Shown here: in pieces, positions 1-64,000 of the stretch
Layout of the letters: every line of letters begins with the position of its first letter
Position numbering within the stretch: the stretch's first letter is position 1
Assembly (NCBI RefSeq): GCF_031769215.1
Contig: NW_026781915.1
Location: 1,054,001 to 1,118,000, forward strand
Length of the DNA stretch: 64,000 bases
DNA from: Ylistrum balloti
Lineage: Eukaryota
Direction: 5' to 3'
Position numbers and translations under genes: made by a program
The notes under the pieces: model-generated
Databases searched by the model: none
What the model was told of the DNA's origin: nothing
The model's input: the letters and a program-made list of their open reading frames with translations, nothing else

Positions 1-3000
1 GCTGGAAATTTCAGCCGAGATGAAACTCCTTTATTTATTTAATGCTCTGTCTGCTTTGTGAATGGTTTGTTACCAGACCTGGCAAGTTTCCTAGAATTTC
101 AACTGAAATAGAAAGTTAAAGTTTTGATTTAGACTATGATTGATAGAATTTCTTTTTCAAAACATTTAGAATATTGTTTAAAGAGGCTAACCTGCACAGC
201 ATTACCTGGAGATATGTAGTAGGAGACATGTTTACAACTGAGGGTCACCTGTAAGCTAATGATATAAAAGGTGTGTCAGTGAAACTTGTAAATATATACT
301 GTATTCAGAACTGTCTACATGTGAAATACCCTTCCTCAGATTATGTAGCATGTGTAGGTAATTATTCTGGCCCGAGGGCTTAACCACAAACTCAAACTTT
401 TTCGTTGAACACAATGAAAACTTTATATTAATTTTTGTCACGTGTGTTGTTAGCATACTGGAAATACTTGTATGTAAATTTTGCGTTGGAATTTTATATT
501 CATATCGTCCCAGTTTACATAACTGAAAGAGATTGTTATCGGGATTAAATGACAAATTAAAACAAAGAAAGCTTATGATAAGTTTTCTGTGATATTTCAT
601 ACAGAAATTAATCCCACCTTTTATAAGTAGAGAGTAGATCGTGAATAGAAAAATAATAATAATGAAGGAATTTTACAACGTGTAAAGGATGAGTGAAATT
701 TCAGTTTTATTTTGTGTAATAGTTGAGTGATATCCATTGATAGACATGAGTAGGAGTAGTGTGTGACAGTGTAGATGTGGTTGATGACCCATGGACTGTA
801 GTGTAATGATGTCACACATTAGATCGTAGATTTGTTGATTTGAGTTGTCTTTGACTCTTTGCTAGAGTATTTTACCACAAGTTTTCATATTGACTGGATG
901 GTCATCACATATCTATGAGAATGAGGCTGACAAATTAATGATATCAGCTGTATCATCTTTTCATCTTTTTATGTAATTAAAACTGAACCTCTGGGCTATT
1001 ATTGTTTCATCAACATTATATATTGTATAGTCAGAATATAAAGCTGTAGAAAAAGGTTACATTATAAATTAATGTTGTAAATATGTTATGTGTGTAAGAC
1101 TATTACTGACTTGGTTATAAGAACGATCATTTAAATACCTGATTTAGCTCGGAAGGTTAATGCCTCCATAACTGACGGATTAAAACCATTCCTACAAAGA
1201 CAAGGGACAGATTATTGGGAATGTAAAAAAAACAATGTGGATTATGAGCAGATTATTAATAGATTAGGATTACCTTAGAAATCAAAATGCTGATCCTGAT
1301 TTATGTTATGTAAAATAAACTTATCAGTAATCAAAATCTCACAACCAAGACAAATCTCAGTATGTGGTTGTCTCCCCTTGTTTCTGGCTTTTGGAAATGT
1401 TAGTAAGATTACTTGTAATGATTTAACACTTGCTGTGATCACAGTTAGGCCTTCGTCTCTTGAAGATGTCAAAAACTACTTTGTTTACAGTATTATATTT
1501 AAATGTGTGATGTCATTTATCGTGTGATTTATGATTGTTTCAGTAAGCACATTGAGTTGTCTGTCCTTGAGATGGTTATTCAATGTACACACTTACTTCA
1601 AATCAAGTATTTTGTAAAGACATTAGTAATGATATCTATAAGAATACTGGTATGTGGATTGCTTGTATTTCTTTAGAAGCCTGCCTCATTTTAATATGAT
1701 AGAATCATCGTAAATGTTTAAACAGTTCCAGGGAGTATTATATAAGGAAATAAGCCCACTCAGTGTTAAACTGAGATAAAATTTTAACTGTTGTAGATCA
1801 AACTCGATCAGTTCACATAAAGCTTTACAACTGTGTATGCAAGTCAAAAACCTCCAAATGTCATTCCAATATGGCGCTGATTTGTACAAATACTTAAATG
1901 TCAATGTAAAAAATTAGGAAACGTAGAATGTAATAAAATTAAAAAATTTGGCAGTGAAACTGTCTGTGGGTGTGGTAACAGGAAATATTTGTGTGGGTGC
2001 TATAAAAATTCAGGTATGTGCAAGCTATTGGTCTGAATGGCTATGGGAGAGATCAAATGATTGGCTGTCTGGTTTTGGTGGGTTTTAAACTATACCAGCA
2101 ATATATCTATATCAATCAGAAATTCAAATGGAACCTTTATCTGTGACACAGAGTGGCGCAGACATTCAGGTTTATAGGGATTTCAACAGAGAATGGTAGC
2201 CGGGTCATAATGATAACATTGTCATTTCACTAGGTACATCGTAAATGTCCAGGGATATTGTGATTGAAAGTTTGGGTCACAAAATTCGGGTGTTACAACT
2301 GTGGGTGTTTATTAATGATAGTGTTGTCATTCATCAGAGACAGGCCGATCAACAAATATTGGTTTTAATCCCGTCATCATCGATAACACTGGACACACAC
2401 TAAAGATGTTTCAGGGACCTAGTGTATTTAAGGTTATAGCTATGTAGCAAATAAAAATCTGCCACCGTGGCAGTTTATGACTTCAAGCTAGAGTTCCTGT
2501 ATATCAGCATGATAATAGATATGTTGAGTGAATCGGAAAGTGATAAAATCAGACATGTGTCAACATCCAAATCGTTATCCTTTGATATTTCCATTTAAGA
2601 TTTTCTTTAATTGTTAATAGATTACAAGTATTGAAAATTTAATTTACTTCTAAAAATGATTGCTAAGATTAATAAATATCTTTAAAAAACTATTTTTAGA
2701 AAAATAAAATTTTTAAAAATAATTTTTGAACTTCTTAACTTCTGAATGGTTTGCAGAGAAAATCTGTAGAAAATATACACAATAGTTTGTGTTAATGATA
2801 GAAAATTGATGTAAGAGCTTGTGGTAATAGTAGAAACTTTACATCATGACTTGTAGGAAAAAATATTGCACCAGTCAATATGATCCACATTAGTTGGTGA
2901 CATGATGTTAAAATTTTTAAGGTGATTTCATCCCTGCTATTCTGTGTAACAGTCTAAAACTATAAACTTTGGCTGAAGTAGTACCTCTTGATGTGTGTTG

Positions 3001-4596
3001 ATCCACTTTAATTTGGGGGCGGAGCTTAAATCTTATCCCCTAGGCCCTGACTATGCATACGTTGATGAGGAACACATGGTCTGTGCCAAAAGGTTGACCT
3101 CTCTCTTATACACAGCCATGACTCACTAAATCCACACAGTTTGCCCATTTGACTGTGTTAAGAAAATGGATTACAGCAAATTTTTGTTATGTTGTCTCAT
3201 ATCCCTTATTTGTAGTTTTATTTGACTCTAGGAAATTGCTAGAGATCTGTTATACACAGTTTAGAGTCTACAGTAATAACAGCTTGTGTGACTAGTACAT
3301 GGTGACACACATTGTCATTCTTGCTGTACAAAGTACACTTCTTGTAAACAGGACTTTTTATTAACTTTAGATATAAGGAAGGTATTTTTCAATGTTTCAG
3401 CCAGTAACCCTTGATCTCTGACAAACTGATCTGATCCTTTACCCAATAATCTAAAGGAAACACCATAGATGTGTATTTCCAGCATATTGTTATAACTCTA
3501 CTGGGGATGTTAATCAGGACAAGTTGTGGTCAGTTCAGTGGTCAGTTTAGGGGTTATTAATCAGTATTAATAGCTGAGATGAGTAGAATGTCAAGAAAAG
3601 TATTGTGATCTGTACAGAATGTTGGTAGTACTGTAGACTGGTTTAAGATTGTACTGAAGACATTATGAAATATGTTGAGTATATATATGTTTGTTTAGTT
3701 TGTTTTGTATGATATATTTAGTATAACAGTATGTCCAGCTGTATATTGTACTTTGTTGTTTAAATATTGAGCCAACATATCAATATTGACCAGGCGTTCT
3801 AGATTTCCATGCAGTGTGTATCTGGATATGTAGAACTGCTCCTGGACATTGTTGGGGACATAAGCTATCACTGAAAGATGTCCTTGATAACAACTGTAAA
3901 TGTTTTTCTTGTTTTTTTTTGATAAAGACAGGATGTTTTGAGATCATAGTCTAGGGCACCTGTGTGGGACGTACCGGTAGTTAACACCCACAATGGACAT
4001 AGAGGATTTTCTATATAGGTCATAAAAGATCACTGATCACATTGATTTAAACACATCAAATAAATGTTTGTAAGGGATAGAGTTAAGAATCAGCTGTTTG
4101 TTTTTAGTTATATCTGTCCTGTCAGTGTCCAGTCTTGTCTTATACTTGATGTAAAATGTAAGCTGATCTTGGGTAATAATCTTTCATGTCTGCCTGTGAT
4201 GGTTTTCATTGTTTGTACCTTCAAGTGTTCTTTCTGATAGTAAGATTATTAAGAATATGTGTGCCTTGTTAAAAGGGCAGATTGTCTGAAAAATTTGACA
4301 ATTCACTTGTCTGTACTGTTGTTCACTGATCATATGTCTATTTCAGTAATACGCATCTAATGAACATCTGTTTGTTGGGATCCAGTATCAATACTGGACC
4401 ATACTGTCAATATTACATACTAGATTCTATAATATATATAATATATATAAATTCTGTTGTCCATTACATTCTTGAAACAATAGAGTGAATGAATTGGGTT
4501 AGTACCGCTTCAGTATTACCAGAGAGAGCTGTATCGGTTGTATTTTATCTGTGAGCATCAAACTATACTTCCTCTAAAACCATAATGCTATTGGTT

Positions 4597-4810
4597 GGTC
4601 GGATGGTGCAGTAGTAACACTCTCTCTTAAAATTCACCGAGATGTCTGGGTTTGATTTCCTGAGCAGACATGACAAGGTACGAGGGTCACTGGTCTGATC
4701 ATGTGGGATTTTCCAGATTCTCAAGTTTCATTCTACAGTAAGACCCCTTGTGCACTTCCCTCTTGGACAACAAGAGTGATTGATATGAGCTAAAAGCTTG
4801 TTTCAAAATT
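4597..4810 (+). mobile_element. Degenerate tRNA-derived SINE
   Basis: A-box-like ggtgcagtagtaa at about 4605 and B-box-like gggtttgatttcc at about 4648, followed by catgtgggattttccagattctcaagtttc, which resembles the GTGGGTTTTCTCCGGGTACTCCGGTTTCC-type SINE body. Family not verified. Confidence 0.55.
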
Positions 4811-7772
4811 GTTGAAAAATTAATATGGTTTTTGTTGTAATGCTGTTGGTTAAACAAGTATATCCTCATGGTGCTGACTACAAAACAGGCCAATGATACT
4901 TAGGGAAATATGACAAATATGACAATGGTGATCACACGACCTACCTAAAATGGTGACATTGTAACAGTACTTTTCAGGGCTAGCTCTGGCTTTAAAATTT
5001 TATTCGCTAAATTCTGAAAATTCTGAAAACTGGTTATGGTTTTACGCAACAGAATTGCCAATTGATTCATTAAACCTTCAGCCCATTATTCTTTGTATAG
5101 TACTTTAGTTTAAAATTGTAAAATTTATTAGAAATTTTTTTTTATTGAAGTATTGTTTAAAATTTGAGAAGAAAAAGGAGAAGAAAGTCAGTGAATTTTT
5201 GTAAAGAATTATTTAAGCTCCCATACAGATATATGGATGGATAATCCATAAATGAATACAGGTAAAAAGAAATACAGTCCAATGATTTATCAACAACTTT
5301 TATAAATTTAAAGAATTATTTCAGCTTAATGAAGTAAAACAAATAATGATGACTGTTGATTTTAGCCATTGGAGCAATGAAATATCAGTGTATTTTGGCA
5401 ATTTTGCACTTCTGCCAATGTTTTTGTATAGGAACACTATTGGAATGTTGGAATGTGAGGTTTTATACTGAAATTTGTTTTGTCGCTCAGTGTACAGAGT
5501 TATGGCCCTTTGTTTAGCAGGAGGCTGGAATGTCTTGGTGAGAGACAGTTCTGTGTTGTTTGGTAAGAAGTCCTTGGGAGATTTGTTTCATACATAGAAG
5601 AGGCTGTTTGTTTATTGTTTGTTAATTGATTATAATGATATTATTATAGGTTATTATCGTTGTTTATTTATATGTTATTGTATTAATCATCAGTGGTCTC
5701 CCTTACCTGTTGACTACATGCAGCATTGGAGATTTTCTCAGGTTTGTCACAGGACACATTTCAACCATTCTGCATGCCGGAGACCTTGTGTTGTTGTGTT
5801 ACCCTCCTATAGCCTTGATACCCTCTATGCCTTCTCCCCTTATCAGCATCACAATAGATTCATTCTAATGTATACACTGTCTGGCTGGATGTCAGTAATC
5901 ATTATATGTTCTTATTGTGATTCTATGGCTGAGTTTAATTTGATTTGAGGATGAATGTATCCAGCAAATTGTCACTTAGGTATTCATCTTTATCCTACAA
6001 TAAGTCAATAGAGGTAAACACATTTGGTTCAAAGTTAAGGGGTTGTCCGTATAAGAAGTAAAGTAGTGTTGTAATGCTTCTGAACAGCAGGAGATATGGG
6101 TGGGCTTATTAGCAAGCAGGGGAAAATTAAAAAGAAATTGTAACATCTTGCTATGCTAGATATAGTTACTGATGACATAATTGTGATATGGTGTTATGCT
6201 AGTTTAAGGTCTATTTAATGTACATGGGTTGGGTATCTCATCAGATTAGGGAAACAACACAATTGATAGAATTGATAATTTTGATAGTCGAGAGAAGTTG
6301 TATACATACAATGCAATATTAATTACTTAAAAACAAGGGACATGAAAAATTGTTATCTAAAATAAAGGGAAATAAAAGAAATTTAAGAAATAAGTAATAT
6401 GCAAGTTGTTTTTATTTTTTCTTTGTTAATTTGTTTGCAATAACTAATTAAGACGGTACAGGTACATTTCAGTCCAGCAAACCTCTCAGATCTAGTGATG
6501 TGGAGGGCCTTAGTTCAGACCTTGTTTTGATACATATCATGTGTATCTGTTTGTGTATTTATTGTTTTCGGTTGGTTGACTTTAGTAATATATCGATGGT
6601 AATCTACACTAGATAATTGATAGCCACCCCCTATGCATGTTCAATATGTCTGTCTAAAGACCTTCCTTTAAGTTTATTACCTGTTTCTTTAGTATCGATC
6701 ATGCACATTCCATTTGCATTGTCATATTATTTGAATTATTTTTATTTTTATGTGTATTTTGTGTGATTACCATTTTGTTTCACTAATGCATGCTTATTTT
6801 TATAAATAAATACAAAGTTTGCACCATATGACTTCATCCAATATGGTTCTACTAGGTTGGAAAGTGAACAAGCATGCCTGAGTTACCTCCCTTCATCTGA
6901 TACTAACTAGTCTACATGTCAAAAAAGATAGTCTACATTAGAATGAAAGTTTATCAAATTGAATTTTATGCATCAAAGATTTCCAAAATATTTCAATTTT
7001 TGGTAGGTTTTATAATATTTTTTATTATCATCAATGTTTCCAGCATGGAAATATGATAAATTTGATAAGATGTGATGAAAAAAATGAATAGATTAAAGTT
7101 TGATGTGTAAGCCAGAGATGTCAACCACTCCAATTTGGGCAGAGTTTCCTCCGATTTTTATCCTTACTAAGCAGTGTACTGATAAATGGTCCATGCATTT
7201 TTGTCCTGCTTGAAGCATGAATATAGCTTAGTAGTAGACTCCATAATGAAAAAAAAATCTTTATTCTGTTGTACATGTTTTGAGTATTGAAAAAACACAT
7301 AACTGTGTTTGTAGGTAAAGAAATAATTCATGGTAGGTATAATTGATAACCAAGATTATTACGTTTATAAGGATTTGTTGGAGTAAGTATTAAACTTGAC
7401 TTAAGGAAGATGGAGTAGGTAAAAAAATTCAATTGAGTCCAACTAATGAATGTTATATACGATAATATCACTGATGTAGTGTTTTTACAGGAATTATATT
7501 GATATATAATGTTCTAGCATGAAAGAGACAGAGGCAATGATGAATGACAAATGTTAGAACATATATTAACATATTTCTATGCTTCATTTCACACATGTGG
7601 TATCATTTATTATATTTACCTATGTATATACAGTATATAAGTTATTTTATGTGCCTTTAATAGGTGAGCTACATGCATTGACTTGTGATTTTGTGAACCT
7701 TTGGTGTCTGACTTTTTAATTACATTTATGGCCAGCTTGCTTATTTTGTAATGAGATTCTCTTTTTCTTCAG

Positions 7773-7862
7773 GCTGGACGACGGATATTGGATCTTTATA
7801 GTGACCTCAAAGATGGACATAACCTGATATCTCTGTTAGAAGTGCTGGCTCACGAATCATTG
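7773..7862 (+). CDS. DST: Spectraplakin (dystonin/MACF1/plectin/shot family) internal exon, CH1 domain: AGRRILDLYSDLKDGHNLISLLEVLAHESL
   Basis: Acceptor ttctctttttcttcag at 7757-7772 and donor GTAAGG at 7863; 90 nt, phase 0-0. Translation matches the plakin CH1 motif DLYxDLxDGHNLISLLEVL. The symbol is nominal: the paralogues cannot be distinguished here, and invertebrates typically have one shot-like gene. Confidence 0.96.
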
Positions 7863-7892
7863 GTAAGGATTTCATATTGTGTGTGGTTTCAG

Positions 7893-8200
7893 GTAAGGAT
7901 GTGGTGCCATTTGTGGTACCTGTTTAGGATGTGGTGCCATTTGTGGTACCTGTTTAGGATGTGATGCATTTTGTGGTACCTGATAAGAATATGGTGCCAT
8001 TTGTGGTACCTGTTAAGGATATGATGCCACAGGATATGATGCCACAGGATATGATGCCGTTTGTGGTACCTGTTCGGGATGTGGTGCCATTTGTGATATT
8101 TGTTAAGGATGTGGTGCCATTTGTGGTACCTGTTAAGGATGTGGCACCATTTGTGGTACCTGTGAAGAATATGATACAGTTAATGGTACATGATAAGGAT
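7893..8200 (+). repeat. 30-bp minisatellite (aggatgtggtgccatttgtggtacctgttt/a), about 10 units
   Basis: Direct tandem repeats visible in the sequence; they generate ORF 7961..8233. Confidence 0.9.
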
Positions 8201-8440
8201 TTTAGAATTGAATGTAAATGTCAAGGGGAATAACTCTGTTAACCATATCATTGTTTGGAACTGAGTGATGAACATGATATGAAGGAAATACAACTCTGAC
8301 ATCTCATCAGTAGAACTATGGTATGATGTTTTGTAATTATCTCTATAAAATCTGAATTTAAACTTTCTGTAGCCCATTTGAGTACAGGGCATGTGTTGGA
8401 TAAGACTCCACACATAATGACCGTAACAATGTGAGTTAGG

Positions 8441-8560
8441 CTGATCGGACTGCTATGTTAACCTGTCTGTTTTATCATTTTAGCCAAGAGAGAAGGGTAA
8501 TTAATCTGACTGTTATGTTAACCAGTCTGTTTTATCGTTTTAGCCAAGAGAGAAAGGTCG
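8441..8560 (+). repeat. 60-bp tandem duplication including the splice acceptor of exon 8544
   Basis: 8441-8500 and 8501-8560 align at period 60: gactgctatgttaacctgtctgttttatcattttagccaagagagaagg versus gactgttatgttaaccagtctgttttatcgttttagccaagagagaaagg. Confidence 0.92.
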
Positions 8561-8621
8561 CATGAAGTTCCACAAAATTCAAAATGTCCAGATAGCTTTG
8601 GAGTTTCTGGCTCGTAAAGGG
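8544..8621 (+). CDS. DST: Spectraplakin exon, CH1 domain: [26 protein letters not shown]
   Basis: Acceptor tcgttttag and donor GTAGGT at 8622; 78 nt, phase 0-0. Matches the family motif PREKGRMRFHxLQNVQIAL. Confidence 0.96.
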
Positions 8622-8737
8622 GTAGGTATAATGATATAGTAATCATACATAGAGGTAAAGGCATTGTCTTTCTTTTACAGCTTAATTCTGACTATTGTGA
8701 CTGACTGAGGATGTGTGTCTCCAGACACAGGGGTGGT

Positions 8738-11300
8738 ATGGGTTTGACACCTGACACAGCTGACTGGGGTATGGAGTTGATGCCTGACAAAGCTGACTGG
8801 GGTATGGAGTTGATGCCTGACACAGCTGACTTGGGTATGGAGTTGATACCTGACACAGCTGACTGGGGTATGGAGTTGATGCCTGACACAGCTGACTGGG
8901 GTATGGAGTTGATGCCTGACACAGCTGACAGGGGTATGGAGTTGATGCCTGACACAGCTGACTGGGGTATGGGTTTGACACCTGACACAGCTGACTGGGG
9001 TATGGAGTTGATGCCTGACAAAGCTGACTGGGGTATGGAGTTGATGCCTGACACAGCTGACTTGGGTATGGAGTTGATACCTGACACAGCTGACTGGGGT
9101 ATGGAGTTGATGCCTGACACAGCTGACTGGGGTATGGAGTTGATGCCTGACACAGCTGACTGGGGTATGGAGTTGATGCCTGACACAGCTGACTGGGGTA
9201 TGGGTTTGACACCTGACACAGCTGACTGGGGTATGGAGTTGATGCCTGACAAAGCTGACTGGGGTATGGAGTTGATGCCTGACACAGCTGACTTGGGTAT
9301 GGAGTTGAAACCTGACACAGCTGACTGGGGTATGGAGTCTATGCCTGACACAGCTGACTGGGGTATGGAGTTGATGCCTGACACAGCTGACTGGGGTATG
9401 GGTTTGACACCTGACACAGCTGACTGGGGTATGGAGTTGATGCCTGACAAAGCTGACTGGGGTATGGAGTTGATGCCTGACACAGCTGACTTGGGTATGG
9501 AGTTGATACCTGACACAGCTGACTGGGGTATTGAGTTGATGCCTGACACAGCTGACTGTGGTATGGAGTTGACGCCCGACACAGATGACTGGGGTATGGA
9601 GTTGATGCCTGACACAGCTGACTGGGGTATGGAGTTGATGCCTGACACAGCTGACTGGGGTATGGAGTTGATGCCTGACACAGCTTAATGTGGTATGGAG
9701 TTGATGCCTGACACAGCTGACTGGGGTATGGAGTTGATGCCTGACACAGCTGACTGGGGTATGGAGTTGATGCCTGACACAGCTGACTGGGGTATGGAGT
9801 TGATGCCTGACACAGCTGACTGGGGTATGGAGTTGATGCCTGACACAGCTGACTGGGGTATGGAGTTGATGCCTGACACAGCTGACTGGGGTATGGAGTT
9901 GATGCCTGACACAGCTGACTGGGGTATGGAGTTGATGCCTGACACAGCTGACTGGGGTATGGAGTTGATGCCTGACACAGCTGACTGGGGTATGGAGTTG
10001 ATGCCTGACACAGCTGACTGGGGTATGGAGTTGATGCCTGACACAGCTGACTGGGGTATGGAGTTGACGCCCGACACAGATGACTGGGGTATGGAGTTGA
10101 TGCCTGACACAGCTGACTGGGGTATGGAGTTGATGCCTGACACAGCTGACTGGGGTATGGAGTTGATGCCTAACACAGCTGATTGAGGTGAGGAGTTGAT
10201 GCCCGACACAGCTGACTGGGATATGGAGTTGATGCCTGACACAGCTGACTGGGGTATGGAGGTGATGCCTGACACAGCTGACTGGGGTATGGAGTTGATG
10301 CCTGACACAGCTGACTGGGGTATGGAGTTGATGCCTGACACAGCTGACTGGGGTATGGAGTTGATGCCTGACACAGCTGACTGGGGTATGGAGTTGATGC
10401 CTGACACAGCTGACTGGGGTATGGAGTTGATGCCTGACACAGCTGACTGGGGTATGGAGTTGATGCCTGACACAGCTGACTGGGGTATGGAGTTGATGCC
10501 TGACACAGCTGACTGGGGTATGGAGTTGATGCCTGACACAGCTGACTGGGGTATTGAGTTGTTGCCTGAAACAGCTGACTGGGGTATGGAGTTGATGCCT
10601 GACACAGCTGACTGGGGTATGGAGTTGATGCCTAACACAGCTGATTGAGGTGAGGAGTTGATGCCCGACACAGCTGACTGGGATATGGAGTTGATGCCTA
10701 ATACAGGTGACTGGATTATGGAGTTGATGCCTGACACAGATGACTGGGGTATGGAGTTGATGCCTGACACGGCTGACTGAGGTATGGAGTTGATGCCTGA
10801 CACGGCTGACTGAGGTATGGAGTTGATGTCTGATATAGCTGACTGGGTTATGGAGTTGATGCCTGACACAGCTATCTGGGGTGTGGAGTTGATACCTGAC
10901 ACAGCTGACTTGGGTATGGAGTTGATGCCTGACACAGCTGACTGGGGTGTGGAGTTGATGCCTGACACAGCTGACTGGGGTATGGAGGTGATGCCTGACA
11001 CAGCTGACTGGGGTATGGAGTTGATGCCTGACACAGCTGACTGGGGTATGGAGTTGATGCCTGACACAGCTGACTGGGGTATGGAGTTGATGCCTGACAC
11101 AGCTGACTGGGGTATGGAGTTGATGCCTGACACAGCTGACTGGGGTATGGAGTTGATGCCTGACACAGCTGACTGGGGTATGGAGTTGATGCCTGACACA
11201 GCTGACTGGGGTATGGAGTTGATGCCTGACACAGCTGACTGGGGTATGGAGTTGATGCCTGACACAGCTGACTGGGGTATGGAGTTGATGCCTGACATAG
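8738..11300 (+). repeat. 33-bp minisatellite (atggagttgatgcctgacacagctgactggggt), about 78 units, with higher-order structure
   Basis: Very homogeneous tandem array; explains the ORFs 8675..11323, 8692..9681, 8711..9688, 9685..11298 and others. Confidence 0.98.
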
Positions 11301-14059
11301 CTGGAGGAGAGCTTTAAATCCAAAATAGTGTTGTAATGTCTACTGCATCAGCTTAGCTAATGGTTTAATACTTGAGACAGCAGACATATAGGATATGTTG
11401 AGACCATTTAGAAGAAAACAAGTGTCATTAGCTGAAGACATTTGTTTCTTGAGTAAAAAAAACACTAGATTATTGTTCTCTGAAATAATATGGTGGGGTA
11501 ATGAAGCTATTCATGTCTACCGGTATGTGTAGGTCTTGATAATAATCAGAAAGATAAAGAGTTAGTGTTCATTTCAGTCCTATCTGTCTTAACACAGCTG
11601 TTCATGTAGATTATAATCCCATGGAGATTGTAATTAATTTTTTTAATAGAGTTTCTTACTCCCTTTGAGATTTTTGCATTTCAATGTTTATTTATTAACT
11701 TTCCAGGTTAACAGATAATTGAAGTATGTTTACCGAGTTTTGTTGAAATTAAACATTGTGATCTTCTCTCTAAACATTTGAGAAAATATCATGAACACAT
11801 GATAATAGCATCTTGTAACAAAGTTAGGGGGTTTATTGGAATCAGGTTGTATGAGATGGCCCTATAGACAACAGTACTATTTTTCTTTATTATTTTTATA
11901 ATTTTCTTAATTCAGAATAATCACTAGAAGACAAAACCTCCTTAATTTTTTTACCCAGTAAGTAAATACAACATTGTAATTTAAGCGGTGTATAAGTAAC
12001 ATATATTCTAAATTAACATTAAAACACATAAATTACAACACACAGGTGTTGTTAAAAAAAAGTACAACTTAGTTCAATCATTAATTGATATATAAATTAC
12101 ATTGATGATATAATCCTAAGCTGTTCCAAGCTAATACAATATAGCTTGTTAATTACTGGTCCAGAGGCTGAAGCCAACACCTGTAAACAAAAGAATTTCT
12201 ATCAGTCTCTAGTGTGCTACAAAGATAAGCTAACAACATTCCAGACTTCACAATCTTGTTTTTGGTTGGAGTTTAAATAGTTTTTTCACATCTTACATCT
12301 TTGTTATTGTCTAGCAGAAATAGTTGCAAATAACTCACAAACAACGCCTATTGACTGAATTGGAGAAGACTAGTACCACTGTAGGTCTGTGCACAGTCGT
12401 AAAGTGTACAATAAAAAAACGGTTTCAGGGCAGGAATGCTAGAGATGTGGACATTTGAAAGCTTCATTTACACTTCTGAAGTATTTGGAGGAGAATCCTG
12501 ATTTTGGAGTTGTAGGAACTAATGGTTATTAAATGAACACAAATGTCAATTTTTTTGTTGATATCGTAATCCATCAACAACAGGTGCATTATTTGTCTAG
12601 TACAAGCGTACTCTTTGTTTGTATGGAAATCCACTAAGTTTTGAAGTCAGGGGTTGAGTTTGGTTTTGAATTTTTTAACTACATTATTAAATATTAACTT
12701 CTTCAAACAATCTGTTTATGATACTTTAAGTAAATATTTGGTTGCAGGAAAGATAATTTCTCCATCCTTTTAAGTTATTATATCCAATTCTCGTTAATTT
12801 TGATGACAATGAGAAATGATATGATCCTGATAACTTATACAGTTGATAATGATGCTGAGGACTTTGACACTGTTCAGGATGATTTTACCAAACGGATGAC
12901 CTTGACAAACATTGATCATGCTGACTTGAAGGATGTATGAAACTCATATTTGACCAGAAATAGAACTGGACTGTAAACAAATTATATAACTTAATATCAT
13001 ATTGACTTCTGCATTTTGATAGACTTTTTACCATTACTTGTACCCCCCCCCCCACCCGCCCAATCCGCCACCCCTCCCCCTCTTTCCCAGCAGTGGAGCA
13101 CTTAATATGATGTTCTATGGAATTTTTCCTCTGGACTACATTAACCCCACCCCATTTGAGCTAAAATTTTGGTTGGAATGTTAAGGAAAGGCAGTCAAAA
13201 AAAGTGTTGTAAATTTTCAACATGGCAGCCAAGGAGGATATTTTGTAATATGATTGTGCAATCATGGTTTTCCTGTGTGACACCCATTTCAAACTTCTTC
13301 TCAAGTTTCTCCAATGGGATTAAGCTACAGCTCTGATATGATGTGTGTTGATGATAATGACAAAGTTGACATTTTTGACACCTGTTTAAGATGAGGAGTT
13401 TGATATAGTGATATTTGATGTTTTGTTACCATGGTGATCAACTACTTTGTTTATTTGTTTGACATTTTAATGTTGACGTTTTGTATTTTCTTAGTTATTG
13501 AAACTGAAAACAGATATGTGTATATTGTAAAAGGCTTTACTCTCTGAGGGTGGCCTTACCAGTAAGTGGCTCCAAGAATGTTCTAGGGTAGTGATGTATT
13601 ACTTAAGTCCTTGTCATAACTTGTGAATGTATTGTCATAGTAACCTTAGTACAGCAGTATGAAATAGGATTATATTGACTGTAAAACACACCGATCTACC
13701 ACCGATACACAGAAATTTTCGTGGTTTTTACATTGTTTAGTAAGTCAGGTTTAAATAGAAAAGTTGTTATCACAGCGAATTTGTTGATTTGTTTCAAGAT
13801 AACTACAGAAATGTAATGAATTTTACAAAAACATCATAAAAGTAAGCACCAGTAGAACTGCATTTTACCAACATGGTAGATAAGTTATAAACTGTGGTAT
13901 TTCACCCCCTCCCACCCATCCGCCTACCTTGTAAACTTATATTTGTTTACTGCCAACATTGGTTATACATAACTGGGAGAGATTTACCCAGGGGTGACTT
14001 AGGTTAAAGTTTTATTTTTGAAATACTTGAAATATATTTTTAATTCTCTTTTTTTTCAG

Positions 14060-14152
14060 ATCAAACTTGTAAACATTCGATCAGATGAAATTGTTGATGG
14101 CAACCCAAAACTGACGCTTGGTCTCATCTGGACCATCATCCTTCATTTCCAG
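14060..14152 (+). CDS. DST: Spectraplakin exon, end of CH1: [31 protein letters not shown]
   Basis: Acceptor ttttttttcag and donor GTAGGT at 14153; 93 nt, phase 0-0. Contains the near-invariant [30 protein letters not shown] motif (seen inside ORF 14018..14356). Confidence 0.98.
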
Positions 14153-17100
14153 GTAGGTCACCACAGCAACATGCTCCCCGACAGCAGCATTCCAGCATTG
14201 GATCTGTACTTCTTATTTCTCTGTCAGGCAGAATATTCCTGTCAGATGAAGTTCTGGTGCTGTATGTTACACTTTCTGCGTGAGCTTAAAAAAAAAGAAT
14301 TGCTGATAGATGAATATTTATTTACAACAAATACTTTCTTGCAAAGAAAATATTGAAATATCAACATGTATGGTTAAGGTGAAGAAGTGTAAATCACAGA
14401 AACAGATAAACCAATCAACTGTAGCTTCTAATGTTTCCCTTATCAGACATGTCTCCATCATTACAGGACATGATGAATTTGGTGTGTATTTGTTGTTATG
14501 GGGTTGATAGAACTTCATTGCTGACAGAATTCTAGGAAAATTTTGTGTCATTAAACCCAAGATCTGTAGGATAAATTTCAACGTTACTGCCACAAAGTGA
14601 CGGCAACAGAGCGACCTACAGCAGTTGAAATTCATCTTCAGTTAATTTTCAACCAATCAAAACAGGGCTGACATTTGCTGCATGTTTTTGCTGTTTTTTG
14701 CTGTCAGTGTACAGCATTTAAACATTACATTGAAAGATGCAGGTAGAGTAGAAGTGATAAGAGTTCGATAATATCTCTGGTTGAATGTTGATTTACTTGT
14801 TATAACATGGATTAAAAACATATGTTCTGACAAACTTTAAATCAGATTGAAAGATGAAATGATGTTGAAACTTGTTAGTAACTGAAAAGAAATAAATTAC
14901 TGTTTTAATGGCTGAAAAAAATTAAAGATGAAACTGGATCAGCTTGCTGTGAAAAGAACGGAACAGGTGATTTCTCGTTCCTTACACTATCTGTGTACTG
15001 GAAGTCTATAGAGTATTTATTGTGTCGTATTACAATGTTTACATAATGGAACACTATAAAGCATTTCTCTTCCTTACAATATCTAAATAATGAAACACTA
15101 TAAAGTATTTCTCATTTCTTACAATGTCTGTCAGGTCAGGTTTGATGCAGAAGGTTCACAACATATCTTTGTACTGTCCAGTTAGTTGCACATAAATGCT
15201 AATTGAAACTGATTTCAATAGAAAGGTTGTCAGTCTACTTATCTCCCTTTATAAGGAAACATATCTCTTCTTTGGCACCCAATATCTAACCCTTTGCTTG
15301 TCTTCATATATCTATCAAAGTTTAATGAAATAAACATCTTGATAACTCACTTTGGTCTCCAATCTATGTCTAAATGGTCTAGTCACATTGTGAAAAATGG
15401 GGAAAAAATTATAGATATGTTATCGTCATGGTGATAGTGAAGCATGCAGTTACCATGAGCCATTGAGTCATCAGTTTTTGTGTTCCTCTGCTGCAAATGG
15501 AGAAAACATGTGCACATTAAAAGGAAGACGTCTTGAATGGAGATAAGATATTGGTATGAAAAAAATTATATTTGCTTATCTTTGATCGGTTAGTCAGCAC
15601 GTTTTTTAAGTATGGAGTAGCTTGTGAATTACTGCAATGTTGTGTGTTCATAATCTTAGGAGATAAAAGGTTGGTGAGAATATAGAGACATCTATCAACA
15701 ATACAGGGAAAAACCCATTAAACACTGACAGTATTTGTTCTTGTAGGCTGTAGAATAAATTAAAACTTTGAAACATTTGTTAACATTTGCTCTGTGTTAA
15801 CCTCATTTGTTTCCAATGTTTGTCAGAAAATGTGAAAATGGAGACAATTTGAGGATAAAAAAACCCCACCTTAGTGCTAATGTAAATCAGTTTTGAACAG
15901 TTTGCTTATGTTTTCAAGAAATGCAAGGCAGAAAATAACAGATTTAACACTCCAAAGATTCCAGGATACGATTTAGCAGCGTCAGTATTATCAGATATTA
16001 TGTTATACATATCTGCTGTAAAGACAGTAATTTTTGTGTGGATTTATTTTCGTTGCTTTTAACAGGTAATCTTAATTACTGAACTCATATGTCCATGAAC
16101 TGTTAAAATTTGTGTTTTACAAATCTATTGAGCTATGTTTATTTACGAAAATCTGTTGTCCACGAAACCATAATGTTTTAAAGAAGCAAGAAAATTTGTT
16201 TTTGTATAACTGTTAATTGTGAAAAAAAAGTCTTGGAATCCAAATATGAATATTGTACATTGATTTGAAATAGTAGATGTTACTGTTTTTACATTTTTGA
16301 TATTTGTAAGGTTTTGATCTTCTCAGAAATATACTACAATCATGTTCAAGTTGTTTTACTGTAAATCCATCAAAATGAACTCTAGAATCCATCAAATTTG
16401 TTCCCTATTAATTTACAAGTTTCTGTCATCAAATGTTCTTTGTCTGGTGTAACAGCATCCTTTTATTTTAAAAGTTTGTTGATTTGGCATGATTTCATCT
16501 CCGACTTTTGTAGTTAATGGATAAAGTTGTTTGTTTCAGGCAAAGTGTATTTTATTATTACTGGGATATACAAATCAGAAAAATAGGCTAGCAAAACAGA
16601 ATTTACTTATAAACAAAAAAAAAAATGTTTCGTCCTGTTGGTAGAACATTTCTGTAATTAGCTAGATCACAGTTAAGTAGATGATAGAGCACATTCATTG
16701 TTAAATCAAGTTACTTATATATTTCTCGCTACAAAAATATCAGCAGAATTTCATATGTTATGATTTAACTGCACTTGAATTAGGCGGTAATTGTTTTAAT
16801 TTCTTTGTGATTGAGAACATTTCTGTAACTCTAAAGACTCTTTCATGTAAGATTAAATCTTTGTTGTTTTTGTAGATTATGAGTCATAAAAATATCTTGT
16901 GATATCATGGGATGAAAATGTCTCCAGCAGTTTTCTCTTTCGTTTGCATTGCTTGTAACAATTAGCTGTAAGCTGCTATGAAAATTGTTATCAAAATTGT
17001 AATTACATACCAGGAGGGTGGGGGGAAGTAGTATATCCCCAGATGTGTGTTTAGCTACATGTTCTGGTTTTTGTAAGAGTTGGATTTATTTTACAGATCT

Positions 17101-17671
17101 GTATTCCAAAGTTTCTCTGAGATATATAAAACCTATACACAGCTGTAATTACATGTTAGATAATGCTTAGATTTAGGGGCACACAATTAGGGGAATGCAT
17201 TGGATTGTACATAAAATGATTTTATCAGGGCAGCTTGGAACAAATTCTTTCTGATCGAGTTTTCTTTGTTTTCACAGGAAGTCATTAGTGAATAAGTAGA
17301 TATAAAGTTTTTTTTTCAGATTGAGTGAAAAGCATATGAAATGTTTAGTGTTGAAAAATTAAATATTTGCTTAATTTTCCTGAGAAAAGTTACAAATAAT
17401 TGTAATTTGAAACATACTTCTGTTTTTTTATCCTGCTGTGGTATAACTGACTGTGATATATGTACAATTCACTTATTCTCAAGGAAGCCATTTTATTAAT
17501 TAAAGTGAGGCCAGCATACCTGTATATGTAATTATTACTGATCTGATGACTTTCAATGTTTAAGAAGAACTGTGAGTGTACTGCAGTTCTATTTAACTTG
17601 CACACATAAAAAACGGCTTAAAAAACTGAAAAGAAAGTTTTTCAGAACTGTTTAGTTAAGTATCTTATATA

Positions 17672-18050
17672 CAATGGTGGTGACCCTTGGTACAATTGTG
17701 GTTACCATAGATACAAATGTGGTTACCATAGATACAATTGTGGTTACCTTAGATACAATTGTGGTTACCATAGATACAATTGTGGTTACCTTAGATACAA
17801 TTGTGGTTACCATAGATACAATTGTGGTTACCTTAGATACAATTGTGGTTACCATAGATACAATTATGGTTAACTTAGATACCATTTTGGTTACCTTAGA
17901 TACCATTATGGTTACCTTAAATACAATTATGGTCACCTTAGATACCATTATGGTTACCTTAAATACAATTATGGTCACCTTAGATACCATTATGGTTACC
18001 TTAGATTCAAATGTAGTGAGCTTAGATACAAGTGTAGTTACCTTAGATAC
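17672..18050. repeat. 21-bp minisatellite (ttgtggttacc[a/t]tagatacaa)
   Basis: Tandem 21-mers; source of the 7-aa-periodic ORFs on both strands. Confidence 0.95.
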
Positions 18051-20844
18051 CCATGCTCCACATTTAGATGCGGACATACTATGTGAGATTACACAGGTTA
18101 TTTTTGGTAGGGTTAGTTTTGTCTCTTCTTCAATATTTTATCTGGAGATCAAACTGCAGTTGTAGAGGTTTTTCCATGTCTATGTTGTGCCTTGATTCCG
18201 GGGTTCTGATAAAAGTGCAGACCCCAGGAGGAGGGACTGAATCACCAAGCACATGTGCATGCTGTAATTTGAGTGAAATCAGGCATGCAAACTCCCCTTC
18301 CTCCTCCCAAAAATAGGTACTCAAACCCTTCTTCCTCCTTGCCGACCAGGGCAACCCCAAGATTGATTGGGAGATGGGTCAAACATGAGGGGCCATGTCA
18401 GGAACCCAAATCATTGGGAGAATGATGTTAAACCTGTATCAGAAAAAGGTTGTGTAGGTTAGATGAAGGTTTACAACACTGAAGTCTGAAGCAATACCAA
18501 ACCTTTACAACATTCCATCAGAGCTCTTGTGAATTACTTGGTTCTTGTCTTTGATGAAATGTGAATGCTCAAGAAATTGTAGATATAAAGTGGTTGGTGA
18601 TAATTTGATAACTAAGTAATTATCTATAGCAATTGTAGGCAGACGTTGTAGAATAAAGTTATATTGATGTAGAATGAAGGGACCTTAATCTAGCAGAATA
18701 GAGTTTATATTGATATGAAATAAAGGGCTGGTCTTTTGGTTTGTGCAGAAGGAAAATCATTATATAGAATACTTTTACAAAAAATTGAAGTTTGGAGAAA
18801 CTTTACTCTGGGAAAGATTTGATATTGTCCTTGACTTGTTGCCTACATTTTAGATTACAATCTCTACCACCAGTATCAGGAATATCACAATGTATTGAAT
18901 TATTTTAGATGGTCTGTGTTTTACCTGTAGATGTTACGTAATCCTTGTCTACTGATAGTCTGTACAGTATAAATAATGAAGATGTTAAATATGACATTTC
19001 AGCAGCTGCAGTTAGAATGATTGAGTTAGTCAACCATCCATGATAGAAACAGCATGGAGTGCTAGTGTCTTTACTTAGCTTATTATCTACACAGAGAAAA
19101 ACAAATTTGTCTTGATTTTCCATCAACTAATCAAAATCTAAGAAGAGAAAAAGCTCTGTCTGAAATCTGTTAAACCATTAATCAATCCCTGCAGATGGCC
19201 AAGACTTCATAAAAAGTCAATTGTTATACCAAACTTAGTGCCTGGAGAAAATATAAACTGTTTATCATTAGGACTGTTAGAAAATTAAACGGGGATTATC
19301 AGTAGTGCTGTTTAAAAATTCTGCTTTATTTATCAATAGGACTGTTAGAACAATAAATGGTTTTTATTAATAGGACCATTTACAGCTGTATTAGATAAAA
19401 TATGATCTATGTGTAGAGTTACTAGCAGTAGAATAAAACATTTTCACTCTGCAGACTGCCTTTCTTATTTTCGGTTTGAATTTATTTGTTACAGATAGCA
19501 AGTCTTCTATTTCACTAAATTTTCATGAAATTAACCTACAGTGATGCTACAGAAGGACCAGCTAGTCAGGGTGGACCTATTGAAAGACATAGAAATAGTA
19601 TTGGTTTGATATGCTACTGAACAGTGGTAAATATGGGTGGGCTTATTAACATGCATGGGTTTATTGACATGCATGGGCTTATTAGTAGATAAATGGTGTT
19701 TTCCATTCTTACAAACAATGCCTCTTGTGTGAGGTTAATACCAGTGACGTTGTCCGGTACAGATGTCAATCCTTATTTGATCCTGATAAATGTCGACTAT
19801 ACAGAGATTTGATAATGAATTGTTTTCTTCTGGGATTAAATCAACATCACCATTGCCATAAATATAACATTTTTGACCAATTATGACAGTCTGTAGTGTC
19901 ATTTATAAAGCATTTGTTCAAGGTTCAATATCTCTCAATAAAGTACTAATGGAGAGTGCAGTGTTTGAGTGTTAAAAGAGACAGGCTTTGTGGTTGGTAG
20001 AGATATGCTTGTTCATTATTTTTACATAACTTAACTTAATGTGCCGAGGGAAAGAGACTTTCTCGGCATGAAGTTATGACTCAACATGCTATAAAATTAC
20101 ATAACTACTGATGTATATTTCATCTCTAACCACAAATGAAATATTAATAGAACATAGGTGGTAATCAGACTTTCTTACGTTGGCAGATCTTAGTCATTAG
20201 GTTACCAGATACAACAACAGACAATATCTATAGACTTCAACAATGTAACAGTATCAATAAATCCAAAACATTTTACAAAAACAGAAAAATATGAAGTCTT
20301 TATTTGGAAAATCATCCTGAAACTAGTTATCAAGAAATCTTCAAATGAAAGAAATGACAGAATTATTTTCATTTTTATTTAGAATAGTGCAAGTTTTGTA
20401 AAAGTTCCAAAAAATTTATATGAATTTAATCATGACTTATTAATGTGGAATGTCAGACTTTTTTACTTTCTTTTGATGGAGATTGGAAAAAATGTGAGGT
20501 ATTTTTATATCTGTACATACAGATTTATAATGCTAACTATGAGTTATAGTAGTTTTTAAACATCTTAATGATGTAAATTTTATCATGTTTATATTATAAC
20601 ATCTGTATTTGATAGCTGAGTAGTGCTGTAGCTATCTATACTGATGTTATCAACTTTCAAAACTCCAGTTTACTTAATGACTTTTCATGTAATGATGTAT
20701 TTTTCTCAAATATCATTTTGGAGGCTTCTTTGAAATGGTGCAGAAACAAATTTGATGTAACAGCAAATCTGACTGTCTAAATAATATATCTATTATTGTC
20801 AAGCTTAACATCTTAATTAACAAAATGCAGGGGATATTTTGAAT

Positions 20845-21340
20845 GGGACAGCCCCAGGTAGACTGGAGGGCTATGTTGTGAGTGGGACAGTCCCTTAGAG
20901 ACTGGAGGGCTATGTTGTGAGTGGGACAGCCCCAGGTAGACTGGAGGGCTATGTTGTGAGTGGGACAGCCCCAGGTAGACTGGAGGGCTATGTTGTGAGT
21001 GGGACAGCCCCAGGTAGACTGGAGGGCTATGTTGTGAGTGGGACAGCCCCAGGTAGACTGGAGGGCTATGTTGTAAGTGGGACAGTCCCTTAGAGACTGG
21101 AGGGCTATGTTGTGAGTGGGACAGTCCCTTAGAGACTGGAGGGCTATGATGGGTGAGGGACAGTCCTTGAAAGACTGGACGGCTATTTTGGGTGAGGGAC
21201 AGTCCCTGATAGACTGGATGGCTATGTTGGGTGAGGGACAGTCCCTGATAGACTGGATGACTATGTTGGGTGAGGGACAGACCCTGATAGACTGTAGGAC
21301 TGTGTTGTGGGTGTTGAGCAGTCCCAGATAGACTGGGGGG
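20845..21340. repeat. 39-bp minisatellite (gggacagccccaggtagactggagggctatgttgtgagt)
   Basis: Tandem 39-mers; source of ORF 20713..21402. Confidence 0.95.
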
Positions 21341-21534
21341 ACGTTTTGGTTGTGGGAAACCAAAGAACTTGGCATTGGCAGGACTCTTAATGTCTGAACC
21401 ATATTGAGAATGTCTTGGAAATTACAAGAATAAGGTTGAATTTGTGATGTCTACTAATATAGTATGAAATTCTAGCATACTATGTATAGTTAATCTATTC
21501 CTATATCCCCTTAAATCAGGGATTGTAGTGTTTG

Positions 21535-22545
21535 AGCACCACACTTTAGTGTATGGTTCCACTAGGTGAGGTGTGATGGGCACCACACTTTAGTGTATGG
21601 TTCCACTAGGTGAGGTGTGATGGGCACCACACTTTAGTGTATGGTTCCACTAGGTGAGGTGTGATGGGCACCACACTTTAGTGTATGATTCTACTTGGTG
21701 AGGTGTATTGGGTACCATACTTTAGTGTATGGTTCCACTGGGTGTGATGGGCACCAAATCTTTAGTGTATGGTTCCACTAGGTGAGGTGTGATGGGCACC
21801 ATACTTTAGTGTATGGTTCCACTAGGTGAGGTGTATAGAGCACCACACTTTAGTGTATAGTTCCTCTAGGTGAGGTGTGATGGGCACCACACTTTAGTGT
21901 ATGGTTCCACTAGGTGAGGTGTGATGGGCACCACACTTTAGTGTATGGTTCCACTAGGTGAGGTGTGATAGACACCACACTTTAGTGTATGGTTCCACTA
22001 GGTGAGGTGTGATGGGCACCACACTATAGTGTATGGTTCCACTGGGTGAGGTGTGATGGGCACCACACTTTAGTGTATGGTTCCACTAGGTGAGGTGTGA
22101 TAGACACCACAATTTAGGGTATGGTTCCACTAGTTGAGATGTATTGGGCACCAAAACTTCAGTGTATGGTTCCACTAGGTAATGTGTGATGGGCACCACA
22201 CTTTAGTGTATGGTTCCACTAGGTGAGGTGTGATGGGCACCACACTTTAGTGTATGGTTTCACTAGGTGAGGTGTGATAGACACCACACTTTAGTGTATG
22301 GTTCCACTAGGTGAGGTGTGATGGGCACCACACTTTAGTGTATGGTTTCACTAGGTGAGGTGTGATGGGCACCACACTTTAGTGTATGGTTCCACTAGGT
22401 GAGGTGTGATAGACACCACACTTTAGTGTATGGTTCCACTAGGTGAGATGTGATGGGCACCACACTTTAGTGTATGGTTCCACTAGGTGAGGTGTGATGG
22501 GCACCACACTTTAGTGTATGGTTCCACTAGGTGATGTGTATTATT
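21535..22545. repeat. 44-bp minisatellite (caccacactttagtgtatggttccactaggtgaggtgtgatggg)
   Basis: About 23 tandem units visible. Confidence 0.95.
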
Positions 22546-24215
22546 TCTTGTTTGTTTGTAATAAAACATAATACTTCGGTGGTTTTATTGCATAGAGAGT
22601 TTGCCAAGATCACAATCATCTTGTCACTCAGTCAGGGTGGGGTAGTGTGTTGACAAGATCTGTAGCTTTCAGGCTTCCCTTAGCTCAATAAAAAATGTGA
22701 GGAGGAGGAGGAGAGAACATCAAGAGATGGAGCTACAGCAGGGAACATTGATAGGAGTCTTTAAGGAGGATCAATGTCATGTTACCAATAACCAGAAGGG
22801 GCCAAGAAGAGTCTGTCGTCTGGGTTCCTGGGATTCTTGAGAGGTGTGGCTCTGTGTTTGCAGAAGTGAAATTTGTGTTTGTAAGACTCACTATCGGTAT
22901 ATAACATAAAAATTTTGTCTCCCATAATAGATAAATAAATAGATTTAGGCAGTGATTCTGAATCTCAATAATACATTATTATAACTAACTGTATGTAATC
23001 ATACAGACCCTATTTTTACTGGAGGGAAATGTCAGTTATTATATGATACTATAACTAGCTGTATGTAATCTATTTCTACTGAAGGGAAATGTAAGTAACT
23101 TAAACGGTTATTATGATACCATTAACATTTATTACTGTGTGATTGTTTATTGCTCAATGCCAGTAGTTAATATCCCCATCTCTCACCAGGTGGCAGGGTT
23201 CGCCCATGATTGGACTAACATGTAAACATTGCCTAAATACTTCTCATCCCAGACTTATATTAAAGGAGGTAGTGATGTTGAAAGGGTTAGTCTTCAGTTC
23301 ACCAAGTTTATCCCCTTTAGCCAAGATGTATGTAGATGTTACAAATCCTCAGACCTTCTAAACCGTGCAAATTATCCCTGCAATATTTCTAATGTTTTGA
23401 TAAGATTATTACCATAGATGTAAGACGGAACTCTGGGTAAATTTTCCTTTTACACTGATACTCATCTTGAGTTCAAATGTTGGCAAACAACTGTATCTTG
23501 ATGTACTGAAAGGAATTATGTTTGTATTTATCAAAGTAATATTTGTTTGTAAAATCCGTTTTTGTATGAGCAGTTATAATGTTACAATGTTTTGAACATG
23601 TGAATTGCAGGCATCATATACGTAATTACTGATGTTGGTCAAAACAATTTTTAAAAAAATCAAAATAAATAAAAATAAAGAAGATCGGCCAGGGATCTTC
23701 AGATATCCCTTTACATTAGGTGATGGTGTCAGTGAGGGCTTGTATAGATGTACAGTTCTCTTGACTTTCACCAGATTGGCTGCCCCTATCAGTGCTTACT
23801 GGTTACTGAACAGACGAGTAGGAAGTGAGGCATGATGCATGCGACTGCTGGGCTGATACCGGTAACAGAAATTGTTATTGGCATGAAGGATACACATACA
23901 GGCAGACAGAGGGGGTATCTCACTGTAGACCCCCCTCATCACTATCAGTCCTCACTCTCCATCAACTCTCTCTCTAATGTGATCTGGCTCTGGGCAGGAG
24001 TGCTGCTCTCTCTATCACTCACCAGATATGTGTTACAACCAAAGTGGATTTATTTCATATCTCCTAACATGTTTTGTGATGTATCATACGACCTTTTAAC
24101 CGTGTGAGAGTGTAGGGTCATTTCATACAGGCATGATTACCACAGAAAAAAGTACATTATTTACAGTAAATCATCTTTATCATAATAATAATATTTAAGA
24201 AACAGTATTTTTTTA

Positions 24216-24385
24216 TGACAATCACTGGAGTGTGTCCTGTGTGTAGTCTATGACAATCACTGGAGTGTGTCCTGTGTGTAGTCTATGACAATCACTGGAG
24301 TGTGTCTTGTGTATAGTCTATGACAATCACTGGATCGTGTCCTGTGTGTAGTCTATGACAATCACTAAAGTGTGTCCTGTGCGGA
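24216..24385. repeat. 35-bp minisatellite (atgacaatcactggagtgtgtcctgtgtgtagtct), about 5 units
   Basis: Direct tandem repeats. Confidence 0.9.
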
Positions 24386-24416
24386 GTCTTTAGGATAAGT
24401 TGTATGATGATGATAT

Positions 24417-24560
24417 ATGTTGTATTGTGAGGAATTCTTGTTGCCATTGTTCCATTTCTTTATTACCTTGGGATATTTCCTGATTCTAATGGAGAAGAAA
24501 CGATTCCCATTTAAACTTGGCTTTGGCCAGAAAAAAGTGAAATCACCTTTAAAGAAGCAG
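24417..24560 (+). CDS. Putative alternative first coding exon of the spectraplakin (48 aa, hydrophobic segment plus polybasic tail; a second in-frame ATG at 24489 gives 24 aa)
   Basis: ATG-initiated open frame ending in a strong CAG|GTAAGA donor in phase 0, compatible with the acceptor at 59152. Peptide MLYCEEFLLPLFHFFITLGYFLILMEKKRFPFKLGFGQKKVKSPLKKQ. Prediction only. Confidence 0.6.
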
Positions 24561-24587
24561 GTAAGAAGTTACTACAGTACTCTTATA

Positions 24588-25575
24588 GTAAATGTACTAT
24601 GTTGTAGTACGTGAACGATGGTAAATGTACTACGTTGTAGTACGTGAACAATGGTAAATGTACTATGTTGTAGTACGTGAACGATGGTAAATGTACTACT
24701 TTGTAATACGTGAACAATGGTAAATGTACTACTTTGTAATACGTGAACAATGATAAATGTACTACTTTGTAGTATGTGAACGATGGTAAATGTACTACGT
24801 TGTAGTACGTGAACAATGGTAAATGTAGTACGTGAACGATGGTAAATGTACTACTTTGTAGTACGTGAACAATGGTAAATGTACTACTTTGTAGTACGTG
24901 AACAATGGTAAATGTACTACTTTGTAGTACGTGAACGATGGTAAATGTACTACGTTGTAGTACGTGAACAATGGTAAATGTACTACTTTGTAGTATGTGA
25001 CACTACTTTGTAGTACGTGAGCAATGGTAAATGTACTACATTGTAGTATGTGAATGATGGTAAATGTACAACTTTGTAGTATGTGACACTACTTTGTAGT
25101 ACGTGAGCAATGGTAAATGTAGTACGTGAACGATGGTAAATGTACTACTTTGTAGTACGTGAACAATGGTAAATGTAGTACGTGAACGATGGTAAATGTA
25201 CTACTTTGTAGTACGTGAACGATGGTAAATGTACTACTTTGTAGTACGTGAACAATGGTAAATGTACTACTTTGTAGTACGTGAACAATTGTAATTGTAC
25301 TAAGTTGTAGTATGTGAACGAGGGTAAATGTACTACTTTGTAGTATGTGACACTACTTTGTAGTACGTGAGCAATGGTAAATGTACTACATTGTAGTATG
25401 TGAATGATGGTAAATGTACAACTTTGTAGTACGTGAACGATGGTAAATGTACTACGTTGTAGTACGTGAACGATGGTAAATGTACTACTTTGTAGTACGT
25501 GAACAATTGTAATTGTACTAAGTTGTAGTATGTGAACGAGGGTAAATGTACTACTTTGTAGTATGTGAATAACAA
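24588..25575. repeat. 33-bp minisatellite (gtaaatgtactac[g/t]ttgtagtacgtgaacgatg) with an internal 7-bp inverted repeat
   Basis: Tandem 33-mers with deletion variants; source of the minus-strand FTYYKVVHLPS ORFs. Confidence 0.95.
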
Positions 25576-28500
25576 TAACCATTGTATTACAGTAATCTTG
25601 TCAATTCATTTCTTTATATTAAAGAAAATGATATTTTTCTACTTTTTATATTACAAACTATTCTTTTAGACAGACAGTATAAACAAATCTGTAGGTGAAT
25701 AGTTTTGGAGTGTATTTTGTTTTGATTGTCTGGGCGATTCAGACATATTGTGTTTATTGTACTACTTGGTCCTTACTTTCATCTTACATGTAGCTCCCCT
25801 AGACATACGCAGCAGATCTTAATATTGGATTACTTTAATTGCCAATTTGTCAGAACATTGGAAAGTTTGGAGCTCATTAAACTTGATCCGACACATGTTT
25901 CTGGTTTGTTTAATCACTGGCTCCCTCAAACATGCTCTGATACCTGCCTGTGGAGGAAAGTGTTGAGATTCAACTAGAGCTGACATGTTTGAAGCGCCAA
26001 GTTGTTTAAGTGGGGACTTAGGAACATGTTTTTCAAGTACATGACAGCATCATGGTGTCAGTGGTAAGCACAGTGTAAATGAGCCGTGATGTGGTTATAT
26101 GGCAGATTCTTCACTGAAATCTCATCAAAACTCAGGTTACTGATAGTGTTTGTAAATTTCAAACATTCAGTAAAACTTCAGTATGATGGCCTTCTTTTCA
26201 ATGGCAATCTTGTTGACCCCACCTTCACCTTTATGTAAATTCTTGTATATGCCAAACCTCATTGTAGTACACACTTTTTACTGGAAAGATGACAGCAATT
26301 ATTGAACTAGGTTTTACTGTAGTCACATGGAAAGTTTGGAAGTTGAATGTTTCTATAGATTGACAGCAACTCAAGAAAATTTCACTGTGGACTACACAGA
26401 TGTATTGTCATCATGATATAGAGGTCACAATACAATCTATACTTTGTGATATGCCAAATCTGCTCAGTTATTCTGCAAAATTTTGTCAAAATGTCAAATC
26501 ATCTTTATATATATATTTTCCTGTCTATTTTAAATGTAGCTGTCATATTATACAAACTGCTCTGGTTTTATCTGTTTCTAAGCCTCTTCCCTTTTTTGAT
26601 CAATGTAAATTCAAATCAATTCTATAATTTGGATTTGAAAACTTGGAAGTAAGTTGATAATTCTTTTTTTTTTATTTCATCTTCTTGATGGTCTACTATT
26701 GGTAATCACTCTTAGTGTCCCAAAACTCTTGATATAAAGAGGAAAAATCAAGCACTCAGCTGACCATGAAAACAAAGCACTTACAGTTGATTTGAATGAT
26801 GAAAACCAGTTTGTATCTTCCCCCTGTGACAGAGTAAAATGATATAACAATAGATTTATCAGACAATATGTCCATATAAGGTTATACTTACTTAATCTTA
26901 ATGCAAGTTGGTGGCTGTGAATACAGTGTTAGTGCCAGTGAATACAGCTGGGAAGAGATTAGGTAAACAAAGGTTTATTATTGCCTTCATTGCTATATTC
27001 TTTGACCTCCTTCCTATCTTATTTAATTACCATTTTTTGGCTTGTCTTCAGCAATTTCTATATGTTTTCATATATATCATGTACAGTAGTACATAGTTGT
27101 CAGCTGGCGACCTTTCGGTATATCTGAATTGGCTTTTTGTGTATATGTAAGTCTTCCAAATTACTGTCAATTTTTTCCCTCTCCAACAACCTATCTGTTG
27201 ATCTTGTGTTACCTTTGCAATGCATTTTTTGCTTGTTAGATGAAGAAATAATCTTTTATGCAGGAATTAAGTCCTGAAGTAATCTTGATGTTGTATCAGC
27301 TTGCAGAAATATTATTGTGTTGAAAATAATACCAATGTTTCTCAGGGTAGAGTTTGAAGATTTCAAATCTTTGTTAATGTGTTACAATAAAATTTGGATG
27401 CTTTTCAAGCTTTTGATTGACCAAGATTACATCATATTCAGGAAGCAAGAGTAAAAAAGATTTTTCTTGGCACAGACATAATATAAATTGGTCCAGATGC
27501 AAGAAATTACACAGAAATATACTACTGATGTGAAATGAGGGGATCCCAGTCGCAGATTAGTGTAGGTATGTGTGGGGTATGGTGTAACAGATGCATTGTC
27601 GGCATAGTAACCAATACCAGGCTATCTACATCCCATAATATTACATCTGGAATAAACAAAGCATTGTTAGACGTTTTTTGAATATTGTGAATTTTATTTC
27701 AACACAACTGAAATGAAGCAGAAATTTGATTTAAGAGTATACAAGCTTAAAGATACACAAGGAAATAGAAAAACAAGACCTAGTAGGCAGTGATTTCAAA
27801 ACCTTTTATTGGATGTCTCCTTCCCAGTTTGTCTCAATCTGTCTAATTAGTCACTAATTGATCTCACATGAGGAGGGCACCAGAATGTACCTAAACAAGA
27901 AGCAGTCACTGGAACCAAGTTCCAGATTAAAGAGATAAAAATGACAGAATCAATATTTAGGGGTTTTACCTTGGTGTACCACGCTGGTGTAATGTGTGTT
28001 ACACAAGCAGTTTTATGACATTATTTCCATTTTCTTTTTGGATATAATTTACTTTAAAGAAAACATTTAAAATTTCATTAAATTGTTTTCCTGGCTTTTA
28101 TGCCGTCTTTGAAATTATTACTTACGTCAATGAAATTTGAGAATATGTAAAACTGCTGTTGACAGAATCTTGTTTAAAAACAAGGCTAAGAATCGTACAA
28201 CAGATGACTGAAAAAGGATGTTTGTCTGTAACAGTTTAGCTACATGTGTTCCTGTCATCTACTTGGCCTGTGTCAGAGACGTGATTTTGTTAAATATGTG
28301 CTTGTCGTCTGTCGAGTTTTTGTCAGAGGCATTTTCACCATTCCTGATGAGATAGACCCTTTTTTCGGTCTATCATTTACCAGTCTTGTGTCTGTCGCAA
28401 ATTGGGATTGATGCCTCGTCAGGTCGGGTTTGATCTTATCTTCATGGCGGAAGAAAAAACATCACAATCTATATGTTCCTGATCCTTACAAAGTCTGCAG

Positions 28501-28616
28501 GGACAGGTTTTTCATGGAGTTGGTGCTGTAACTTAAGAGCTTTCTTCTCACTTTCCCCTTCTGAGTTTTTAGAGGATTTTATTGTTGTGTCACAGTTTAT
28601 CATGGTAATATTGTTA

Positions 28617-29480
28617 CGTATCATAAACTTAACCATAGTTAGGGATCATATGTTTAACCCTTGTTGGATAGTTAGGTATAATGAACAACCCTTGTTCGAT
28701 ATCATAAACTTAACCATGGTTAGGGATCATATGTTTAACCCTTGTTAGGTAGTTAGGTATAATAAACAACCTTTGCTCGATATCATTAACTTAACCATAG
28801 TTAGGGATCATATGTTTAACCCTTGTTAGGTAGTTAGGTATAATAAACAACCTTTGCTCGATATCATTAACTTAACCATAGTTAGGGATGTTTAACCCTT
28901 GTTAGGTAGTTAGGTATAATAAACAACCTTTGCTCGATATCATTAACTTCACCATAGTTAGGGATCATATGTTTAACCCTTGTTAGGTAGTTAGGTATAA
29001 TAAACAACCTTTGCTCGATATCATTAACTTAACCATAGTTAGGGATCATATGTTTAACCCTTGTTAGGTAGTTAGGTATAATAAACAACCTTTGCTCGAT
29101 ATCATTAACTTAACCATAGTTAGGGATCATAGTTAGGGATCATATGTTTAACCCTTGTTAGGTAGTTAGGTATAATAAACAACCTTTGCTCGATATCATT
29201 AACTTAACCATAGTTAGGGATCATATGTTTAACCCTTGTTAGGTAGTTAGGTATAATAAACAACCTTTGCTCGATATCATTAACTTAACCATAGTTAGGG
29301 ATCATATGTTTAACCCTTGTTAGGTAGTTAGGTATAATAAACAACCTTTGCTCGATATCATTAACTTCACCATAGTTAGGGATCATATGTTTAACCCTTG
29401 TTAGGTAGTTAGGTATAATAAACAACCCTTGTTCAGTAACATAGAGTTAACCATGGTTAGGTATCTTAAACTTAACCCTG
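28617..29480. repeat. 81-bp tandem repeat, about 10 units
   Basis: ttaaccatag recurs at 28791 and 28872 (period 81) and onward. Confidence 0.95.
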
Positions 29481-31593
29481 CTTTGTTATCGTAAATTCAA
29501 CATGGTTAGTTATCATAAACATAACATGGTTCGGTATCTCAAACTTTACTGTTACATTTCATTATCATCAGCCATTCATGTTAATGTTGTTTTTATATTT
29601 CCATGTTATTCTTTTCTGAGTCATATGTGCTTAGAGGATAATCAATTCCACCTGTCTTTTATGTGAATGTGTATTCACAGGTATTTTTTCTGTATGAAAC
29701 TTTGTCCATGTTGTAGTTTTTACTGGTGTATGTAACCCAGAACAGGGGTTATAACATTATTTTTTGGCATCTCTTCTTGTTTGTAGACTTGGAGAAAGTG
29801 ATAATTCATCTTCAGAGAGATCTGACATGCATTTAATTTCAAGGCCTATTGCCAAAGCAGCATGTTGTTATGTTGGTGGGCTGAGACCTTGTATATCAGT
29901 GGTCAAACATACTGTACATAGTGTAAGATTCTGACAGAAACCTTTGGTCTAAAGTCAGTACATACAATGCAATGTTTGAAGTGATTTAAAAAGAATGTTG
30001 TTGTGTCAGGCCTCCATGCTTGTGATACAAAGCTCTTATGCATGAAATTAGAGCTTAAACCATGACGATTGAAAATATTCATCAGTGCCAAATTGTTTTT
30101 TCTACTGACTTTGTTTCAAATTCTTCCAAATCCTTCAAAATCCTTGGAAAAATGTTGAATTTGAGATGCTAATAGAAAGAAAACAATTTAGCATGAGTAT
30201 GTTGTTACCTAGAAACATGTTCCAATGATAGCTGAGTTTTATTTAGCGTGAACATGAAGTTACCTAGAAACATGTTCTAATGATAGCTGACATTTTGTCA
30301 GCTGTGAAGGTTTACAGAGTTGGACATCATGTTATACAATACATTGATTAATGAAACAGAGGAAAAAACTGAGCCGGAAGTAGTCAAACTAATCCAGTAA
30401 TGTATTGACAGATAGAGCAACAGTAAGTGTTTCATTGTTTAGGTTTCTGTGTAGTCATGGTCTAATTACATTCGTGAGAGATGGCTCGGGCTTGTCCTCA
30501 AAGTGTAAAGAATACCCGCCTCTCAACAATTCTTACCAGGTGGCCATCTTTGTTGTTACTGGGCAGACATCTTTTAAACATCCTGTCGGTGTAGGATTTC
30601 CGACTTCACATGTGACAACATTTAGATGTGCTTTGATTTGAACCCTGTCCAAGGGAAGTTTGGAAGAGGTTTTGATTAAGTCTGATGTGTGTATAAATGT
30701 GTTGAGTGTTTGTGATTGTTTCTGCATATGTTTCCTGTTTAAACTATTGGATGTGTCAGCACATAGGAAACTCATTTTCACCAACTCCTCTCCATTAGAT
30801 TAATTCTTATTTAGTATCAATTAATCATTGCTAAATGGTGACCTGTAATACTAGAAAGTTAGGTTGTTATACAAGTTGCATATTGTAGCAATCAGAATTT
30901 TATTGTTATAATCAAATGTAATAAATCAATAATAAAAACAGAAATAAATTTTTGTTTAGCTGGCTGTTATTCCATGCTTGTAAAATTTGATGGTAAAAAC
31001 AGCATAGTGTCGCTTGCTATTCATTTTTGAACGCATCTTCCTATGAAAGATTAACAAATTGTTTAATGGTTTTTGTGATGTTGACTGCCATAACGGAGAG
31101 GATGATTAATCAGGTGCCATTGTCAGACTTATCTACTGATACATCCAGGTCCTGGTAATGTTTGTACAGATGGTGCTTGAACTACCATTCCTCAGTATCA
31201 TTTATGAATCAGAGGTAGAATTCGCAGAGGTTAGTAGAATGCCTGGGATATTTTCATCAGTATAGTGACCTTGACATTGATGTATTACTGAGTGACATGC
31301 ATTCACAGTGAAATGGATGTCAGCTTTGAGAAACAAAGGGAGGATGTCCACATCTGTTTTAGCTGCTGTGGAGTTACAAGACCACAACCAAAAAATTACA
31401 TGACCTTGTATAAACACATGGTAACATTCATCAGTGTCAGGCTTTTGTTTACATTCTCTGGCAGCAGAATTGCAATGGGTTTTTGAGGTGGAGGTCACTT
31501 TGTTTAATATCTACATTGACAAATTTTCATCCAAGAATCAGTAGTTGAAGTGGGATCGGGAGTGTAGGCTCGGGAGTGTAGAAATAGAGGTAC

Positions 31594-31790
31594 TATGTTA
31601 CTTTAGTCTGTGTGTCACAGTTCTAGGGATAACATGGTTTGTTTATATGTTATTTAGTCTGTGTGTCACAGTTCTAGGGATAACTTATTTTGTTTATATG
31701 TTACTTTAGTCTGTGTGTCACAGTTTTAGATATAACTTGGTTTGCCCTGTTAATATGTTACCTTTGTCTGCATGTCACAGTTCTAAAGAT
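31594..31790. repeat. About 52-bp tandem repeat (tatgttactttagtctgtgtgtcacagttctagggataac...), about 4 units
   Basis: Unit starts at 31594, 31646 and 31697. Confidence 0.85.
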
Positions 31791-34700
31791 AAATCAGTTT
31801 GCCCCATTCATGTCTTGCCCCTTTTATCTCAAAATTGTTTCTTGGTCCAGGAATATGGATTTCTACATTTCTAAATTTAAACGCAGGTAAATGTGTCTTT
31901 GGTCAGATTATTTGAAGATATGTTTCAGTGCTGATTAAGAACATTGAAGGAAATCCTACTGGCAGTGTAGTGACCTGTATGTATTTTCAACATTTCCTAT
32001 TCTTGTAAAGAGAATGCAGGCAAATTTCACAAATCTGAGGCCAAAAATTGTAACAGGAGTTTCTTGGAGTGGAGCATGCTGGGATTGGATTTAAGGTTGT
32101 GATTATTAAAGGTCGAGGTCACGAGACAGATATACAAATAAATAAGTTGTAAAACGTGTAGAATTTTCTCATTTTGGATTAAGGAAATGAATAATTCTAT
32201 AGGCTATGAGATGAAAAGGTTTACTGCAACATGGCAAGAATACCATGACATGCGATCTAATTCGTCCATGTCTCTCTGATGTTTCCTTGTAGAGATGTTT
32301 TTCTTAAATGTATAACATAAGATGCTACTTTTTCATTTTTTTTTTTTTTTGATTTTTTGACAACAACCAAGAATTTCTCATTTCTTTGTGAAACCGACTG
32401 AAGTTGTTCTTTATCTCGTTTCTTGGGAGACAAACGGAGTAGGCTGGGAAATTCCTTTGACCTGTATAGCTCTTGTCTTAAATTAGGCAAGAGGGGGAAA
32501 TATCTTGTTTCAAAATAATTCTTGTGTAAAGGTCAACCTTGTTGACCTCAGTAATCAGATGTAAGGTGGGAGGCTGCATAGCAAGGTTGGTTGTACTGGG
32601 TTAAAAAAAAACATAATTAGGAACATTTTCAGTCAAAACAGTTGTGATGCTTAGAGTTGTTTCTGACTTTGTGAAGGTCATGGTTAATCAGATGGTCACA
32701 GGGAGACGTCGTATACATGATAAGTTGTATTGAAGCATTTATTTGTGAATGAAGATGAATCCCTGTACCATCTGCTGTTGGGAACGTCTCAGTATTGTCA
32801 TGTACTGTTCTCATTGGGGTGAAGGATGAATCTAGATCAAATCGGATAAATTTACACCACAAAAATACTTACTATTTAGCCAAGACATTTAACTTAGAAT
32901 GTGTGATGTAATTATTCTGTTAAAGTGCACTTCATTCTTGCTGTTTTTCATGTTCTTGAGTACACAAAATGCAGCCATAGCCATCTTCGTTTGTTTTGGT
33001 ATATTAGCACCCCAGTATTGTGTGTTTTGTCATGCCTCATCCCTCAGTCTGTTCTGGTTAACAGTTTTTTGGGGAGATAACCATCTGTGGTACACAAACT
33101 GAGAGTTAGAAAAGATGGAGGTAGACTTACTGACCCAGCTGACGGGCTACAACCAAGCATAACATTGATACGAATGTACTGTGTCTGCTCATCAAAAAGT
33201 TTGTAGATAGAAACTGCTGAATGTTTAGTCAGGTCAAAGGTGAACAGAGCTCTTCAATATTTATTGTTAAAATTCTGTAATAAATCTTACACTGGCAGTC
33301 ATAATTTTGATAAATAAGATCCCCCCTCCCCATGAGATCTTGACAAATTGGCAAATAAGAGAACATGACTTTTTTCTCTGGAATGCTTGTTATATGGTAC
33401 TAGTATTTGATATCAGATAAAGAGTATTAAGGATCAATATTAAGGCAGTATTCAAGTGTTAAGGGTCTGCTTTACCAAAATGTTTGGCCTATGTCCAGTA
33501 TAGGTTGGGTTACGTTGGTTGTAGGGACTAATCTGTGGGATACGCAGTGTAGAAATGATATGTTTTTCTACACCAGCTGTTTTTTTACAACATCGACATT
33601 TTCTGCTTGTTTGAAATTCTTTGTTTGTTTTTGTATTCTGCCACTTGCCTATCTCCTTGTTAGTTCACCCACCACAGACACTGAAATATCTGAAGTGAAA
33701 GGTTTTCAACAGGTTTTATGGCGGTGCACAAAATTCGTGCAAGAATGAAGACAAGTTGATATACTTTCACAGTCTTTTAATGGTATCAGAGTCACATAGC
33801 AACATATGTACTGGAAAATAAGATAGAAATTTACGCCAATATAGAAATTTACTCCAATATTTTATGAGCAAGAAGTCTTCAACACTTAATCATTTGATGT
33901 TCAAAGAAACTAGATAGAATTGTGTCTTTTTATAGATTTAAACAAGTGCTTTTGACAATTTTGAGTCATTTAGGGTCAACACAGTTGACCTGATATTGAC
34001 AAACATAAGGAAGTATAAATGAGAAAGTGTCGGAGAATATGCCCTGTCAACACAGATGTGTGTAATGCATTACATGAGAGTTGTCATTAGAAGCATGTTA
34101 TCAGTTGTAACATGTGACCTACAGAGGTAACCTCTGACCCCACATAAGCACCTCCACATATATAAGACCTTTATCAGTACAAATTGTTACAAGTTTGTGT
34201 ATACATTATATTTATTATTTATTATTGTCTACATGATTTCTTAATGGACTCTGCCAGCATGCAGTTTCTCTTTGACATGGAAGTCTGTGGTGGTATGAAG
34301 GACCTGGAAGTAGTTGACAATCTTTAACCTAACTAACTGACTTCACTACAGGTTTGATTTCAGTTCAGTTTTCTTGTTTGTCAAAACACAGGGAACTTCC
34401 ATATGAAAAAGGATATATTTTGCTGTAGATATGTTGTGTGTGACAGATTTGGAACTGTACCAGTGATCTTGTGCGGCACTAGTGTTGTGAAATGGTCAAG
34501 GTGTTGTTTTGGTGTTAAGATATAAAAGTTCAATTGATCGATGGTATAGGACTTACATATCAACAACTGTCATTGAGTTACGAGGCTCCAAGACTAGCCT
34601 TGCCCTGCAGACCTAAGAAGGATTCATCTCAGGAAGACCTTACAAACAAGCCCTGCATTGTTGTATCGTGGCAGATCTGAACACAACTCATCTCCAAAAA

Positions 34701-34814
34701 TTAGCCCTGTGTTGTAGTGAGGATAGAATTAAGTAGGACGCATCACCTCATGACTACCATGTATTGACCGAAGGGGTTCCTGTCACTGACACTAGCCTTA
34801 CTGTTTATTAATGG

Positions 34815-35735
34815 TAGACCTAAGCAGGATTCAGACCCCTGAGACTGACCTTATATTGTGTAGACAGCTGTAGTCCTAAGCAGGATTCAGACCCCTGAGA
34901 CTGGCCTTATATTGTATAGACAGCTGTAGACCTAAGCGGGATTCAGACCCCTGAGACTGACCTTATATTGTGTAGACAGCTGTAGACCTAAGCAGGATTC
35001 AGACCCCTGAGACTGACCTTATATTATGTAGACAGCTGTAGACCTAAGCAGGGTTCAGACCCCTGAGACTGGCCTTATATTATGTAGACAGCTGTAGACC
35101 TAAGCAGGATTTAAATCCCTGAGACTGACTTTATATTGTATAGACAGCTGTAGACCTAAGCAGGATTCAAATCTCTGAGACTGACCTGTCTGATTGACAG
35201 CAGACCTAAGAAGGATTTAAATCCCTGAGACTGACCCGTCTGATTGACAGCAGACCTAAGCAGGATTCAAATCCCTGAGACTGGCCTTATATTGTTTAGA
35301 CAGCTGTAGACCTAAGCAGGATTCAAATCTCTGAGACTGACCCGTCTGATTGACAGCAGACCTAAGAAGGATTTAAATCCTGGAAACTGGCCTTATATTG
35401 TATAAACAGCAAACCTAAGCAGGATTTAAATCTCTGAGACTGACCCGTCTGATTGACAGCAGACCTAAGCAGGATTTAAATCCCTGAGACTGACCCATCT
35501 GATTGACAGCAGACCTAAGCAGGATTTAAATCCCTGAGACTGACCTTATATTGTTTAGACAGCTGTAGACCTAAGCAGGATTCAAATCCCTGAGACTGAC
35601 CTGTCTGATTGACAGCAGACCTAAGAAGGATTCAGATCCTGGAGACTGGCGTTATATAGTATTAACGACGGACCTAAGCAGGATTAAGTGCCCTGGAGTA
35701 GTCCTACATTGTATTGACAGCAGACCTAAGTAGGA
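34815..35735. repeat. Composite 56/50-bp tandem repeat (gacctaagcaggattcagacccctgagactgacc...)
   Basis: Two unit variants interleave, sharing the gacctaagcaggatt...ctgagactg head. Confidence 0.93.
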
Positions 35736-36326
35736 TTCAGCTCCCCAGACTTAATACACAACGTAATATTCACATGATGTTAGATAGAATATGTCTTGGT
35801 CAGGAGCCAGAAGCAAGATCTATAGACTGTTCCAGGTGCTTCCAGAGAAAAAAAATATATTGTTGTTGCGCATATACAGGAAACAAAATGGTGGTTTTGG
35901 GATTCCTGTATATTTCAGGCATGCTGCTGAAAGAAAATTCAATAGTTTGTGAATTGTGATTGGCACTTCTTATAAACTGGTTTCATGTGTTGGGACAAAG
36001 GATTTTGAGCTACTGTGATGCATTCTCGTCTCCGCATTGAAAAAGCTAGCTTCTGATTGAATTGATTATTTCAGGAAGATAAACATTTGTTATTTTTATT
36101 TCACGACTCCGTCCTTTTGTGTTAAATCTGTCACGATATGATCGAGACACATGAGTTTGTTCTGTTCTGGATTTTTACCGTCTGATACCAAAAAGATTTT
36201 GGTGCATTCTTAGACGAATCAGTAATCGATACAATGTGACAGTTAAAAGACTTTTGTGGTCGGCACCCGTCTAACATTTGAACCTCTGCATGAATTTGTG
36301 GCCAAGAATACGTTTGGAAGCAGTAA

Positions 36327-36660
36327 CATTGTGTGACATTGGAGTTGATACCTGTGTGACATTTGGAGTTGATACCTGTGTGACATTGGAGCCGATACCC
36401 GTGTAATTTTTGGAGTTGATACCTGTGTGTCATTTGGAGTTGATACCTGTATGACATTTGGAGTTGATACCTGTATGACATTTGGAGTTGATACCTGTGT
36501 GACATTTGGAGTTGATACCTGTGTGACATTGGAGCTGATACCCTTGTGAAATTTTGGAGTTATCTACCTGTGTGATTTTTGGAGTGGATATTTGTGCAAC
36601 ATCTAGAGTTGATAACTGTGTGACATTTTGACACAGTATCTGTGTGATTTTTGGAAACGG
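36327..36660. repeat. 24-bp minisatellite (tttggagttgatacctgtgtgaca)
   Basis: Tandem 23-24-mers; source of the HRYQLQMS-type ORFs. Confidence 0.92.
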
Positions 36661-37658
36661 CACCTATATGTTTGCATTAGAGTTAGCTAAACATATGTGA
36701 CATGTGTGACCCATGTAACTTTTAGAGATGATTCAGGGATATGTTGGACATATATAGACATAACTAGAAAGAATGTTATGGAACCGTTTTAATGTCAGGG
36801 GATACAACTAATCACCTGTATCATGATTAATTCCATATATACCTTGAATTTACTAGATATATTAACCAGATGTTGGACATGCTGTACATGTTTGTGTTAA
36901 TGATTATGTAATCAACACTATGTTGACACTATCTCCACATACCTATAATCTGATAACACACATATGTACACATATTGTTTGATAATCAGGTTGTATGGTT
37001 AATAGCTTTGGTGTGACATGCAGGGTTTACCAAGTGTATTTGTTAGAAATGTCTGACCAGCACACAGGCTCTCCTCAGCAAAAATGATTTTGACGGCATC
37101 AAACTGAATCCACTCTGAAAATCATTGGTAAAAACTTGGATGTTTAACCGTCCAATGAAATGCTTATATACACTTACATCTCAGAATTTGAAATAACTTC
37201 TTCATTTTAGAAGTTTTATGCCGATTCTGATGTCAAGTTTACTGCATGGAATGCAACTAAGCTTAGATATTTGAAGAAAAATGCTGTTAAGTTTAGGATG
37301 TTGACAGGCAAATGTTTTATGATGGATTATTTTGTGGTGTGATCCAGAAATAAATGCCTTTACCTCTGACACGGATTCCTGACAGACGATAGCATCGTGA
37401 TACCACAGACATTGGAGACCTTTATCAGAGATAATGTGTGACTTGCGAAAGTGGAACCAAAATGGCAGCTGTCGAGAAAAGCATAAGGAATTGTAATTCA
37501 GTAATCAAGTTTATAAAAAATGTCCCAGTTAATTTCAGTGCTCTGGATAATGAATTATTAAACACACACTCCTGCATAATGCTGACAAAAGTTGTCTCCC
37601 TTGATATATTTACATTGGATGTGACAATGACAGTTTTATTTCAAAGAGATCAATAACT

Positions 37659-38027
37659 ATGATCAAGTGGACATGGAATTTATTAGAAAAAGCCAGAAGT
37701 ACTCCAGACATTTCCTCACACAATGGCCACTTTCTGGCTCCAGAACAACGGAGTTACTTCCCCTGGAGGCGTTTGTCCCCTTCTCCACTGCCGGTCCTCA
37801 GGGTAGTGCGCCCCTGTCTTAGATGTGGTTGTTACTATTCTTGTATGTGCGGCTTGTCTCCATGGCTAAAGACCAGACGGCCATCTTTACAGGAAGCTGT
37901 CCGCGGACTATTACTTCCTGACACCCTCACAGTGCGTCGGTGGTCTTTCCAAAACACCATCAGGAAGTTGTCTGAACCTAATGTCGTAAGAAGATATTCG
38001 CTTCCAACAAATATTGAAAATTATGTG
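37659..38027 (+). CDS. Putative alternative first coding exon (123 aa, Cys cluster, five R-R/K-x-S motifs)
   Basis: First 123 codons of non-repetitive ORF 37659..38150, locally more GC-rich. Phase-0 donor GTG|GTAAAA at 38028 (moderate strength), after which the sequence reverts to AT-rich intron-like DNA. Confidence 0.65.
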
Positions 38028-38719
38028 GTAAAAGGGATTTCATACGATATTCTCTCATTATTCTCAGTTCACTTTTCATTTTATGACGATGTTGCATGGA
38101 TTAAAACTTTGCCTTTCCTTCTCCAGCCATTTAAAAATGTATTTTTGTAAACAGATATATTCTATATGAAATTACATGTTTACTAATGGTTTTTATCCAA
38201 ACTACTTGATTTAGAATTTTTGTTCATTAATATTTCATATTTTTTTACTTGCACATATTGACATGAATACTGTCCTGTAGTTATGAAGTATTAGCTAAAA
38301 CTGTGTCTACCACAGGTGGCTGTGGTAGGGAAGGCAACAGTGCTGTAATATGTAGGTAGCTTGTTTTAGTTTTCACTGCTAATGTCACGTCACTGCCTCA
38401 TTTTCTCTAGTATTAGTCAACATCTACTATTGATTCATCAGTGTCTGTTGCTATCAGTTATCATGTATGGCTATGTTGTATGCCTTTTGTTTACAAATGG
38501 TTTTTGGACTCTGATAGGACATTTGCAACATATGTTGTTTGATATAGCTTTAGTTACATATGGATTCTTAATGGTTTCTTATATGACTTAAGTTAAAAAT
38601 GGTTTCTAAATGGTTTCGATGGTTTCTTATATTTCTAAAGTTACAAATGGTTTCATATATGGCTTTAGTGACATATGTTTTCTTATTTGACTTTTTAAAA
38701 CCAAATGAGAAAAATCTCT

Positions 38720-39780
38720 ATTATGACATTATTACCAATGGTTTCCTACATGACATTATTACCAGTGGTTTTTTACATGACATTATTACCAATGGTTTCC
38801 AACATGACATTATTACCAATGGTTTTTTACATGACATTATTACCAATGGTTTCTTACATGACATTATTACCAGTGGTATTTTACATGACATTATTACCAA
38901 TGATTTCTTACATGACATTATTACCAATGGTTTCCTACATGACATTATTACCAATGGTTTCTTACATGAAATTATAACCAGTGGTTTCTTACATGACATT
39001 ATTACCAGTGGTTTCCTACATGACATTATTACCAGTGGTTTCTTACATGAAATTATAACCAGTGGTTTCTTACATGACATTATTACCAGTGGTTTCTTAC
39101 ATGACATTATTACCAGTGGTTTCTTACATGACATTATTACCTGTGGTTTCTAGTGGTTTTTTACATGACATTATTACCAGTGGTTTCTAGTGGTTGTTTA
39201 CATGAAATTATAACCAGTGGTTTCTTACATGACATTATTACCAGTGGTTTCTTACATGACATTATTATCAATGGTTTCTTACATGACATTATTACCAGTG
39301 GTTTCTAGTGGTTGTTTACATGACATTATTACCAGTGGTTTCTTACATGACATTATTACCAGTGGTTTCTTATATGACATTATTACCAGTGGTTTCTTAC
39401 ATGACATTATTACCAGTGGTTTCTTACATGACTTAACTTACAAATGGTTTCTTACATGACATTATTACCAGTGGTTTCTAGTGGTTTCTTACATGACATT
39501 ATTACCAGTGGTTTCTAGTGGTTGTTTACATGACATTATTACCAGTGGTTTCTTACATGACATTATTACCAGTGGTTTCTAGTGGTTTTTTACATGACAT
39601 TATTACCAGTGGTTTCTAGTGGTTGTTTACATGACATTATTACCAGTGGTTTCTTACATGACATTATTACCAATGGTTTCTAGTGGTTTTTTACATGACA
39701 TTATTACCAGTGGTTTCTAGTGGTTGTTTACATGACATTATTACCAGTGGTTTCTTACATGACATTATTACAAATGGTTT
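38720..39780. repeat. 27-bp minisatellite (acatgacattattaccagtggtttctt), later units carrying a 10-bp ctagtggttt/g insertion
   Basis: Tandem repeats; source of the HDIITSGFL and VSYMTLLP ORFs. Confidence 0.95.
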
Positions 39781-40429
39781 CTCGTGTACATTACCATGGT
39801 AACAGCAGATCTTTGTCATGACCTTTTGTTCTAATGATTTGTTATATTTGCTTACTGATACAATACTACAGTTTACAGTAAAAACATGCTTGATATTTTC
39901 AATTTATCCATCAATAAGCCCATGCCTGGTAGAAAAACCCATCTATATCTCTTGGTAAAAAAAATGTAAACTAATGCTATTTTGTTGTCCTGCAATAAGC
40001 CTACCCGATCCTTAAAGTCATATTCTATGTTTCATATAATGATTACAGAGTAATAATGCTTTCTTATGTTTCTAAATTTACCTTGAGATTCCTGAAATGG
40101 TCTCTGCTTGTACAGTGATGTTTCGGAAATAACCTTTACGATTCTACAAATGACCGCTTATTCAAATGTGAATTTTCTATGGTGAACGTAAGCTTTTACA
40201 AATTTTTCTGTTTTGAACAAAAGATTTTACAAATGGTCTTTTATATAGCCTTTTGTGACAAACATCTTTGTGATTCAGCTTATGGTTTATGTGACAATGG
40301 TGTCCTTATCCTTCTTGCAGACTTTCCTTATCTCCTTCCAGGATGGCTTTATACCATCTGTCTGCCACTGTGCTATCTCAATCTGTCTGCCATATCATTT
40401 CCCTGCTGAACTCCAGCATAATGTGGGAT

Positions 40430-41245
40430 GATAAATCTAGCTTCACACCTGGGAGGATAGTATAATGATGTGATAAGAGGTGAGAGGGGGATATACGAAG
40501 ATGAGGGGGAGGGGGAGGATCTTCTAGGGTACAATTAGGGTGATGAGAAAGACTGTAGAGAAAGAAAGAAAAGGACAAGCATAAAGAAAGGAGGTGGCAG
40601 GTTGTGGAAAGGGTATTTGAGGATGGAGTGTAAATGACAGGGAGGGGCATGGTGGCATGATGATGAAGGGATTACTTGATTGTTCTGAGATATATCTCTG
40701 GATTAAGGCTTCTGATTGTATGATAGTATGGGGTGATATATGTGATGACTAAGTGTATCATGGAGAAGTACTGACATTGGTGAGGGCAGGATTGGGGCAG
40801 GGCTGGATGGGGGCGGGGCAGGGTGGGGGCAGGGCAGGAGGGGGGGGGGCAGAGCAGGATGGGGGTGGGGCAGGGTGGTGTGGACAGGATGGGGGCGGGG
40901 CAGGGTGGGTGGACAAAAAAGGATACTGGATAGAGAGTTTCTTGTTTGGAAGCAGAATGGTATTGGAGAGGGCATTGGGGATTTGTTGAAGAGGAAAATG
41001 ATATGTATTTGTGGGAGGGGGGAGTTATAGATGTGCTGGGAGGGGGGAGTTATAGATGTGCTGGGAGGGGAGTTATGGGTTAGAGTAGAGTTGAAGGGTG
41101 ATAGTTACTTAACATTGACTGTGTTTATGTGTGATATTATAGCAGATATAGCACAGCTGGTGTGTCTAGCTATCAGAAATCAAGGGGAGGGTATGGGGAG
41201 GGAGAGGGAGGGGAAAGGAGGGGGGCAGGGTGGAGAGGGAGAGAA
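40430..41245 (+). other. Purine/G-rich low-complexity tract with a dense G-run cluster at about 40782-40915
   Basis: Strong A+G strand bias with many G3-G9 runs, and two ggggcgggg GC-box-like motifs. Confidence 0.8.
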
Positions 41246-42494
41246 AAGATCCCTCATCAGCTGTCTCACTTCACCTCCTCCTCTGTACAAACATGCCACC
41301 TAATAGCTGGTTTGTAGAATGAATCCGTTATAAATTTTATTTCATTTGGTGTAGTACATTATCACAAGCTGTTACATTAGATGATAATGACTAAGGAGGA
41401 CAAAGTCAATATGTAGCCTTTGTGTAATTATGGAAGGTCTGCAATTCTAGACAAACTGAAAATCATTTGTGATGTTGTTTTAGTGTCTTGGATTTGCTGA
41501 ATTATACTATTTGTATATAAGTAGTCATGCATACAAAGAAAAAAAATCAAAATATGCTAAATACAAGTGTGAACATAAAGATGATGTTTCATTATAAGAG
41601 ACTGTACCAGTCAGGATGTGTTATGATGTTACAAGGAAGGCTATTGCAGCTTCCGTATCAGCAGGGTGCACTCGACTGCATCATCTGCTGTAGAATCTAT
41701 CTCTTGAAATGTGACTAGCTCTGTATCAGCTGCAGAAAGTCCAAACAGTGTGAAAAGAGAAGAACAATCTTTTAATCTACAAGCCTTATCTTCATCCAGC
41801 AGTGAAAGTTAGAAAATTCTTTTGAAATAATATGAGTGTTTTGTAGACAATGTTATGCTTATTGTCATTTCTTATCATCTGTTAGCTGTAAAAGTTCACT
41901 TTAAATATAACCCCCCCCTCCCCAACAGTTCACTTTTTAGTTCAGTTTCCATTAGATTTATAAATTCTTTGCATACATAATGGTGATTTATATGTGTGAA
42001 GCTTGAAATTTTTCCCATGGTATCCAAATATTTCTCTCGTAGTTTTAAGATTCCTCTACACTGATGTCAATATAGATAAACCTGGACTTATGGAGTTCAA
42101 TTTATCATGTTTTATCAAAAATATTTTTGTAGTATCAAAGAATCAGTAACAAGTTCATGACCTGGTGGAGAGTTATGTGGCAGAACTTCTGCAATGCTTC
42201 TGATGTGATGATAAAGATTTGATGTTAAATTTGCAAAAAATGATTTTTTAAATTTATAAATGAATATGTATATGGATAAAAAAAAATCATTGTCAAGGGA
42301 GATAACTGTGTCAGACTTACTGCTCAGGAGCAAGGGTTTCAGTCCAGCCGCTAAAGGAAATCTGAAAATACTGTCTATATCAATGACCATTGGTCAGATA
42401 ATAGGAGCTTATTATAATGTTCCCTTTTATCACAGCAACAGCCGTCTCACAGATGGTTCATGTATTAGATATGTTTTATTTATTTCTGTATACT

Positions 42495-42560
42495 ATGGGA
42501 AAGCCTATGGGAAAGCCTATGGGAAAGTATGGGAAAGCCTATGAGAAAGCTTATGGGAAA
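42495..42560. repeat. 12-bp repeat (tatgggaaagcc), about 5 units
   Basis: Direct repeats. Confidence 0.85.
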
Positions 42561-42966
42561 GAAGGAAAAAAGAGAGTGAGGATTAAGAACTAAACTACTT
42601 ACCATACTTATTTTATTGAAAATACAAAATTGTTTCCCTAAGAGCTGTGATTCTGGTCATGGATGACTTGACTGGTCAATTTATGCTGACCAGTATTAAA
42701 CGCTGGTATATTTGACCTTTGGGTGGTCTTATCTACGATGTTAAAGAGGTTTGTACCTGAAAGTGATCTATATCATAAGTGAGATTGAAGTGACACAAAG
42801 TGAAGTGAGTACAGAACATGCTGCCACCCTTACATTATTATCTTATGAGTACTTGTACTCATTCTACTATAATAGTTTTCAGATGGATTTTTTACATCCC
42901 AGTCATTAAAGGCCTATTAAGCCAAAAAAACATATGAATGACATTAGTTGGATTGCAATACTTGGT

Positions 42967-43730
42967 TCTTGTTATACTGTAGGTATAGGCTGGTCTCTGT
43001 TGTTATACTGTAGGTATAGGCTGGTCTCTGTTGTTATACTGTAGGTATAGGCTGGTCTCTGTTGTTATACTGTAGGTATAGGCTAGTCTCTGTTGTTATA
43101 CTGTAGGTATAGGCTAGTCTCTGTTGTTATACTGTAGGTATAGGCTGGTCTCTGTTGTTATACTGTAGGTATAGGCTAGTCTCTGTTGTTATACTGTAGG
43201 TATAGGCTAGTCTCTGTTGTTATACTGTAGGTATAGGCTAGTCTCAGTTGTTATACTGTAGGTATAGACTAGTCTCTGTTGCTATACTGTAGGTATAGGC
43301 TGGTCTCTGTTGTTATACTGTAGGTATAGGCTAGTCTCTGTTGCTATACTGTAGGTATAGGCTAGTCTCTGTTGTTATACTGTAGGTATAGGCTAGTCTC
43401 TGTTGCTGTACTGTAGGTATAGACTGGTCTCTGTTGTTATACTGTAGGTATAGGCTAGTCTCTGTTGTTATACTGTAGGTATAGGCTGGTCTCTGTTGTT
43501 ATACTGTAGGTATAGGCTAGTCTCTGTTGTTATACTGTAGGTATAGGCTAGTCTCTGTTGTTATACTGTAGGTATAGGCTAGTCTCTGTTGCTGTACTGC
43601 TGGTATAGGCTAGTCTCTGTTGTTATACTGTAGGTATAGACTGGTCTCTGTTGCTGTACTGCTGGTATAGACTAGTCTGTTGTTATACTGTAGGTATAGA
43701 CTGGTCTCTTCTGCTGTGCTGCATGTATAG
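42967..43730. repeat. 31-bp minisatellite (ctgtaggtataggctagtctctgttgttata)
   Basis: About 24 tandem units. Confidence 0.96.
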
Positions 43731-44289
43731 GTAAATTACCTCGTGTCATGCAGGTTGCATTTTTTGCCATAAGGATGTCTTAACTATCACTTAGAACCTT
43801 GACATGTATTGATACTGAGGAGATGTTCCAGCAGCCTACAGTATGTCTGAATACTTATCATCAGATTATTTATGACAGACTAATATGTGAAGTCATGTAA
43901 TCTTTACCTCAGCCTCCCCCTCGTCTGCTGACTGATGGTCTTGTGACTTTCTATTTATAGACCAAATGTGTCCAAACAGTTGTCATCTTTATAAATAGAT
44001 CAGTTATATTTTCCATGTTATTTAGCTGTCAGAGGAATTCTTTGTCAGAGTATGAATATCTGTAGTTTTCTAATGTACCAGTAGTTTGTTAACTAGAAAG
44101 ATTTTGAGTATTATTGATTTTGTACTGCAACGAAAGTATTACATTAAACAGTAGTCAGTGAAACAAATATAAACAGATATTACTGAACCTGTTCTAATTA
44201 CATAAATTAAACCTGTGAAAATAAGTTAAAGTTTGAGTTTTTAGAGTTGACATCAATGACTAAATGGTACAGGGCCTATAGTAACTGTC

Positions 44290-44535
44290 ACTTAAAGTAT
44301 TGGCCAACATGACACTCTGTGAAGAGTTTGATGCTCTCTACCCATGGTGCTTTGTTTTTCTGGGATATAAGCTTGTCTGTGCTGTCCTGGTTGTGTCCTT
44401 GGGCAACACATAATTGCTCTGGATGGATTTTGATGGGCCTCCCCTATGTTGTTCATTAAGGTTGCAACCAGTTCTTACAAGATCTAATCTCCAAATTGCC
44501 CTAGCTGTTCACAGGGATAAATCAAACTAACCATA
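44290..44535 (+). mobile_element. Probable decayed SINE fragment
   Basis: gttgtgtccttgggcaacac resembles the CORE-like GTGTCCTTGGGCAAGxCACTT motif. A weak B-box-like gagtttgatgc lies upstream and ttgccctagctgtt downstream. Confidence 0.4.
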
Positions 44536-45384
44536 ACTGGTACATGTATATCTACTGGTAGACGTAACTTTACATGGGTTATTGTCCACCTATTGTAGAT
44601 GTAAGTTGATGTTGTTTTAATTATTTAACTTCATTATGAATTAAGCACAAATTTGTGATTTTTCTATTATTTGTGATTAAATGAGTTATAATCATTTAAA
44701 TTAAAACCTAAAAGCAGTCTTTGTTATGGTAATTATTTATTCCTGCCGTGACTGTAAAAAAGAACAAACAAAAAATTAATTGTCAGAATTTTTATTATCC
44801 AGAATAGACTATCCATTCTTTTGGCAAAGTTCCATTTATTTGAAATTTAGATCATTTTGAATCAAGACCTATAGAAAGAGATGTGTTAATGATTTTGCGT
44901 AAGTGGTGTTTTGTCACTCCGACATATCACCTGCTTTGGTGGGTTTGTATGCTTTAGGGTGTTTCTTTAATATCACTTGTCCATGTCTGTCTGTTACCTG
45001 ATATGGGAAACTCCTGTTGTGCCACATATATGCAAATTAAAGCAAATACACTGAAATATATCATAATAGGGGTATATTTACCTGACTCTGAAACGTCTCA
45101 AGGGTAAATATAGGACAAACATTATTTTTATTGAAGAAGTTTTATTTCTTCTAAGCTATTGACACAATAACCCTGTATAAAGTTAGGTTTTCAGGTTGAT
45201 GTACAAATTAAAAAATAATTTAAATTGTTTGGTCAGTAAAATTCTTGTTTTGATTTTTAATCACATTTTGCTTTGTTCAACACTTACGTGTCTGGATGCA
45301 GTTAACCTAAATAAAGATGTAATCGTGGGTCAGTTGTGCCACCTATATTTATACATAAGTAGTAATTCTGGTATGTTATGGTAG

Positions 45385-46345
45385 ACAGGCAACAGGTTAG
45401 ATATATTTATAAGTGACGAGACAGGTAAATGAAGGTAGACAATAGGGAGACTATATATAGTTATAGGTGACTTGACAGGTAAATGATGGTAGACAGAGAC
45501 AGGACAGGTAAGTGAAGGTAGACAATAGGGAGACTATATATAGTTATAGGTGACTTGACAGGTAAATGATGGTAGACAGAGACTGGACAGGTAAATGATG
45601 GTAGACAGAGACAGGACAGGTAAATGGAGGTAGACAGAGACAGGACAGGTAAATGGGGATAGACAGAGACAGGACAGGTAAGTGAAAGTAGACAATAGGG
45701 AGACTATATATAGTTATAGGTGACTTGACAGGTAAATGATGGTAGACAGAGACTGGACAGGTAAATGATGGTAGACAGTGACAGGACAGGTAAATGATGG
45801 TAGACAGAGACTGGACAGGTAAATGATGGTAGACAGTGACAGGACAGGTAAATGAAGGTAGACAATAGGGAGACTATATATAGTTATAGGTGACTTGACA
45901 GGTAAATGATGGTAGACAGAGACTGGACAGGTAAATGATGGTAGACAGTGACAGGACAGGTAAATGATGGTAGACAGAGACTGGACAGGTAAATGATGGT
46001 AGACAGAGACAGGACAGGTAAATGAAGGTAGACAATAGGGAGACTATATATAGTTATAGGTGACTTGACAGGTAAATGATGGTAGACAGAGACAGGACAG
46101 GTAAATGATGGTAGACAGAGACTGGACAGGTAAGTGAAGGTAGACAATAGGGAGACTATATGTAGTTATAGGTGACTTGACAGGTAAATGATGGTAGACA
46201 GAGACATGACAGGTTAGTGATGGTAGACAATCCAGAGACTATGTATACCTGTAAGTGACTGGACAGGGTAATGAAGGTAACAGGGTAATGAAGGTAGACA
46301 AATTAGAATACTATATACAGTTATAAGTGACTGGACAAGTTACAT
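45385..46345. repeat. Composite 29/54-bp minisatellite sharing the gacaggtaaatga[t/a]ggtagaca head
   Basis: One 54-bp unit alternates with two to four 29-bp units. Confidence 0.93.
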
Positions 46346-49300
46346 GAATCTATTTATAGCTTTACAATTAACTTATTGAATGACCTCTGTGTTTATTCAG
46401 GTATGTCAAAATATGATTTACATCATTATTGGTGTGTGTTGATTATTCAGTCACCTGTGTCAGGGTATGATAACGGGATTATAGATGTAGTTGTACAGTC
46501 AGGTGTGTCCAGGTATAATAATCTATTTATAGATTTATGTGTTCATTCAGGCATGTCATTTATTTTCAGCCAAGCGTGCCAAAATCTGATGAATCAATTT
46601 TTAAATGGTAGGATTTACCTATTGATAGATATTGAGGGTTGACCAATGAATGTCAACCCAGAAATCCTATTATGTATAACACAATATTTCTCACTGGACT
46701 GGACAAAACCAATTTTCTATCCAGTTACCTGGTTATCTATGCCTGTAAATTGGCAACCATTATCGGTGTATAGAGGTATTTGTCTACTGTTTGTGTATTA
46801 CCTCCGGTGATTGGATAAGGTGTGATAAGGGAAGTGAGTGTTCAATGGCTACTGTTGGGAGTTGATCAAGCTATCAGCTCACACTCTCCTTCACATTACT
46901 GCTAATTATATCCCATTTACCTGCCCATTCCCAGTGCTAGCAGCTTTACACAAAACAATTCTAAAAATCCCCTTACATTGCATCTGTGGAATAAGAAGCA
47001 TCTTTGAGTGATTGAAATCTATGATATTTACAATTAAAGTCAGTTGTACATTCATTCACTGACTTCCTTCTCCTTATATATTTTGAATGAAGACAGCATG
47101 CTGTAGGATGACTATGCTGATACAACCCATTCAACATACAATTATATGTATGTTGTTGGCATATACACTGATTATGTGTGTGTCTACATGTAGGTATTAT
47201 CTTCCACAAGTCTGGGAGCCAGGATTTCTGTTTGTTTGAAGTGGGTGTGCTTGAATCCATGGAGATACATTCCCTGTTACTTTCTCAAAGTGAATCGTTA
47301 TTGTTAGGAAAGTGCTAGAAGAAAACCACATGACAAGGAACAAAGTGCTAATGATTTTTACCTGATCAGGTTTAGGTGTAAGCTGAGGAATTCATTAGAA
47401 ATGAATCGCTGAGAAAATGGAATAAATTACAAGGTCATCATGCAAATAAAATGTGTGACTGAATTTTATAACTTCTGTGATCGTGATGTCCTCATATGTT
47501 ATACGGTAGTTGAAACCGGTGAAGGCAGTTCATCTCAAACTATGGGCCAGGAAATATTTAAAAATTTGTAAGGTGCCCTTGTTGATTTCATTGGAGTTAA
47601 ATGACTGTAAATTAAGAGGTAGGCTATATGACACAGCCACTGCAGCTAAGATTACAGTTTATCATTGTGTATCGTGTAGTGATTTGTACTCCAGTGTTTA
47701 AGAAGAGTTCATTATCCGTGCAGTTGAGCTCGTGCCAGAGTGATTGCCTAAGAACTATGAGTGATGGGAAGATATATCTACACTAACAATGTCAGCTGAG
47801 ACGAGGATGCAGTTAAAACCGACATTTTTTGATGATATGTCTTGTGCCATTAATTCTGATCTAATCCAAGTAGATTTGATTTCAGTTGGAGATTCCTTTC
47901 TACAAATTTGTGATTATGACGTGGTGGATGTCGGAGGACACGCATATAGATATAGTGTAAGGTCATCTTCAGTTAAAAATGGATTTGACACCTAGTTTAA
48001 ATATATCACAGATTTGAGAAAATCAATTCATTGGATTAAGTGGAGGAACCTGTTTCTGATACTAAAGCAAGACTTGTTTCAGATTGAGGATATTGAGATG
48101 TTAAATTTTAATGTGTATCATTATTAGGTGAAGTTCTTGCATGGAGGAGAAAAAAGTAATGGCTTAACTTTATATACATTTGCCTTAGAAGATAAATTGC
48201 TTGATTAAGTGATTTTGGACAGCCAAAGCCTGAGGGTACATTATAAGAGTGACCAGAGGTCATTGGCTAGACAGATACATGTATGTCTAAACTGGTCATT
48301 GGAGTAGGAAGTGACCAGAGACAGGTGTGACATAGGAGTCGTCAAATTAATTTATTAGTCGGCTAAATCTGATTAGCAGTATATTATGAACACATGGGAG
48401 GTGGTCATCTGAGACAGTTAACACTCAACGATTCATTCGGACACTCCAGTCAGATTTGGTCTGCCTGTCAATCAGTTACACCTGGTTGGGTTAGGGCTAC
48501 AGGCTTGACAAGAATTCTAGACCAGGCAGGCAACAACGCTCAGGTGACACAGGGGATAGGAGGTGGAGACGACCCAATTGTACAGGTCCAAGTTCTCCGT
48601 GCATCAGGAATTTTAAGTCTGGGGATGATAGCCCTGATATTGGGATAACACTGATCCCTTTATCAATAATCAATTTTTACCTGGCCAGGTAGATACCTGG
48701 TATTAATTACCAGTAAAGAAATATTAGTGAGAAAGACAAAGTGTTGGCCATGGTCTGGATATAAACGGGGATACATTTTATAACAAACCTGTTTTATAAA
48801 CATCATCAACAGATCATTGTTCCATGAAAAAAGTCCTGTGACATATGAGTATGATGCCTGTGTATATTATATATGCGGGATGATAAAGGTAAATCCCCAT
48901 GTCATCAGGAGTGTGGGCGTCGACCAGAACCCATCGGCTGAAATAATTATGGGGTCAAGATTAAGTTAAGGATCCCTATCACCCAGGTATTCAGTTGGGA
49001 CCACACCACAATCTAGACCTGCTGGACACACCTGGAGTGAGGCTCAGATCTGTCCATACTGGAGTATTCCAGACACCACAAGGATAGTGTGCTGTGTAAC
49101 ACACTCAAGTTTGTTTCAAACCTACCGCGGTGCCATCCTACTCGAGGCATTGTCTTGTGATCAGAAACTCTTGGCATACAGGGTATATAGTTGGTATTGT
49201 GAAGGGGTGCCCGGTAATGAGTGGGATTACTCCGTGTCTATAAGCATTTAAATACCTTGACCTGTTTTAGGAGCTAATTGTTGATGTGTATGTGGCCTGA

Positions 49301-49647
49301 ACCGCAGCTAGGAGTGTCCACTTGTACTCCAGTGTTGACATTTTTTTCGTGCAATTATTTTTTAAAAGTGCAAAACTACAATTTTACCCTGACAGGATCA
49401 TTAAATCTAAATATTTTATTATGTTTAACAACATTAAAGCGATGTCATATGGACGTCCATTGTGTACGCAGGACATAGAAGTGTAGACAACAACCCCAGT
49501 GTGAATGAATGAAGAGTTTTCGCTCGAGTGGAATATGTTACCGTCCCCTGTATGGAGTACACATGTTCGGGCCACATCATACACCTGTCCTCTCATGAAG
49601 CCAAAATGGATTTAATTCGTTTACATAGCTTGGAGTAATTTTTCGCC

Positions 49648-49749
49648 ATGTTTGGATGTTTCGGAAAGAAGAAAAAAAAGTTAAAGGGGAAAGCCCCACT
49701 TGACAGTAGAAGGGATGTTTGTAGTAATGAAGAGCAACCGGATCAACAG
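49648..49749 (+). CDS. Putative alternative first coding exon (34 aa): MFGCFGKKKKKLKGKAPLDSRRDVCSNEEQPDQQ
   Basis: ATG in good context (cgccATG), open frame to a strong CAG|GTATGA phase-0 donor, and a motif-like peptide. Too short for the ORF track. Confidence 0.65.
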
Positions 49750-50700
49750 GTATGATATTGCTAGGTGGGTTGGTACTACAGGTGGAATATTGTATAATGG
49801 GTTGGTGCTACAGCTATGATATTGTGTGATGGGTTGGTGCTACAGGTATTATATTGTGTGATGGGTCGGTGCTACAGGTATGATATTGTGTGATGGGTCG
49901 GTGCTACAGGTATGATATTGTATAATGGGTCGGTGCTACAGCTATGATATTATGTGATGGGTTGGTGCTACAACTATGATATTGTGTGATGGGTTGGTGC
50001 TACAGCTATGATATTGTGTGATGGGTTGGTGCTACAGCTATGATATTGTGTGATAAGTCGGTGCTACAGCTTTGATATTGTGTGATGGGTTGGTGCTACA
50101 GCTATGATATTGTGTGATGGGTTGGTGCTACAGGTATGATATTGTGTGATGGGTTGGTGCTAAAGGTATGATATTGTGTGATGGGTCGGTGCTACAGCTA
50201 TGATATTACAGGTATGATATTGTGTGATAAGTCGGTGCTACAGCATTGATATTGTGTGATAAGTCGGTGCTACAGCTTTGATATTGTGTGATGGGTTGGT
50301 GCTACAGCTATGATATTGTGTGATGGGTTGGTGCTACAGGTATGATATTGTGTGATGGGTTGGTGCTAAAGGTATGATATTGTGTGATGGGTCGGTGCTA
50401 CAGGTATGATATTACAGGTATGATATTGTGTGATAAGTCGGTGCTACAGCTTTGATATTGTGTGATTGTGTGATGGGTTGGTGCTACAGGTATGATATTG
50501 TATGATGGGTTGGCGCTACAGGTATGATATTGTATGATGGGTCGGTGCTACAGCTATGATATTGTGTGATGGGTTGGTGCTACAGCTATGATATTGTGTG
50601 ATGGGTCAGTGCTACAGGTATGATATTGTATGATGGGTCGGTGCTGCAGGTATGATATTGTATAATGGGTTGGTGCTACAGCTATGATATTGTGATATGA
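49747..50700. repeat. 32-bp minisatellite (caggtatgatattgtgtgatgggttggtgcta)
   Basis: About 30 units, starting exactly at the donor of candidate exon 49648-49749. Confidence 0.96.
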
Positions 50701-53344
50701 TCATGAGATACAAACTGGTAGACAAGTGTGTGGAGGGCTTAGAGTAGGACATCACAAGTGTCTACTCAGACATAAGAGGATGTTTAATGGATGGGTGTCA
50801 AGATCAGCTTTAAGGGTGGCAGAACTTCCATTTTCCTTTTTTTGAGGGGCGTTCACATCATACCAAATGTTTAATGGTGATGTTAGCATAGCTGACTCAG
50901 AATATGTTATTATCTCTCTTGAAAGCTTTGGAAGAAGGTATGTCAATAGTACATGATTATATGGTGGAGTATTGGTCTGTTATAGATTATAAGAGAAAAG
51001 ATAAGTACTTTTCACCATTTCTTGCTTAGATATTCATATCAGAATTTTCAGATTTTTTTTTATGTATATCATGTAATCAGCTGTATTTCAACCTTCACTC
51101 TCAGAGATGTATGATGTGTAGTCAAGACTGGCAATGTGGGCTTGGTTGTCAACCAAAAGAAAAAATTAAAGTAGGTTTCAGGGAGATTTCCCTCCAGGAA
51201 ATTATGCAATACAAAAATAGCAGAAAACCCTGCAGATTGACTTGTACTCTCTTTTTCTATTTTAACATGCTTGTAGCATCAGTTGTTCTACCTTACCATT
51301 CTGTTTATACATGAGAGACCCAAGTGACATATTGGTGAATCATAGTGTGTAACAATGTATGTAAACAGTGAGACATTCCTCTTGGGTGACCAGGACAATC
51401 TAGTGATGGACATTAAATAACTGTTAATAGTTGGGAATAGATGTTCTCATATTGTTTACCCAGGTACATTACCATTCGAAAGTTGATGTAAAGATAGCAA
51501 AATATTGATCAATGGAATATATGGATGTTGACAAAGAAAAGATTCTGTGTTGAGTTTTGAATCAATGCACAACCTCTTTAAAATATTTTCACAGCTATAT
51601 TTTTAATACCTTTGTAGAATGTTTGTCATAGTTTCCTGTGTAGTCTACCTGTGTCTTTATCTGCTGGTTACGACCTTGTAAATGACTTACCTTCCTTCTC
51701 TGCTTATTCTGCTGTCATACAAAACTTACCTGTCAAAGGTACAAAGGACTATATTAGTACTACCTGTAATATATATCGTACCTGTCCTCAAAATACCATT
51801 GATATATAATCTAATGATAAAAATAGCTATAAACAAAAATTAAAAAATGTTACTTACACATTATGATACTGAAATGACAATAATTTCAGTAGTTGGTCAC
51901 GGCAGAGCAATTTCGAAATTTGACTCTAAGCAAAACGTGAGAATGTTTTCAGTTTCTGTGAATGGAAAAGTGATAGTAAAGTTAAACAGGGCATGCATGA
52001 AAATGTTTTATTTTTCTTCATGTAGAAAATATGTTTGAGTTGTTACAAAAAATTACTGCTGATGAAAAGTGTTAAAAATTGACAACAGGTGGGCAAGTTT
52101 ACCTGAGGATAAATCAAATTTGTAATGTAATCCAACCTTTTAGCTATCTATCAAGTTTTACTAGAAAAAAGGTCATGGGGTCATCAACTATTTGAGAGAT
52201 TTATGTCAATTTATTTGTGTTTTGTAAGAAAACAATTTTATTCCAGCTGTGATTGAGAAACTTTATGAGTTAGGAACAGCTTTTGTATCATCAGTTTAAG
52301 TTGGTTATGAGTGGCTTTTTTCATGTCACTTTTGTAGGTAAATGCCTTATCTGTTTCAACACCTACAATTTTCTTACAATCACAGCACTGCTCAATAGAA
52401 ATTTAAGTAAAAAAATACTGCAAATTTTGTATTTCTATGTATACAGAAATTGATTTAAAAAGTCATTGCAGTTTTAAAATTGGATTGCCGAAATCAAATG
52501 TCAAGGTCATATGATAATGTTGATATGTACTAGGGGTCATGCAATGTCGTATGAATGCTTTGAAAAGTAAATAAACAGACTAATTTGGAAACCAAACTGT
52601 GATAATACAGAATTCTGGCTTGTACCCAATGATGTTATGTGTTATCCAGGGCTGTTTCAAAAGCAGACAAACCTTTGTGCAGCACACATGCTTTCTAATC
52701 TAAAATTAGGGCAATATCTTACCCAAGGGTTGTGTCATGTACTTGGTATGCTTAGGTGGCTGTAGTCTATTGGCAAGCATCATTTTCTGTTTAAGTTTAC
52801 AGTTAGATGACAAAATGTTGATTGCCACCTTAATGTAGAATAGTTTTGATTACTAAATCTGATCACCACCTATACATAAATAGATATAATGTATATAAAA
52901 CCATGTGTTGAAGAACACCTGTGTATTAAGGAAACTGTGGTGAAGGACATAAGGGAATTTTTTCTCCTATGAATGGTAGTAGAATTTTCTCTGTGCTGTG
53001 TTTTGATTGTGAAAGTTTTTACAAAAGCTGATGGTGGTTTCGTTTGCTTGTTTGGGGTTTTTGCATATTGTCAACAGCCAGAGTCATAGGAACATGGTTC
53101 CAATAGATAATAGCGCCACAGACAGATGTTTTTATAGTGCCAGCTCACTGAAATATCACAAGCGAAATATGATAGTATACACCTGTCCAAGTCACATTAT
53201 ACTAACAACTGGCTAGGTAGAGAGTGAATGACTGCAAAACATATGTTCAAGTTTAGAACTATGTAAACCCTTTGTATCAACAGACCTAAATGTACCTCAA
53301 CAAGCCTTGGCTGTGCCACTTTTCCCCAGAGATCTGGATGAGGC

Positions 53345-53585
53345 CCCTACTCCAGGTTCTTACCAGCTATAAAGATACCTAGATTTGTGGACTAGGACAT
53401 CCCTCATCTTGGTCCCTGCTAGGGCTATAAAGACATCTAGAGACCTTGACTAGGACGTCCTTCCTCTAGGTCCCTGCTAGGGCTATAAAGACATCTAGAG
53501 ACCTGGACTAGGACGTCCTTCCTCTAGGTCCCTGCTAGGACTATTAAGACATTTTGAGACCTGGACTAGGTAGTCCCTGAGCTAG
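53345..53585. repeat. 58-bp tandem repeat, about 4 units
   Basis: ggtccctgctagggctataaagacatctagag recurs at 53411 and 53469. Confidence 0.88.
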
Positions 53586-56054
53586 GTCTCTTATTAAAGC
53601 TATATTGGCACTGGTAGATATGGACTGGGGTGGATAGCCAGGAGATTAATGATCCTAAAGGTTGTAGGTCATTAAGCTCATTTCAAACTTGATGCAAGAT
53701 AACAGTTCAATCACCAAGAAGCTTGTCATTATTGTTGTGATGAATAGTCAAGCTTTTTGTTAACCACACATGGACCTACACAGGCACGGGGCCAAATGTC
53801 ACACTAACAGGTTAAGTTGTCAGAAATTGAGATATTAGATGTTAATTACTTGCCCAACTGATACAGTGTTTCTGATACTGTAACCAATAAGCTTTTGGGA
53901 AAAAAACTAAGGTAGATTTACGATCAAATTTGCATTGTTGTGACTACACAGCCAATAAGAGAAAATTACATAAGTATGGTTTTAACAGAATATCATATTC
54001 TGTGTAATAATGATCTCAATTTAATGTCCCATTTGAATCTTTGTCCAGCCAGGTATACCTGTATAATGAATGGACTTTTCCTTTGGACTTCAAGTATAGT
54101 ATAAGGTCAAGGGTCATTTAACACTAAATGGTACCAGGTCATGGTATTAAACTTTTCACAGGAAATTCCTTATGACCATACTTGACCATCCTATAAGAGA
54201 TGGACCTATACAGAACACAATGGTTAACGTTTTGACAGAAATAAGGTCTATTGGTCTGTGTAATGAATTACAATTAGCTGATGGAAGTGTTTGTTGATTT
54301 CTAAAGTAAAACTTGGTATAAACACTAATAAAAATGATTCAGTGTCCAGTAGTTGTAACTGACCGCTTGAGAAACTCTTTGAGCTGATATGAACTTTCAG
54401 TATGAAGTGGTCATTTGCCGCAATAAAGGTACGAAACGAATGAATATTAAGTAGTAATTTATAATAAAAACTGCTTAAAATGAATATTGGTGAAAGCATT
54501 TCTTGTTTACCTGTTTTAATATGCTTGTATTAACTTCTCTGAGACTTTTCACATTTAACAAGTAGATATATGGTGGAAATGAACCTTATTATACAAACAG
54601 AACACCATCTGTGTAAGAATTTATAATTATACATGTGTAACGTACCTGTCAGAGCGAATCTCTGTACTCAATATGCCTTTGATCTTAACGTGACAAGGAC
54701 ATAATGACAATGCTGTGATAGGACAGTTTAGTGACTTTTTTTAAGAAGGACCGTTATCTGTGCTTTGTTGTGCTTGTAATGACATTGTGATATTTCATTT
54801 TAGTGTCAGACCATGATTCCTATTTGTTTTGTGTAATCTTAAGTCAAGTGAACACAAATAAACGTTCTATTTACTGTTGGAATGTTATTGTTGTAATAAA
54901 GAGTACGGAAGCGCCGTCAGCCTAACGTCTGCGACAAGAAACGTCATGATAACAACTTTTAAAATAAATAGATCTTCACAGATCGAATGCCTTCACCAGT
55001 GCAATGACAAATTTTCTGTACATATTTTCAAGAACTTCATTGATACGATTTTGCTGACTGCCTTAATACAAATATTTGTATGTTGATTTTCAGTAAGATA
55101 TCTAGGTCATTGCCTTACGTAGGTTTTTTTTACGTTGCCTGTCCTGTATTTAAATGGCTGTATTTCCTTTAGGCCCCGTGTACGACCTGATCTGTTATTT
55201 TGGTTCGCTGTGGTCTGTGATAATACAAACTCGCTGAACCATGGTTATCGTTTTGACATATTTTTCATCACAATGAGCAGGGATCATCCTTTATGTTTTA
55301 TGGAGGAACGTTGTAATAACTTCGGGGTGTGTTTATTTTTCTGCTCGATGATGTTTTGTAAATATAGGACAAAATTTCATTTTAAAGAAGTCATTCTTGC
55401 ATAAAAAATATTCATAGATAAAATAGGCGTTTTATCAAGATTGTAGTGAAGATACATATTTGAAAAAGGGGAAAATTATAATGATATGCTTGATTTTTAT
55501 AATATATTTAAATCCATCAGCAAACTTGTGTATACATGTGTTATTGAAAGATGAAAGAAAAATAAAATGTATTTATCAGTTTAAAAGACCAATTCAAGAC
55601 TTCATTCTTATAGATACTGCTGGACAAGTCCTATGCTGTCTTTAGAAGACATATGATTTTTGTTTTGTTGGTTTGTTTTTTCAATGCTATGTGGTTCTAT
55701 TACACACCATTTGAACTGAAATACTGTTAAAATAGTCTTATTAAGTTAGTTTTTTTTGGACAATTTTTACGTGGTATATGTATTAAAGTATCAGGAAAGT
55801 AGGACCATTACCACATGTTGTCTGACAGACATATCAGCTTTACTGTATGTTTCACCAATAGTGTTATCAGGTTTTATAATGACATTGAATGGTGTCTGTA
55901 TCATGATAATTCTTGATGACTAAACTTTGAGTTAGTAGTGGGAACTATTCCAGCAGTTCTTATTCATGTGTACTACAATTGGTGTGGTTAAAACTACTTC
56001 CCATGGTCATTTGGACCTCTTGTTGCACTCTGTCTGTACCAGAGGTGTTCAAGT

Positions 56055-56640
56055 GGCATCTTCTCACAACCTCCTTCCCAGGGGTGTTTGTATATCATCT
56101 TCTCTAAACCTCCTTCCCAGGGGTGTTTGTGTATCATCTTCTCACAACTTCCTTCCCAGGGGTGTTTGTGTGTTTGTATATCATCTTCTCACAACCTCCT
56201 TCCTAGGGGTGTTTGTGTGTCATCTTCTCACAACCTCCTTCCCAGGGGTGTTTGGATATCATCTTCTCACAACCTCCTTCCTTGAGATTTTGTTTGTCAT
56301 ATGCATTACCCCTTCCCAGGGGTTTTGTGTGTCATTTTTTCACAACCTCCCTCCCAGTGACATTTGCATTTCATCTTCTGACAGCTTCCTTCCCAGGGGT
56401 GTTTTTTTTATCTTCTTCTCAGAACATCCTTCCCAGGAGTTTTGTGTTTGTAAGTGTGTCATCTTTTCACAACCTCCCTCCTAGTGGTTTTTGTGTGTCA
56501 TATTCACGCAACCTCCCTCCCAGAGGTGTTGCTATGTCTTCATCTCACAGCGTTAATATTTGAAATGTTCATGAGTTATCCCTTTACGACATACAACTCA
56601 GAAGAATTTTTCTTATACCCTTTCAATACCTACATCCCTG
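56055..56640. repeat. Degenerate 39-bp minisatellite (catcttctcacaacctccttcccaggggtgtttgtgtat)
   Basis: Tandem repeats; source of the SSSHNLLPRGVC ORFs. Confidence 0.9.
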
Positions 56641-59151
56641 GGGGTTAGCTGTGTCATATACCTTCAACCTCCCTCAAAGGTCCTTTTCTGTGCTTTTATC
56701 CTATCCCGACCTCTATCCCACTTGTGTTGCTTTATACTCTCAATGTGTTTTTCATTGAAAGTTTTTGTTTGTGTTGGTTAGCAACAATCTTCATTTCTCA
56801 TGTATTTACATTTCCTTACAACTTACATAGGCATGTTTCTAAACAACTTGATTAGAAAGGCTTGTTTCTGAGGAGCTTTGTTTGTAAAAGACATGTTCTT
56901 GAAAACTCGTTTTGTAATAAATTTGTTGTTAAAGAGCTCATTTGTGATGGACATGAATATGAATTTTTTATTTGCAACAGACATGTTTTTTAAGAAAAAT
57001 CCCTCTAAGCCAGACAGTTTGTTTTAGAATATATAGATATAGTTAGTGAGTTTGTCAGACTCTTTGTATGCTTGATATGTCCTGGCCTTGTAGGATAAAT
57101 CTTATGTCACTGATGTGGTGTCCAGAGGGTGTGATGTATATATCATCTGTTGCCAACTAACAAGACAGAGCTTAACATGATAATGCTTCTGGGGTTTAAT
57201 TTGAAAATGAAAATGACAATGACAATTTCTTTGCCTGTTGAGGACAGTGTAATATGTTGGTGACCATTTCTTTACTTGTTCAGGAAGGTGTTGGTGACCC
57301 TGGTCAAATTTCCTCTCCTAGCACAGAAATGTTAGTTTTATCTATTTACTCAATAGGGCAGATACACACAGAACTGTGGTCATTCCTAACAGGGATGAGT
57401 GGTCAGTTATTTCTGATACACATATTTAACTTGTTTTCCTAAATATCTTATAAAAATCATTTTAGAATCTTAAAATACTTGAAATGACTCTGTTCTATAA
57501 AACATCAATTTGGTCACTGAGTATTGAGTGAGAGTTTCAACAAATTTTATTTAGTTATTGAGATTTTGAAGTACAGGGTTATCTGTAAAACAGTCTTTAT
57601 GAAGAAGTCAGTGTTGAAACTCTTCTGGAAGAAAATAAATTTACACTGTCTAGTCGACAAACTTAAACAGCAATAAACTTTTTCATGGAGTCTTAAATTC
57701 CAAACTGTTGAAGGTCTTAGATCAGACATAAATAATCATGAGATTCAGGTGTATTTTGTACTTGAATTTACAATTTCTGTCTATATTGAAATAAGTCTGA
57801 CCTTTCCCCTCTCACCATGCTAAATGACAGGTTTTAGGCAAGCTTCCCTTTAATCATACCTCTGATGATATGAAGTTTTCAGCTCGTATTTATGGTAGTT
57901 GTGTGATGCTTTTTGGTCTGTCATGGTGAGTATTTACGACAGTTATGTGATGTGGAGGCCTGTTGGGGTGGGAGATATGGTCTATATATCTTTCAACATA
58001 TCTCTCTAGTTCAATTTGACAAGAATTAGTCTCTGTGGGAGATTGGCAAATAGGAGAGGGTTATTTCTTTCACTTTCTCTGATAAAAGGGAGACATCTTT
58101 ATCCCAGAGTTTGAGACACTGGCTCCAAAGTGGCACTTTTCACTAAAGTGTACAAACAAACCTCTAAAGCCAATTACTGGCGTCTTGGTCAAATGTTGTG
58201 TACACATTGTATGTCTAATCGGCTATATATTGTCTATGGGATATGAGGTTCAAATCATGTGGGATCGCAAAATTATCAGCGATAATATATAGCAGTATTC
58301 ATGGTTAATGTCTGTCCTTTTTCATTTCAATTGTTTTGGTTGGTTTTATGGGGAATCAAACATTCTCACCTGGTCCAGGAAAATAGACAGAACTTTTACA
58401 AACAAGGAAGATGATACATATTGTACGTGTAATTCAAAACGTTCTTGACTTGCATTTAACAAATAACACTAACAAAAGGCACAGCTTGAAAACTCCCAAC
58501 GTTTTGACGTTAAGTGGAAAATTAAAGAAAAATTCATCGTTTTTTTTAGAAGAAATAGAACACCCTGGCACATTTAATGGCTGTAAAATTCTATTATGTA
58601 TGATAAATTTCTGATTATTTAAACAATTCTTTTTGACATTGATTTATCAGCTCAGACTTTGTGATGCAATTTTGTGGTTATATGATTTGATTAAGTATTA
58701 TTCATGCTGGTGTTACTTTGTATCAGAATGTCTTGATTTATTTTACAAAGACTGCATGTTTTTTTCTTATGAAAATGCTAACTCTTTTGCATTTGATTGA
58801 AATTTTTAAGTAGTCATCAGTGTTATTGATGTCTGGAGTAACTTGTGATTTAGAAAATGGTTTTGATATTCCTGACTACAATTAAATGGAAAGTTTTGTT
58901 TATATAGATATCATGCCTGGAGTGATCCCTTTGGTTTTAATCGTTTCCGAGCAATATTTTATGGGTCAAGTTCATTGGGTCAAATGTCACACCAGGACTC
59001 CATTTTCTGATGTTGTTTGGTGGGGGATGTATCTTAATGAGCACTTGTTCACTTGACTTTATTTCATTGTGTTGTCTAATAATTGTATTGCATGAAAGTC
59101 ATTTAACTATGAATGTCAGCCATGATTGTAATGTGTCCCCCTGTGTTGTAG

Positions 59152-59318
59152 GTGTCAGACGTTGTCGTCCCTGGACAACCTGAAGACATCACAGCCAAAG
59201 AAGCCTTGTTGCTATGGAGTCGACGAACAGTGGAAGGCTACCCTGGGGTCAAGATCAACAACTTCAGCAAAAGTTGGAGGGACGGACGTGCATTCCTATC
59301 CATTATACACAGACACAG
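59152..59318 (+). CDS. DST: Spectraplakin exon, linker plus first half of CH2: VSDVVVPGQPEDITAKEALLLWSRRTVEGYPGVKINNFSKSWRDGRAFLSIIHRH(R)
   Basis: Acceptor ccctgtgttgtag and donor GTCAGT at 59319; 167 nt, phase 0-2. Shows the CH2 motifs TAKExLLLW and NFxxSWRDGxAF; continues exon 14060-14152 in frame. Confidence 0.96.
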
Positions 59319-60257
59319 GTCAGTACTGTGATGTCACATCCTGTGTTGTGATATGTTTTCAGTCATTATCAAATTTTTTTTAATAATTCTTTCTTCTGGG
59401 AAAAACTCAACAAGCCAGTCATTTCCCAAGAAAAGACTTCCAAAATATTTTTGTCAGTTTGACAATATTCATGATTATTTATTTAACTTTCTGTTGTTTT
59501 TCTTCTCTTAGAATGATAGTGTTTATAGAGAGTTATTTGTGTTTATTAAAAGTTAAGTTGTTAAACCTGGAGTAAAAACGTGTCTTTGTCTCTTCGAATT
59601 GCCTTCCATCTTTATCTGTAGACAATCACATGTCTTCATGCTATACCAGGGTGAAAAGATGTTCTTCAGTGTTAACCAGTAAAAAAGTTTTGATTTGATA
59701 CAGGATCATACAAACTGTATGAAATGTGGGATTGTGTATTTATTGATTGATGTACTACTGTATACATTCACAGATAACCGATTTCCAGCTCAGTCTTTCT
59801 CTGCCATATCCATGCTATAAAAATGATAACGGGTTGTAGAGGCCTAGAAATAATCATTGTTACCTGACAAGTTAGAGCTAGTTTGGCTCATCAGTCAGGT
59901 GGAATACTCTGGGCGATCAATCCAGATTCCAAACCAATGGATACTGGTGTGTTGTTTATGTTCTGTCTTTAATGGCAGACACTATGGATTACTGAGATGT
60001 AGGGGAGGTGAATTCAGTTTACTGGGGTGTTCTTATGATCAGAGATTGTGAATGAGGCTATAATTATTCCAGGGTGACATCTACTATGTCTACTACTTTT
60101 TGTAACACATGTCAGCTTTCGCACTCGGGTCCTATTTAGTAATAAAATGCATGAAAAACAATTCAAGACATTTTGCCAAATTGGAGTGCTTTGAGGTTAA
60201 GTCTGACACCAAGTGCTGACATTCTCTTTTTTCATGTACGATACAGGATAGATCCCA

Positions 60258-60415
60258 CCACAACTATGTCCCACAGCTCACCCTAGTATAACAATATCCA
60301 GGAGATCACTTTAAAATAACAATGTCCCCGCAGATCGCCCTAAAACAACAATGTCCCACAGGTCATACTAATACAACAATGTCCCACAGGTCATACTAAT
60401 ACAACAATGTCCCTG
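60258..60415. repeat. Short degenerate 28-33-bp repeat (acaacaatgtcccacaggtcatactaat)
   Basis: About 5 imperfect copies. Confidence 0.75.
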
Positions 60416-61164
60416 AAGGTCAGACCCTGTTTTGGCGGCAAGATGAACTTAGGCAATATTTAGGTTGGGCAGAAAATCATCACCATGATAAATACACTGT
60501 TACGCCTGATTAAGTTTCTCACACAAATATCCACACGGCTGTCAGGACTTCGGTGACTAGAGGACGTAGAACTTACATGCAGGATAATCAATGTGGAAAT
60601 ATATGCAGAGTGATCGTGTGTCTTGTCTCTGTGAAATGGGATGCCCTAGATAATTTAATTTGCCAGTTTGATTTGTCATTGAAATTTAAGATATATACCC
60701 TTTGAAATTTACCTGAACTGCTCCTTAGTGTTACTGGCAGAGCTCGTTTGGATTTTGTGTATGACAGACACCTGTGTAGAATTACAATGAGGAATCATCC
60801 TTTTGTTTACATTCTTTAGTACGTAATTTCAAAATTGTTATTTGATATGGCATCCAGTTATGTCACTAAGATATTGTATGGTGAAAAAAAACTAATTTGG
60901 CCAAACATATAAGATTGAATGATTTAATATCATTTCCAATCCAGCACCTGTCAATTGAATGTAGGCCATTTGGTCTTTGTAAGCTTCAATTGATATATTT
61001 CATTTCAAATGTTATTTATGTTTTGTTTGTCTATCATTAATCTATGTATGTAATTTGAGAAGGATTATTACAATAAATGTCCCTGACATGTTTGAAGTTG
61101 AGGTCATAATTGAGTCAGAGGTTGATTGGTTATTAGGTCACAGGTCAAGTGATTGCTACAAATA

Positions 61165-61290
61165 TGTACATAGGTCATCTGTCAAGGTCACTGCAGGGTA
61201 GATGTACATCGGTCATCTGTCAAGGTCACTGCAGGATAGATATACATAGGTCTTCTGTCAAGGTCACTACAGAGTAGATGTTTACAGATA
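61165..61290. repeat. 38-bp tandem repeat (acataggtcatctgtcaaggtcactgcagggtagatgt), about 3 units
   Basis: Units at 61168, 61206 and about 61244. Confidence 0.85.
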
Positions 61291-62034
61291 AGTCAATCAC
61301 ATCTATTATTATCACTGATGTAAACTTTAGTTTTCATTAATTATTAATGATATATTGATAATTGATTCAGTGATGAACATCAGATAAAATCTTAGGGAGA
61401 TCTCTGTCTCATTCGATACTATGAGGTTAATTCTATGTCATTCCTATGTGAATATATCCATTCTCTCATGAGATCTGATATGCTAATAGTTTCAATGTTT
61501 TGTATTACAATAGTGTATATGTTGCCTCTCATCACACTTTTAGATAACTTAGTCTGATACAAATTGTTTTCTTGTCAATGAAAATGTGTCCTTTGTATTG
61601 AGCTATTAGCAGTATCATTATCACCACTATACAGAGAGTAGTAGTAGATCTCCTTCGTGTTATAGTTTATGTTGGATGTTGAAGATAGGTTTGTCTACCT
61701 GCTATCAAATTTTACTGTATATAAATAGACCTATATATATATACTGGCCTTGCACTTTAAATTTCTATTGTAAGGATGTTTATTTTGTCTTTCAAACTTT
61801 CAGTGAACAGGGTTCTTTGTGTTTCTGACAGTCTGGTATTTCATTGACAAAGAGGTAATTCATTAGTCAGCTTTTGAGTGAAGAAGCAGAAAATTAAGTT
61901 TAAGTTAGACATTTTATGTCAGACTTATGAATAATATGATTGGTCATAGCTAAAATAGTGAATATTTTCTTCACAGACATGGTGTTATCTATATCTTACA
62001 AATGTTGTCTTGGAAGTAAATATCTTATCTGTGC

Positions 62035-62640
62035 TAATTTACATGCCCTACAAGTCACATAATACCTGTAATAATTTACCTGCCCTATAAGTCGCACAAT
62101 ACCTGTAATAATTTACCTGTCCTACAAGTCGCACAATACCTGTAATAATTTACCTGTCCTACAAGTCGCATAATACCTGTAATAATTTACCTGTCCTACA
62201 AGTCGCATAATACCTGTAATAATTTACCTGACCTACAAGTCATATGATACCTGCAATAATTTACCTGCTCTTCAAGTAAATTTAACACCTGTGATAATTT
62301 ACCTGACCTACAAGTTGCAAAATACCTGTCGTAATTTACCTGCTCTACAAGTCACATGATACCTGCAATAATTTACCTGCTCTGCAAGTAAATTTAACAC
62401 GTGTGATAATTTACCTGCCCTATAAGAAAATATAAAACCTATGATTATTTATCTGCTCTACATGTAAGTGTTACATCTGTGATAATTCACTTGTTTTACA
62501 AGTAAAAATGGCACATAGGATAAATTACCTGTTTCACAGGTAAACATGGTACCTGTAAAAAATTTACCTATGTTACAAGTAAATATAGTTTCTGTGATGA
62601 TAAATCTGTTTCACAAGTAAACTGTTACTGTGTACCTGTC
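62035..62640. repeat. 37-bp minisatellite (cataatacctgtaataatttacctgtcctacaagtcg), decaying toward the 3' end
   Basis: Direct tandem repeats. Confidence 0.92.
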
Positions 62641-63287
62641 AAGGTTGATATTCACATGATTATATGACATTGTTTGGAGATGAAAACTTTGAAGCTAGAT
62701 CTGCTGTCACCAGTAGACATTTTCCAGCCACTTATAAGGAACAAAACTGTATAATGATGTATGTTTGAAACTTGAGTAAAGCATTTGATATGGTGTGAAA
62801 CAACACAACTAAAGTTTTCATAACATACCTGTCCTGGTGATGTCACACTCTCTTACTGAAGAATTGGTTTCTGTGCCCCATTCCATTGAATGTCTCGCGA
62901 ACAATCCACTGTCCACAGATGAAATAAAAAGTTGAACTAAAATTACAAAATCTGATATCGTTTAACAGGTCTTTCATGTGACAGAATAGATTGGTATATA
63001 TAATGCATAAGTTTTGTATCAAAAGTCCTTTAGAGTTTGAATTACACATTCCTGGTTACATCTAATCAAGCTTTTGAACAGCTGGTACAAGATTTCCAAA
63101 ACAACTAAAAAAAAGACTTTTATTTAGAGGTCTTATTTTTAGTCTTGTTTTAAATAACGGTTTGTGTATCTAATTCTTTTGGAGAAAGTTCAATTCCTTA
63201 TAAGGTCATGTTAATTAAACATCCTACCTTTTTACCTGATGAGAGTATATTTTAAATTTAAACCTTTATTCAAAATTTTCCTTACAG

Positions 63288-63403
63288 ACCGGATCTTGTG
63301 GATCTCCAGAGAGCAAGGACCAGTACTCCCCGCCAGAATCTAGAGCTTGCCTTCAGTATTGCAGAGAAGGAATATGGAGTGACGAGATTACTTGACCCTG
63401 AAG
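63288..63403 (+). CDS. DST: Spectraplakin exon, second half of CH2: (R)PDLVDLQRARTSTPRQNLELAFSIAEKEYGVTRLLDPE
   Basis: Acceptor ttttccttacag and donor GTACTG at 63404; 116 nt, phase 2-1. Shows the NLExAFxxAExxxGVTRLLDPE motif; its phase matches the preceding exon. Confidence 0.96.
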
Positions 63404-64000
63404 GTACTGATGCTGGAAGAAAAAGTTTTCTAAGAGAGAATTATTTGCATAGAGTTTTCAGAATTTGACATGAAGATATGCAGATATAGTAGAGGAATCT
63501 CGGGGCTTCACGGGTCACATGGCTTGTCTGTAATTATTCATATAGAACTGTTGACCTGATGGTGTGACATGTAAGACTGACCAGTCCAGGTGAAACAGAA
63601 TTTGCCAGCAGGCATGAAATGACCATGTAATCCTCAGTAACCTTTCATTGTTGTAATGACCCTTCACTAACATAACCTGACATTGACCAGCAATCCATTT
63701 CATTCATCATTGTACTGACTGATATTATTGTTGATTAGACTGACCCAGACATACAGGTATACCTGTACCCCTCACACAGGTATTTAATCAATTACAGCCA
63801 CGATCAATGTCTAAATATTTATGTCGAGTTTAAATAATAGATACCCGATAAAGTAGTAACACTTGAAGGAAGTAAACAATCCACCTGTGGGTAAATTACC
63901 CAGGTAGGAAAACACATCTGACTAAGCTCAAACAGATTTACAGCCAGGTGGAAATATTTTGATCTTTAATTACTTTCAAGTACTTACTTAAGGATTTGCT

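What the first reader, a model, noticed from the sequence alone, without database searches (positions are those of the whole stretch)
7863..7898. Minisatellite-derived second donor 30 nt downstream of the CH1 exon would insert VRISYCVWFQ into the actin-binding domain
Seen: the donor TTG|GTAAGG (7863) is followed exactly 30 nt later by a better-consensus CAG|GTAAGG (7893). The intervening GTA AGG ATT TCA TAT TGT GTG TGG TTT CAG is stop-free and in frame, and the 30-nt spacing equals the period of the minisatellite that begins here. Known: vertebrate plectin inserts the 12-aa exon 3alpha at this same CH1 junction, and such inserts (2alpha, 3alpha) are reported to modulate actin binding. Inference: an independently evolved, repeat-generated 10-aa insert at the same hot spot.
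Basis: partly seen in the sequence, partly recalled or inferred. Interest (0 to 1): 0.7.

Follow-up and report, generated by a model that had tools for sequence, protein, structure and literature searches.

The report
Repeat-born second splice donor, use unproven
A short tandem repeat at the start of an intron in a bivalve cytoskeletal-linker gene has copied the splice donor 30 bases downstream, so a 10-residue insert in the actin-binding domain is possible, but it is absent from related bivalves and from every protein database searched, so it looks like a young by-product rather than an established isoform.

Summary
The sequence observation is correct. Exon 7773-7862 is 90 nt, phase 0, and matches plectin-type CH1. 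It ends at TTG|GTAAGGAT. Exactly 30 nt later lies CAG|GTAAGGAT, and the 30 nt between are in frame, stop-free and read VRISYCVWFQ. The second donor sits at the first junction of a 30-nt minisatellite (7894-8167). The 30 nt between the donors are a degenerate copy in register: 18/30 to the repeat consensus, background frequency 1.3e-4.

The second donor is the stronger one by U1 pairing (-11.5 vs -8.5 kcal/mol) and by a simple matrix. Published competition data predict mixed use at 30 nt spacing.

Vertebrate plectin and dystonin/MACF1-type proteins carry their 12-aa 3alpha insert at exactly this junction.

There is no sign that the insert is an established feature:
- The orthologous introns of Mytilus edulis and Pinctada imbricata have no repeat, no second donor and no similarity.
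- None of about 380 retrieved proteins, mollusc ones included, carries the insert.
- The peptide is hydrophobic, with no likeness to the charged 3alpha.

No transcript data could be reached, so use is untested.

Verdict: a lineage-specific, repeat-generated competing donor; a functional isoform is unlikely (about 0.1). This scan had not noted it before on other DNA.

Side finding: a conserved 16-aa cassette exon at the 2alpha position (5694-5741).

The parts
7773..7862 (+). CH1 exon (90 nt, phase 0-0; AGRRILDLYSDLKDGHNLISLLEVLAHESL), homologue of plectin exon 3
   Evidence: PDB phmmer: plectin ABD chains E about 2e-7. Pfam CH domain, positions 22-48. 26/30 identical to Mytilus galloprovincialis dystonin P0271. 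The same boundaries are seen in M. edulis and Pinctada and in vertebrate read-through ORFs.
7863..7870 (+). Conserved-position donor TTG|GTAAGGAT
   Evidence: U1 duplex -8.5 kcal/mol, matrix score 3.9 bits. Its position equals the exon end in all relatives.
7863..7892 (+). Unit 0 of the repeat, the candidate 30-nt exon extension (VRISYCVWFQ)
   Evidence: In frame and stop-free. 18/30 to the repeat consensus in register. Beyond GTAA it shows no similarity to the M. edulis or Pinctada intron. Mean hydropathy +0.72, one charged residue.
7893..7900 (+). Second donor CAG|GTAAGGAT at the first repeat junction
   Evidence: U1 duplex -11.5 kcal/mol and 8.3 bits, equal to the gene's best constitutive donors. 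It is the only GT in the intron scoring above 4 bits, apart from the first donor. All later repeat junctions read TT, AT or TG instead of GT.
7894..8167 (+). 30-nt minisatellite, 9.1 copies, with degenerate copies running to about 8222
   Evidence: TRF. The unit is found nowhere else in the window. It is absent from the orthologous introns.
8544..8621 (+). Next CH1 exon (78 nt; [26 protein letters not shown]), acceptor for both donors
   Evidence: 25/26 identical to P0271. Aligns to M. edulis.
8444..8558 (+). 60-nt tandem duplication that copies the acceptor plus the first 13 nt of the exon (context; a separate finding, s1-232097)
   Evidence: TRF: period 60, 1.9 copies, 90% matches. The upstream copy reads CCA AGA GAG AAG GGT AAT TAA.

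Best explanation
The second donor is a real, lineage-specific by-product of minisatellite growth at the 5' end of this intron. The repeat is in register with the authentic donor, so the intronic half of the donor (GTAAGGAT) exists twice, 30 nt apart. The downstream copy happens to follow CAG, which makes it the stronger U1 target.

Inferred mechanism: U1 can bind both sites. At 30 nt spacing, mammalian data predict mixed use, so some mRNAs probably carry the 30-nt extension. That would place a hydrophobic 10-residue stretch in the surface loop between two CH1 helices.

The extension is not conserved, resembles intron rather than coding sequence, and is in no known protein. If made, it is most likely young, unselected splicing variation and not an established counterpart of plectin 3alpha.

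Shown: the sequence anatomy, the repeat origin, the donor strengths, the absence in two other bivalves, and the location in a loop. Inferred: any use of the site.
For: - Anatomy and register.
- Donor strength.
- Competition rule: with strongly U1-complementary sites the intron-proximal one is preferred, rising beyond about 30 nt separation and near 100% at >=45 nt (PMC3413131).
- Non-conservation: M. edulis donor TTG|GTAATT, with a stop after 7 codons and no array. Between the window and M. edulis only the two exons align. Pinctada donor CTG|GTAACT, intron of 459 nt without repeat. Coding exons are 80-88% identical in nucleotides between these species, while the 60 nt after the donor are 16/60.
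- No protein carries the insert: representative search of 1.84 billion proteins, two word searches (screened in 25 and 28), and a search with the read-through ORF.
- The loop location: the AlphaFold2 (AF2) model of P0271 CH1 puts the junction L60|P61 in the middle of loop 58-68, between helices 47-57 and 69-85, with block pLDDT about 85.
- The window holds more than 20 minisatellite arrays, so such arrays arise easily here.
Against: - No RNA data for this species could be reached, so both 'never used' and 'mainly used' remain open.
- The competition rule comes from mammalian extracts and HeLa cells, not molluscs.
- The only outgroups available are deep (mussel, pearl oyster); conservation within the window's own family could not be tested.
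- This GT persists at a strong site while all other repeat junctions lack GT. That could mean the site is tolerated or even useful.
- Vertebrate 3alpha shows that this loop accepts inserts.
Confidence: 0.62

Rival explanations
1. One reading: the extension is a functional, regulated alternative isoform that tunes the actin-binding domain, a convergent counterpart of plectin 3alpha.
For: - It sits at the same junction as 3alpha and in a surface loop.
- The donor is strong and in frame.
- The gene has a conserved alternative cassette at the neighbouring 2alpha junction, so splicing in CH1 is used in this lineage.
- 2alpha and 3alpha change binding properties in plectin (PMC7891324, PMC8464768).
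Against: - It is not conserved in M. edulis or Pinctada, whereas the 2alpha-like cassette is.
- The peptide is hydrophobic (7 of 10 residues, one charge), unlike the charged 3alpha.
- Its sequence is a degenerate repeat unit.
- It is in no database protein.
Confidence: 0.1
2. The site is silent. Despite its consensus it is used only at noise level, because context favours the upstream donor (the U-rich stretch right after the first donor, exon-definition signals, or pairing of CAGGUA with the UACCUG present in each repeat unit).
For: - The conserved exon end is 7862 in all relatives.
- Each unit contains TACCTG, the complement of CAGGTA. In a 240-nt fold, positions -3 to +2 of the second donor are mostly paired, with unpaired probability 0.02-0.12.
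- A deleterious hydrophobic insert would be selected against if it were made in quantity.
Against: - The fold result changes with the length of sequence folded, and the first donor is paired as much.
- The U1 pairing of the second site equals that of the gene's best donors.
- Published competition data favour a strong intron-proximal site.
Confidence: 0.2
3. The downstream donor is the main or only donor in this species, so its CH1 always carries the 10-residue insert.
For: - It is stronger in U1 pairing (-11.5 vs -8.5 kcal/mol) and in matrix score.
- The intron-proximal site is preferred when both sites are strong.
- The loop tolerates 12 to about 50 extra residues in vertebrate paralogues.
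Against: - At 30 nt spacing the proximal preference is only beginning.
- A constitutive hydrophobic insert in a domain that is otherwise 87-92% identical to other bivalves is unlikely to be neutral.
- No relative has any insert there.
Confidence: 0.06
4. Assembly or haplotype peculiarity: the copy number or the first junction of the array is misassembled or polymorphic, so the second donor is not a fixed feature.
For: Minisatellites are hard to assemble and are typically polymorphic (general knowledge). The array has internal irregularities, such as a 15-nt sub-repeat at 8016-8058.
Against: Unit 0 and the first junction are unique sequence with no N and no ambiguity. Unit 0 has diverged, which argues for age rather than for a collapse artefact.
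Confidence: 0.02

Closest known systems
Vertebrate plectin exon 3alpha, and the equivalent insert of the dystonin/MACF1-type paralogues
   Same: Exactly the same junction in CH1, between the ...SL exon and the PREKG exon (PMC8464768). Short and in frame (12 aa against 10 aa). Lies in the loop between two helices.
   Different: 3alpha is a separate cassette exon, not a donor shift. It is charged (6 of 12 residues; PRERDIIRSSRL), conserved from fish to mammals and across paralogues, and looks like a diverged copy of the start of the next exon. The window's insert is hydrophobic, is a repeat unit, and is absent from other bivalves.
Alternative or cryptic 5' splice sites in competition (two U1-binding donors a few tens of nt apart)
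   Same: Two GT sites with strong U1 complementarity, 30 nt apart, sharing one acceptor. Published behaviour of such pairs: PMC3413131.
   Different: Here the pair arose by tandem duplication of the donor's intronic half. Use is untested, and the rules were measured in mammalian systems.
The 2alpha-position cassette of this same gene (window 5694-5741) and vertebrate plectin 2alpha
   Same: A short optional insert in CH1 at a neighbouring exon junction, in a spectraplakin ABD.
   Different: That cassette is conserved in three bivalve lineages at 41-42/48 nt, with random-level flanks. That is the signature the 7863-7892 extension lacks.

Membership tests
Plakin-type (spectraplakin) actin-binding domain gene | CH1 and CH2 exons with plakin-type sequence | tested here: met
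   Plectin and MACF1 chains are the top PDB matches. Pfam CH domain hits on four exons. The three CH1 exons are 26/30, 25/26 and 29/31 identical to Mytilus galloprovincialis dystonin P0271, and close to Haliotis MACF1-like P0017.
Plectin 3alpha-type insert | Insert at the junction between the ...SL exon and the PREKG exon | tested here: met
   The vertebrate inserts lie exactly at this junction. The window's extension would lie at the same point.
Plectin 3alpha-type insert | Separate cassette exon with its own acceptor and donor | tested here: not met
   The window's insert is a 30-nt extension of the upstream exon through a second donor. No conserved block lies inside the intron.
Plectin 3alpha-type insert | Sequence related to PRERD(I/F)...RL | tested here: not met
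   VRISYCVWFQ shares nothing with it. Hydropathy is +0.72 against -1.28, and charged residues number 1 against 6.
Plectin 3alpha-type insert | Conserved between species | tested here: not met
   Absent in M. edulis and Pinctada imbricata. Closer relatives were not available.
Plectin 3alpha-type insert | Present in transcripts or proteins | not testable with these tools
   No protein with the insert turned up. No same-species transcript or protein was found at all, so this absence is weak evidence.
Alternative 5' splice site (exon extension) | Two competent donors in the same frame sharing one acceptor | tested here: met
   both have GTAAGGAT, the spacing is 30 nt, and U1 duplex energies are -8.5 and -11.5 kcal/mol.
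Alternative 5' splice site (exon extension) | Both junctions seen in RNA | not testable with these tools
   None of the collections searched yielded any transcript or protein from this species.

The most novel reading that the evidence does not exclude
A minisatellite has just created an in-frame alternative donor that is used in a regulated way. It would add a 10-residue loop to CH1 at the very junction where vertebrates evolved 3alpha. That would be a caught-in-the-act case of convergent, repeat-driven birth of an actin-binding-domain splice variant.
Probability: 0.08. Interest if true: 0.55.

Novelty: new member of a known kind. Interest (0 to 1): 0.25.

Why it matters
If the site is used, it shows how intronic tandem repeats can duplicate a splice donor and add residues to a conserved domain in one step, at a loop that vertebrates also exploit. 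As it stands it is a plausible but unproven splice variant of one bivalve gene, of local interest only. Its main practical value is for gene annotation: a predictor may choose the stronger, wrong donor.

The comparison gave two more useful leads. One is a deeply conserved cassette exon at the 2alpha position in bivalves. The other is the hint that vertebrate 3alpha arose as a partial duplicate of the next exon.

Tried and rejected
- RNA folding to see whether one donor is hidden. The result changes with the length of sequence folded and both donors are partly paired, so it is not informative.
- Looking up the locus of the closest relative, P0271: not on record.
- Word search with the 69-aa read-through ORF, scored on the exon plus insert: one candidate, nothing at E<=1e-8.
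- Search for the repeat unit elsewhere in the window, to test for a dispersed repeat family: it occurs only in this array.
- AF2 model of a 2alpha+3alpha-bearing vertebrate CH1 (P0336). Mean pLDDT is 59 and the insert region is below 50, which shows only that the insert is modelled as a flexible loop.
- A conserved 3alpha-like cassette inside the bivalve intron: none.
- Three paper searches gave nothing: two failed on the search tool's term rules and one returned no papers.
- MaxEntScan could not be run. The matrix uses donor frequencies recalled from memory, and only positions -3 and -2 differ between the two sites.
The exon plus insert is contiguous genomic sequence and was searched by reference.
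- A human plectin fragment (P0137) and other primate entries appeared among the protein hits. They were only part of bulk pattern screens. No human contig was fetched or compared.

Full report
**What is there.** The window carries the actin-binding-domain exons of a plakin-type (spectraplakin) gene on the + strand.
- CH1 exons lie at 7773-7862 (90 nt), 8544-8621 (78 nt) and 14060-14152 (93 nt). CH2 exons lie near 59.2 kb and 63.3 kb.
- The first of these exons matches plectin ABD chains in the PDB at E about 2e-7. Four of the five exon pieces submitted (the 26-aa PREKG exon gave none) hit Pfam CH.
- The closest proteins found are bivalve. Mytilus galloprovincialis dystonin P0271 is 26/30, 25/26 and 29/31 identical over the three CH1 exons. 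Next come M. edulis DST P0003, Pinctada P0005 and Magallana P0007, then gastropod MACF1-like proteins.
- Earlier notes of this scan call the genome a scallop. I did not test that beyond 'pteriomorph-like bivalve, not Mytilus'.

**The observation.**
- TTG|GTAAGGAT with GT at 7863.
- CAG|GTAAGGAT with GT at 7893.
- Ten open codons between them, reading VRISYCVWFQ, in frame with the phase-0 exon before and the phase-0 exon at 8544.

TRF reports a period-30 array from 7894 to 8167. Laid out in register, the 30 nt between the donors are a degenerate 'unit 0':
- It is 18/30 identical to the repeat consensus. That level is reached by 1.3e-4 of background 30-mers. Leaving out the shared first 8 nt it is 11/22, p about 0.012.
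- GGTAAGGAT occurs only at these two places in 64 kb, and GT sites of this quality occur four times in the window.
- The unit is not found elsewhere in the window.

All later repeat junctions read TT, AT or TG where the donor has GT. The open frame in itself means little.

**Donor strength.** The two sites are identical from -1 to +8 and differ only at -3 and -2.
- Pairing to the U1 5' end is -11.5 kcal/mol for the second site against -8.5 for the first.
- A simple frequency matrix gives 8.3 against 3.9 bits. The frequencies were recalled from memory, so this is indicative only.
- The second site equals the gene's best constitutive donors, and no other GT in the intron comes close.
- Work from the Eperon laboratory reports three things. 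Two U1 snRNPs can occupy alternative donors. A strongly complementary intron-proximal site is preferred. With equal sites this preference rises beyond about 30 nt separation and is near complete at 45 nt (PMC3413131).

On that basis mixed use is the expectation here. This is an inference from mammalian systems. RNA folding gave no stable argument either way.

**The comparison with plectin.** Among the short vertebrate proteins retrieved, several carry an insert exactly between ...SL and PREKG:
- PRERDIIRSSRL or close variants in plectin-type sequences (P0336, P0353, P0359, P0340).
- PRERDFLKTLRL, sometimes followed by 21-38 more residues, in dystonin/MACF1-type sequences (P0302, P0314, P0330, P0332, P0338, P0355).

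PMC8464768 places 3alpha between exons 3 and 4. It says 2alpha raises actin binding, and for 3alpha this is only expected. PMC7891324 shows that 2alpha plus 3alpha raise microtubule co-sedimentation. Genomic read-through ORFs from many vertebrates and molluscs show the same exon boundaries. The 'same junction' claim is therefore right.

An AF2 model of the Mytilus CH1 puts the junction in the middle of an 11-residue loop between two helices. A model of a 3alpha-bearing CH1 was of low confidence.

**Is the insert real biology?** Three lines say it is not an established feature.
- Conservation. The M. edulis locus (L001) has donor TTG|GTAATT, a stop after seven read-through codons, no tandem repeat, and a 1.17-kb intron in which only the two exons align to the window. 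Pinctada imbricata (L002) has CTG|GTAACT and a plain 459-nt intron. The exons are 80-88% identical in nucleotides between these species, while the 60 nt after the donor are at random level, 16/60.
- Databases. The 40-residue exon-plus-insert found 154 representatives among 1.84 billion, none with the insert. Two word searches added full-length and fragmentary relatives, and none of the mollusc ones has anything at this junction. A search with the read-through ORF found nothing. No same-species protein was found at all, so this absence is weak evidence.
- The peptide. It has seven hydrophobic or aromatic residues of ten and one charge. 3alpha has six charges in twelve.

**Verdict.** The donor pair is real and repeat-made, and the second donor is competent on paper. 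Its use is unknown. It most likely gives young, unselected variation, or nothing. A functional 3alpha-like isoform is possible but unlikely, about 0.1.

**Side observations.**
- Window 5694-5741 (cag|...|gtttgt) encodes WSPLPVDYMQHWRFSQ at the 2alpha position. It is 42/48 nt and 16/16 aa identical in Pinctada, and 41/48 nt and 15/16 aa in M. edulis, with flanks at random level. It is included in the M. edulis gene model P0003 and skipped in the Pinctada model P0005.
- That cassette ends in HWR. Vertebrate 2alpha is HWRAE or HWKAE. A louse gene model has an 18-nt HWKYMK exon in the same intron.
- Vertebrate 3alpha resembles the first 12 residues of the exon that follows it: 5/12 identical, shuffle p 1e-4 to 9e-4. 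The window has a young 60-nt duplication of just that acceptor-plus-exon-start.

Noticed in passing
window 5694-5741 (+); L002:16460-16507; L001:28953-29000: A 48-nt cassette exon (WSPLPVDYMQHWRFSQ) with AG and GT flanks lies in the intron before the 7773 exon, at the plectin-2alpha position. It is 42/48 nt and 16/16 aa identical in Pinctada imbricata, and 41/48 nt and 15/16 aa in Mytilus edulis, while the flanking 60 nt are at random level. It is included in the M. edulis model CAG2194122.1 and skipped in the Pinctada model, so it is probably alternative. It is not in the scan's earlier notes.
   Followed up: partly
window 5724-5741; proteins P0336, P0293; L003:7168-7185: The bivalve cassette ends in HWRFSQ. 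Vertebrate 2alpha is HWRAE or HWKAE, and a louse (Menopon gallinae) gene model, flagged UNVERIFIED_CONTAM in its NCBI record, has an 18-nt exon HWKYMK in the same intron. A shared HW(R/K) motif hints that the 2alpha microexon may be much older than vertebrates. The evidence is thin.
   Followed up: partly
window 8444-8558; proteins P0336, P0302: Vertebrate 3alpha (PRERDIIRSSRL, PRERDFLKTLRL) resembles the first 12 residues of the exon after it (PREKGRMRFHKL): 5/12 identical, shuffle p 1e-4 to 9e-4. This suggests 3alpha began as a partial duplication of acceptor plus exon start. The window shows a young 60-nt duplication of exactly that kind, whose upstream copy reads PREKGN-stop.
   Followed up: partly
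window 8735-11303 and many other sites: The window holds more than 20 minisatellite arrays with periods of 21-81 nt, including a 33-nt unit repeated 78 times in the next intron. CpG observed/expected is 0.25 and GC is 36%.
   Followed up: no
L003:7845-7950: In the louse locus the ...NL and PRERG parts are continuous in one exon, so the intron at the 3alpha junction is missing there.
   Followed up: no

What the first reader, a model, noticed from the sequence alone, without database searches (positions are those of the whole stretch)
14153..59151. Battery of phase-0 alternative first exons in the 45-kb CH1-CH2 intron: a modular N-terminal targeting system for CH1-less spectraplakin isoforms
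Seen: this intron is about 8 times longer than any other in the window. It contains several non-repetitive ATG-to-donor frames, all in phase 0 and so joinable to VSDVVVPG at 59152. The best are 24417-24560, 37659-38027 and 49648-49749; weaker ones are at 28473, 31158, 47789, 48394, 14928 and 54946. The three best each carry a different recognisable targeting feature: TM plus basic, Cys cluster plus kinase sites, and Cys plus poly-Lys. Known: plectin has many alternative first exons upstream of CH1 that direct localisation, and dystonin a2/a3 use TM or lipidation leaders. Inference: here the variable-leader cassette sits after CH1, so each isoform would trade the main F-actin-binding CH1 for a membrane address. 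I do not know of such an array described at this position. Caveat: any donor-like site has a fair chance (roughly one in four) of an upstream in-frame ATG before a stop, so the weak candidates may be noise.
Basis: partly seen in the sequence, partly recalled or inferred. Interest (0 to 1): 0.9.

Follow-up and report, generated by a model that had tools for sequence, protein, structure and literature searches.

The report
One conserved membrane-anchor leader, not a battery
In the 45-kb intron between the two actin-binding half-domains of an invertebrate spectraplakin gene, only one of the nine proposed alternative first exons has support: a short cysteine-plus-polylysine leader also found in annelid relatives, which is this animal's version of the already known CH2-only (type 3) isoform.

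Summary
The window holds the 5' part of a lophotrochozoan (mollusc-like) MACF1/dystonin/shot-type gene. The 45-kb intron (14153-59151) between the last CH1 exon and the first CH2 exon is real. The three "best" ATG-to-donor frames exist exactly as described.

The battery as a whole is no more than chance. Phase-0 sense-strand frames number 6, against 2-7 in each other phase and strand. The features cited for c1 and c2 are common in chance ORFs of this intron: a TM-like stretch in 23%, five or more Cys in 16%. Neither c1 nor c2 matches anything in the stretches upstream of the CH2 exon that were available from relatives.

Candidate c3 (49648-49749, starting MFGCFGKKKKK) has good support:
- The same kind of leader (MFCGCGRKKKKK-type) lies 1-4.6 kb upstream of the CH2 exon in three related genomic loci.
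- It forms the N-terminus, joined directly to CH2 with no CH1, of two predicted proteins (Paralvinella KAK2164152 and UPI00078A5AA4).
- c3 ranks first of 1,253 ATG-started peptides in the window against those leaders.
- It lies in a CpG-retaining patch.

A CH2-only isoform from a promoter downstream of CH1, carrying a lipidation-type leader, is already known (Shot C-type, MACF1/DST type 3, dystonin-a3). This is a new member of a known kind. No transcript data could be checked.

The parts
7773..7862 (+). CH1 exon (AGRRILDLYSDLKDGHNLISLLEVLAHESL), phase 0 at both ends
   Evidence: tblastn with Haliotis MACF1-like P0018 and P0013
8544..8621 (+). CH1 exon ([26 protein letters not shown])
14060..14152 (+). 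last CH1 exon ([31 protein letters not shown]); its donor at 14153 opens the 45-kb intron
   Evidence: 100% identical to P0013 over 32 aa
14153..59151 (+). 45-kb CH1-CH2 intron. It is rich in minisatellites and strongly CpG-depleted (window-wide median CpG o/e 0.21).
24417..24560 (+). candidate c1 (48 aa, hydrophobic then basic). Unsupported and probably a chance frame between two minisatellites.
   Evidence: Frame exists. No Pfam match. No conserved counterpart. CpG o/e 0.32. TM-like stretches occur in 23% of chance ORFs.
37659..38027 (+). candidate c2 (123 aa; the ORF runs on to 38150). Unsupported, with a weak donor GTG|GTAAAA.
   Evidence: the donor scores below 3
49200..49900 (.). CpG-retaining patch around the c3 leader (o/e 0.64-0.80, against a window median of 0.21). 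It may mark an unmethylated internal promoter.
   Evidence: the promoter reading is inferred, not shown
49648..49749 (+). c3: coding part of the type-3 (CH2-only) alternative first exon. 34 aa starting MFGCFGKKKKKLKGK, purine at -3 of the ATG, donor CAG|GTATGA in phase 0.
   Evidence: Homologous leaders in L001, L008 and L010 and in proteins P0185 and P0186. Rank 1 of 1,253 ATG peptides.
49746..50694 (+). 32-nt minisatellite (about 30 copies). Its first unit contains the c3 donor.
59152..59318 (+). first CH2 exon (VSDVVVPGQPEDITAKEALLLW...), the acceptor shared by the CH1-containing isoforms and the c3 isoform
63288..63403 (+). second CH2 exon (..PDLVDLQRARTSTPRQNLELAFSIAEKEYGVTRLLDPE)

Best explanation
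The 45-kb CH1-CH2 intron of this spectraplakin gene contains one alternative first exon with comparative support, c3 (49648-49749). It would be transcribed from an internal promoter and spliced in phase 0 to the first CH2 exon at 59152. The product would be the lophotrochozoan version of the known type-3 / C-type spectraplakin isoform, which has CH2 only and lacks the main F-actin-binding CH1. Its N-terminus (Met-Phe, one or two Cys in the first 4-7 residues, then 5-7 Lys/Arg) most likely works as a membrane address: S-palmitoylation of the Cys plus electrostatic binding of the polybasic run to acidic lipids, as in GAP-43-type leaders. Shown: exon anatomy, phase, and conservation of the leader and of its junction to CH2 in predicted proteins of relatives. 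Inferred: use of the exon in this species, the promoter, palmitoylation, and membrane targeting. The other eight frames (c1, c2 and the six weak ones) are best explained as chance ATG-to-GT frames in AT-rich DNA where minisatellites multiply donor-like motifs.
For: The exons and the 45-kb intron are mapped. The c3 frame and donor are as described. Related genomic loci carry the same leader on the sense strand upstream of their CH2 exon. L001 has MFCGCGRRKKKKKAKKYSTPVQ|GTAACT, phase 0, 3.6 kb upstream. L008 has MFCGCGRKKKRKKGED.. (60 aa, |GTGTCT), 4.6 kb upstream. L010 has MWCGCGCGRKKKERD.., 1 kb upstream. The loose motif scan gave only two or three other hits in about 293 kb of both strands. 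Two predicted proteins start with this leader and continue straight into CH2 with no CH1: P0185 (Paralvinella palmiformis KAK2164152, MFCGCGRKKKKKAKGG.., 61-aa leader) and P0186 (UPI00078A5AA4, MFSCISCKSKKRKRK.., 30-aa leader). The leaders align with M1 and a Cys invariant and a shared basic run. Scored against the five foreign leaders, c3 is first of 1,253 ATG-started peptides in the window: mean BLOSUM62 score 28.6 against 14.6 for the runner-up, z = 6.0. c3 lies in a CpG-retaining patch, at the 95th percentile of the window. The battery is at chance level. c1 and c2 have no family match or conservation, and their 'features' are common in chance ORFs. The literature describes the same architecture and a lipidation-type leader in DST, MACF1 and Shot (10.1101/122010, PMC3352950, PMC3279385, PMC7325434).
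Against: No transcript, CAGE or splice-junction data for this species could be consulted, so use of c3 here is inferred from conservation. The relatives that carry the leader are fairly distant (71-73% identity on the CH2 exon, apparently annelid-like). The closer mollusc-like contigs (L002-L006, L009) have at most 4 kb upstream and show no clear copy, apart from a doubtful MCRDGTSCWALRRKRRR frame in L006. The window's leader has one early Cys rather than two. The c3 donor is part of a repeat unit, so the donor itself is not independent evidence. Absence of c1 and c2 in distant relatives, within 20 kb upstream only, does not exclude lineage-specific exons. The c2 ORF (163 codons to its stop) is somewhat long for chance. 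P0185 and P0186 are gene models, not experimentally verified proteins.
Confidence: 0.72

Rival explanations
1. One reading: several of the frames (at least c1, c2 and c3) are functional alternative first exons, forming a modular set of N-terminal addresses for CH1-less isoforms.
For: All three frames are intact, in phase 0 and end at GT. c1 has the best donor score of any frame in the intron (7.6). The c2 ORF is the longest non-repeat ORF in the intron, and its 3' part lies in a mild CpG-retaining patch at 37700-38300. A further CpG-retaining patch at 54600-55500 overlaps the weak candidate at 54946. Plectin shows that batteries of first exons exist in this superfamily (general knowledge).
Against: The number of such frames equals that in the wrong phases and on the wrong strand. 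c1 and c2 have no counterpart within 20 kb upstream of CH2 in two relatives, nor in any other fetched locus. Between those two relatives tblastn recovered only the CH2 exon; their short low-complexity leader itself was below its threshold. There is no Pfam match. TM-like and Cys-rich features are common in chance ORFs here. CpG o/e at c1 and c2 is ordinary (0.32 and 0.36). c1 is preceded by two out-of-frame ATGs within 10 nt.
Confidence: 0.1
2. None of the frames is used in this species. The c3 resemblance is a relic of an ancestral leader exon or a low-complexity coincidence, and CH2-only isoforms are not made here.
For: No expression data are available. The match rests on a short, lysine-rich peptide. 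The donor is part of a minisatellite unit. The window's leader has only one early Cys, against two in the relatives.
Against: The ORF, the ATG context, the phase-0 donor and the position on the sense strand inside the correct intron are all intact. c3 is the top-scoring ATG peptide of 1,253 by a wide margin. There is local CpG retention. The same leader is kept in at least five other lophotrochozoan sequences.
Confidence: 0.08
3. c2 (37659-38150) belongs to something other than the spectraplakin gene, such as a decayed transposon or gene fragment, or an independent intronic transcript.
For: A 163-codon ORF in unique sequence is longer than expected by chance for this composition (own estimate, roughly 0.04-0.8 expected; ORF list). 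Local GC is 0.46, with mild CpG retention.
Against: No Pfam match, no similarity to any fetched locus, and an Arg/Ser/Pro/Cys-rich composition typical of non-coding GC-richer DNA.
Confidence: 0.1

Closest known systems
Type-3 / C-type spectraplakin N-termini (mouse and human DST and MACF1 isoform 3; Drosophila Shot C-type)
   Same: A first exon transcribed from a promoter downstream of the CH1-coding exons is spliced to the first CH2 exon. The isoform has CH2 only and weaker F-actin binding (10.1101/122010, PMC3352950, PMC7325434). c3 has this position and phase, and relatives' protein models show the leader-CH2 junction.
   Different: The leader sequence is lineage-specific. No similarity to the vertebrate or fly leaders was tested here because their sequences were not retrieved. 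Expression is unverified in this species.
Dystonin-a3 (BPAG1a3) myristoylation-motif leader
   Same: A short N-terminal lipidation-type motif on the CH2-only isoform, reported to direct it to the plasma membrane (PMC3279385 and PMC3352950, citing Jefferson et al. 2006).
   Different: c3 and its relatives have Phe (or Trp), not Gly, at position 2, so N-myristoylation is excluded. The predicted chemistry is Cys palmitoylation plus a polybasic run.
GAP-43-type N-terminal membrane anchor (paired Cys followed by basic residues)
   Same: Cys residues within the first 3-7 residues are followed at once by a Lys/Arg cluster. This comparison rests on my own knowledge of GAP-43 and was not tested here.
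   Different: An unrelated protein, so analogy only. The window's copy has a single early Cys (Cys4).
Plectin battery of alternative first exons
   Same: The idea that alternative first exons set the subcellular address of a plakin-family protein.
   Different: In plectin most alternative first exons lie upstream of the exons coding the actin-binding domain, and many have transcript support. Here only one exon has any support, and it lies between CH1 and CH2.
Branchiostoma lanceolatum plectin-like isoforms X4-X9 (XP_066280133-139)
   Same: Annotated CH2-only N-terminus: a 23-aa leader joined to ISDIIVPGQ...
   Different: The leader (MAEGGRSPYDLRSRDKNRVEHAM) has no Cys/polybasic motif, and these are short 385-400 aa models.

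Membership tests
Spectraplakin type-3 / C-type (CH2-only) isoform first exon | The first exon lies downstream of all CH1-coding exons and upstream of the first CH2 exon, on the sense strand | tested here: met
   c3 at 49648-49749 lies inside intron 14153-59151
Spectraplakin type-3 / C-type (CH2-only) isoform first exon | The leader joins the first CH2 exon in frame | tested here: met
   The phase-0 donor at 49750 and the phase-0 acceptor at 59152 are compatible. The same leader type is joined directly to the CH2 start in P0185 and P0186.
Spectraplakin type-3 / C-type (CH2-only) isoform first exon | Own promoter / transcription start site | tested here: inconclusive
   CpG o/e is 0.69-0.80 around c3, against a window median of 0.21. 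This fits an unmethylated promoter, but other patches exist and no TSS data are available.
Spectraplakin type-3 / C-type (CH2-only) isoform first exon | Transcript that joins the leader to CH2 in this species | not testable with these tools
   No transcript resource for this genome. The short protein fragments found were genomic read-through ORFs.
Dystonin-a3-type N-myristoylated leader | Gly at position 2 (required by N-myristoyltransferase) | tested here: not met
   Position 2 is Phe in the window, L001, L008, P0185 and P0186, and Trp in L010
Palmitoyl-Cys plus polybasic N-terminal membrane anchor (GAP-43-like) | Cys within the first ~8 residues next to a cluster of Lys/Arg | tested here: met
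   Cys4 and K7-K11 in c3; Cys3/Cys5 plus R/K runs in the relatives. None of 134 chance ORFs in the intron has this combination.
Palmitoyl-Cys plus polybasic N-terminal membrane anchor (GAP-43-like) | Demonstrated S-acylation and membrane localisation | not testable with these tools
   Needs acyl-exchange chemistry and imaging of a tagged leader
Battery of alternative first exons (plectin-like modular system) | Several independent first exons, each supported beyond chance | tested here: not met
   Frame counts equal the wrong-phase and wrong-strand controls. Only c3 is conserved.
Dystonin-a2-type transmembrane leader (considered for c1) | Conserved hydrophobic TM segment in a leader exon with evidence of use | tested here: not met
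   A hydrophobic stretch is present (KD19 = 2.13), but 23% of chance ORFs also pass. There is no conservation and no Pfam match.

The most novel reading that the evidence does not exclude
Two readings remain open. First, the Cys/polybasic leader of the CH2-only isoform is ancient, shared by annelids and this mollusc-like genome, and functionally equivalent to the myristoylation-motif leader of vertebrate dystonin-a3. Membrane tethering of a CH1-less spectraplakin would then be an ancestral bilaterian function rather than a vertebrate speciality. Second, the intron may hold a further internal promoter, for example the CpG-retaining patch at 54600-55500 or c1, giving more than one CH2-only isoform.
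Probability: 0.3. Interest if true: 0.5.

Novelty: new member of a known kind. Interest (0 to 1): 0.3.

Why it matters
The check reduces a nine-exon 'battery' to one exon with comparative support and places that exon in a known isoform class. This prevents over-annotation of chance frames in a repeat-rich intron. The useful result is a sharply defined 10-15-residue motif (M-F-x-C-x-C/G followed by 5-7 K/R) that marks CH2-only spectraplakin isoforms in lophotrochozoans. It can be used to annotate these isoforms in mollusc and annelid genomes. It also gives a simple, testable handle (Cys-to-Ser change, GFP fusion) on why animals keep a spectraplakin form that lacks CH1 and carries a membrane-type leader instead.

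Tried and rejected
- A search with the CH2 exon for short protein fragments returned only genomic read-through ORFs, not spliced transcripts. They were useful only as anchors for fetching related loci.
- A region search with P0186 residues 1-70 found only the query itself, so the wider spread of the leader could not be charted.
- The metagenome contig scan gave four loci with at most 3.3 kb upstream, too short to reach a leader.
- Look-ups of Dreissena KAH3699010 (not on record) and Potamilus KAK3581860 (gene range too long, no DNA) failed. No bivalve intron could be examined.
- Walking 10 kb further upstream in the two long contigs found no CH1 exon and no c1 or c2 counterpart. It shows only that the CH1-CH2 intron exceeds 19 kb there too.
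- Nucleotide-level comparison of the intron with the first three related loci (L001-L003) found nothing. Between L011 and L012 only the CH2 exon aligned at nucleotide level.
- Rfam and tRNA scans of the window were empty.
- Pfam on c1, c2, c3 and two other frames was empty.
- Jefferson et al. 2006 is not held in the library, so the vertebrate type-3 leader sequence could not be compared.
- A literature search for minisatellites that start at splice donors found nothing relevant.
Full report
**What is in the window**

The + strand carries the 5' part of a spectraplakin (MACF1/dystonin/shot-type) gene.
- tblastn with a Haliotis MACF1-like protein (P0018, XP_046365486) and a metagenomic fragment (P0013) maps the exons. 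The CH1 exons are 7773-7862, 8544-8621 and 14060-14152. The CH2 exons are 59152-59318 and 63288-63403.
- The best named matches to the first CH2 exon are molluscan: Haliotis at 78%, and a cluster that includes Dreissena at 79%. An unnamed metagenome contig reaches 89%. The animal is a lophotrochozoan, probably a mollusc.
- The CH1-CH2 intron is 44,999 nt. The other complete introns are 681, 5,438 and 3,969 nt.
- All exon boundaries around the long intron are in phase 0.

**Checking the observation**

The three best frames exist exactly as stated. The battery as a set is not above chance.
- I scored every GT with one donor matrix and asked for an in-frame ATG at least 20 codons upstream with no stop. 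The sense strand gives 6 frames in phase 0, 4 in phase 1 and 7 in phase 2. The antisense strand gives 2, 5 and 4.
- The intron is unusually rich in minisatellites. Several units carry AGGTA-type motifs, which multiplies donor-like sites. The c3 donor is the first unit of the 32-nt array at 49746-50694. c1 sits between the arrays at 24214-24389 and 24588-25569.
- The 'targeting features' of c1 and c2 are weak evidence in this AT-rich DNA. Of 134 chance ATG-ORFs of at least 40 aa in the intron, 31 have a TM-like stretch and 22 have at least five Cys.

**Which candidates have support**

I fetched related genomic loci, using the CH2 exon as the anchor.

A loose motif scan was run on both strands of the window and the ten loci then held, about 293 kb of strand in total. 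It asked for Met, a Cys within six residues, and a run of at least four K/R within 22 residues. It returned only eight ATGs.
- Four are clearly alike. All four lie on the sense strand upstream of the CH2 exon:
  - the window's c3, MFGCFGKKKKKLKGK..;
  - L001, MFCGCGRRKKKKKAKKYSTPVQ|GTAACT, phase 0, 3.6 kb upstream;
  - L008, MFCGCGRKKKRKKGED.., 60 aa, |GTGTCT, 4.6 kb upstream;
  - L010, MWCGCGCGRKKKERD.., 1 kb upstream.
- A fifth, in L006, also lies on the sense strand upstream of its CH2 exon, but its similarity is doubtful.

Independently, two long predicted proteins from the homology search begin with the same leader and run straight into the CH2 start without CH1.
- P0185 is Paralvinella palmiformis KAK2164152: MFCGCGRKKKKKAKGG.., a 61-aa leader, then ISDVIVEGQ...
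- P0186 is UniParc UPI00078A5AA4: MFSCISCKSKKRKRK.., a 30-aa leader, then ISDVIVPGQ...

The six leaders align with Met1 and a Cys invariant and a shared basic run.

I then scored every ATG-started 15-mer of the window, on both strands, against the five foreign leaders. c3 ranks first of 1,253, with a mean BLOSUM62 score of 28.6 against 14.6 for the runner-up.

c3 also lies in one of the few CpG-retaining patches of a heavily CpG-depleted gene body. Its o/e is 0.69-0.80, against a window median of 0.21. It has a purine at -3 of its ATG.

c1 and c2 have nothing comparable.
- No Pfam match.
- No conserved peptide in any fetched locus.
- No counterpart within 20 kb upstream of CH2 in the two long contigs.
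- Ordinary CpG content.
- Between those two relatives, tblastn and blastn recovered only the CH2 exon; the short, low-complexity leader fell below their thresholds and was found by the motif scan instead.
- The c2 ORF, 163 codons to its stop, is somewhat long for chance, so a small residual probability remains that it is a relic of something else.

**How it most likely works**

c3 would be the first coding exon of a transcript started inside the CH1-CH2 intron and spliced to 59152. The resulting isoform keeps CH2 and everything downstream but lacks CH1.

The leader has no Gly2, so N-myristoylation is excluded. An early Cys followed by a run of Lys/Arg is the classic arrangement for S-palmitoylation plus electrostatic membrane binding. 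This comparison with GAP-43 rests on my own knowledge.
- Shown: the anatomy, phase and conservation of the leader, and its junction to CH2 in relatives' gene models.
- Inferred: expression in this species, the promoter, acylation and membrane targeting.

**Comparison with what is known**

The architecture is not new.
- Reviews describe N-terminal variants with CH1+CH2 (A/B-type, type 1/2), CH2 only (C-type, type 3) or neither, made from alternative start sites and promoters in Shot, MACF1 and DST (bioRxiv 10.1101/122010; PMC3352950).
- Dystonin-a3 has a putative myristoylation motif and goes to the plasma membrane (PMC3279385, PMC3352950, citing Jefferson et al. 2006).
- Amphioxus also has annotated CH2-only plectin-like isoforms, with an unrelated leader.

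What appears to be undescribed is the specific conserved Cys/polybasic leader of lophotrochozoans. It exists only inside unnamed gene models.

**Verdict**

One conserved type-3 leader has support; the rest is best read as noise. It is a new member of a known kind and of modest interest.

Noticed in passing
window 5694-5741 (+): A 48-nt phase-0 cassette micro-exon (cag|TGG..CAG|GTTTGT) encodes WSPLPVDYMQHWRFSQ. It lies upstream of CH1 exon 7773; the preceding KWVNKHLLK-coding exon was not found in the window. Haliotis cracherodii MACF1-like isoforms X14 and X15 (XP_071119796/97) carry the near-identical insert WYPLPVDYMQHWRFSQ at that point in CH1. It therefore looks like a conserved alternative insert inside the actin-binding CH1 domain.
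   Followed up: partly
window 7863-8167, 8622-11303, 24561-25569, 49746-50694; L001 10246-10300: Minisatellites begin at, or within about 30-110 nt of, 5' splice sites. Several units repeat a donor-like motif (GGTAAGGAT, ACAGGTATGA; in L001 GTGAGTCAG.. starts exactly at the CH2-exon donor). All are G+T-rich on the sense strand. The 33-nt array at 8735-11303 has 78 copies. I could not tell whether this is a mutational by-product of donor-proximal sequence or has a role in splicing.
   Followed up: partly
window 8444-8558: A 60-nt tandem duplication copies the polypyrimidine tract, the acceptor and the first bases of exon 8544. This leaves a decoy acceptor (ttttagCCAAGAGAGAAGGGTAATTAA) 60 nt upstream of the real one.
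   Followed up: no
window 54600-55500: CpG o/e is about 1.0 in a gene body whose median is 0.21, in unique sequence 4 kb upstream of the CH2 exon (e.g. GTACGGAAGCGCCGTCAGCCTAACGTCTGCGACAAGAAACGTCATG). This may be a second unmethylated regulatory element or promoter. No conservation was found.
   Followed up: partly
window 1-64000: GC skew is positive in 29 of the 32 2-kb bins, so G exceeds C on the sense strand almost throughout (cumulative skew 4.36 over 64 kb). T also exceeds A in 29 of the 32 bins. This fits strong transcription-associated strand asymmetry, or the G/T-rich minisatellites.
   Followed up: no
L011/L012 (relatives of L008/L001): In both long related contigs no CH1 exon lies within about 19 kb upstream of the CH2 exon. 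A very long CH1-CH2 intron is therefore shared across these lophotrochozoans. L012 1010-3757 holds a 915-aa ORF with no family hit on record, and L001 12559-15543 holds a reverse-transcriptase/endonuclease ORF just downstream of the CH2 exon.
   Followed up: no

What the first reader, a model, noticed from the sequence alone, without database searches (positions are those of the whole stretch)
24417..24560. Signal-anchor plus polybasic leader: candidate membrane-anchored CH1-less isoform
Seen: residues 7-25 (FLLPLFHFFITLGYFLILM) form a roughly 19-aa hydrophobic stretch, preceded by EE and followed by KKR...KKVKSPLKK, ending in a consensus CAG|GTAAGA donor. Known: the positive-inside rule predicts a cytosolic C-terminus, and dystonin-a2 uses an N-terminal TM leader. 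Inference: a TM-anchored plakin. The in-frame ATG at 24489 would give a soluble, purely basic/aromatic leader from the same exon, allowing two localisations by start-codon choice.
Basis: partly seen in the sequence, partly recalled or inferred. Interest (0 to 1): 0.8.

Follow-up and report, generated by a model that had tools for sequence, protein, structure and literature searches.

The report
Unsupported hydrophobic start exon, plakin intron
A 48-codon open frame with a greasy stretch, a lysine-rich tail and a good splice-donor look-alike really sits in the big intron of a giant cytoskeletal-linker gene, but nothing shows it is ever used, and its start codon is badly placed, so it is most likely a chance frame.

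Summary
An ATG-initiated 48-codon frame (24417-24560) has a 19-residue hydrophobic stretch, acidic before and strongly basic after. It ends on CAG|GTAAGA in phase with the CH2 exon at 59152. The gene context is also right: a plakin-type actin-binding domain, with the last CH1 exon at 14060-14152 and the first CH2 exon at 59152-59318.

No test gave positive evidence that the frame is an exon:
- No RNA run is served for this organism. The one holder is a DNA-like contig that runs unspliced through the donor.
- Two word searches and one search of 1.84 billion representative proteins found no relative.
- Equivalent ORF-plus-donor configurations occur by chance on the antisense strand, at about 0.1-0.4 expected per strand and phase.
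- The ATG has a poor context (T at -3, T at +4). It is overlapped by an out-of-frame upstream ORF whose ATGs have better context.
- The predicted membrane-insertion energy is borderline (about 0 kcal/mol).
- The frame lies in 198 bp of unique DNA between two minisatellites.
- A different leader exon 13 kb downstream (37659-38027) is demonstrably conserved; an earlier follow-up in this scan had already reported that.

My estimates: chance frame about 0.6; real exon of any kind about 0.3; membrane-anchored isoform about 0.12.

The parts
24417..24560 (+). 48-codon ATG-initiated open frame (the finding)
   Evidence: in-frame TGA at 24411; unique within the window; no Pfam family; no relatives
24435..24491 (+). 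19-residue hydrophobic stretch (residues 7-25), Phe/Leu-rich, with one Pro and one His
   Evidence: Kyte-Doolittle mean 2.13; sum on the Hessa biological scale about 0.03 kcal/mol (scale values from memory), which is borderline
24492..24560 (+). basic tail (net +8 over 23 residues)
24561..24566 (+). donor look-alike CAG|GTAAGA, phase 0
   Evidence: simple PWM score 7.08 bits, higher than the donors of the accepted exons in the window (-0.15 to 6.83)
24404..24430 (+). out-of-frame upstream ORF (ATGs at 24404, 24407, 24410; stop ends at 24430) that overlaps ATG 24417
   Evidence: two of its ATGs have A at -3, whereas ATG 24417 has T at -3 and T at +4
24489..24491 (+). in-frame internal ATG (Met25), context C at -3 and G at +4; next ATG after 24417
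24214..24389 (.). 35-bp x 5 minisatellite directly upstream; each unit carries an ATG...TGA mini-ORF
24588..25569 (.). 33-bp minisatellite (about 24 units) starting 28 nt after the donor
14060..14152 (+). last CH1 exon of the plakin-type gene, ends ...HFQ with CAG|GTAGGT, phase 0
59152..59318 (+). first CH2 exon, the proposed splice target
   Evidence: Pfam CH PF00307 E 1.3e-9; best solved relatives are plectin and MACF1 actin-binding domains, residues about 110-164
37659..38027 (+). rival, conserved 123-codon leader exon in the same intron
   Evidence: P0001 79% identical, E 7e-55; genomic contig L001 keeps the exon, ATG and donor while the flanks are diverged to noise
49648..49749 (+). third candidate leader (Cys plus polylysine), not tested for conservation
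   Evidence: start context G at -3; donor CAG|GTATGA scores 4.4

Best explanation
The 48-codon frame is most likely a fortuitous open frame. It lies in a 198-bp island of unique intronic DNA between two minisatellites, inside the 45-kb CH1-CH2 intron of a mollusc (reportedly scallop) spectraplakin-type gene. A T-rich tract read with T at the second codon position gives the Phe/Leu-rich 'membrane' stretch. The following A-rich tract gives the lysines. A donor-like CAG|GTAAGA happens to lie in phase. On this reading it is not a used exon and no membrane-anchored isoform is made. CH1-less isoforms of this gene would start instead from the conserved 123-codon leader at 37659, and possibly from the one at 49648. 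What is shown: the sequence features, the lack of relatives, the chance controls and the unfavourable start context. What is inferred: the absence of use.
For: Equivalent ATG-ORF plus donor configurations occur in unique DNA in control sets: 2 cases of 48 codons or more at donor score 5 or more, across five strand/phase sets of 64 kb. That gives about 0.3-0.4 expected per set. Local shuffles times the number of donor-like sites give about 0.04-0.07. There is no relative among proteins of 26-84 aa or 36-115 aa, nor among 1.84 billion representatives of any length. The single hit there, P0002, is a spurious repeat protein. The same database does hold the orthologue of the neighbouring 123-codon leader. 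ATG 24417 has T at -3 and T at +4. It is overlapped by an upstream ORF (24404-24430) whose ATGs have A at -3, and five more mini-ORFs lie in the 200 nt upstream. The conserved leader has A at -3 and the 49648 leader has G at -3. The insertion energy is borderline, with a Pro and a His in the stretch. No TATA or Inr of note was found. In the one other individual or assembly seen, the ORF carries one replacement (Tyr3 to Asn) and one silent change, while the 170 flanking bases carry none. So it is not visibly more constrained than its flanks.
Against: The donor is the best-scoring of all exon donors in the window, on the right strand and in the right phase. On the sense strand in phase 0 it is the only such ORF within the intron. 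A 19-residue stretch this hydrophobic is found in only 5 of 281 open segments. The acidic-before, basic-after arrangement is what a type III signal anchor needs. Spectraplakin genes are known to carry several alternative first exons here, some of them membrane-targeting (PMC3352950). The negative searches have low power. Only one related genome fragment is in the database even for the conserved leader. The ORF of this species' own X1 contig is not in the database either. Giant annotated isoforms collapse into one representative. No RNA data exist to show silence.
Confidence: 0.6

Rival explanations
1. One reading: a real alternative first exon. Its product starts at ATG 24417. The hydrophobic stretch acts as an N-out/C-in signal anchor. 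This tethers a CH1-less spectraplakin, facing the cytosol, to ER or perinuclear membranes, functionally like dystonin-a2.
For: ORF, phase and a strong donor. Kyte-Doolittle mean 2.13 over 19 aa with flank charges -2 and +8. Such stretches are rare in random open frames. The precedent of a transmembrane leader in dystonin-a2 (PMC3279385; PMC3352950).
Against: No transcript and no relatives. Poor start context and an overlapping upstream ORF. The Hessa-scale sum is only about 0, with Pro and His in the stretch. No sequence similarity to any dystonin leader in the library search. Dystonin-a2 keeps CH1, whereas CH1-less vertebrate isoforms use lipidation motifs instead.
Confidence: 0.12
2. A real, young (lineage-specific) first exon that splices to CH2, but translated mainly from ATG 24489 after leaky scanning or reinitiation behind the upstream ORF. 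This would give a soluble 24-residue polybasic leader on a CH1-less isoform. The hydrophobic part would rarely or never be made.
For: Same exon signals as above. ATG 24417 is weak and overlapped by the 24404-24430 upstream ORF. There is no ATG between 24417 and 24489. ATG 24489 has G at +4. Basic leaders recur in this intron: the 123-codon leader is basic and the 49648 leader is polylysine.
Against: No transcript and no relatives. The chance expectation is not negligible.
Confidence: 0.13
3. The donor is used only occasionally, as part of a non-productive (cryptic or poison) exon or a non-coding first exon. This would yield transcripts without a functional new N-terminus.
For: A strong donor in a very long intron. 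In-frame stops lie just upstream (TGA at 24411), so any exon entered from an upstream acceptor would be interrupted.
Against: No convincing acceptor with a pyrimidine tract upstream of 24417. No RNA data.
Confidence: 0.08

Closest known systems
Dystonin-a2 / BPAG1a2 N-terminal transmembrane leader (mouse, human)
   Same: An alternative first exon of a spectraplakin gene would put a hydrophobic membrane anchor at the extreme N-terminus, with the giant protein on the cytosolic side (PMC3279385, PMC3352950).
   Different: In dystonin-a2 the leader precedes a complete CH1+CH2 domain, is highly conserved and is experimentally localised. Here the frame would skip CH1, has no detectable relative, has borderline hydrophobicity and has no transcript evidence.
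CH1-less isoforms: MACF1a3, BPAG1a3/n3, Drosophila Shot C
   Same: A start exon between the CH1 and CH2 exons that splices in phase 0 to the first CH2 exon. Vertebrate isoform 3 carries a membrane-targeting (myristoylation) motif (PMC3352950; PMC3279385).
   Different: Those exons are supported by cDNA and conservation. In this window that role is better filled by the conserved 123-codon leader at 37659, and perhaps by the Cys-polylysine leader at 49648.
Chance ORFs in T-rich and A-rich intronic DNA
   Same: T at 46% of second codon positions gives Phe/Leu/Ile. The A-rich tail gives Lys. The start context is poor, many upstream ATGs are present, and the frame is flanked by minisatellites.
   Different: The coincidence of a long open frame with the strongest donor-like site in the right phase is uncommon.

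Membership tests
Plakin / spectraplakin gene (host gene) | Tandem CH1-CH2 calponin-homology actin-binding domain of plakin type | tested here: met
   CH2 exon: Pfam PF00307 E 1.3e-9. Best solved relatives are plectin (E 2e-20) and MACF1 (E 1e-14), ahead of spectrin and actinin. CH1 exons were read at about 7.75-7.86 kb, about 8.54-8.62 kb and 14060-14152. The rest of the gene lies outside the window.
Alternative first exon of a CH1-less spectraplakin isoform (MACF1a3 / BPAG1a3 / Shot C type) | Lies between the last CH1 exon and the first CH2 exon, on the gene strand | tested here: met
   24417-24560 lies in the intron 14153-59151, + strand.
Alternative first exon of a CH1-less spectraplakin isoform (MACF1a3 / BPAG1a3 / Shot C type) | ATG-initiated frame ending on a donor in the phase of the CH2 exon | tested here: met
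   48 whole codons; CAG|GTAAGA; phase 0 on both sides.
Alternative first exon of a CH1-less spectraplakin isoform (MACF1a3 / BPAG1a3 / Shot C type) | Transcript with the junction 24560^59152 and a start site upstream of the ATG | not testable with these tools
   No RNA run is served for this organism. The one run (X1) is a DNA-like contig collinear through the donor.
Alternative first exon of a CH1-less spectraplakin isoform (MACF1a3 / BPAG1a3 / Shot C type) | Conservation of frame, ATG and donor in related species | tested here: inconclusive
   No relative in three protein searches, whereas the neighbouring 123-codon leader has one. Database coverage of related genomes is thin, so a blank carries little weight.
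N-terminal signal-anchor leader as in dystonin-a2 | Hydrophobic segment long and hydrophobic enough to integrate into the membrane | tested here: inconclusive
   19 aa, Kyte-Doolittle mean 2.13. The Hessa-scale sum is about 0.03 kcal/mol, roughly an even chance of insertion, with Pro and His inside (scale values from memory). DeepTMHMM and SignalP were not available.
N-terminal signal-anchor leader as in dystonin-a2 | Positive-inside charge distribution that keeps the C-terminal bulk in the cytosol | tested here: met
   Flank charges are -2 (N side) and +8 (C side).
N-terminal signal-anchor leader as in dystonin-a2 | Sequence relatedness to the dystonin-a2 leader, and position upstream of a full CH1+CH2 domain | tested here: not met
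   No dystonin or any plakin among hits in 1.84 billion representatives. Here the exon would bypass CH1.

The most novel reading that the evidence does not exclude
A lineage-specific first exon, born in unique DNA between two minisatellites, gives a mollusc spectraplakin a CH1-less isoform anchored in ER or perinuclear membranes by an N-terminal type III signal anchor. A second start codon (24489), favoured by an overlapping upstream ORF, yields a soluble polybasic form. This would be an independent, convergent invention of the dystonin-a2 principle, with localisation set by start-codon choice.
Probability: 0.1. Interest if true: 0.45.

Novelty: not a real feature. Interest (0 to 1): 0.15.

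Why it matters
If real, it would show that membrane anchoring of giant cytoskeletal linkers arose more than once. It would also be a case of a new coding first exon arising next to minisatellites, with a built-in switch between membrane-bound and soluble forms. As it stands, it is a warning that T-rich/A-rich intronic DNA beside a donor-like site can mimic a 'signal anchor plus polybasic' leader. The CH1-less isoform of this gene is better explained by the conserved leader at 37659.

Tried and rejected
- **RNA evidence.** The look-up of sequencing runs gave no RNA run. It gave only X1, whose 341-nt contig is collinear with the genome across the donor, so it is DNA-like.
- **Word search with the 48 aa.** Candidates of 26-84 aa: nothing.
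- **Word search with the 66-aa read-through frame.** Scored on residues 1-48, candidates of 36-115 aa: nothing.
- **Full library search.** The only hit was P0002, a 432-aa repeat protein whose four repeats each weakly resemble the basic tail. I rejected it as spurious.
- **Is the donor a decayed first unit of the 33-bp minisatellite?** The alignment score is 13-14 against a null 95th percentile of 15, so this is not supported.
- **Is the ORF segment a repeated element?** There is no second copy in the window. Genome-wide copy number was not testable.
- **Cassette exon?** No acceptor with a pyrimidine tract of 70% or more lies upstream.
- **Core promoter motifs.** One weak TATA-like site at 24192 and no Inr near the ORF.
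- **Pfam on the ORF and on the neighbouring 91-aa ORF.** Nothing.
- **Not attempted.** Giant annotated isoforms therefore could not be queried for this N-terminus.

Full report
**Observation**

- An ATG follows an in-frame TGA at 24411. Then come 48 codons without a stop, and the last codon CAG is followed by GTAAGA.
- Residues 7-25 are a Phe/Leu-rich hydrophobic stretch (Kyte-Doolittle mean 2.13 over 19 residues).
- The six residues before it carry net charge -2, and the 23 after it carry +8.
- A second in-frame ATG lies at 24489, with no other ATG in between.
- The frame is 144 nt, so its donor is in phase 0.

**Gene context**

- The window carries CH1 exons of a plakin-type gene on the + strand. 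They lie at about 7.75-7.86 kb, about 8.54-8.62 kb and 14060-14152. The last one ends ...HFQ with CAG|GTAGGT.
- The exon at 59152-59318 is the start of CH2. It matches Pfam CH (E 1.3e-9). Its best solved relatives are plectin and MACF1 actin-binding domains at residues about 110-164, ahead of spectrins and actinins.
- Both boundaries are phase 0, so an ORF ending at 24560 could join 59152 in frame.
I did not verify that.
- The intron 14153-59151 is where CH1-less isoforms of MACF1, BPAG1 and Shot start (PMC3352950).

**Local anatomy**

- The ORF sits in a 198-bp island of unique DNA. A 35-bp x 5 minisatellite (24214-24389) lies upstream, and a 33-bp array of about 24 units (24588-25569) lies downstream.
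- The island has no second copy in the window and no Pfam match.
- The donor is not demonstrably a decayed unit of the downstream array.
- No acceptor with a good pyrimidine tract lies upstream, so it is not an obvious cassette exon. No convincing core-promoter motifs were seen.

**Is it more than chance?**

- With a simple donor matrix, the site scores 7.08 bits. The accepted exons in the window score -0.15 to 6.83.
- On the + strand in phase 0, it is the only ATG-ORF of 10 codons or more that ends on a donor-like site scoring 5 or more within the intron.
- Dinucleotide shuffles of the 171 nt before the donor give an ATG-ORF of 48 codons or more in 0.3% of trials, and 30 codons or more in 2%.
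- There are 13 distinct sites scoring 6 or more, and 22 scoring 5 or more, on this strand.
- The five control sets (other phases, antisense strand) contain comparable cases in unique DNA. Examples are 49177-49032 (48 codons, donor 6.3) and 30775-30537 (79 codons, donor 5.1).
- The expected number of such coincidences per strand and phase is therefore about 0.05-0.4. That is marginal.
- The hydrophobic stretch is rarer: 0.1% of open 19-mers and 5 of 281 open segments of 48 aa or more. It was noticed after the fact.
- It also follows from composition. T is 46% of second codon positions. The first half of the frame is 65% pyrimidine, the second half is 61% purine, and skewed tracts of both kinds are poor in stop codons.

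**Expression**

It listed only X1, of unknown kind.
- Laid on 23700-24590, X1 gives a 341-nt contig that is collinear with the genome from 24277 across the donor to beyond 24590. It is therefore unspliced and DNA-like.
- That contig has two differences from the window: 24423 T>A (Tyr3 to Asn) and 24467 C>T (silent). The 170 flanking bases have none.
- The junction 24560^59152 and the transcription start could therefore not be tested.

**Relatives**

- Word search with the 48 residues (candidates of 26-84 aa): no candidate.
- Word search with the 66-residue read-through frame, scored on residues 1-48 (candidates of 36-115 aa): none.
- phmmer against 1.84 billion cluster representatives of any length gave one hit. 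P0002 (E 5e-4) is a 432-aa repeat protein whose four repeats each weakly resemble the basic tail. It is not a plakin.
- By contrast, the 123-codon leader at 37659-38027 finds P0001 (79% identity, E 7e-55) on a genomic Logan contig, L001. In that contig the exon, its ATG and its TG|GTAAA donor are kept, while the flanks are diverged to noise. I thus confirm the earlier follow-up on that exon.
- The contrast counts against the 24417 frame, but weakly.
  - Even the conserved leader has only one relative in the database.
  - The ORF on this species' own X1 contig is not in the database.
  - The many isoforms of a giant protein collapse into one representative.

**Start-codon setting**

- ATG 24417 has T at -3 and T at +4. 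The conserved leader has A at -3, and the 49648 leader has G at -3.
- Three out-of-frame ATGs at 24404, 24407 and 24410 open an upstream ORF that ends at 24430, on top of ATG 24417. Two of them have A at -3.
- Each unit of the upstream minisatellite adds another 12-codon mini-ORF.
- Unless transcription starts within the six bases 24411-24416, scanning ribosomes would meet better ATGs first.
- After the upstream ORF, the next ATG is 24489. So even if the exon is real, the hydrophobic part would be translated poorly, and the soluble basic leader would be favoured. This is inference from the scanning model.

**Membrane-anchor reading**

- The position-independent Hessa scale (values from memory) sums to about 0.03 kcal/mol over the 19 residues, which is roughly an even chance of insertion. 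One Pro and one His lie in the stretch.
- Dystonin-a2's transmembrane leader and dystonin-a3's myristoylation motif are documented (PMC3279385; PMC3352950).
- The transmembrane leader there precedes a full CH1+CH2 domain, however. No sequence similarity to it was found.

**Verdict**

- My estimates:

| Reading | Estimate |
|---|---|
| Chance frame that is not used | about 0.6 |
| Real first exon translated mainly from 24489 | about 0.13 |
| Real membrane-anchored CH1-less isoform | about 0.12 |
| Occasional non-productive use of the donor | about 0.08 |

- If real, it would be a new variant of a known principle (alternative spectraplakin leaders that set localisation), not a new kind of system.

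Noticed in passing
window 49648-49900: The donor of the third candidate leader (Cys plus polylysine, CAG|GTATGATATT at 49749/49750) is the first unit of a minisatellite of about 31 bp. The array repeats 'ctacag gtatgatattgtg...' at least four times, so donor-like sites recur every ~31 nt downstream of that exon.
   Followed up: no
window 37659-38027; L001:443-826: The 123-codon basic, Cys-rich leader is conserved in a related genome (P0001, 79% identity). Its ATG and TG|GTAAA donor are kept, while the flanking DNA is diverged to noise. This is an independent confirmation of the earlier follow-up.
   Followed up: yes
window 8675-11323: A 2.6-kb minisatellite lies inside an intron of the CH1-coding part of the gene. 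It is open in several frames on both strands and gives an artefactual 882-aa 'ORF'. The whole window is unusually rich in minisatellites (17.6-18.2, 20.7-22.5, 36.1-36.7, 38.6-39.5, 45.5-46.2, 55.9-56.6 kb).
   Followed up: no
window 24423 and 24467: The one other public data set of this organism (X1) differs at two places inside the ORF: T>A (Tyr3 to Asn) and C>T (silent). It shows no differences in the 170 flanking bases covered.
   Followed up: partly
window 49177-49032 and 30775-30537, minus strand: Antisense ATG-ORFs of 48 and 79 codons end on donor-like sites in unique DNA. I used them as chance controls and did not examine them as possible antisense exons.
   Followed up: no

What the first reader, a model, noticed from the sequence alone, without database searches (positions are those of the whole stretch)
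37659..38027. 123-aa leader with five basophilic kinase motifs and a five-Cys cluster
Seen: RRLS (37-40), RRPS (74-76 region), RRWS, RKLS and RRYS all occur within 123 residues, along with PCLRCGCYYSCMCG, and a phase-0 donor follows directly after the last motif (RRYSLPTNIENYV|gtaaaa). Known: R-R/K-x-S is the PKA consensus, RxxSxP (RRYSLP) is a 14-3-3-type motif, and Cys clusters are typical of palmitoylation or metal binding. Such motif density is unlikely in a spurious ORF. Inference: a phospho-switchable membrane-targeting N-terminus replacing CH1.
Basis: partly seen in the sequence, partly recalled or inferred. Interest (0 to 1): 0.85.

Follow-up and report, generated by a model that had tools for sequence, protein, structure and literature searches.

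The report
Conserved alternative start exon, spectraplakin-like gene
The 123-codon reading frame is a real protein-coding exon kept by selection, with its own start codon and a conserved splice donor; it most likely gives a giant cytoskeletal linker protein an alternative, strongly basic, cysteine- and RRxS-rich N-terminus lacking the first actin-binding half-domain, but no transcript could be checked.

Summary
ORF 37659-38027 (+) reads exactly as described. It has five [RK][RK]xS sites, against 0.27 expected from residue shuffles (none of 20,000 reached five), and five Cys within 12 residues (P=4.5e-4).

It is a real coding exon, not a chance ORF. One relative (P0001, on the 1.1-kb genomic-like Logan contig L001) has the same exon at 79% amino-acid identity.
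- Nucleotide similarity starts at the ATG and stops at the G|GTAAA donor. It is 72% in the exon and 37-40% in the immediate flanks.
- Of 99 differences, 64 fall on third codon positions (P=2e-10; pN 0.12, pS 0.74).
- Four of five basophilic sites, RxxSxP and all five Cys are kept.

The exon lies on the gene's strand in the 45-kb intron between the last CH1 exon (14060-14152) and the first CH2 exon (59152-59318) of a plectin/MACF1-like gene. All three boundaries are phase 0. This matches the known C-type/type-3 (CH2-only) spectraplakin isoforms made from internal promoters.

The junction 38027>59152 was not shown. The only sequencing run found looks like genomic DNA, and the protein searches could not see long isoforms. 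Kinase, 14-3-3 and palmitoylation roles are motif-level inference.

Verdict: new member of a known kind, moderate interest.

The parts
37228..37428 (+). Weakly conserved non-coding block 230-430 nt upstream of the ATG. It includes the 21-mer GATACCACAGACATTGGAGAC at 37399-37419, which matches the relative at 19 of 21 bases. Candidate promoter or 5'UTR element.
   Evidence: blastn 63% over 227 nt, E 1e-8; 54% against 37-40% in other flanks. The ORF called here in L001 (124-324) is not open in the window.
37659..38027 (+). Coding exon of 123 codons starting at ATG 37659, with A at -3 in both species. It encodes a basic (net +12), Ser/Pro/Arg-rich lead peptide predicted to be largely disordered.
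37767..37778 (+). RRLS (residues 37-40). In the relative it reads RCCS, so only RxxS is kept.
37812..37853 (+). Cys cluster PCLRCGCYYSCMCG (residues 52-65). All five Cys are invariant in the relative. Candidate S-acylation or metal-binding site.
37875..37886 (+). RRPS (residues 73-76), the start of the invariant stretch TRRPSLQEAVRGLLLPDT (residues 72-89)
37935..37946 (+). RRWS (residues 93-96); RRLS in the relative
37962..37973 (+). RKLS (residues 102-105); invariant
37989..38006 (+). RRYSLP (residues 111-116); RRSSLP in the relative. A basophilic site that also fits RxxSxP.
38028..38033 (+). Phase-0 splice donor G|GTAAAA. G|GTAAA is conserved in the relative, and similarity ends right after it.
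14060..14152 (+). Last CH1 exon ([31 protein letters not shown]), with a phase-0 donor CAG|GTAGGT
59152..59318 (+). First CH2 exon (VSDVVVPGQPEDITAKEALLLW...), with a phase-0 acceptor tgttgtag|GTG. This is the presumed splice target of the lead exon.

Best explanation
37659-38027 is a real, selectively maintained protein-coding 5' exon inside the 45-kb CH1-CH2 intron of a spectraplakin-type (plectin/MACF1/dystonin/Shot-like) gene. The most likely working: an internal promoter upstream of 37659 starts a transcript. Translation begins at ATG 37659. The phase-0 donor at 38027|38028 is spliced to the phase-0 acceptor of the first CH2 exon at 59152. The product is a C-type/type-3 isoform that lacks CH1, and so binds actin weakly, and carries a 123-residue lead sequence instead. 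That lead is strongly basic and probably disordered. It has an invariant N-terminal 19-mer, a five-Cys cluster and four to five R-R/K-x-S sites, one of them RxxSxP. By inference only, the Cys cluster (S-acylation) together with the basic charge holds the N-terminus on a membrane, and phosphorylation by basophilic kinases (PKA, PKG, CaMK or PKD class) with or without 14-3-3 binding weakens that hold. Status of each step: coding exon, start codon and donor are shown (about 0.95). Belonging to the host gene as an alternative first exon is inferred (about 0.65). The lipid/phospho switch is speculative (about 0.25).
For: Homologue P0001 has 79% identity over 98% of the query (E 7e-55). It sits on contig L001, which is colinear with the window. 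Identity is 72% across 37656-38033, against 40% just upstream and 37% just downstream. Differences by codon position are 22/13/64, P=2e-10; pN 0.124, pS 0.74, dN/dS about 0.04 with dS saturated. The only indel is 6 nt and in frame. The peptides upstream of the ATG are unrelated, with in-frame stops in both species, and A stands at -3 in both. G|GTAAA is conserved and the read-through tails are unrelated, 40 aa against 6 aa. A second individual (run X1) shows 17 differences over 1911 nt, none of the 15 placed ones falling between 37546 and 38119 (P about 0.002). The exon shares the strand of the gene's CH exons, and the CH1 donor, lead donor and CH2 acceptor are all phase 0. The CH2 exon is closest to plectin and MACF1 (E 2e-20 and 1e-14). 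The literature says all spectraplakins make CH2-only isoforms with alternative lead sequences from separate promoters, and that dystonin leads carry lipidation motifs (10.1101/122010; PMC3352950). The motifs are enriched and conserved.
Against: No transcript evidence exists. The single run found is colinear with the genome across both exon borders and looks like DNA (556 Mb in 2.3 million contigs), so it says nothing about splicing. No spliced product of 68-285 aa carrying the lead is in the protein collection. Longer isoforms could not be searched. The lead was found in only one other data set. It was not found in 37 kb upstream of the CH2 exon of a more distant relative or in JGI metagenome contigs. 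There is no Pfam family, no similar cluster in the Atlas (best score 0.68) and no confident fold (pLDDT 48). Motif conservation on its own is not significant at 79% overall identity.
Confidence: 0.6

Rival explanations
1. First coding exon of a separate, unannotated gene nested in the intron on the same strand. Its donor would splice to downstream exons lying between 38 and 59 kb, or beyond, that are not part of the spectraplakin.
For: The exon is clearly coding and spliced, but nothing ties it physically to exon 59152. It has no sequence relation to any known spectraplakin lead. It is absent upstream of CH2 in a more distant relative.
Against: No other convincing non-repetitive open frame stands out downstream in the intron. 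Same strand plus matching phase 0 fits the host gene. A same-strand nested gene would need its own poly(A) site inside the host intron. Internal-promoter lead exons at exactly this position are the rule in this gene family (10.1101/122010).
Confidence: 0.25
2. An unspliced small protein gene of 163 aa here and 127 aa in the relative, translated from a single exon.
For: The frame stays open past the donor in both species. The gene caller reported it that way for L001.
Against: Similarity ends exactly at G|GTAAA. The tails after that point are unrelated in sequence and in length.
Confidence: 0.07
3. An internal cassette exon inserted between CH1 and CH2, using the AG at 37645-37646, rather than a first exon.
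For: In the window, an AG preceded by a T-rich tract lies 12 nt upstream of the ATG in frame, and both neighbouring exons are phase 0.
Against: The sequence upstream of the ATG is not conserved. The only AG close upstream of the ATG in L001 (431-432) would be out of frame. Conservation begins at the ATG.
Confidence: 0.05
4. A chance ORF or repeat-derived frame with no function.
For: There is no family, no fold and only one homologue.
Against: The excess of third-position changes has P=2e-10, pN is far below pS, the conserved block has sharp borders, and the ORF is single-copy.
Confidence: 0.03

Closest known systems
C-type Shot / type-3 MACF1 and dystonin (BPAG1a3, MACF1a3) N-termini: CH2-only spectraplakin isoforms started from an internal promoter
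   Same: The lead exon lies in the intron between the CH1 and CH2 exons, on the same strand, with its own ATG and a splice phase matching the first CH2 exon. A CH2-only product is predicted. Dystonin leads likewise carry lipid-anchor motifs (10.1101/122010; PMC3352950).
   Different: There is no sequence similarity. There is no N-myristoylation motif: the lead starts MIKW, with no Gly at position 2. At 123 residues it is long. An array of R-R/K-x-S sites has not, to my knowledge, been described for spectraplakin leads. The junction itself is unproven here.
S-acylated cysteine clusters of peripheral membrane proteins (SNAP-25 linker, cysteine-string protein, GAP-43 N-terminus). From general knowledge, not tested here.
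   Same: Several Cys lie within about 12 residues in a hydrophobic and basic setting, all conserved.
   Different: Homology was not tested. The cluster is internal (residues 53-64) rather than at the extreme N-terminus. It could equally bind a metal.
Electrostatic or phospho-switch membrane binders (MARCKS effector domain, K-Ras4B tail) and 14-3-3 mode-I sites (RxxpSxP). From general knowledge.
   Same: Net charge is +12, with Ser residues in basophilic kinase contexts spread through the basic region. RRYSLP/RRSSLP is conserved.
   Different: These are short linear motifs only. No experimental or structural support exists, and the lead has no relation by descent to these proteins.

Membership tests
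Spectraplakin / plakin-type actin-binding domain (host gene) | Tandem CH1-CH2 of plectin/MACF1 type, with the HFQ|(I/V)SD linker exon boundary | tested here: met
   Pfam CH matches both exons. The CH2 exon's best solved relatives are plectin at 2e-20 and MACF1 at 1e-14, ahead of spectrin and actinin. The CH1 exon ends ...[10 protein letters not shown].
Spectraplakin / plakin-type actin-binding domain (host gene) | Plakin domain, spectrin-repeat rod, EF hands and GAR domain downstream | not testable with these tools
   They would lie outside the 64-kb window.
C-type / type-3 (CH2-only) spectraplakin lead exon | Exon located between the last CH1 exon and the first CH2 exon, on the gene's strand | tested here: met
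   37659-38027 (+) lies between 14152 and 59152.
C-type / type-3 (CH2-only) spectraplakin lead exon | Own start codon, with non-coding sequence upstream | tested here: met
   Conservation starts at the ATG. In-frame stops stand at 37602-37604 in the window and 368-370 in L001. The upstream peptides are unrelated. A is at -3 in both species.
C-type / type-3 (CH2-only) spectraplakin lead exon | Donor in phase with the first CH2 exon | tested here: met
   The phase-0 donor G|GTAAA is conserved, and the acceptor at 59152 is phase 0.
C-type / type-3 (CH2-only) spectraplakin lead exon | Transcript joining the lead exon to the CH2 exon | not testable with these tools
   The only run found (X1) is colinear with the genome and looks like DNA. 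Protein searches are bounded by length.
C-type / type-3 (CH2-only) spectraplakin lead exon | Own promoter or transcription start upstream | tested here: inconclusive
   A weakly conserved non-coding block lies at 37228-37428, but there are no data on transcript 5' ends.
Dystonin isoform-3 type myristoylated lead | N-terminal Met-Gly myristoylation motif | tested here: not met
   The peptide starts MIKWTW in both species.
PKA-class basophilic kinase substrate sites | R-R/K-x-S/T sequence motif | tested here: met
   Five sites are present, enriched over shuffles. Four are kept as [RK][RK]xS and one as RxxS in the relative.
PKA-class basophilic kinase substrate sites | Actual phosphorylation of the Ser | not testable with these tools
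   Needs phosphoproteomics or a kinase assay.
14-3-3 mode-I binding site | R-x-x-pS-x-P | tested here: met
   RRYSLP in the window and RRSSLP in the relative. Binding was not tested.
S-acylated Cys cluster | Clustered Cys that are acylated | tested here: inconclusive
   The cluster is present and invariant. Acylation cannot be tested here.

The most novel reading that the evidence does not exclude
The lead is a lineage-specific regulatory module. It would turn a spectraplakin into a membrane-anchored microtubule/cytoskeleton linker that does not depend on actin. Attachment through S-acylated cysteines and a +12 charge would be released by cAMP- or Ca2+-dependent kinases acting on four to five RRxS sites, followed by 14-3-3 capture. 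That would put the location of a giant cytolinker under second-messenger control.
Probability: 0.15. Interest if true: 0.6.

Novelty: new member of a known kind. Interest (0 to 1): 0.4.

Why it matters
Spectraplakins organise actin, microtubules and membranes, and their alternative N-termini decide where the giant protein acts. According to the Shot review (10.1101/122010), no function has been assigned to the Shot lead sequences. This lead exon is under clear purifying selection and carries a dense, conserved array of kinase-type sites beside a conserved Cys cluster. That makes a concrete hypothesis of regulated targeting for a CH2-only isoform, testable in an animal outside the usual models. 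It also shows that the genome holds a real coding exon with no recognisable family (no Pfam match, one homologue), which homology-based annotation could miss. It is not a new principle.

Tried and rejected
- **Chance ORF:** rejected on the codon-position pattern and the sharp conservation borders.
- **Repeat or transposon origin:** rejected. The ORF is single-copy in the window and has no Pfam match. The only other hit among 1.84 billion representatives, P0002, is a tandem-repeat frame that matches 26 residues.
- **Internal cassette reading and unspliced 163-aa reading:** both disfavoured.
- **Alternative donor at 38024:** no GT stands at that place in L001.
- **RNA evidence:** The look-up of sequencing runs gave one run. 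Its contig is colinear with the genome and has no joints, so it is most likely DNA.
- **Exact look-up of the 163-aa frame:** not on record.
- **Search for spliced fragments of up to 285 aa:** only P0001 was found.
- **Two metagenome scans, one by peptide patterns and one by a degenerate QEAVRGLLLPD pattern:** nothing.
- **Walk upstream of the CH2 exon in a relative:** 37 kb of the 101-kb contig ERZ25073254 ctg84903 (loci L002, L005, L006, L007) was covered. Neither the lead nor a CH1 exon was found, only retroelement ORFs. One look-up was wasted on wrong minus-strand coordinates.
- **Atlas feature search:** best score 0.68, an N-terminal PDE4D-like cluster, which is below any useful level.
- **AlphaFold2 on the two-sequence alignment:** pLDDT 48, so no fold search was run.
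no match in the relatives' loci, which is uninformative.
- **Accession SRR27895284:** appears in no paper.

Full report
**What is in the sequence.**
- The five basophilic sites are RRLS 37-40, RRPS 73-76, RRWS 93-96, RKLS 102-105 and RRYS 111-114. The last continues as RRYSLP.
- The five Cys are at 53, 56, 58, 62 and 64.
- Shuffling the residues gives a mean of 0.27 [RK][RK]xS sites, and none of 20,000 shuffles reached five. All Cys falling within 13 residues has P=4.5e-4.
- The ORF has 47% G+C, against 35% and 31% in the neighbouring kilobases.
- Its 181-codon stop-to-stop frame equals the longest in the window outside clear tandem-repeat arrays.
- It occurs once in the window.
- The peptide has net charge +12, with 12 Pro and 19 Ser+Thr. 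It has no Pfam family. An AlphaFold2 model is of low confidence (pLDDT 48.5), which agrees with a largely disordered lead.

**Where it lies.** The window carries the 5' part of a spectraplakin-type gene on the + strand.
- There is a PREKGR exon near 8544.
- The last CH1 exon is 14060-14152 (IKLVNIR...[10 protein letters not shown]), with donor CAG|GTAGGT in phase 0.
- The first CH2 exon is 59152-59318 (VSDVVVPGQPEDITAKEALLLW...), whose acceptor is also phase 0.
- The best solved relatives of the CH2 exon are plectin (E 2e-20) and MACF1 (1e-14), ahead of spectrins and actinins.
- The ORF sits in the 45-kb CH1-CH2 intron, on the same strand, and its donor is phase 0.

**Is it a real exon?** Yes. 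A word-indexed search of 5.8 billion proteins and a full HMMER scan of 1.84 billion representatives both found one true relative. This is P0001, 127 aa, 79-80% identical over the whole lead. It is encoded on a 1129-nt Logan contig from SRR27895284 (L001). The second hit, P0002, is a tandem-repeat frame and is noise.

L001 is colinear with the window, but the two are far apart.
- Identity is 72% across 37656-38033, 40% in the 227 nt before that and 37% in the 100 nt after.
- The similar block starts at TATGAT and ends at TGGTAAA, that is, from the start codon to the splice donor.
- Of the 99 differences inside it, 22, 13 and 64 fall on codon positions 1, 2 and 3 (binomial P=2e-10).
- Nei-Gojobori gives pN 0.124 and pS 0.74. 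Synonymous sites are saturated, so dN/dS is about 0.04 or somewhat higher.
- The single indel is 6 nt and in frame.
- Upstream of the ATG both species soon have in-frame stops, the peptides are unrelated, and both keep A at -3.
- Downstream of the donor the read-through tails are unrelated: 40 residues here, 6 in L001.

Within the species, the contig of a second individual (run X1) differs at 17 of 1911 positions. None of the 15 whose positions are listed lies between 37546 and 38119 (P about 0.002 if evenly spread).

So the exon, its start codon and its donor at 38027|38028 are all under selection.

A weaker conserved non-coding block lies at 37228-37428. It includes a 21-mer that matches at 19 of 21 bases at 37399-37419. 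It is a candidate promoter or 5'UTR element.

**Are the motifs conserved?**
- In P0001, RRPS, RKLS and the RxxSxP site are kept. RRWS becomes RRLS and RRYS becomes RRSS. RRLS becomes RCCS, so only RxxS is kept there.
- All five Cys are invariant.
- The first 19 residues are identical, as is the stretch TRRPSLQEAVRGLLLPDT, residues 72-89.
- At 79% overall identity this alone proves little.
- However, the free 'x' positions changed in 3 of 5 motifs and the defining R/K/S positions in 1 of 15 (Fisher P=0.03). That is the pattern expected if the motif itself is what is kept.

**Which gene does it serve?** This is the open point.
- The only run holding the stretch covers intron, exon and intron without a joint. 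It consists of 2.3 million contigs totalling 556 Mb and is most likely genomic DNA. It therefore says nothing about splicing, and the reads tools were then exhausted.
- No protein of 68-285 aa with the lead joined to anything else is in the collection.
- Full-length isoforms of thousands of residues are outside the length window of that search. In the 50% clusters they would be represented by another isoform. An annotated isoform with this N-terminus could therefore exist unseen.
- Relatives' CH2 exons were found on genomic contigs.
- I walked 37 kb upstream of the CH2 exon on a 101-kb contig of a more distant relative (71% identity in the CH2 exon). I found neither the lead nor a CH1 exon, only retroelement ORFs. 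This is uninformative.
- Two metagenome scans found nothing.

The assignment to the host gene therefore rests on four points:
- The exon is on the same strand as the gene.
- Its phase matches that of the CH2 exon.
- No other evident coding frame lies downstream in the intron.
- Shot, MACF1 and dystonin all make CH2-only (C-type, type-3) isoforms with alternative lead sequences from separate promoters, and dystonin leads carry myristoylation or palmitoylation motifs (10.1101/122010; PMC3352950).

I put this reading at about 0.65, a nested separate gene at about 0.25, and the remaining readings together at about 0.1.

**How it probably works.** Shown: a translated, spliced 5' exon. Inferred: an internal promoter yields a CH1-less isoform. 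Such isoforms bind F-actin only weakly (PMC3352950), and its location would be set by the lead. The lead's charge and Cys cluster would favour membrane binding through S-acylation. Phosphorylation at up to five basophilic sites would remove much of the +12 charge, and RRYSLP could recruit 14-3-3. These last steps rest on short linear motifs and general knowledge only. The lead is not a myristoylated type-3 lead, because it has no Gly at position 2.

**Verdict.** The isoform interpretation is plausible and fits a well-known design, so this is a new, lineage-restricted member of a known kind rather than a new principle. The phospho-switch idea is an attractive, testable hypothesis without direct support. 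Interest is moderate.

Noticed in passing
window 8675-11323: A 2.6-kb, G+C-rich (53%), strongly GC-skewed minisatellite lies in the intron between the PREKGR exon and the last CH1 exon. It gives spurious ORFs of up to 890 codons in several frames on both strands.
   Followed up: no
window 38570-39791: A 1.2-kb tandem array of 27-nt units (higher-order periods of 54 and 81 nt) begins about 540 nt downstream of the lead exon's donor. Further arrays lie at 34814-35739 (56 nt) and 36330-36628 (24 nt), so the exon sits between minisatellites.
   Followed up: partly
window 37228-37428: A non-coding block is weakly conserved with the relative L001 (54-63% identity). Its core is GATACCACAGACATTGGAGAC at 37399-37419. 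The ORF that the gene caller placed here in L001 (124-324) is closed after 7 codons in the window.
   Followed up: partly
Both end in phase 0 with GTAAGA and GTATGA donors. tblastn found no counterpart in the relatives' loci that I held, which does not test them.
   Followed up: partly
L002:12559-15543, L007:12085-15204, L005:1010-3757: In a relative (ENA ERZ25073254 ctg84903, 101 kb), the sequence around the CH2 exon is full of retroelement ORFs. An endonuclease plus reverse-transcriptase ORF lies just downstream of the exon, another lies about 32 kb upstream, and ORF-bearing units of about 3.6 kb are repeated upstream. No CH1 exon lies within 37 kb, so the large CH1-CH2 intron is shared.
   Followed up: partly
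window 36650-38560: A second individual (run X1) differs at 0.9% of positions, with differences clustered at 36837-36916 and 37288-37315. This level of polymorphism is high.
   Followed up: no

What the first reader, a model, noticed from the sequence alone, without database searches (positions are those of the whole stretch)
49648..49749. MFGCFGKKKKK leader: N-terminal Cys plus polylysine membrane-targeting signature
Seen: cgccATG, then MFGCFGKKKKKLKGK..., with a consensus CAG|GTATGA donor in phase 0. Known: a Cys near the N-terminus next to hydrophobic and polybasic residues is a classic S-palmitoylation/plasma-membrane signal (as in GAP-43-like leaders). Inference: a plasma-membrane-targeted CH1-less spectraplakin, functionally parallel to vertebrate type-3 isoforms but with an unrelated sequence.
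Basis: partly seen in the sequence, partly recalled or inferred. Interest (0 to 1): 0.8.

Follow-up and report, generated by a model that had tools for sequence, protein, structure and literature searches.

The report
Conserved Cys-polylysine start exon, mollusc spectraplakin
A 34-codon reading frame inside the long intron of a mollusc giant cytoskeletal-linker (spectraplakin) gene is a real alternative start exon kept by selection. Its invariant Met-Phe, cysteine and lysine-run opening probably ties a version of the protein lacking half its actin-binding domain to a membrane, but neither the spliced RNA nor the lipid anchor has been seen.

Summary
ATG 49648 opens MFGCFGKKKKKLKGKAPLDSRRDVCSNEEQPDQQ, which ends on CAG|GTATGA in phase 0. 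An in-frame TAA lies 3 codons upstream and a TGA lies right after the donor. The CH2 exon at 59152 accepts phase 0.

Within this window the ORF plus donor is no better than chance: 2 such ORFs on the sense strand and 2 on the control strand.

Comparison across species settles the exon:
- **Close relative (L023).** It keeps the exon at 83% identity against 55-65% in the flanks. There are 8 synonymous and 6 replacement codon changes (pN/pS 0.18, p 2e-5), one in-frame 9-nt indel, and the donor is CAG|GTGAGT.
- **Two distant animals (L019, L021).** They carry MFCGCGRRKKKKK... and MFCGCGPRKKKSK... start ORFs. Each ends on a phase-0 CAG|GT, 3.6 and 1.2 kb upstream of its own CH2 exon.
- **Invariant positions.** M1, F2, G6, five lysines, the final Q, and a Cys at positions 3-5.

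The gene is a spectraplakin: it has CH domains, a giant plectin-repeat exon and spectrin repeats.

My reading is a conserved alternative first exon that gives a CH2-only isoform with a GAP-43-like S-acylation plus polybasic membrane signal. This parallels vertebrate dystonin-a3, but there is no Gly2, so it is not a myristoylation signal.

The 49749→59152 junction, the transcription start and the lipidation are not shown. The RNA-library contigs laid on the region were unspliced.

The scan had already noted this stretch and two sibling leaders in the same intron.

The parts
49648..49749 (+). Coding part of the alternative first exon: 34 codons, MFGCFGKKKKKLKGKAPLDSRRDVCSNEEQPDQQ
   Evidence: sequence; 83% identity to L023 against 55-65% in the flanks, pN/pS 0.18; alignment with L023, L019 and L021; single copy in its own genome.
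49636..49638 (+). In-frame TAA three codons before the ATG, with no AG between. It makes 49648 an obligate start codon.
49750..49755 (+). Phase-0 splice donor GTATGA (CAG|GTATGA). The read-through frame stops at once (GTA TGA).
   Evidence: The donor sits at the same codon boundary in L023 (CAG|GTGAGT), L019 (CAG|GTAACT) and L021 (CAG|GTACAG).
49746..50694 (+). 32-bp minisatellite whose first unit contains the donor. It holds 12 exact copies of CAGGTATGA, so 11 are decoy donors downstream.
   Evidence: In L023 only about one unit (TGCTACAGGTATGATAT) lies some 25 nt into the intron.
59152..59318 (+). First CH2 exon, phase-0 acceptor ttgtag|GTG. This is the presumed splice target of the leader.
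   Evidence: sequence. Pfam CH, 2.6e-9; orthologous exons in other animals.
14060..14152 (+). Last CH1 exon (...[28 protein letters not shown]|gt), which ends in phase 0. The leader isoform skips it. The start coordinate is approximate.
   Evidence: ORF translation; matches the end of the CH profile, positions 82-108 of 109.
49606..49638 (+). Possible 10-codon upstream ORF (MDLIRLHSLE) ending at the TAA. A 10-codon uORF sits at the same place in L023, but its peptide is not conserved.
   Evidence: The relative's substitutions change its peptide but keep the ATG and the TAA.

Best explanation
Bases 49648-49749 are the coding part of a conserved alternative first exon of a mollusc spectraplakin gene (orthologue of MACF1, dystonin and Shot). 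I infer that transcription starts at an internal promoter in the 45-kb CH1-CH2 intron. I also infer that the exon splices from CAG|GT at 49749/49750 to the phase-0 acceptor of the first CH2 exon at 59152.

The product is a 'type-3 / C-type' isoform with only the CH2 half of the actin-binding domain, preceded by a 34-residue leader. The first 15 residues carry the function. They hold an unprocessed hydrophobic Met-Phe, a Cys at positions 3-5 between Gly/Phe, and a run of 7 lysines in 9 residues.

The most likely mechanism has three steps:
1. The polybasic run and the hydrophobic tip bring the nascent N-terminus onto acidic membranes.
2. A DHHC S-acyltransferase then palmitoylates the Cys.
3. 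Acyl chain plus electrostatics hold this end of the giant linker at the plasma membrane or cell cortex, as in GAP-43.

The C-terminal microtubule-binding end stays free. The variable acidic/polar tail (residues 20-34) acts as a spacer.

Shown here: the exon, its start, its coding constraint, its conserved donor and its position. Inferred: the junction, the promoter, the acylation and which membrane is targeted.
For: 1. **Coding constraint.** Window against the close relative L023 gives 8 synonymous and 6 replacement codon changes, pS 0.56, pN 0.098, ratio 0.18, Fisher p 2e-5. Codons 1-19 show no amino-acid change despite 5 synonymously changed codons. The only indel is 9 nt and in frame. The exon is 83% identical, against 58-65% upstream and 55% in the intron.
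2. **A second relative.** Contigs laid are identical over 49636-49697, whereas 49519-49635 carries 19 substitutions and 10 gap positions. Beyond that point they read P-LDGRKDV against P-LDSRRDV in frame, with synonymous Leu, Asp, Arg and Val changes.
3. **Deep positional conservation.** L019 has MFCGCGRRKKKKKAKKYSTPVQ|GTAACT 3.6 kb upstream of its CH2 exon. L021 has MFCGCGPRKKKSKLK...NAPQ|GTACAG (61 codons) 1.2 kb upstream of its CH2 exon.
4. **Only the homologues pass the scan.** Among ORFs that are Cys-early and K/R-rich, only these homologues end on a phase-0 donor.
5. **Invariant positions.** M1, F2, G6, K9-11, K13, K15 and the final Q, with Cys at positions 3-5 in all four.
6. **Start exon.** In-frame stops lie 3 codons (window) and 6 codons (L021) upstream, and there is a purine at -3 in all four.
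7. **Phase match.** The CH1 exon ends in phase 0 and the CH2 exon starts in phase 0 in the window, L019 and L021.
8. **Gene identity.** CH domains; plectin repeats at 7.9e-129 in a 3766-codon open frame; spectrin repeats downstream.
9. **Precedent.** Dystonin-a3/b3 has a putative myristoylation motif before a single CH domain and goes to the plasma membrane (PMC3279385, PMC6975176). Dystonin leaders hold potential myristoylation or palmitoylation sites (bioRxiv 10.1101/122010).
10. **GAP-43.** Its palmitoylated Cys3/Cys4 next to basic residues is recalled from my own knowledge, not tested here.
Against: - No spliced read or protein fragment joins the leader to CH2.
  - Contigs from one run on record as RNA and three runs guessed to be RNA cover the exon. 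They are collinear with the genome for more than 1.1 kb upstream and run 66-163 nt past 49697, and those letters were not shown.
  - The protein searches found only unspliced ORF calls.
- The window's donor is only moderate (4.05 bits) and is followed by 11 identical decoys.
- The number and position of cysteines differ: one at position 4 here, two at positions 3 and 5 in L019 and L021. The homology of MFGCFG with MFCGCG rests on 6 residues plus context.
- KKKKKLKGK also fits a classical nuclear-localisation signal.
- No palmitoylation predictor or experiment was available.
- The organisms behind L019, L021 and L023 are unknown.
Confidence: 0.55

Rival explanations
1. The exon is real and makes a CH2-only isoform, but the leader is not lipidated. 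The lysine run would act on its own. It could be a classical nuclear-localisation signal, or a purely electrostatic binder of acidic phospholipids, microtubules or actin. The Cys would then be structural, redox-sensitive or incidental.
For: K9-K11, K13 and K15 are invariant, whereas the Cys shifts position and number between lineages. KKKKKLKGK fits the K-K/R-x-K/R nuclear-signal consensus (own knowledge). The literature also discusses nuclear localisation directed by other dystonin N-termini (bioRxiv 10.1101/122010 lists an NLS among spectraplakin motifs).
Against: A Cys within residues 3-5 is present in every species, always between Gly/Phe and directly before the basic run. Met-Phe is invariant as well. 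That is more constraint than a bare nuclear signal or charge patch needs, and it is the layout of known N-terminal S-acylation signals.
Confidence: 0.22
2. The conserved ORF is translated but is not joined to CH2. It would be a free micropeptide, or the first exon of a separate gene nested in the intron, or a regulatory ORF of a non-coding intronic transcript.
For: No junction was seen. RNA-library contigs are unspliced across it. Only the first 19 residues are tightly conserved.
Against: The conserved coding region ends exactly at a CAG|GT in phase 0 in all four species, while the read-through frames differ (1, 12, 9 and 17 codons). The ORF keeps its place directly upstream of the CH2 exon, on the same strand, although the distance varies (9.4, 3.6 and 1.2 kb). 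Leader length varies from 22 to 61 codons, as expected for a linker and not for a fixed micropeptide.
Confidence: 0.1
3. It is a chance ORF next to a minisatellite whose unit happens to contain a donor-like CAGGTATGA. There is no exon.
For: Within the window, ORF-plus-donor candidates are as frequent on the antisense control strand. The donor motif is part of a repeat.
Against: pN/pS is 0.18 with p 2e-5, the indel is in frame, and the exon is an island of identity. The donor is kept in L023 as GTGAGT without the array. Homologous start ORFs exist in two distant species that have no minisatellite.
Confidence: 0.03

Closest known systems
Vertebrate dystonin/BPAG1 isoform 3 (dystonin-a3/b3) and MACF1 type-3 N-termini
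   Same: Each is an alternative first exon with its own promoter inside the intron between the CH1 and CH2 exons. Each gives a short unique leader followed by CH2 only. The dystonin-a3 leader carries a putative lipidation motif and directs the protein to the plasma membrane (PMC3279385, PMC6975176, PMC3352950; bioRxiv 10.1101/122010).
   Different: The vertebrate motif is described as N-myristoylation, which needs Gly2. Here residue 2 is Phe in all four species, so the anchor would be S-acyl Cys plus a lysine run. Sequence relatedness to the vertebrate leader could not be tested. No localisation or expression data exist for the mollusc exon.
Drosophila Shot C-type isoform (CH2 only)
   Same: It is an invertebrate spectraplakin with four promoters and alternative lead sequences. 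The C-type lacks CH1 (bioRxiv 10.1101/122010).
   Different: That review states that no specific functions had been reported for the Shot lead sequences. It mentions no lipidation-type motif for Shot leaders. No sequence comparison was done here.
GAP-43-type N-terminal S-acylation plus basic-cluster membrane signal
   Same: One or two Cys lie within the first five residues, next to hydrophobic residues and directly followed by a basic cluster. There is no Gly2 and no transmembrane segment (own knowledge of GAP-43; layout seen).
   Different: The resemblance is functional only, with no homology claimed. Here the basic run is much longer (7 K in 9 residues), closer to a K-Ras4B-type polybasic region. 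Acylation is untested.
Sibling leaders in the same intron (24417-24560; 37659-38027)
   Same: Both are ATG-initiated ORFs on the same strand in the CH1-CH2 intron, noted by this scan. The 123-codon one was judged a conserved alternative start exon by another follow-up (s1-232034). ORF 24417-24560 also ends on a phase-0 donor (7.2 bits).
   Different: Their sequences and predicted signals differ: one is a hydrophobic signal-anchor-like leader, the other a basic Cys/RRxS-rich leader. I did not test them.

Membership tests
Spectraplakin gene (MACF1 / dystonin / Shot orthologue) | N-terminal calponin-type actin-binding domain made of CH1 and CH2 | tested here: met
   59152-59316 matches Pfam CH at 2.6e-9 (profile positions 3-44). 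14069-14158 matches the end of a CH domain (profile positions 82-108; E 0.0011, below the cut-off because the piece is only 30 aa).
Spectraplakin gene (MACF1 / dystonin / Shot orthologue) | Plakin (plectin) repeat region and spectrin-repeat rod on the same gene | tested here: met
   open frames of 3766 and 1889 codons lie 25-42 kb downstream on the same strand. Plectin repeat 7.9e-129; Spectrin repeat 8.4e-15 and 8.6e-14.
Spectraplakin gene (MACF1 / dystonin / Shot orthologue) | C-terminal EF-hands and GAR (Gas2-related) microtubule-binding domain | not tested
   The 3' end of the gene lies beyond the 160 kb fetched and was not sought.
Type-3 / C-type (CH2-only) spectraplakin N-terminal isoform | Own start-codon exon located between the CH1 and CH2 exons | tested here: met
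   the leader at 49648 lies between the CH1 exon (ends 14152) and the CH2 exon (starts 59152), with an in-frame stop 3 codons upstream. L019 and L021 have the same layout.
Type-3 / C-type (CH2-only) spectraplakin N-terminal isoform | Transcript in which the leader exon is spliced directly to the first CH2 exon | tested here: inconclusive
Phases match (0/0) in three species. However, the laid contigs were unspliced and their letters beyond 49727 were not shown. No spliced protein fragment was found.
N-terminal S-acylation + polybasic membrane signal (GAP-43-like) | Cys within the first ~5 residues in a hydrophobic context, directly followed by a basic cluster, and conserved | tested here: met
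   Cys at positions 3-5 in all four species. M1, F2, G6, K9-11, K13 and K15 are invariant.
N-terminal S-acylation + polybasic membrane signal (GAP-43-like) | Thioester-linked fatty acid on the Cys, and Cys-dependent membrane localisation | not testable with these tools
   Needs acyl-exchange or click chemistry and imaging.
N-myristoylation signal (as described for dystonin-a3) | Gly at position 2 after removal of the initiator Met | tested here: not met
   residue 2 is Phe in the window, L023, L019 and L021.

The most novel reading that the evidence does not exclude
A lipid-anchored, CH2-only spectraplakin isoform may be an ancestral bilaterian feature. On that reading the mollusc MF(C)GC(F)G-polybasic leader and the vertebrate dystonin/MACF1 type-3 lipidation leader descend from one ancient exon in the CH1-CH2 intron. 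The anchor chemistry would have switched between S-acyl plus polybasic and myristoyl during evolution, rather than arising twice.
Probability: 0.15. Interest if true: 0.6.

Novelty: new variant of a known kind. Interest (0 to 1): 0.4.

Why it matters
Spectraplakins link actin, microtubules and membranes, and their many N-terminal isoforms are thought to decide where the giant protein works.

Only for vertebrate dystonin has a lipidation-type leader on a CH2-only isoform been described. For the invertebrate model Shot, the review I consulted says no function has been assigned to the leaders.

This exon is a leader with a different lipid/charge signal, conserved across distant mollusc-like lineages at the same gene position. 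It suggests that membrane tethering of the CH1-less isoform is a recurrent, possibly ancient, design.

It also gives a short, easily testable targeting peptide (C4S and K-to-A mutants) in a group with almost no cell-biological data on this gene.

It is an incremental result, not a new kind of system. Automated genome annotations of related molluscs may already include it; I could not check that.

Tried and rejected
1. **Transposon or repeat arm next to the minisatellite: rejected.** The 311-nt stretch and the peptide are single copy in the 648-Mb genome.
2. **Transcript evidence: inconclusive.** Both run searches and the single read-laying run were used.
   - The runs hold 3 words of the exon.
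   - The contigs are from a relative and are collinear with the genome (islands at 48561-691, 48948-999, 49118-142, 49360-411 and 49519-697).
   - They extend 66-163 nt beyond 49697, but only 30 of those letters are shown.
   - This is neither support for splicing nor evidence against it.
3. **Word search with the 34-aa leader: refused.** The minimum query is 40 aa.
4. **CH2-exon word search.** It returned only 8 genomic ORF calls and no spliced fragments, but it gave the loci that proved useful.
5. **Searches with the L021 ORF and with P0010.** Each found only itself.
6. **Representative-library search.**
   - P0010 is the useful hit.
   - P0011 is an 846-aa repeat protein whose APLSSSSDVTSSEQQPD units give a chance match inflated by six repeats. 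I rejected it.
7. **Degenerate DNA scans of JGI metagenome contigs** for MFGCFGKKKKK and MFCGCGxRKKK: both blank.
8. **L018, L020 and L022.** These have 3.9 kb or less upstream of their CH2 exons and show no leader. This is uninformative, since the leader lies 9.4 kb upstream in the window.
9. **Jefferson et al. 2006, the primary paper on the dystonin leaders,** is not held. The vertebrate leader sequence could therefore not be compared.
10. **Pfam on the leader:** no family.
11. **Reaching annotated full-length isoforms through the giant exon:** considered and dropped. Those proteins would fall outside the length window of the word search.

Full report
**What is there**

Bases 49648-49749 on the + strand read ATG TTT GGA TGT TTC GGA AAG AAG AAA AAA AAG ..., which translates to MFGCFGKKKKKLKGKAPLDSRRDVCSNEEQPDQQ. 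They are preceded by ttttcgcc and followed by GTATGA.

An in-frame TAA lies three codons upstream with no AG between it and the ATG. The frame closes one codon after the donor (GTA TGA). So if this ORF codes for anything longer than 35 residues, it must start here and splice at 49749.

At 59151/59152 there is ttgtag|GTG TCA GAC ..., which opens [56 protein letters not shown]. Pfam calls this a CH domain at 2.6e-9, profile positions 3-44. Both sides are phase 0.

**Gene context**

- The last CH1 exon (...[28 protein letters not shown]|gt) ends at 14152, also in phase 0.
- I fetched 160 kb downstream from the same contig.
- There are open frames of 3766 and 1889 codons 25-42 kb further on. They are full of plectin repeats (7.9e-129).
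- Spectrin-repeat exons follow.
- The gene is a spectraplakin.
- The candidate exon sits in its 45-kb CH1-CH2 intron. This is where vertebrate 'type-3' and Drosophila 'C-type' promoters lie (bioRxiv 10.1101/122010).
- The window is G000:C58:1054001-1118000 of a 648.5-Mb genome.
- One run that holds part of the exon is labelled 'mollusc metagenome'.

**Is it more than chance?**

Within the window alone it is not. On a vertebrate-type donor matrix the site scores 4.05 bits, against 5.6 for the CH2 exon's donor.

ATG ORFs of at least 30 codons that end on a donor of at least 4 bits in phase 0 occur twice on the sense strand of the intron, and this is one of them. They also occur twice on the antisense control.

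The donor is the first unit of a 32-bp minisatellite at 49746-50694. That array repeats CAGGTATGA twelve times. An obvious rival was that the ORF is the flank of a repeat element. It is not: both the 311-nt stretch and the peptide are single copy in the genome.

**Conservation in close relatives**

Reading every protein of the 1.84-billion-protein representative library with the 34-residue peptide gave one true hit, P0010 (E 4.9e-9). It reads MFGCFGKKKKKLKGKAPLDAKKDGQSLCSIEEHPDQQ followed by 12 residues of intron read-through. It lies on a 3.4-kb Logan contig, L023.

Aligned to the window:
- The exon is 83% identical, whereas the 250 nt upstream are 58% identical and the intron 55%.
- Of 34 aligned codons, 20 are identical, 8 changed synonymously and 6 changed the residue (three of these are R to K or V to L).
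- pS is 0.56, pN is 0.098, the ratio is 0.18, and Fisher p is 2e-5.
- The first 19 codons carry five synonymously changed codons and no replacement.
- The only indel is 9 nt, in frame.
- The donor is kept at the same codon boundary, as a stronger CAG|GTGAGT. This shows it does not depend on the minisatellite.

A second relative was seen through contigs laid. It is identical over 49636-49697, while the 117 nt before that carry 19 substitutions and 10 gap positions. Its next 30 letters read P-LDGRKDVPT against P-LDSRRDVCS in frame, again with synonymous Leu, Asp, Arg and Val codons.

**Conservation in distant animals**

The CH2 exon found eight genomic ORF calls from other animals. For two of them enough upstream DNA was available.

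- **L019** (CH2 exon 71% identical). The ORF aacaATG TTC TGC GGT TGT GGC AGG AGG AAG AAG AAA AAG AAG ... CAG|GTAACT encodes MFCGCGRRKKKKKAKKYSTPVQ. It lies 3.6 kb upstream of ttgcag|GTGTCGGAC.
- **L021** (CH2 exon 73% identical). MFCGCGPRKKKSKLK...NAPQ, 61 codons, ends on CAG|GTACAG in phase 0. It lies 1.2 kb upstream of tttgcag|ATTTCAGAT.

I then scanned systematically for ATG ORFs with a Cys in residues 2-8 and at least five K/R in the first 20. This returned several candidates per locus, but only these homologues end on a phase-0 donor.

The four-way alignment has M1, F2, G6, K9-K11, K13, K15 and the final Q invariant. Every sequence has a Cys at positions 3-5. Leader length varies (22, 34, 37 and 61 codons), and the tails are polar and unalignable.

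All four have a purine at -3. The window and L021 have in-frame stops 3 and 6 codons upstream.

I conclude, with about 0.9 confidence, that this is a real protein-coding start exon that has kept its position next to the CH2 exon.

**What is not shown**

I could not obtain a spliced read. The two run searches found runs of other organisms that each hold three words of the exon.

When laid, their contigs were collinear with the genome for more than 1.1 kb upstream. One run is on record as RNA-seq and three are guessed to be RNA. The contigs continue 66-163 nt past 49697, beyond the donor position, but the tool prints only 30 of those letters.

They may be pre-mRNA of the long isoforms, DNA carry-over or a long unspliced leader. 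They neither support nor contradict splicing.

No protein fragment joining leader and CH2 was found. The length window of the word search and the clustering of the representative library make that blank uninformative.

The junction therefore rests on four points: conserved phase-0 donors, a conserved phase-0 acceptor, conserved adjacency despite variable distance, and the absence of any other way for the conserved ORF to continue.

**Mechanism**

The conserved part is exactly what an N-terminal membrane signal needs:
- a hydrophobic, unprocessed Met-Phe (from general knowledge, methionine aminopeptidase does not remove Met before Phe);
- one or two Cys flanked by Gly/Phe;
- a dense basic run directly after.

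From general knowledge this is the layout of GAP-43-type signals, where palmitoylated Cys next to basic residues gives stable plasma-membrane binding. The lysine density also recalls the K-Ras4B polybasic region.

It cannot be an N-myristoylation signal, because residue 2 is Phe in all four species.

For vertebrate dystonin the literature describes isoform a3/b3 as having a putative myristoylation motif before a single CH domain, which aids localisation to the plasma membrane (PMC3279385, PMC6975176, PMC3352950). [quoted passage not shown] The same review reports no function for the leaders of Drosophila Shot (bioRxiv 10.1101/122010).

The mollusc exon is thus a functional parallel with different predicted anchor chemistry.

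Rivals, with my odds:
- The lysine run acts as a nuclear-localisation or purely electrostatic signal without acylation (0.22).
- The ORF is not joined to CH2 (0.10).
- Chance (0.03).

**Novelty and score**

An alternative lipidation-type leader on a CH2-only spectraplakin isoform is a known kind (dystonin-a3). This is a new variant, for three reasons. It is in molluscs, it uses a Cys-plus-polylysine signal instead of Gly2, and it is conserved across distant lineages.

I could not test two things: whether automated annotations of related molluscs already list the isoform, and whether the leader is homologous to the vertebrate one.

Interest is 0.4. The exon is solid and testable, and it bears on whether membrane tethering of CH1-less isoforms is ancestral. 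It is incremental for specialists.

The scan had already noted this stretch (s1-232043) and two sibling leaders in the same intron (s1-232042, s1-232034).

Noticed in passing
window 49746-50694: A 32-bp minisatellite (29.5 copies) starts at the last 4 bases of the exon and repeats the donor 9-mer CAGGTATGA 12 times. The relative L023 has a GTGAGT donor and only about one unit (TGCTACAGGTATGATAT) some 25 nt into the intron. The array therefore seems to have expanded in this lineage and overwritten a stronger donor. The 11 decoy donors would all yield a TGA-terminated message.
   Followed up: partly
window 49606-49638; L023 2485-2517: A 10-codon upstream ORF ends at a TAA 9 nt (window) or 8 nt (L023) before the main ATG. 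Its ATG, length and stop are kept in the window, in L023 and in the relative, but its peptide is not. It may be a regulatory uORF, if the 5'UTR reaches that far. It is not seen in L019 or L021.
   Followed up: partly
window 48561-49697: Contigs from a run on record as RNA-seq and from three runs guessed to be RNA cover this intronic stretch unspliced, for up to 2.5 kb. They show conserved islands at 48561-48691, 48948-48999, 49118-49142, 49360-49411 and 49519-49697. These could be promoter or enhancer blocks of the internal promoter, or pre-mRNA.
   Followed up: no
window 24417-24560: MLYCEEFLLPLFHFFITLGYFLILMEKKRFPFKLGFGQKKVKSPLKKQ ends on the best phase-0 donor in the intron (7.2 bits). It is a hydrophobic, signal-anchor-like candidate leader that the scan had already noted (s1-232042). 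I did not test it for conservation.
   Followed up: no
window 8675-11323: A 2.6-kb tandem array is open in several frames on both strands, for example an 882-codon frame of HQLHTPVSCVR units (33 bp). G+C is 0.46-0.48 against about 0.35 around it. It lies upstream of the CH1 exon.
   Followed up: no
G000:C58:1142817-1154114 and 1154226-1159892 (L004-L006): Two huge stop-free frames of 3766 and 1889 codons lie on the gene's strand. The first is packed with plectin repeats. Together they form a plakin-repeat region of more than 5600 residues, larger than the roughly 2000-residue PRD insert listed for BPAG1b in PMC3352950.
   Followed up: partly
L019 12559-15543: In the distant relative, a 994-residue ORF with Exo_endo_phos and RVT_1 domains (a LINE-type retrotransposon) sits in the intron 2.3 kb downstream of the CH2 exon.
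   Followed up: no
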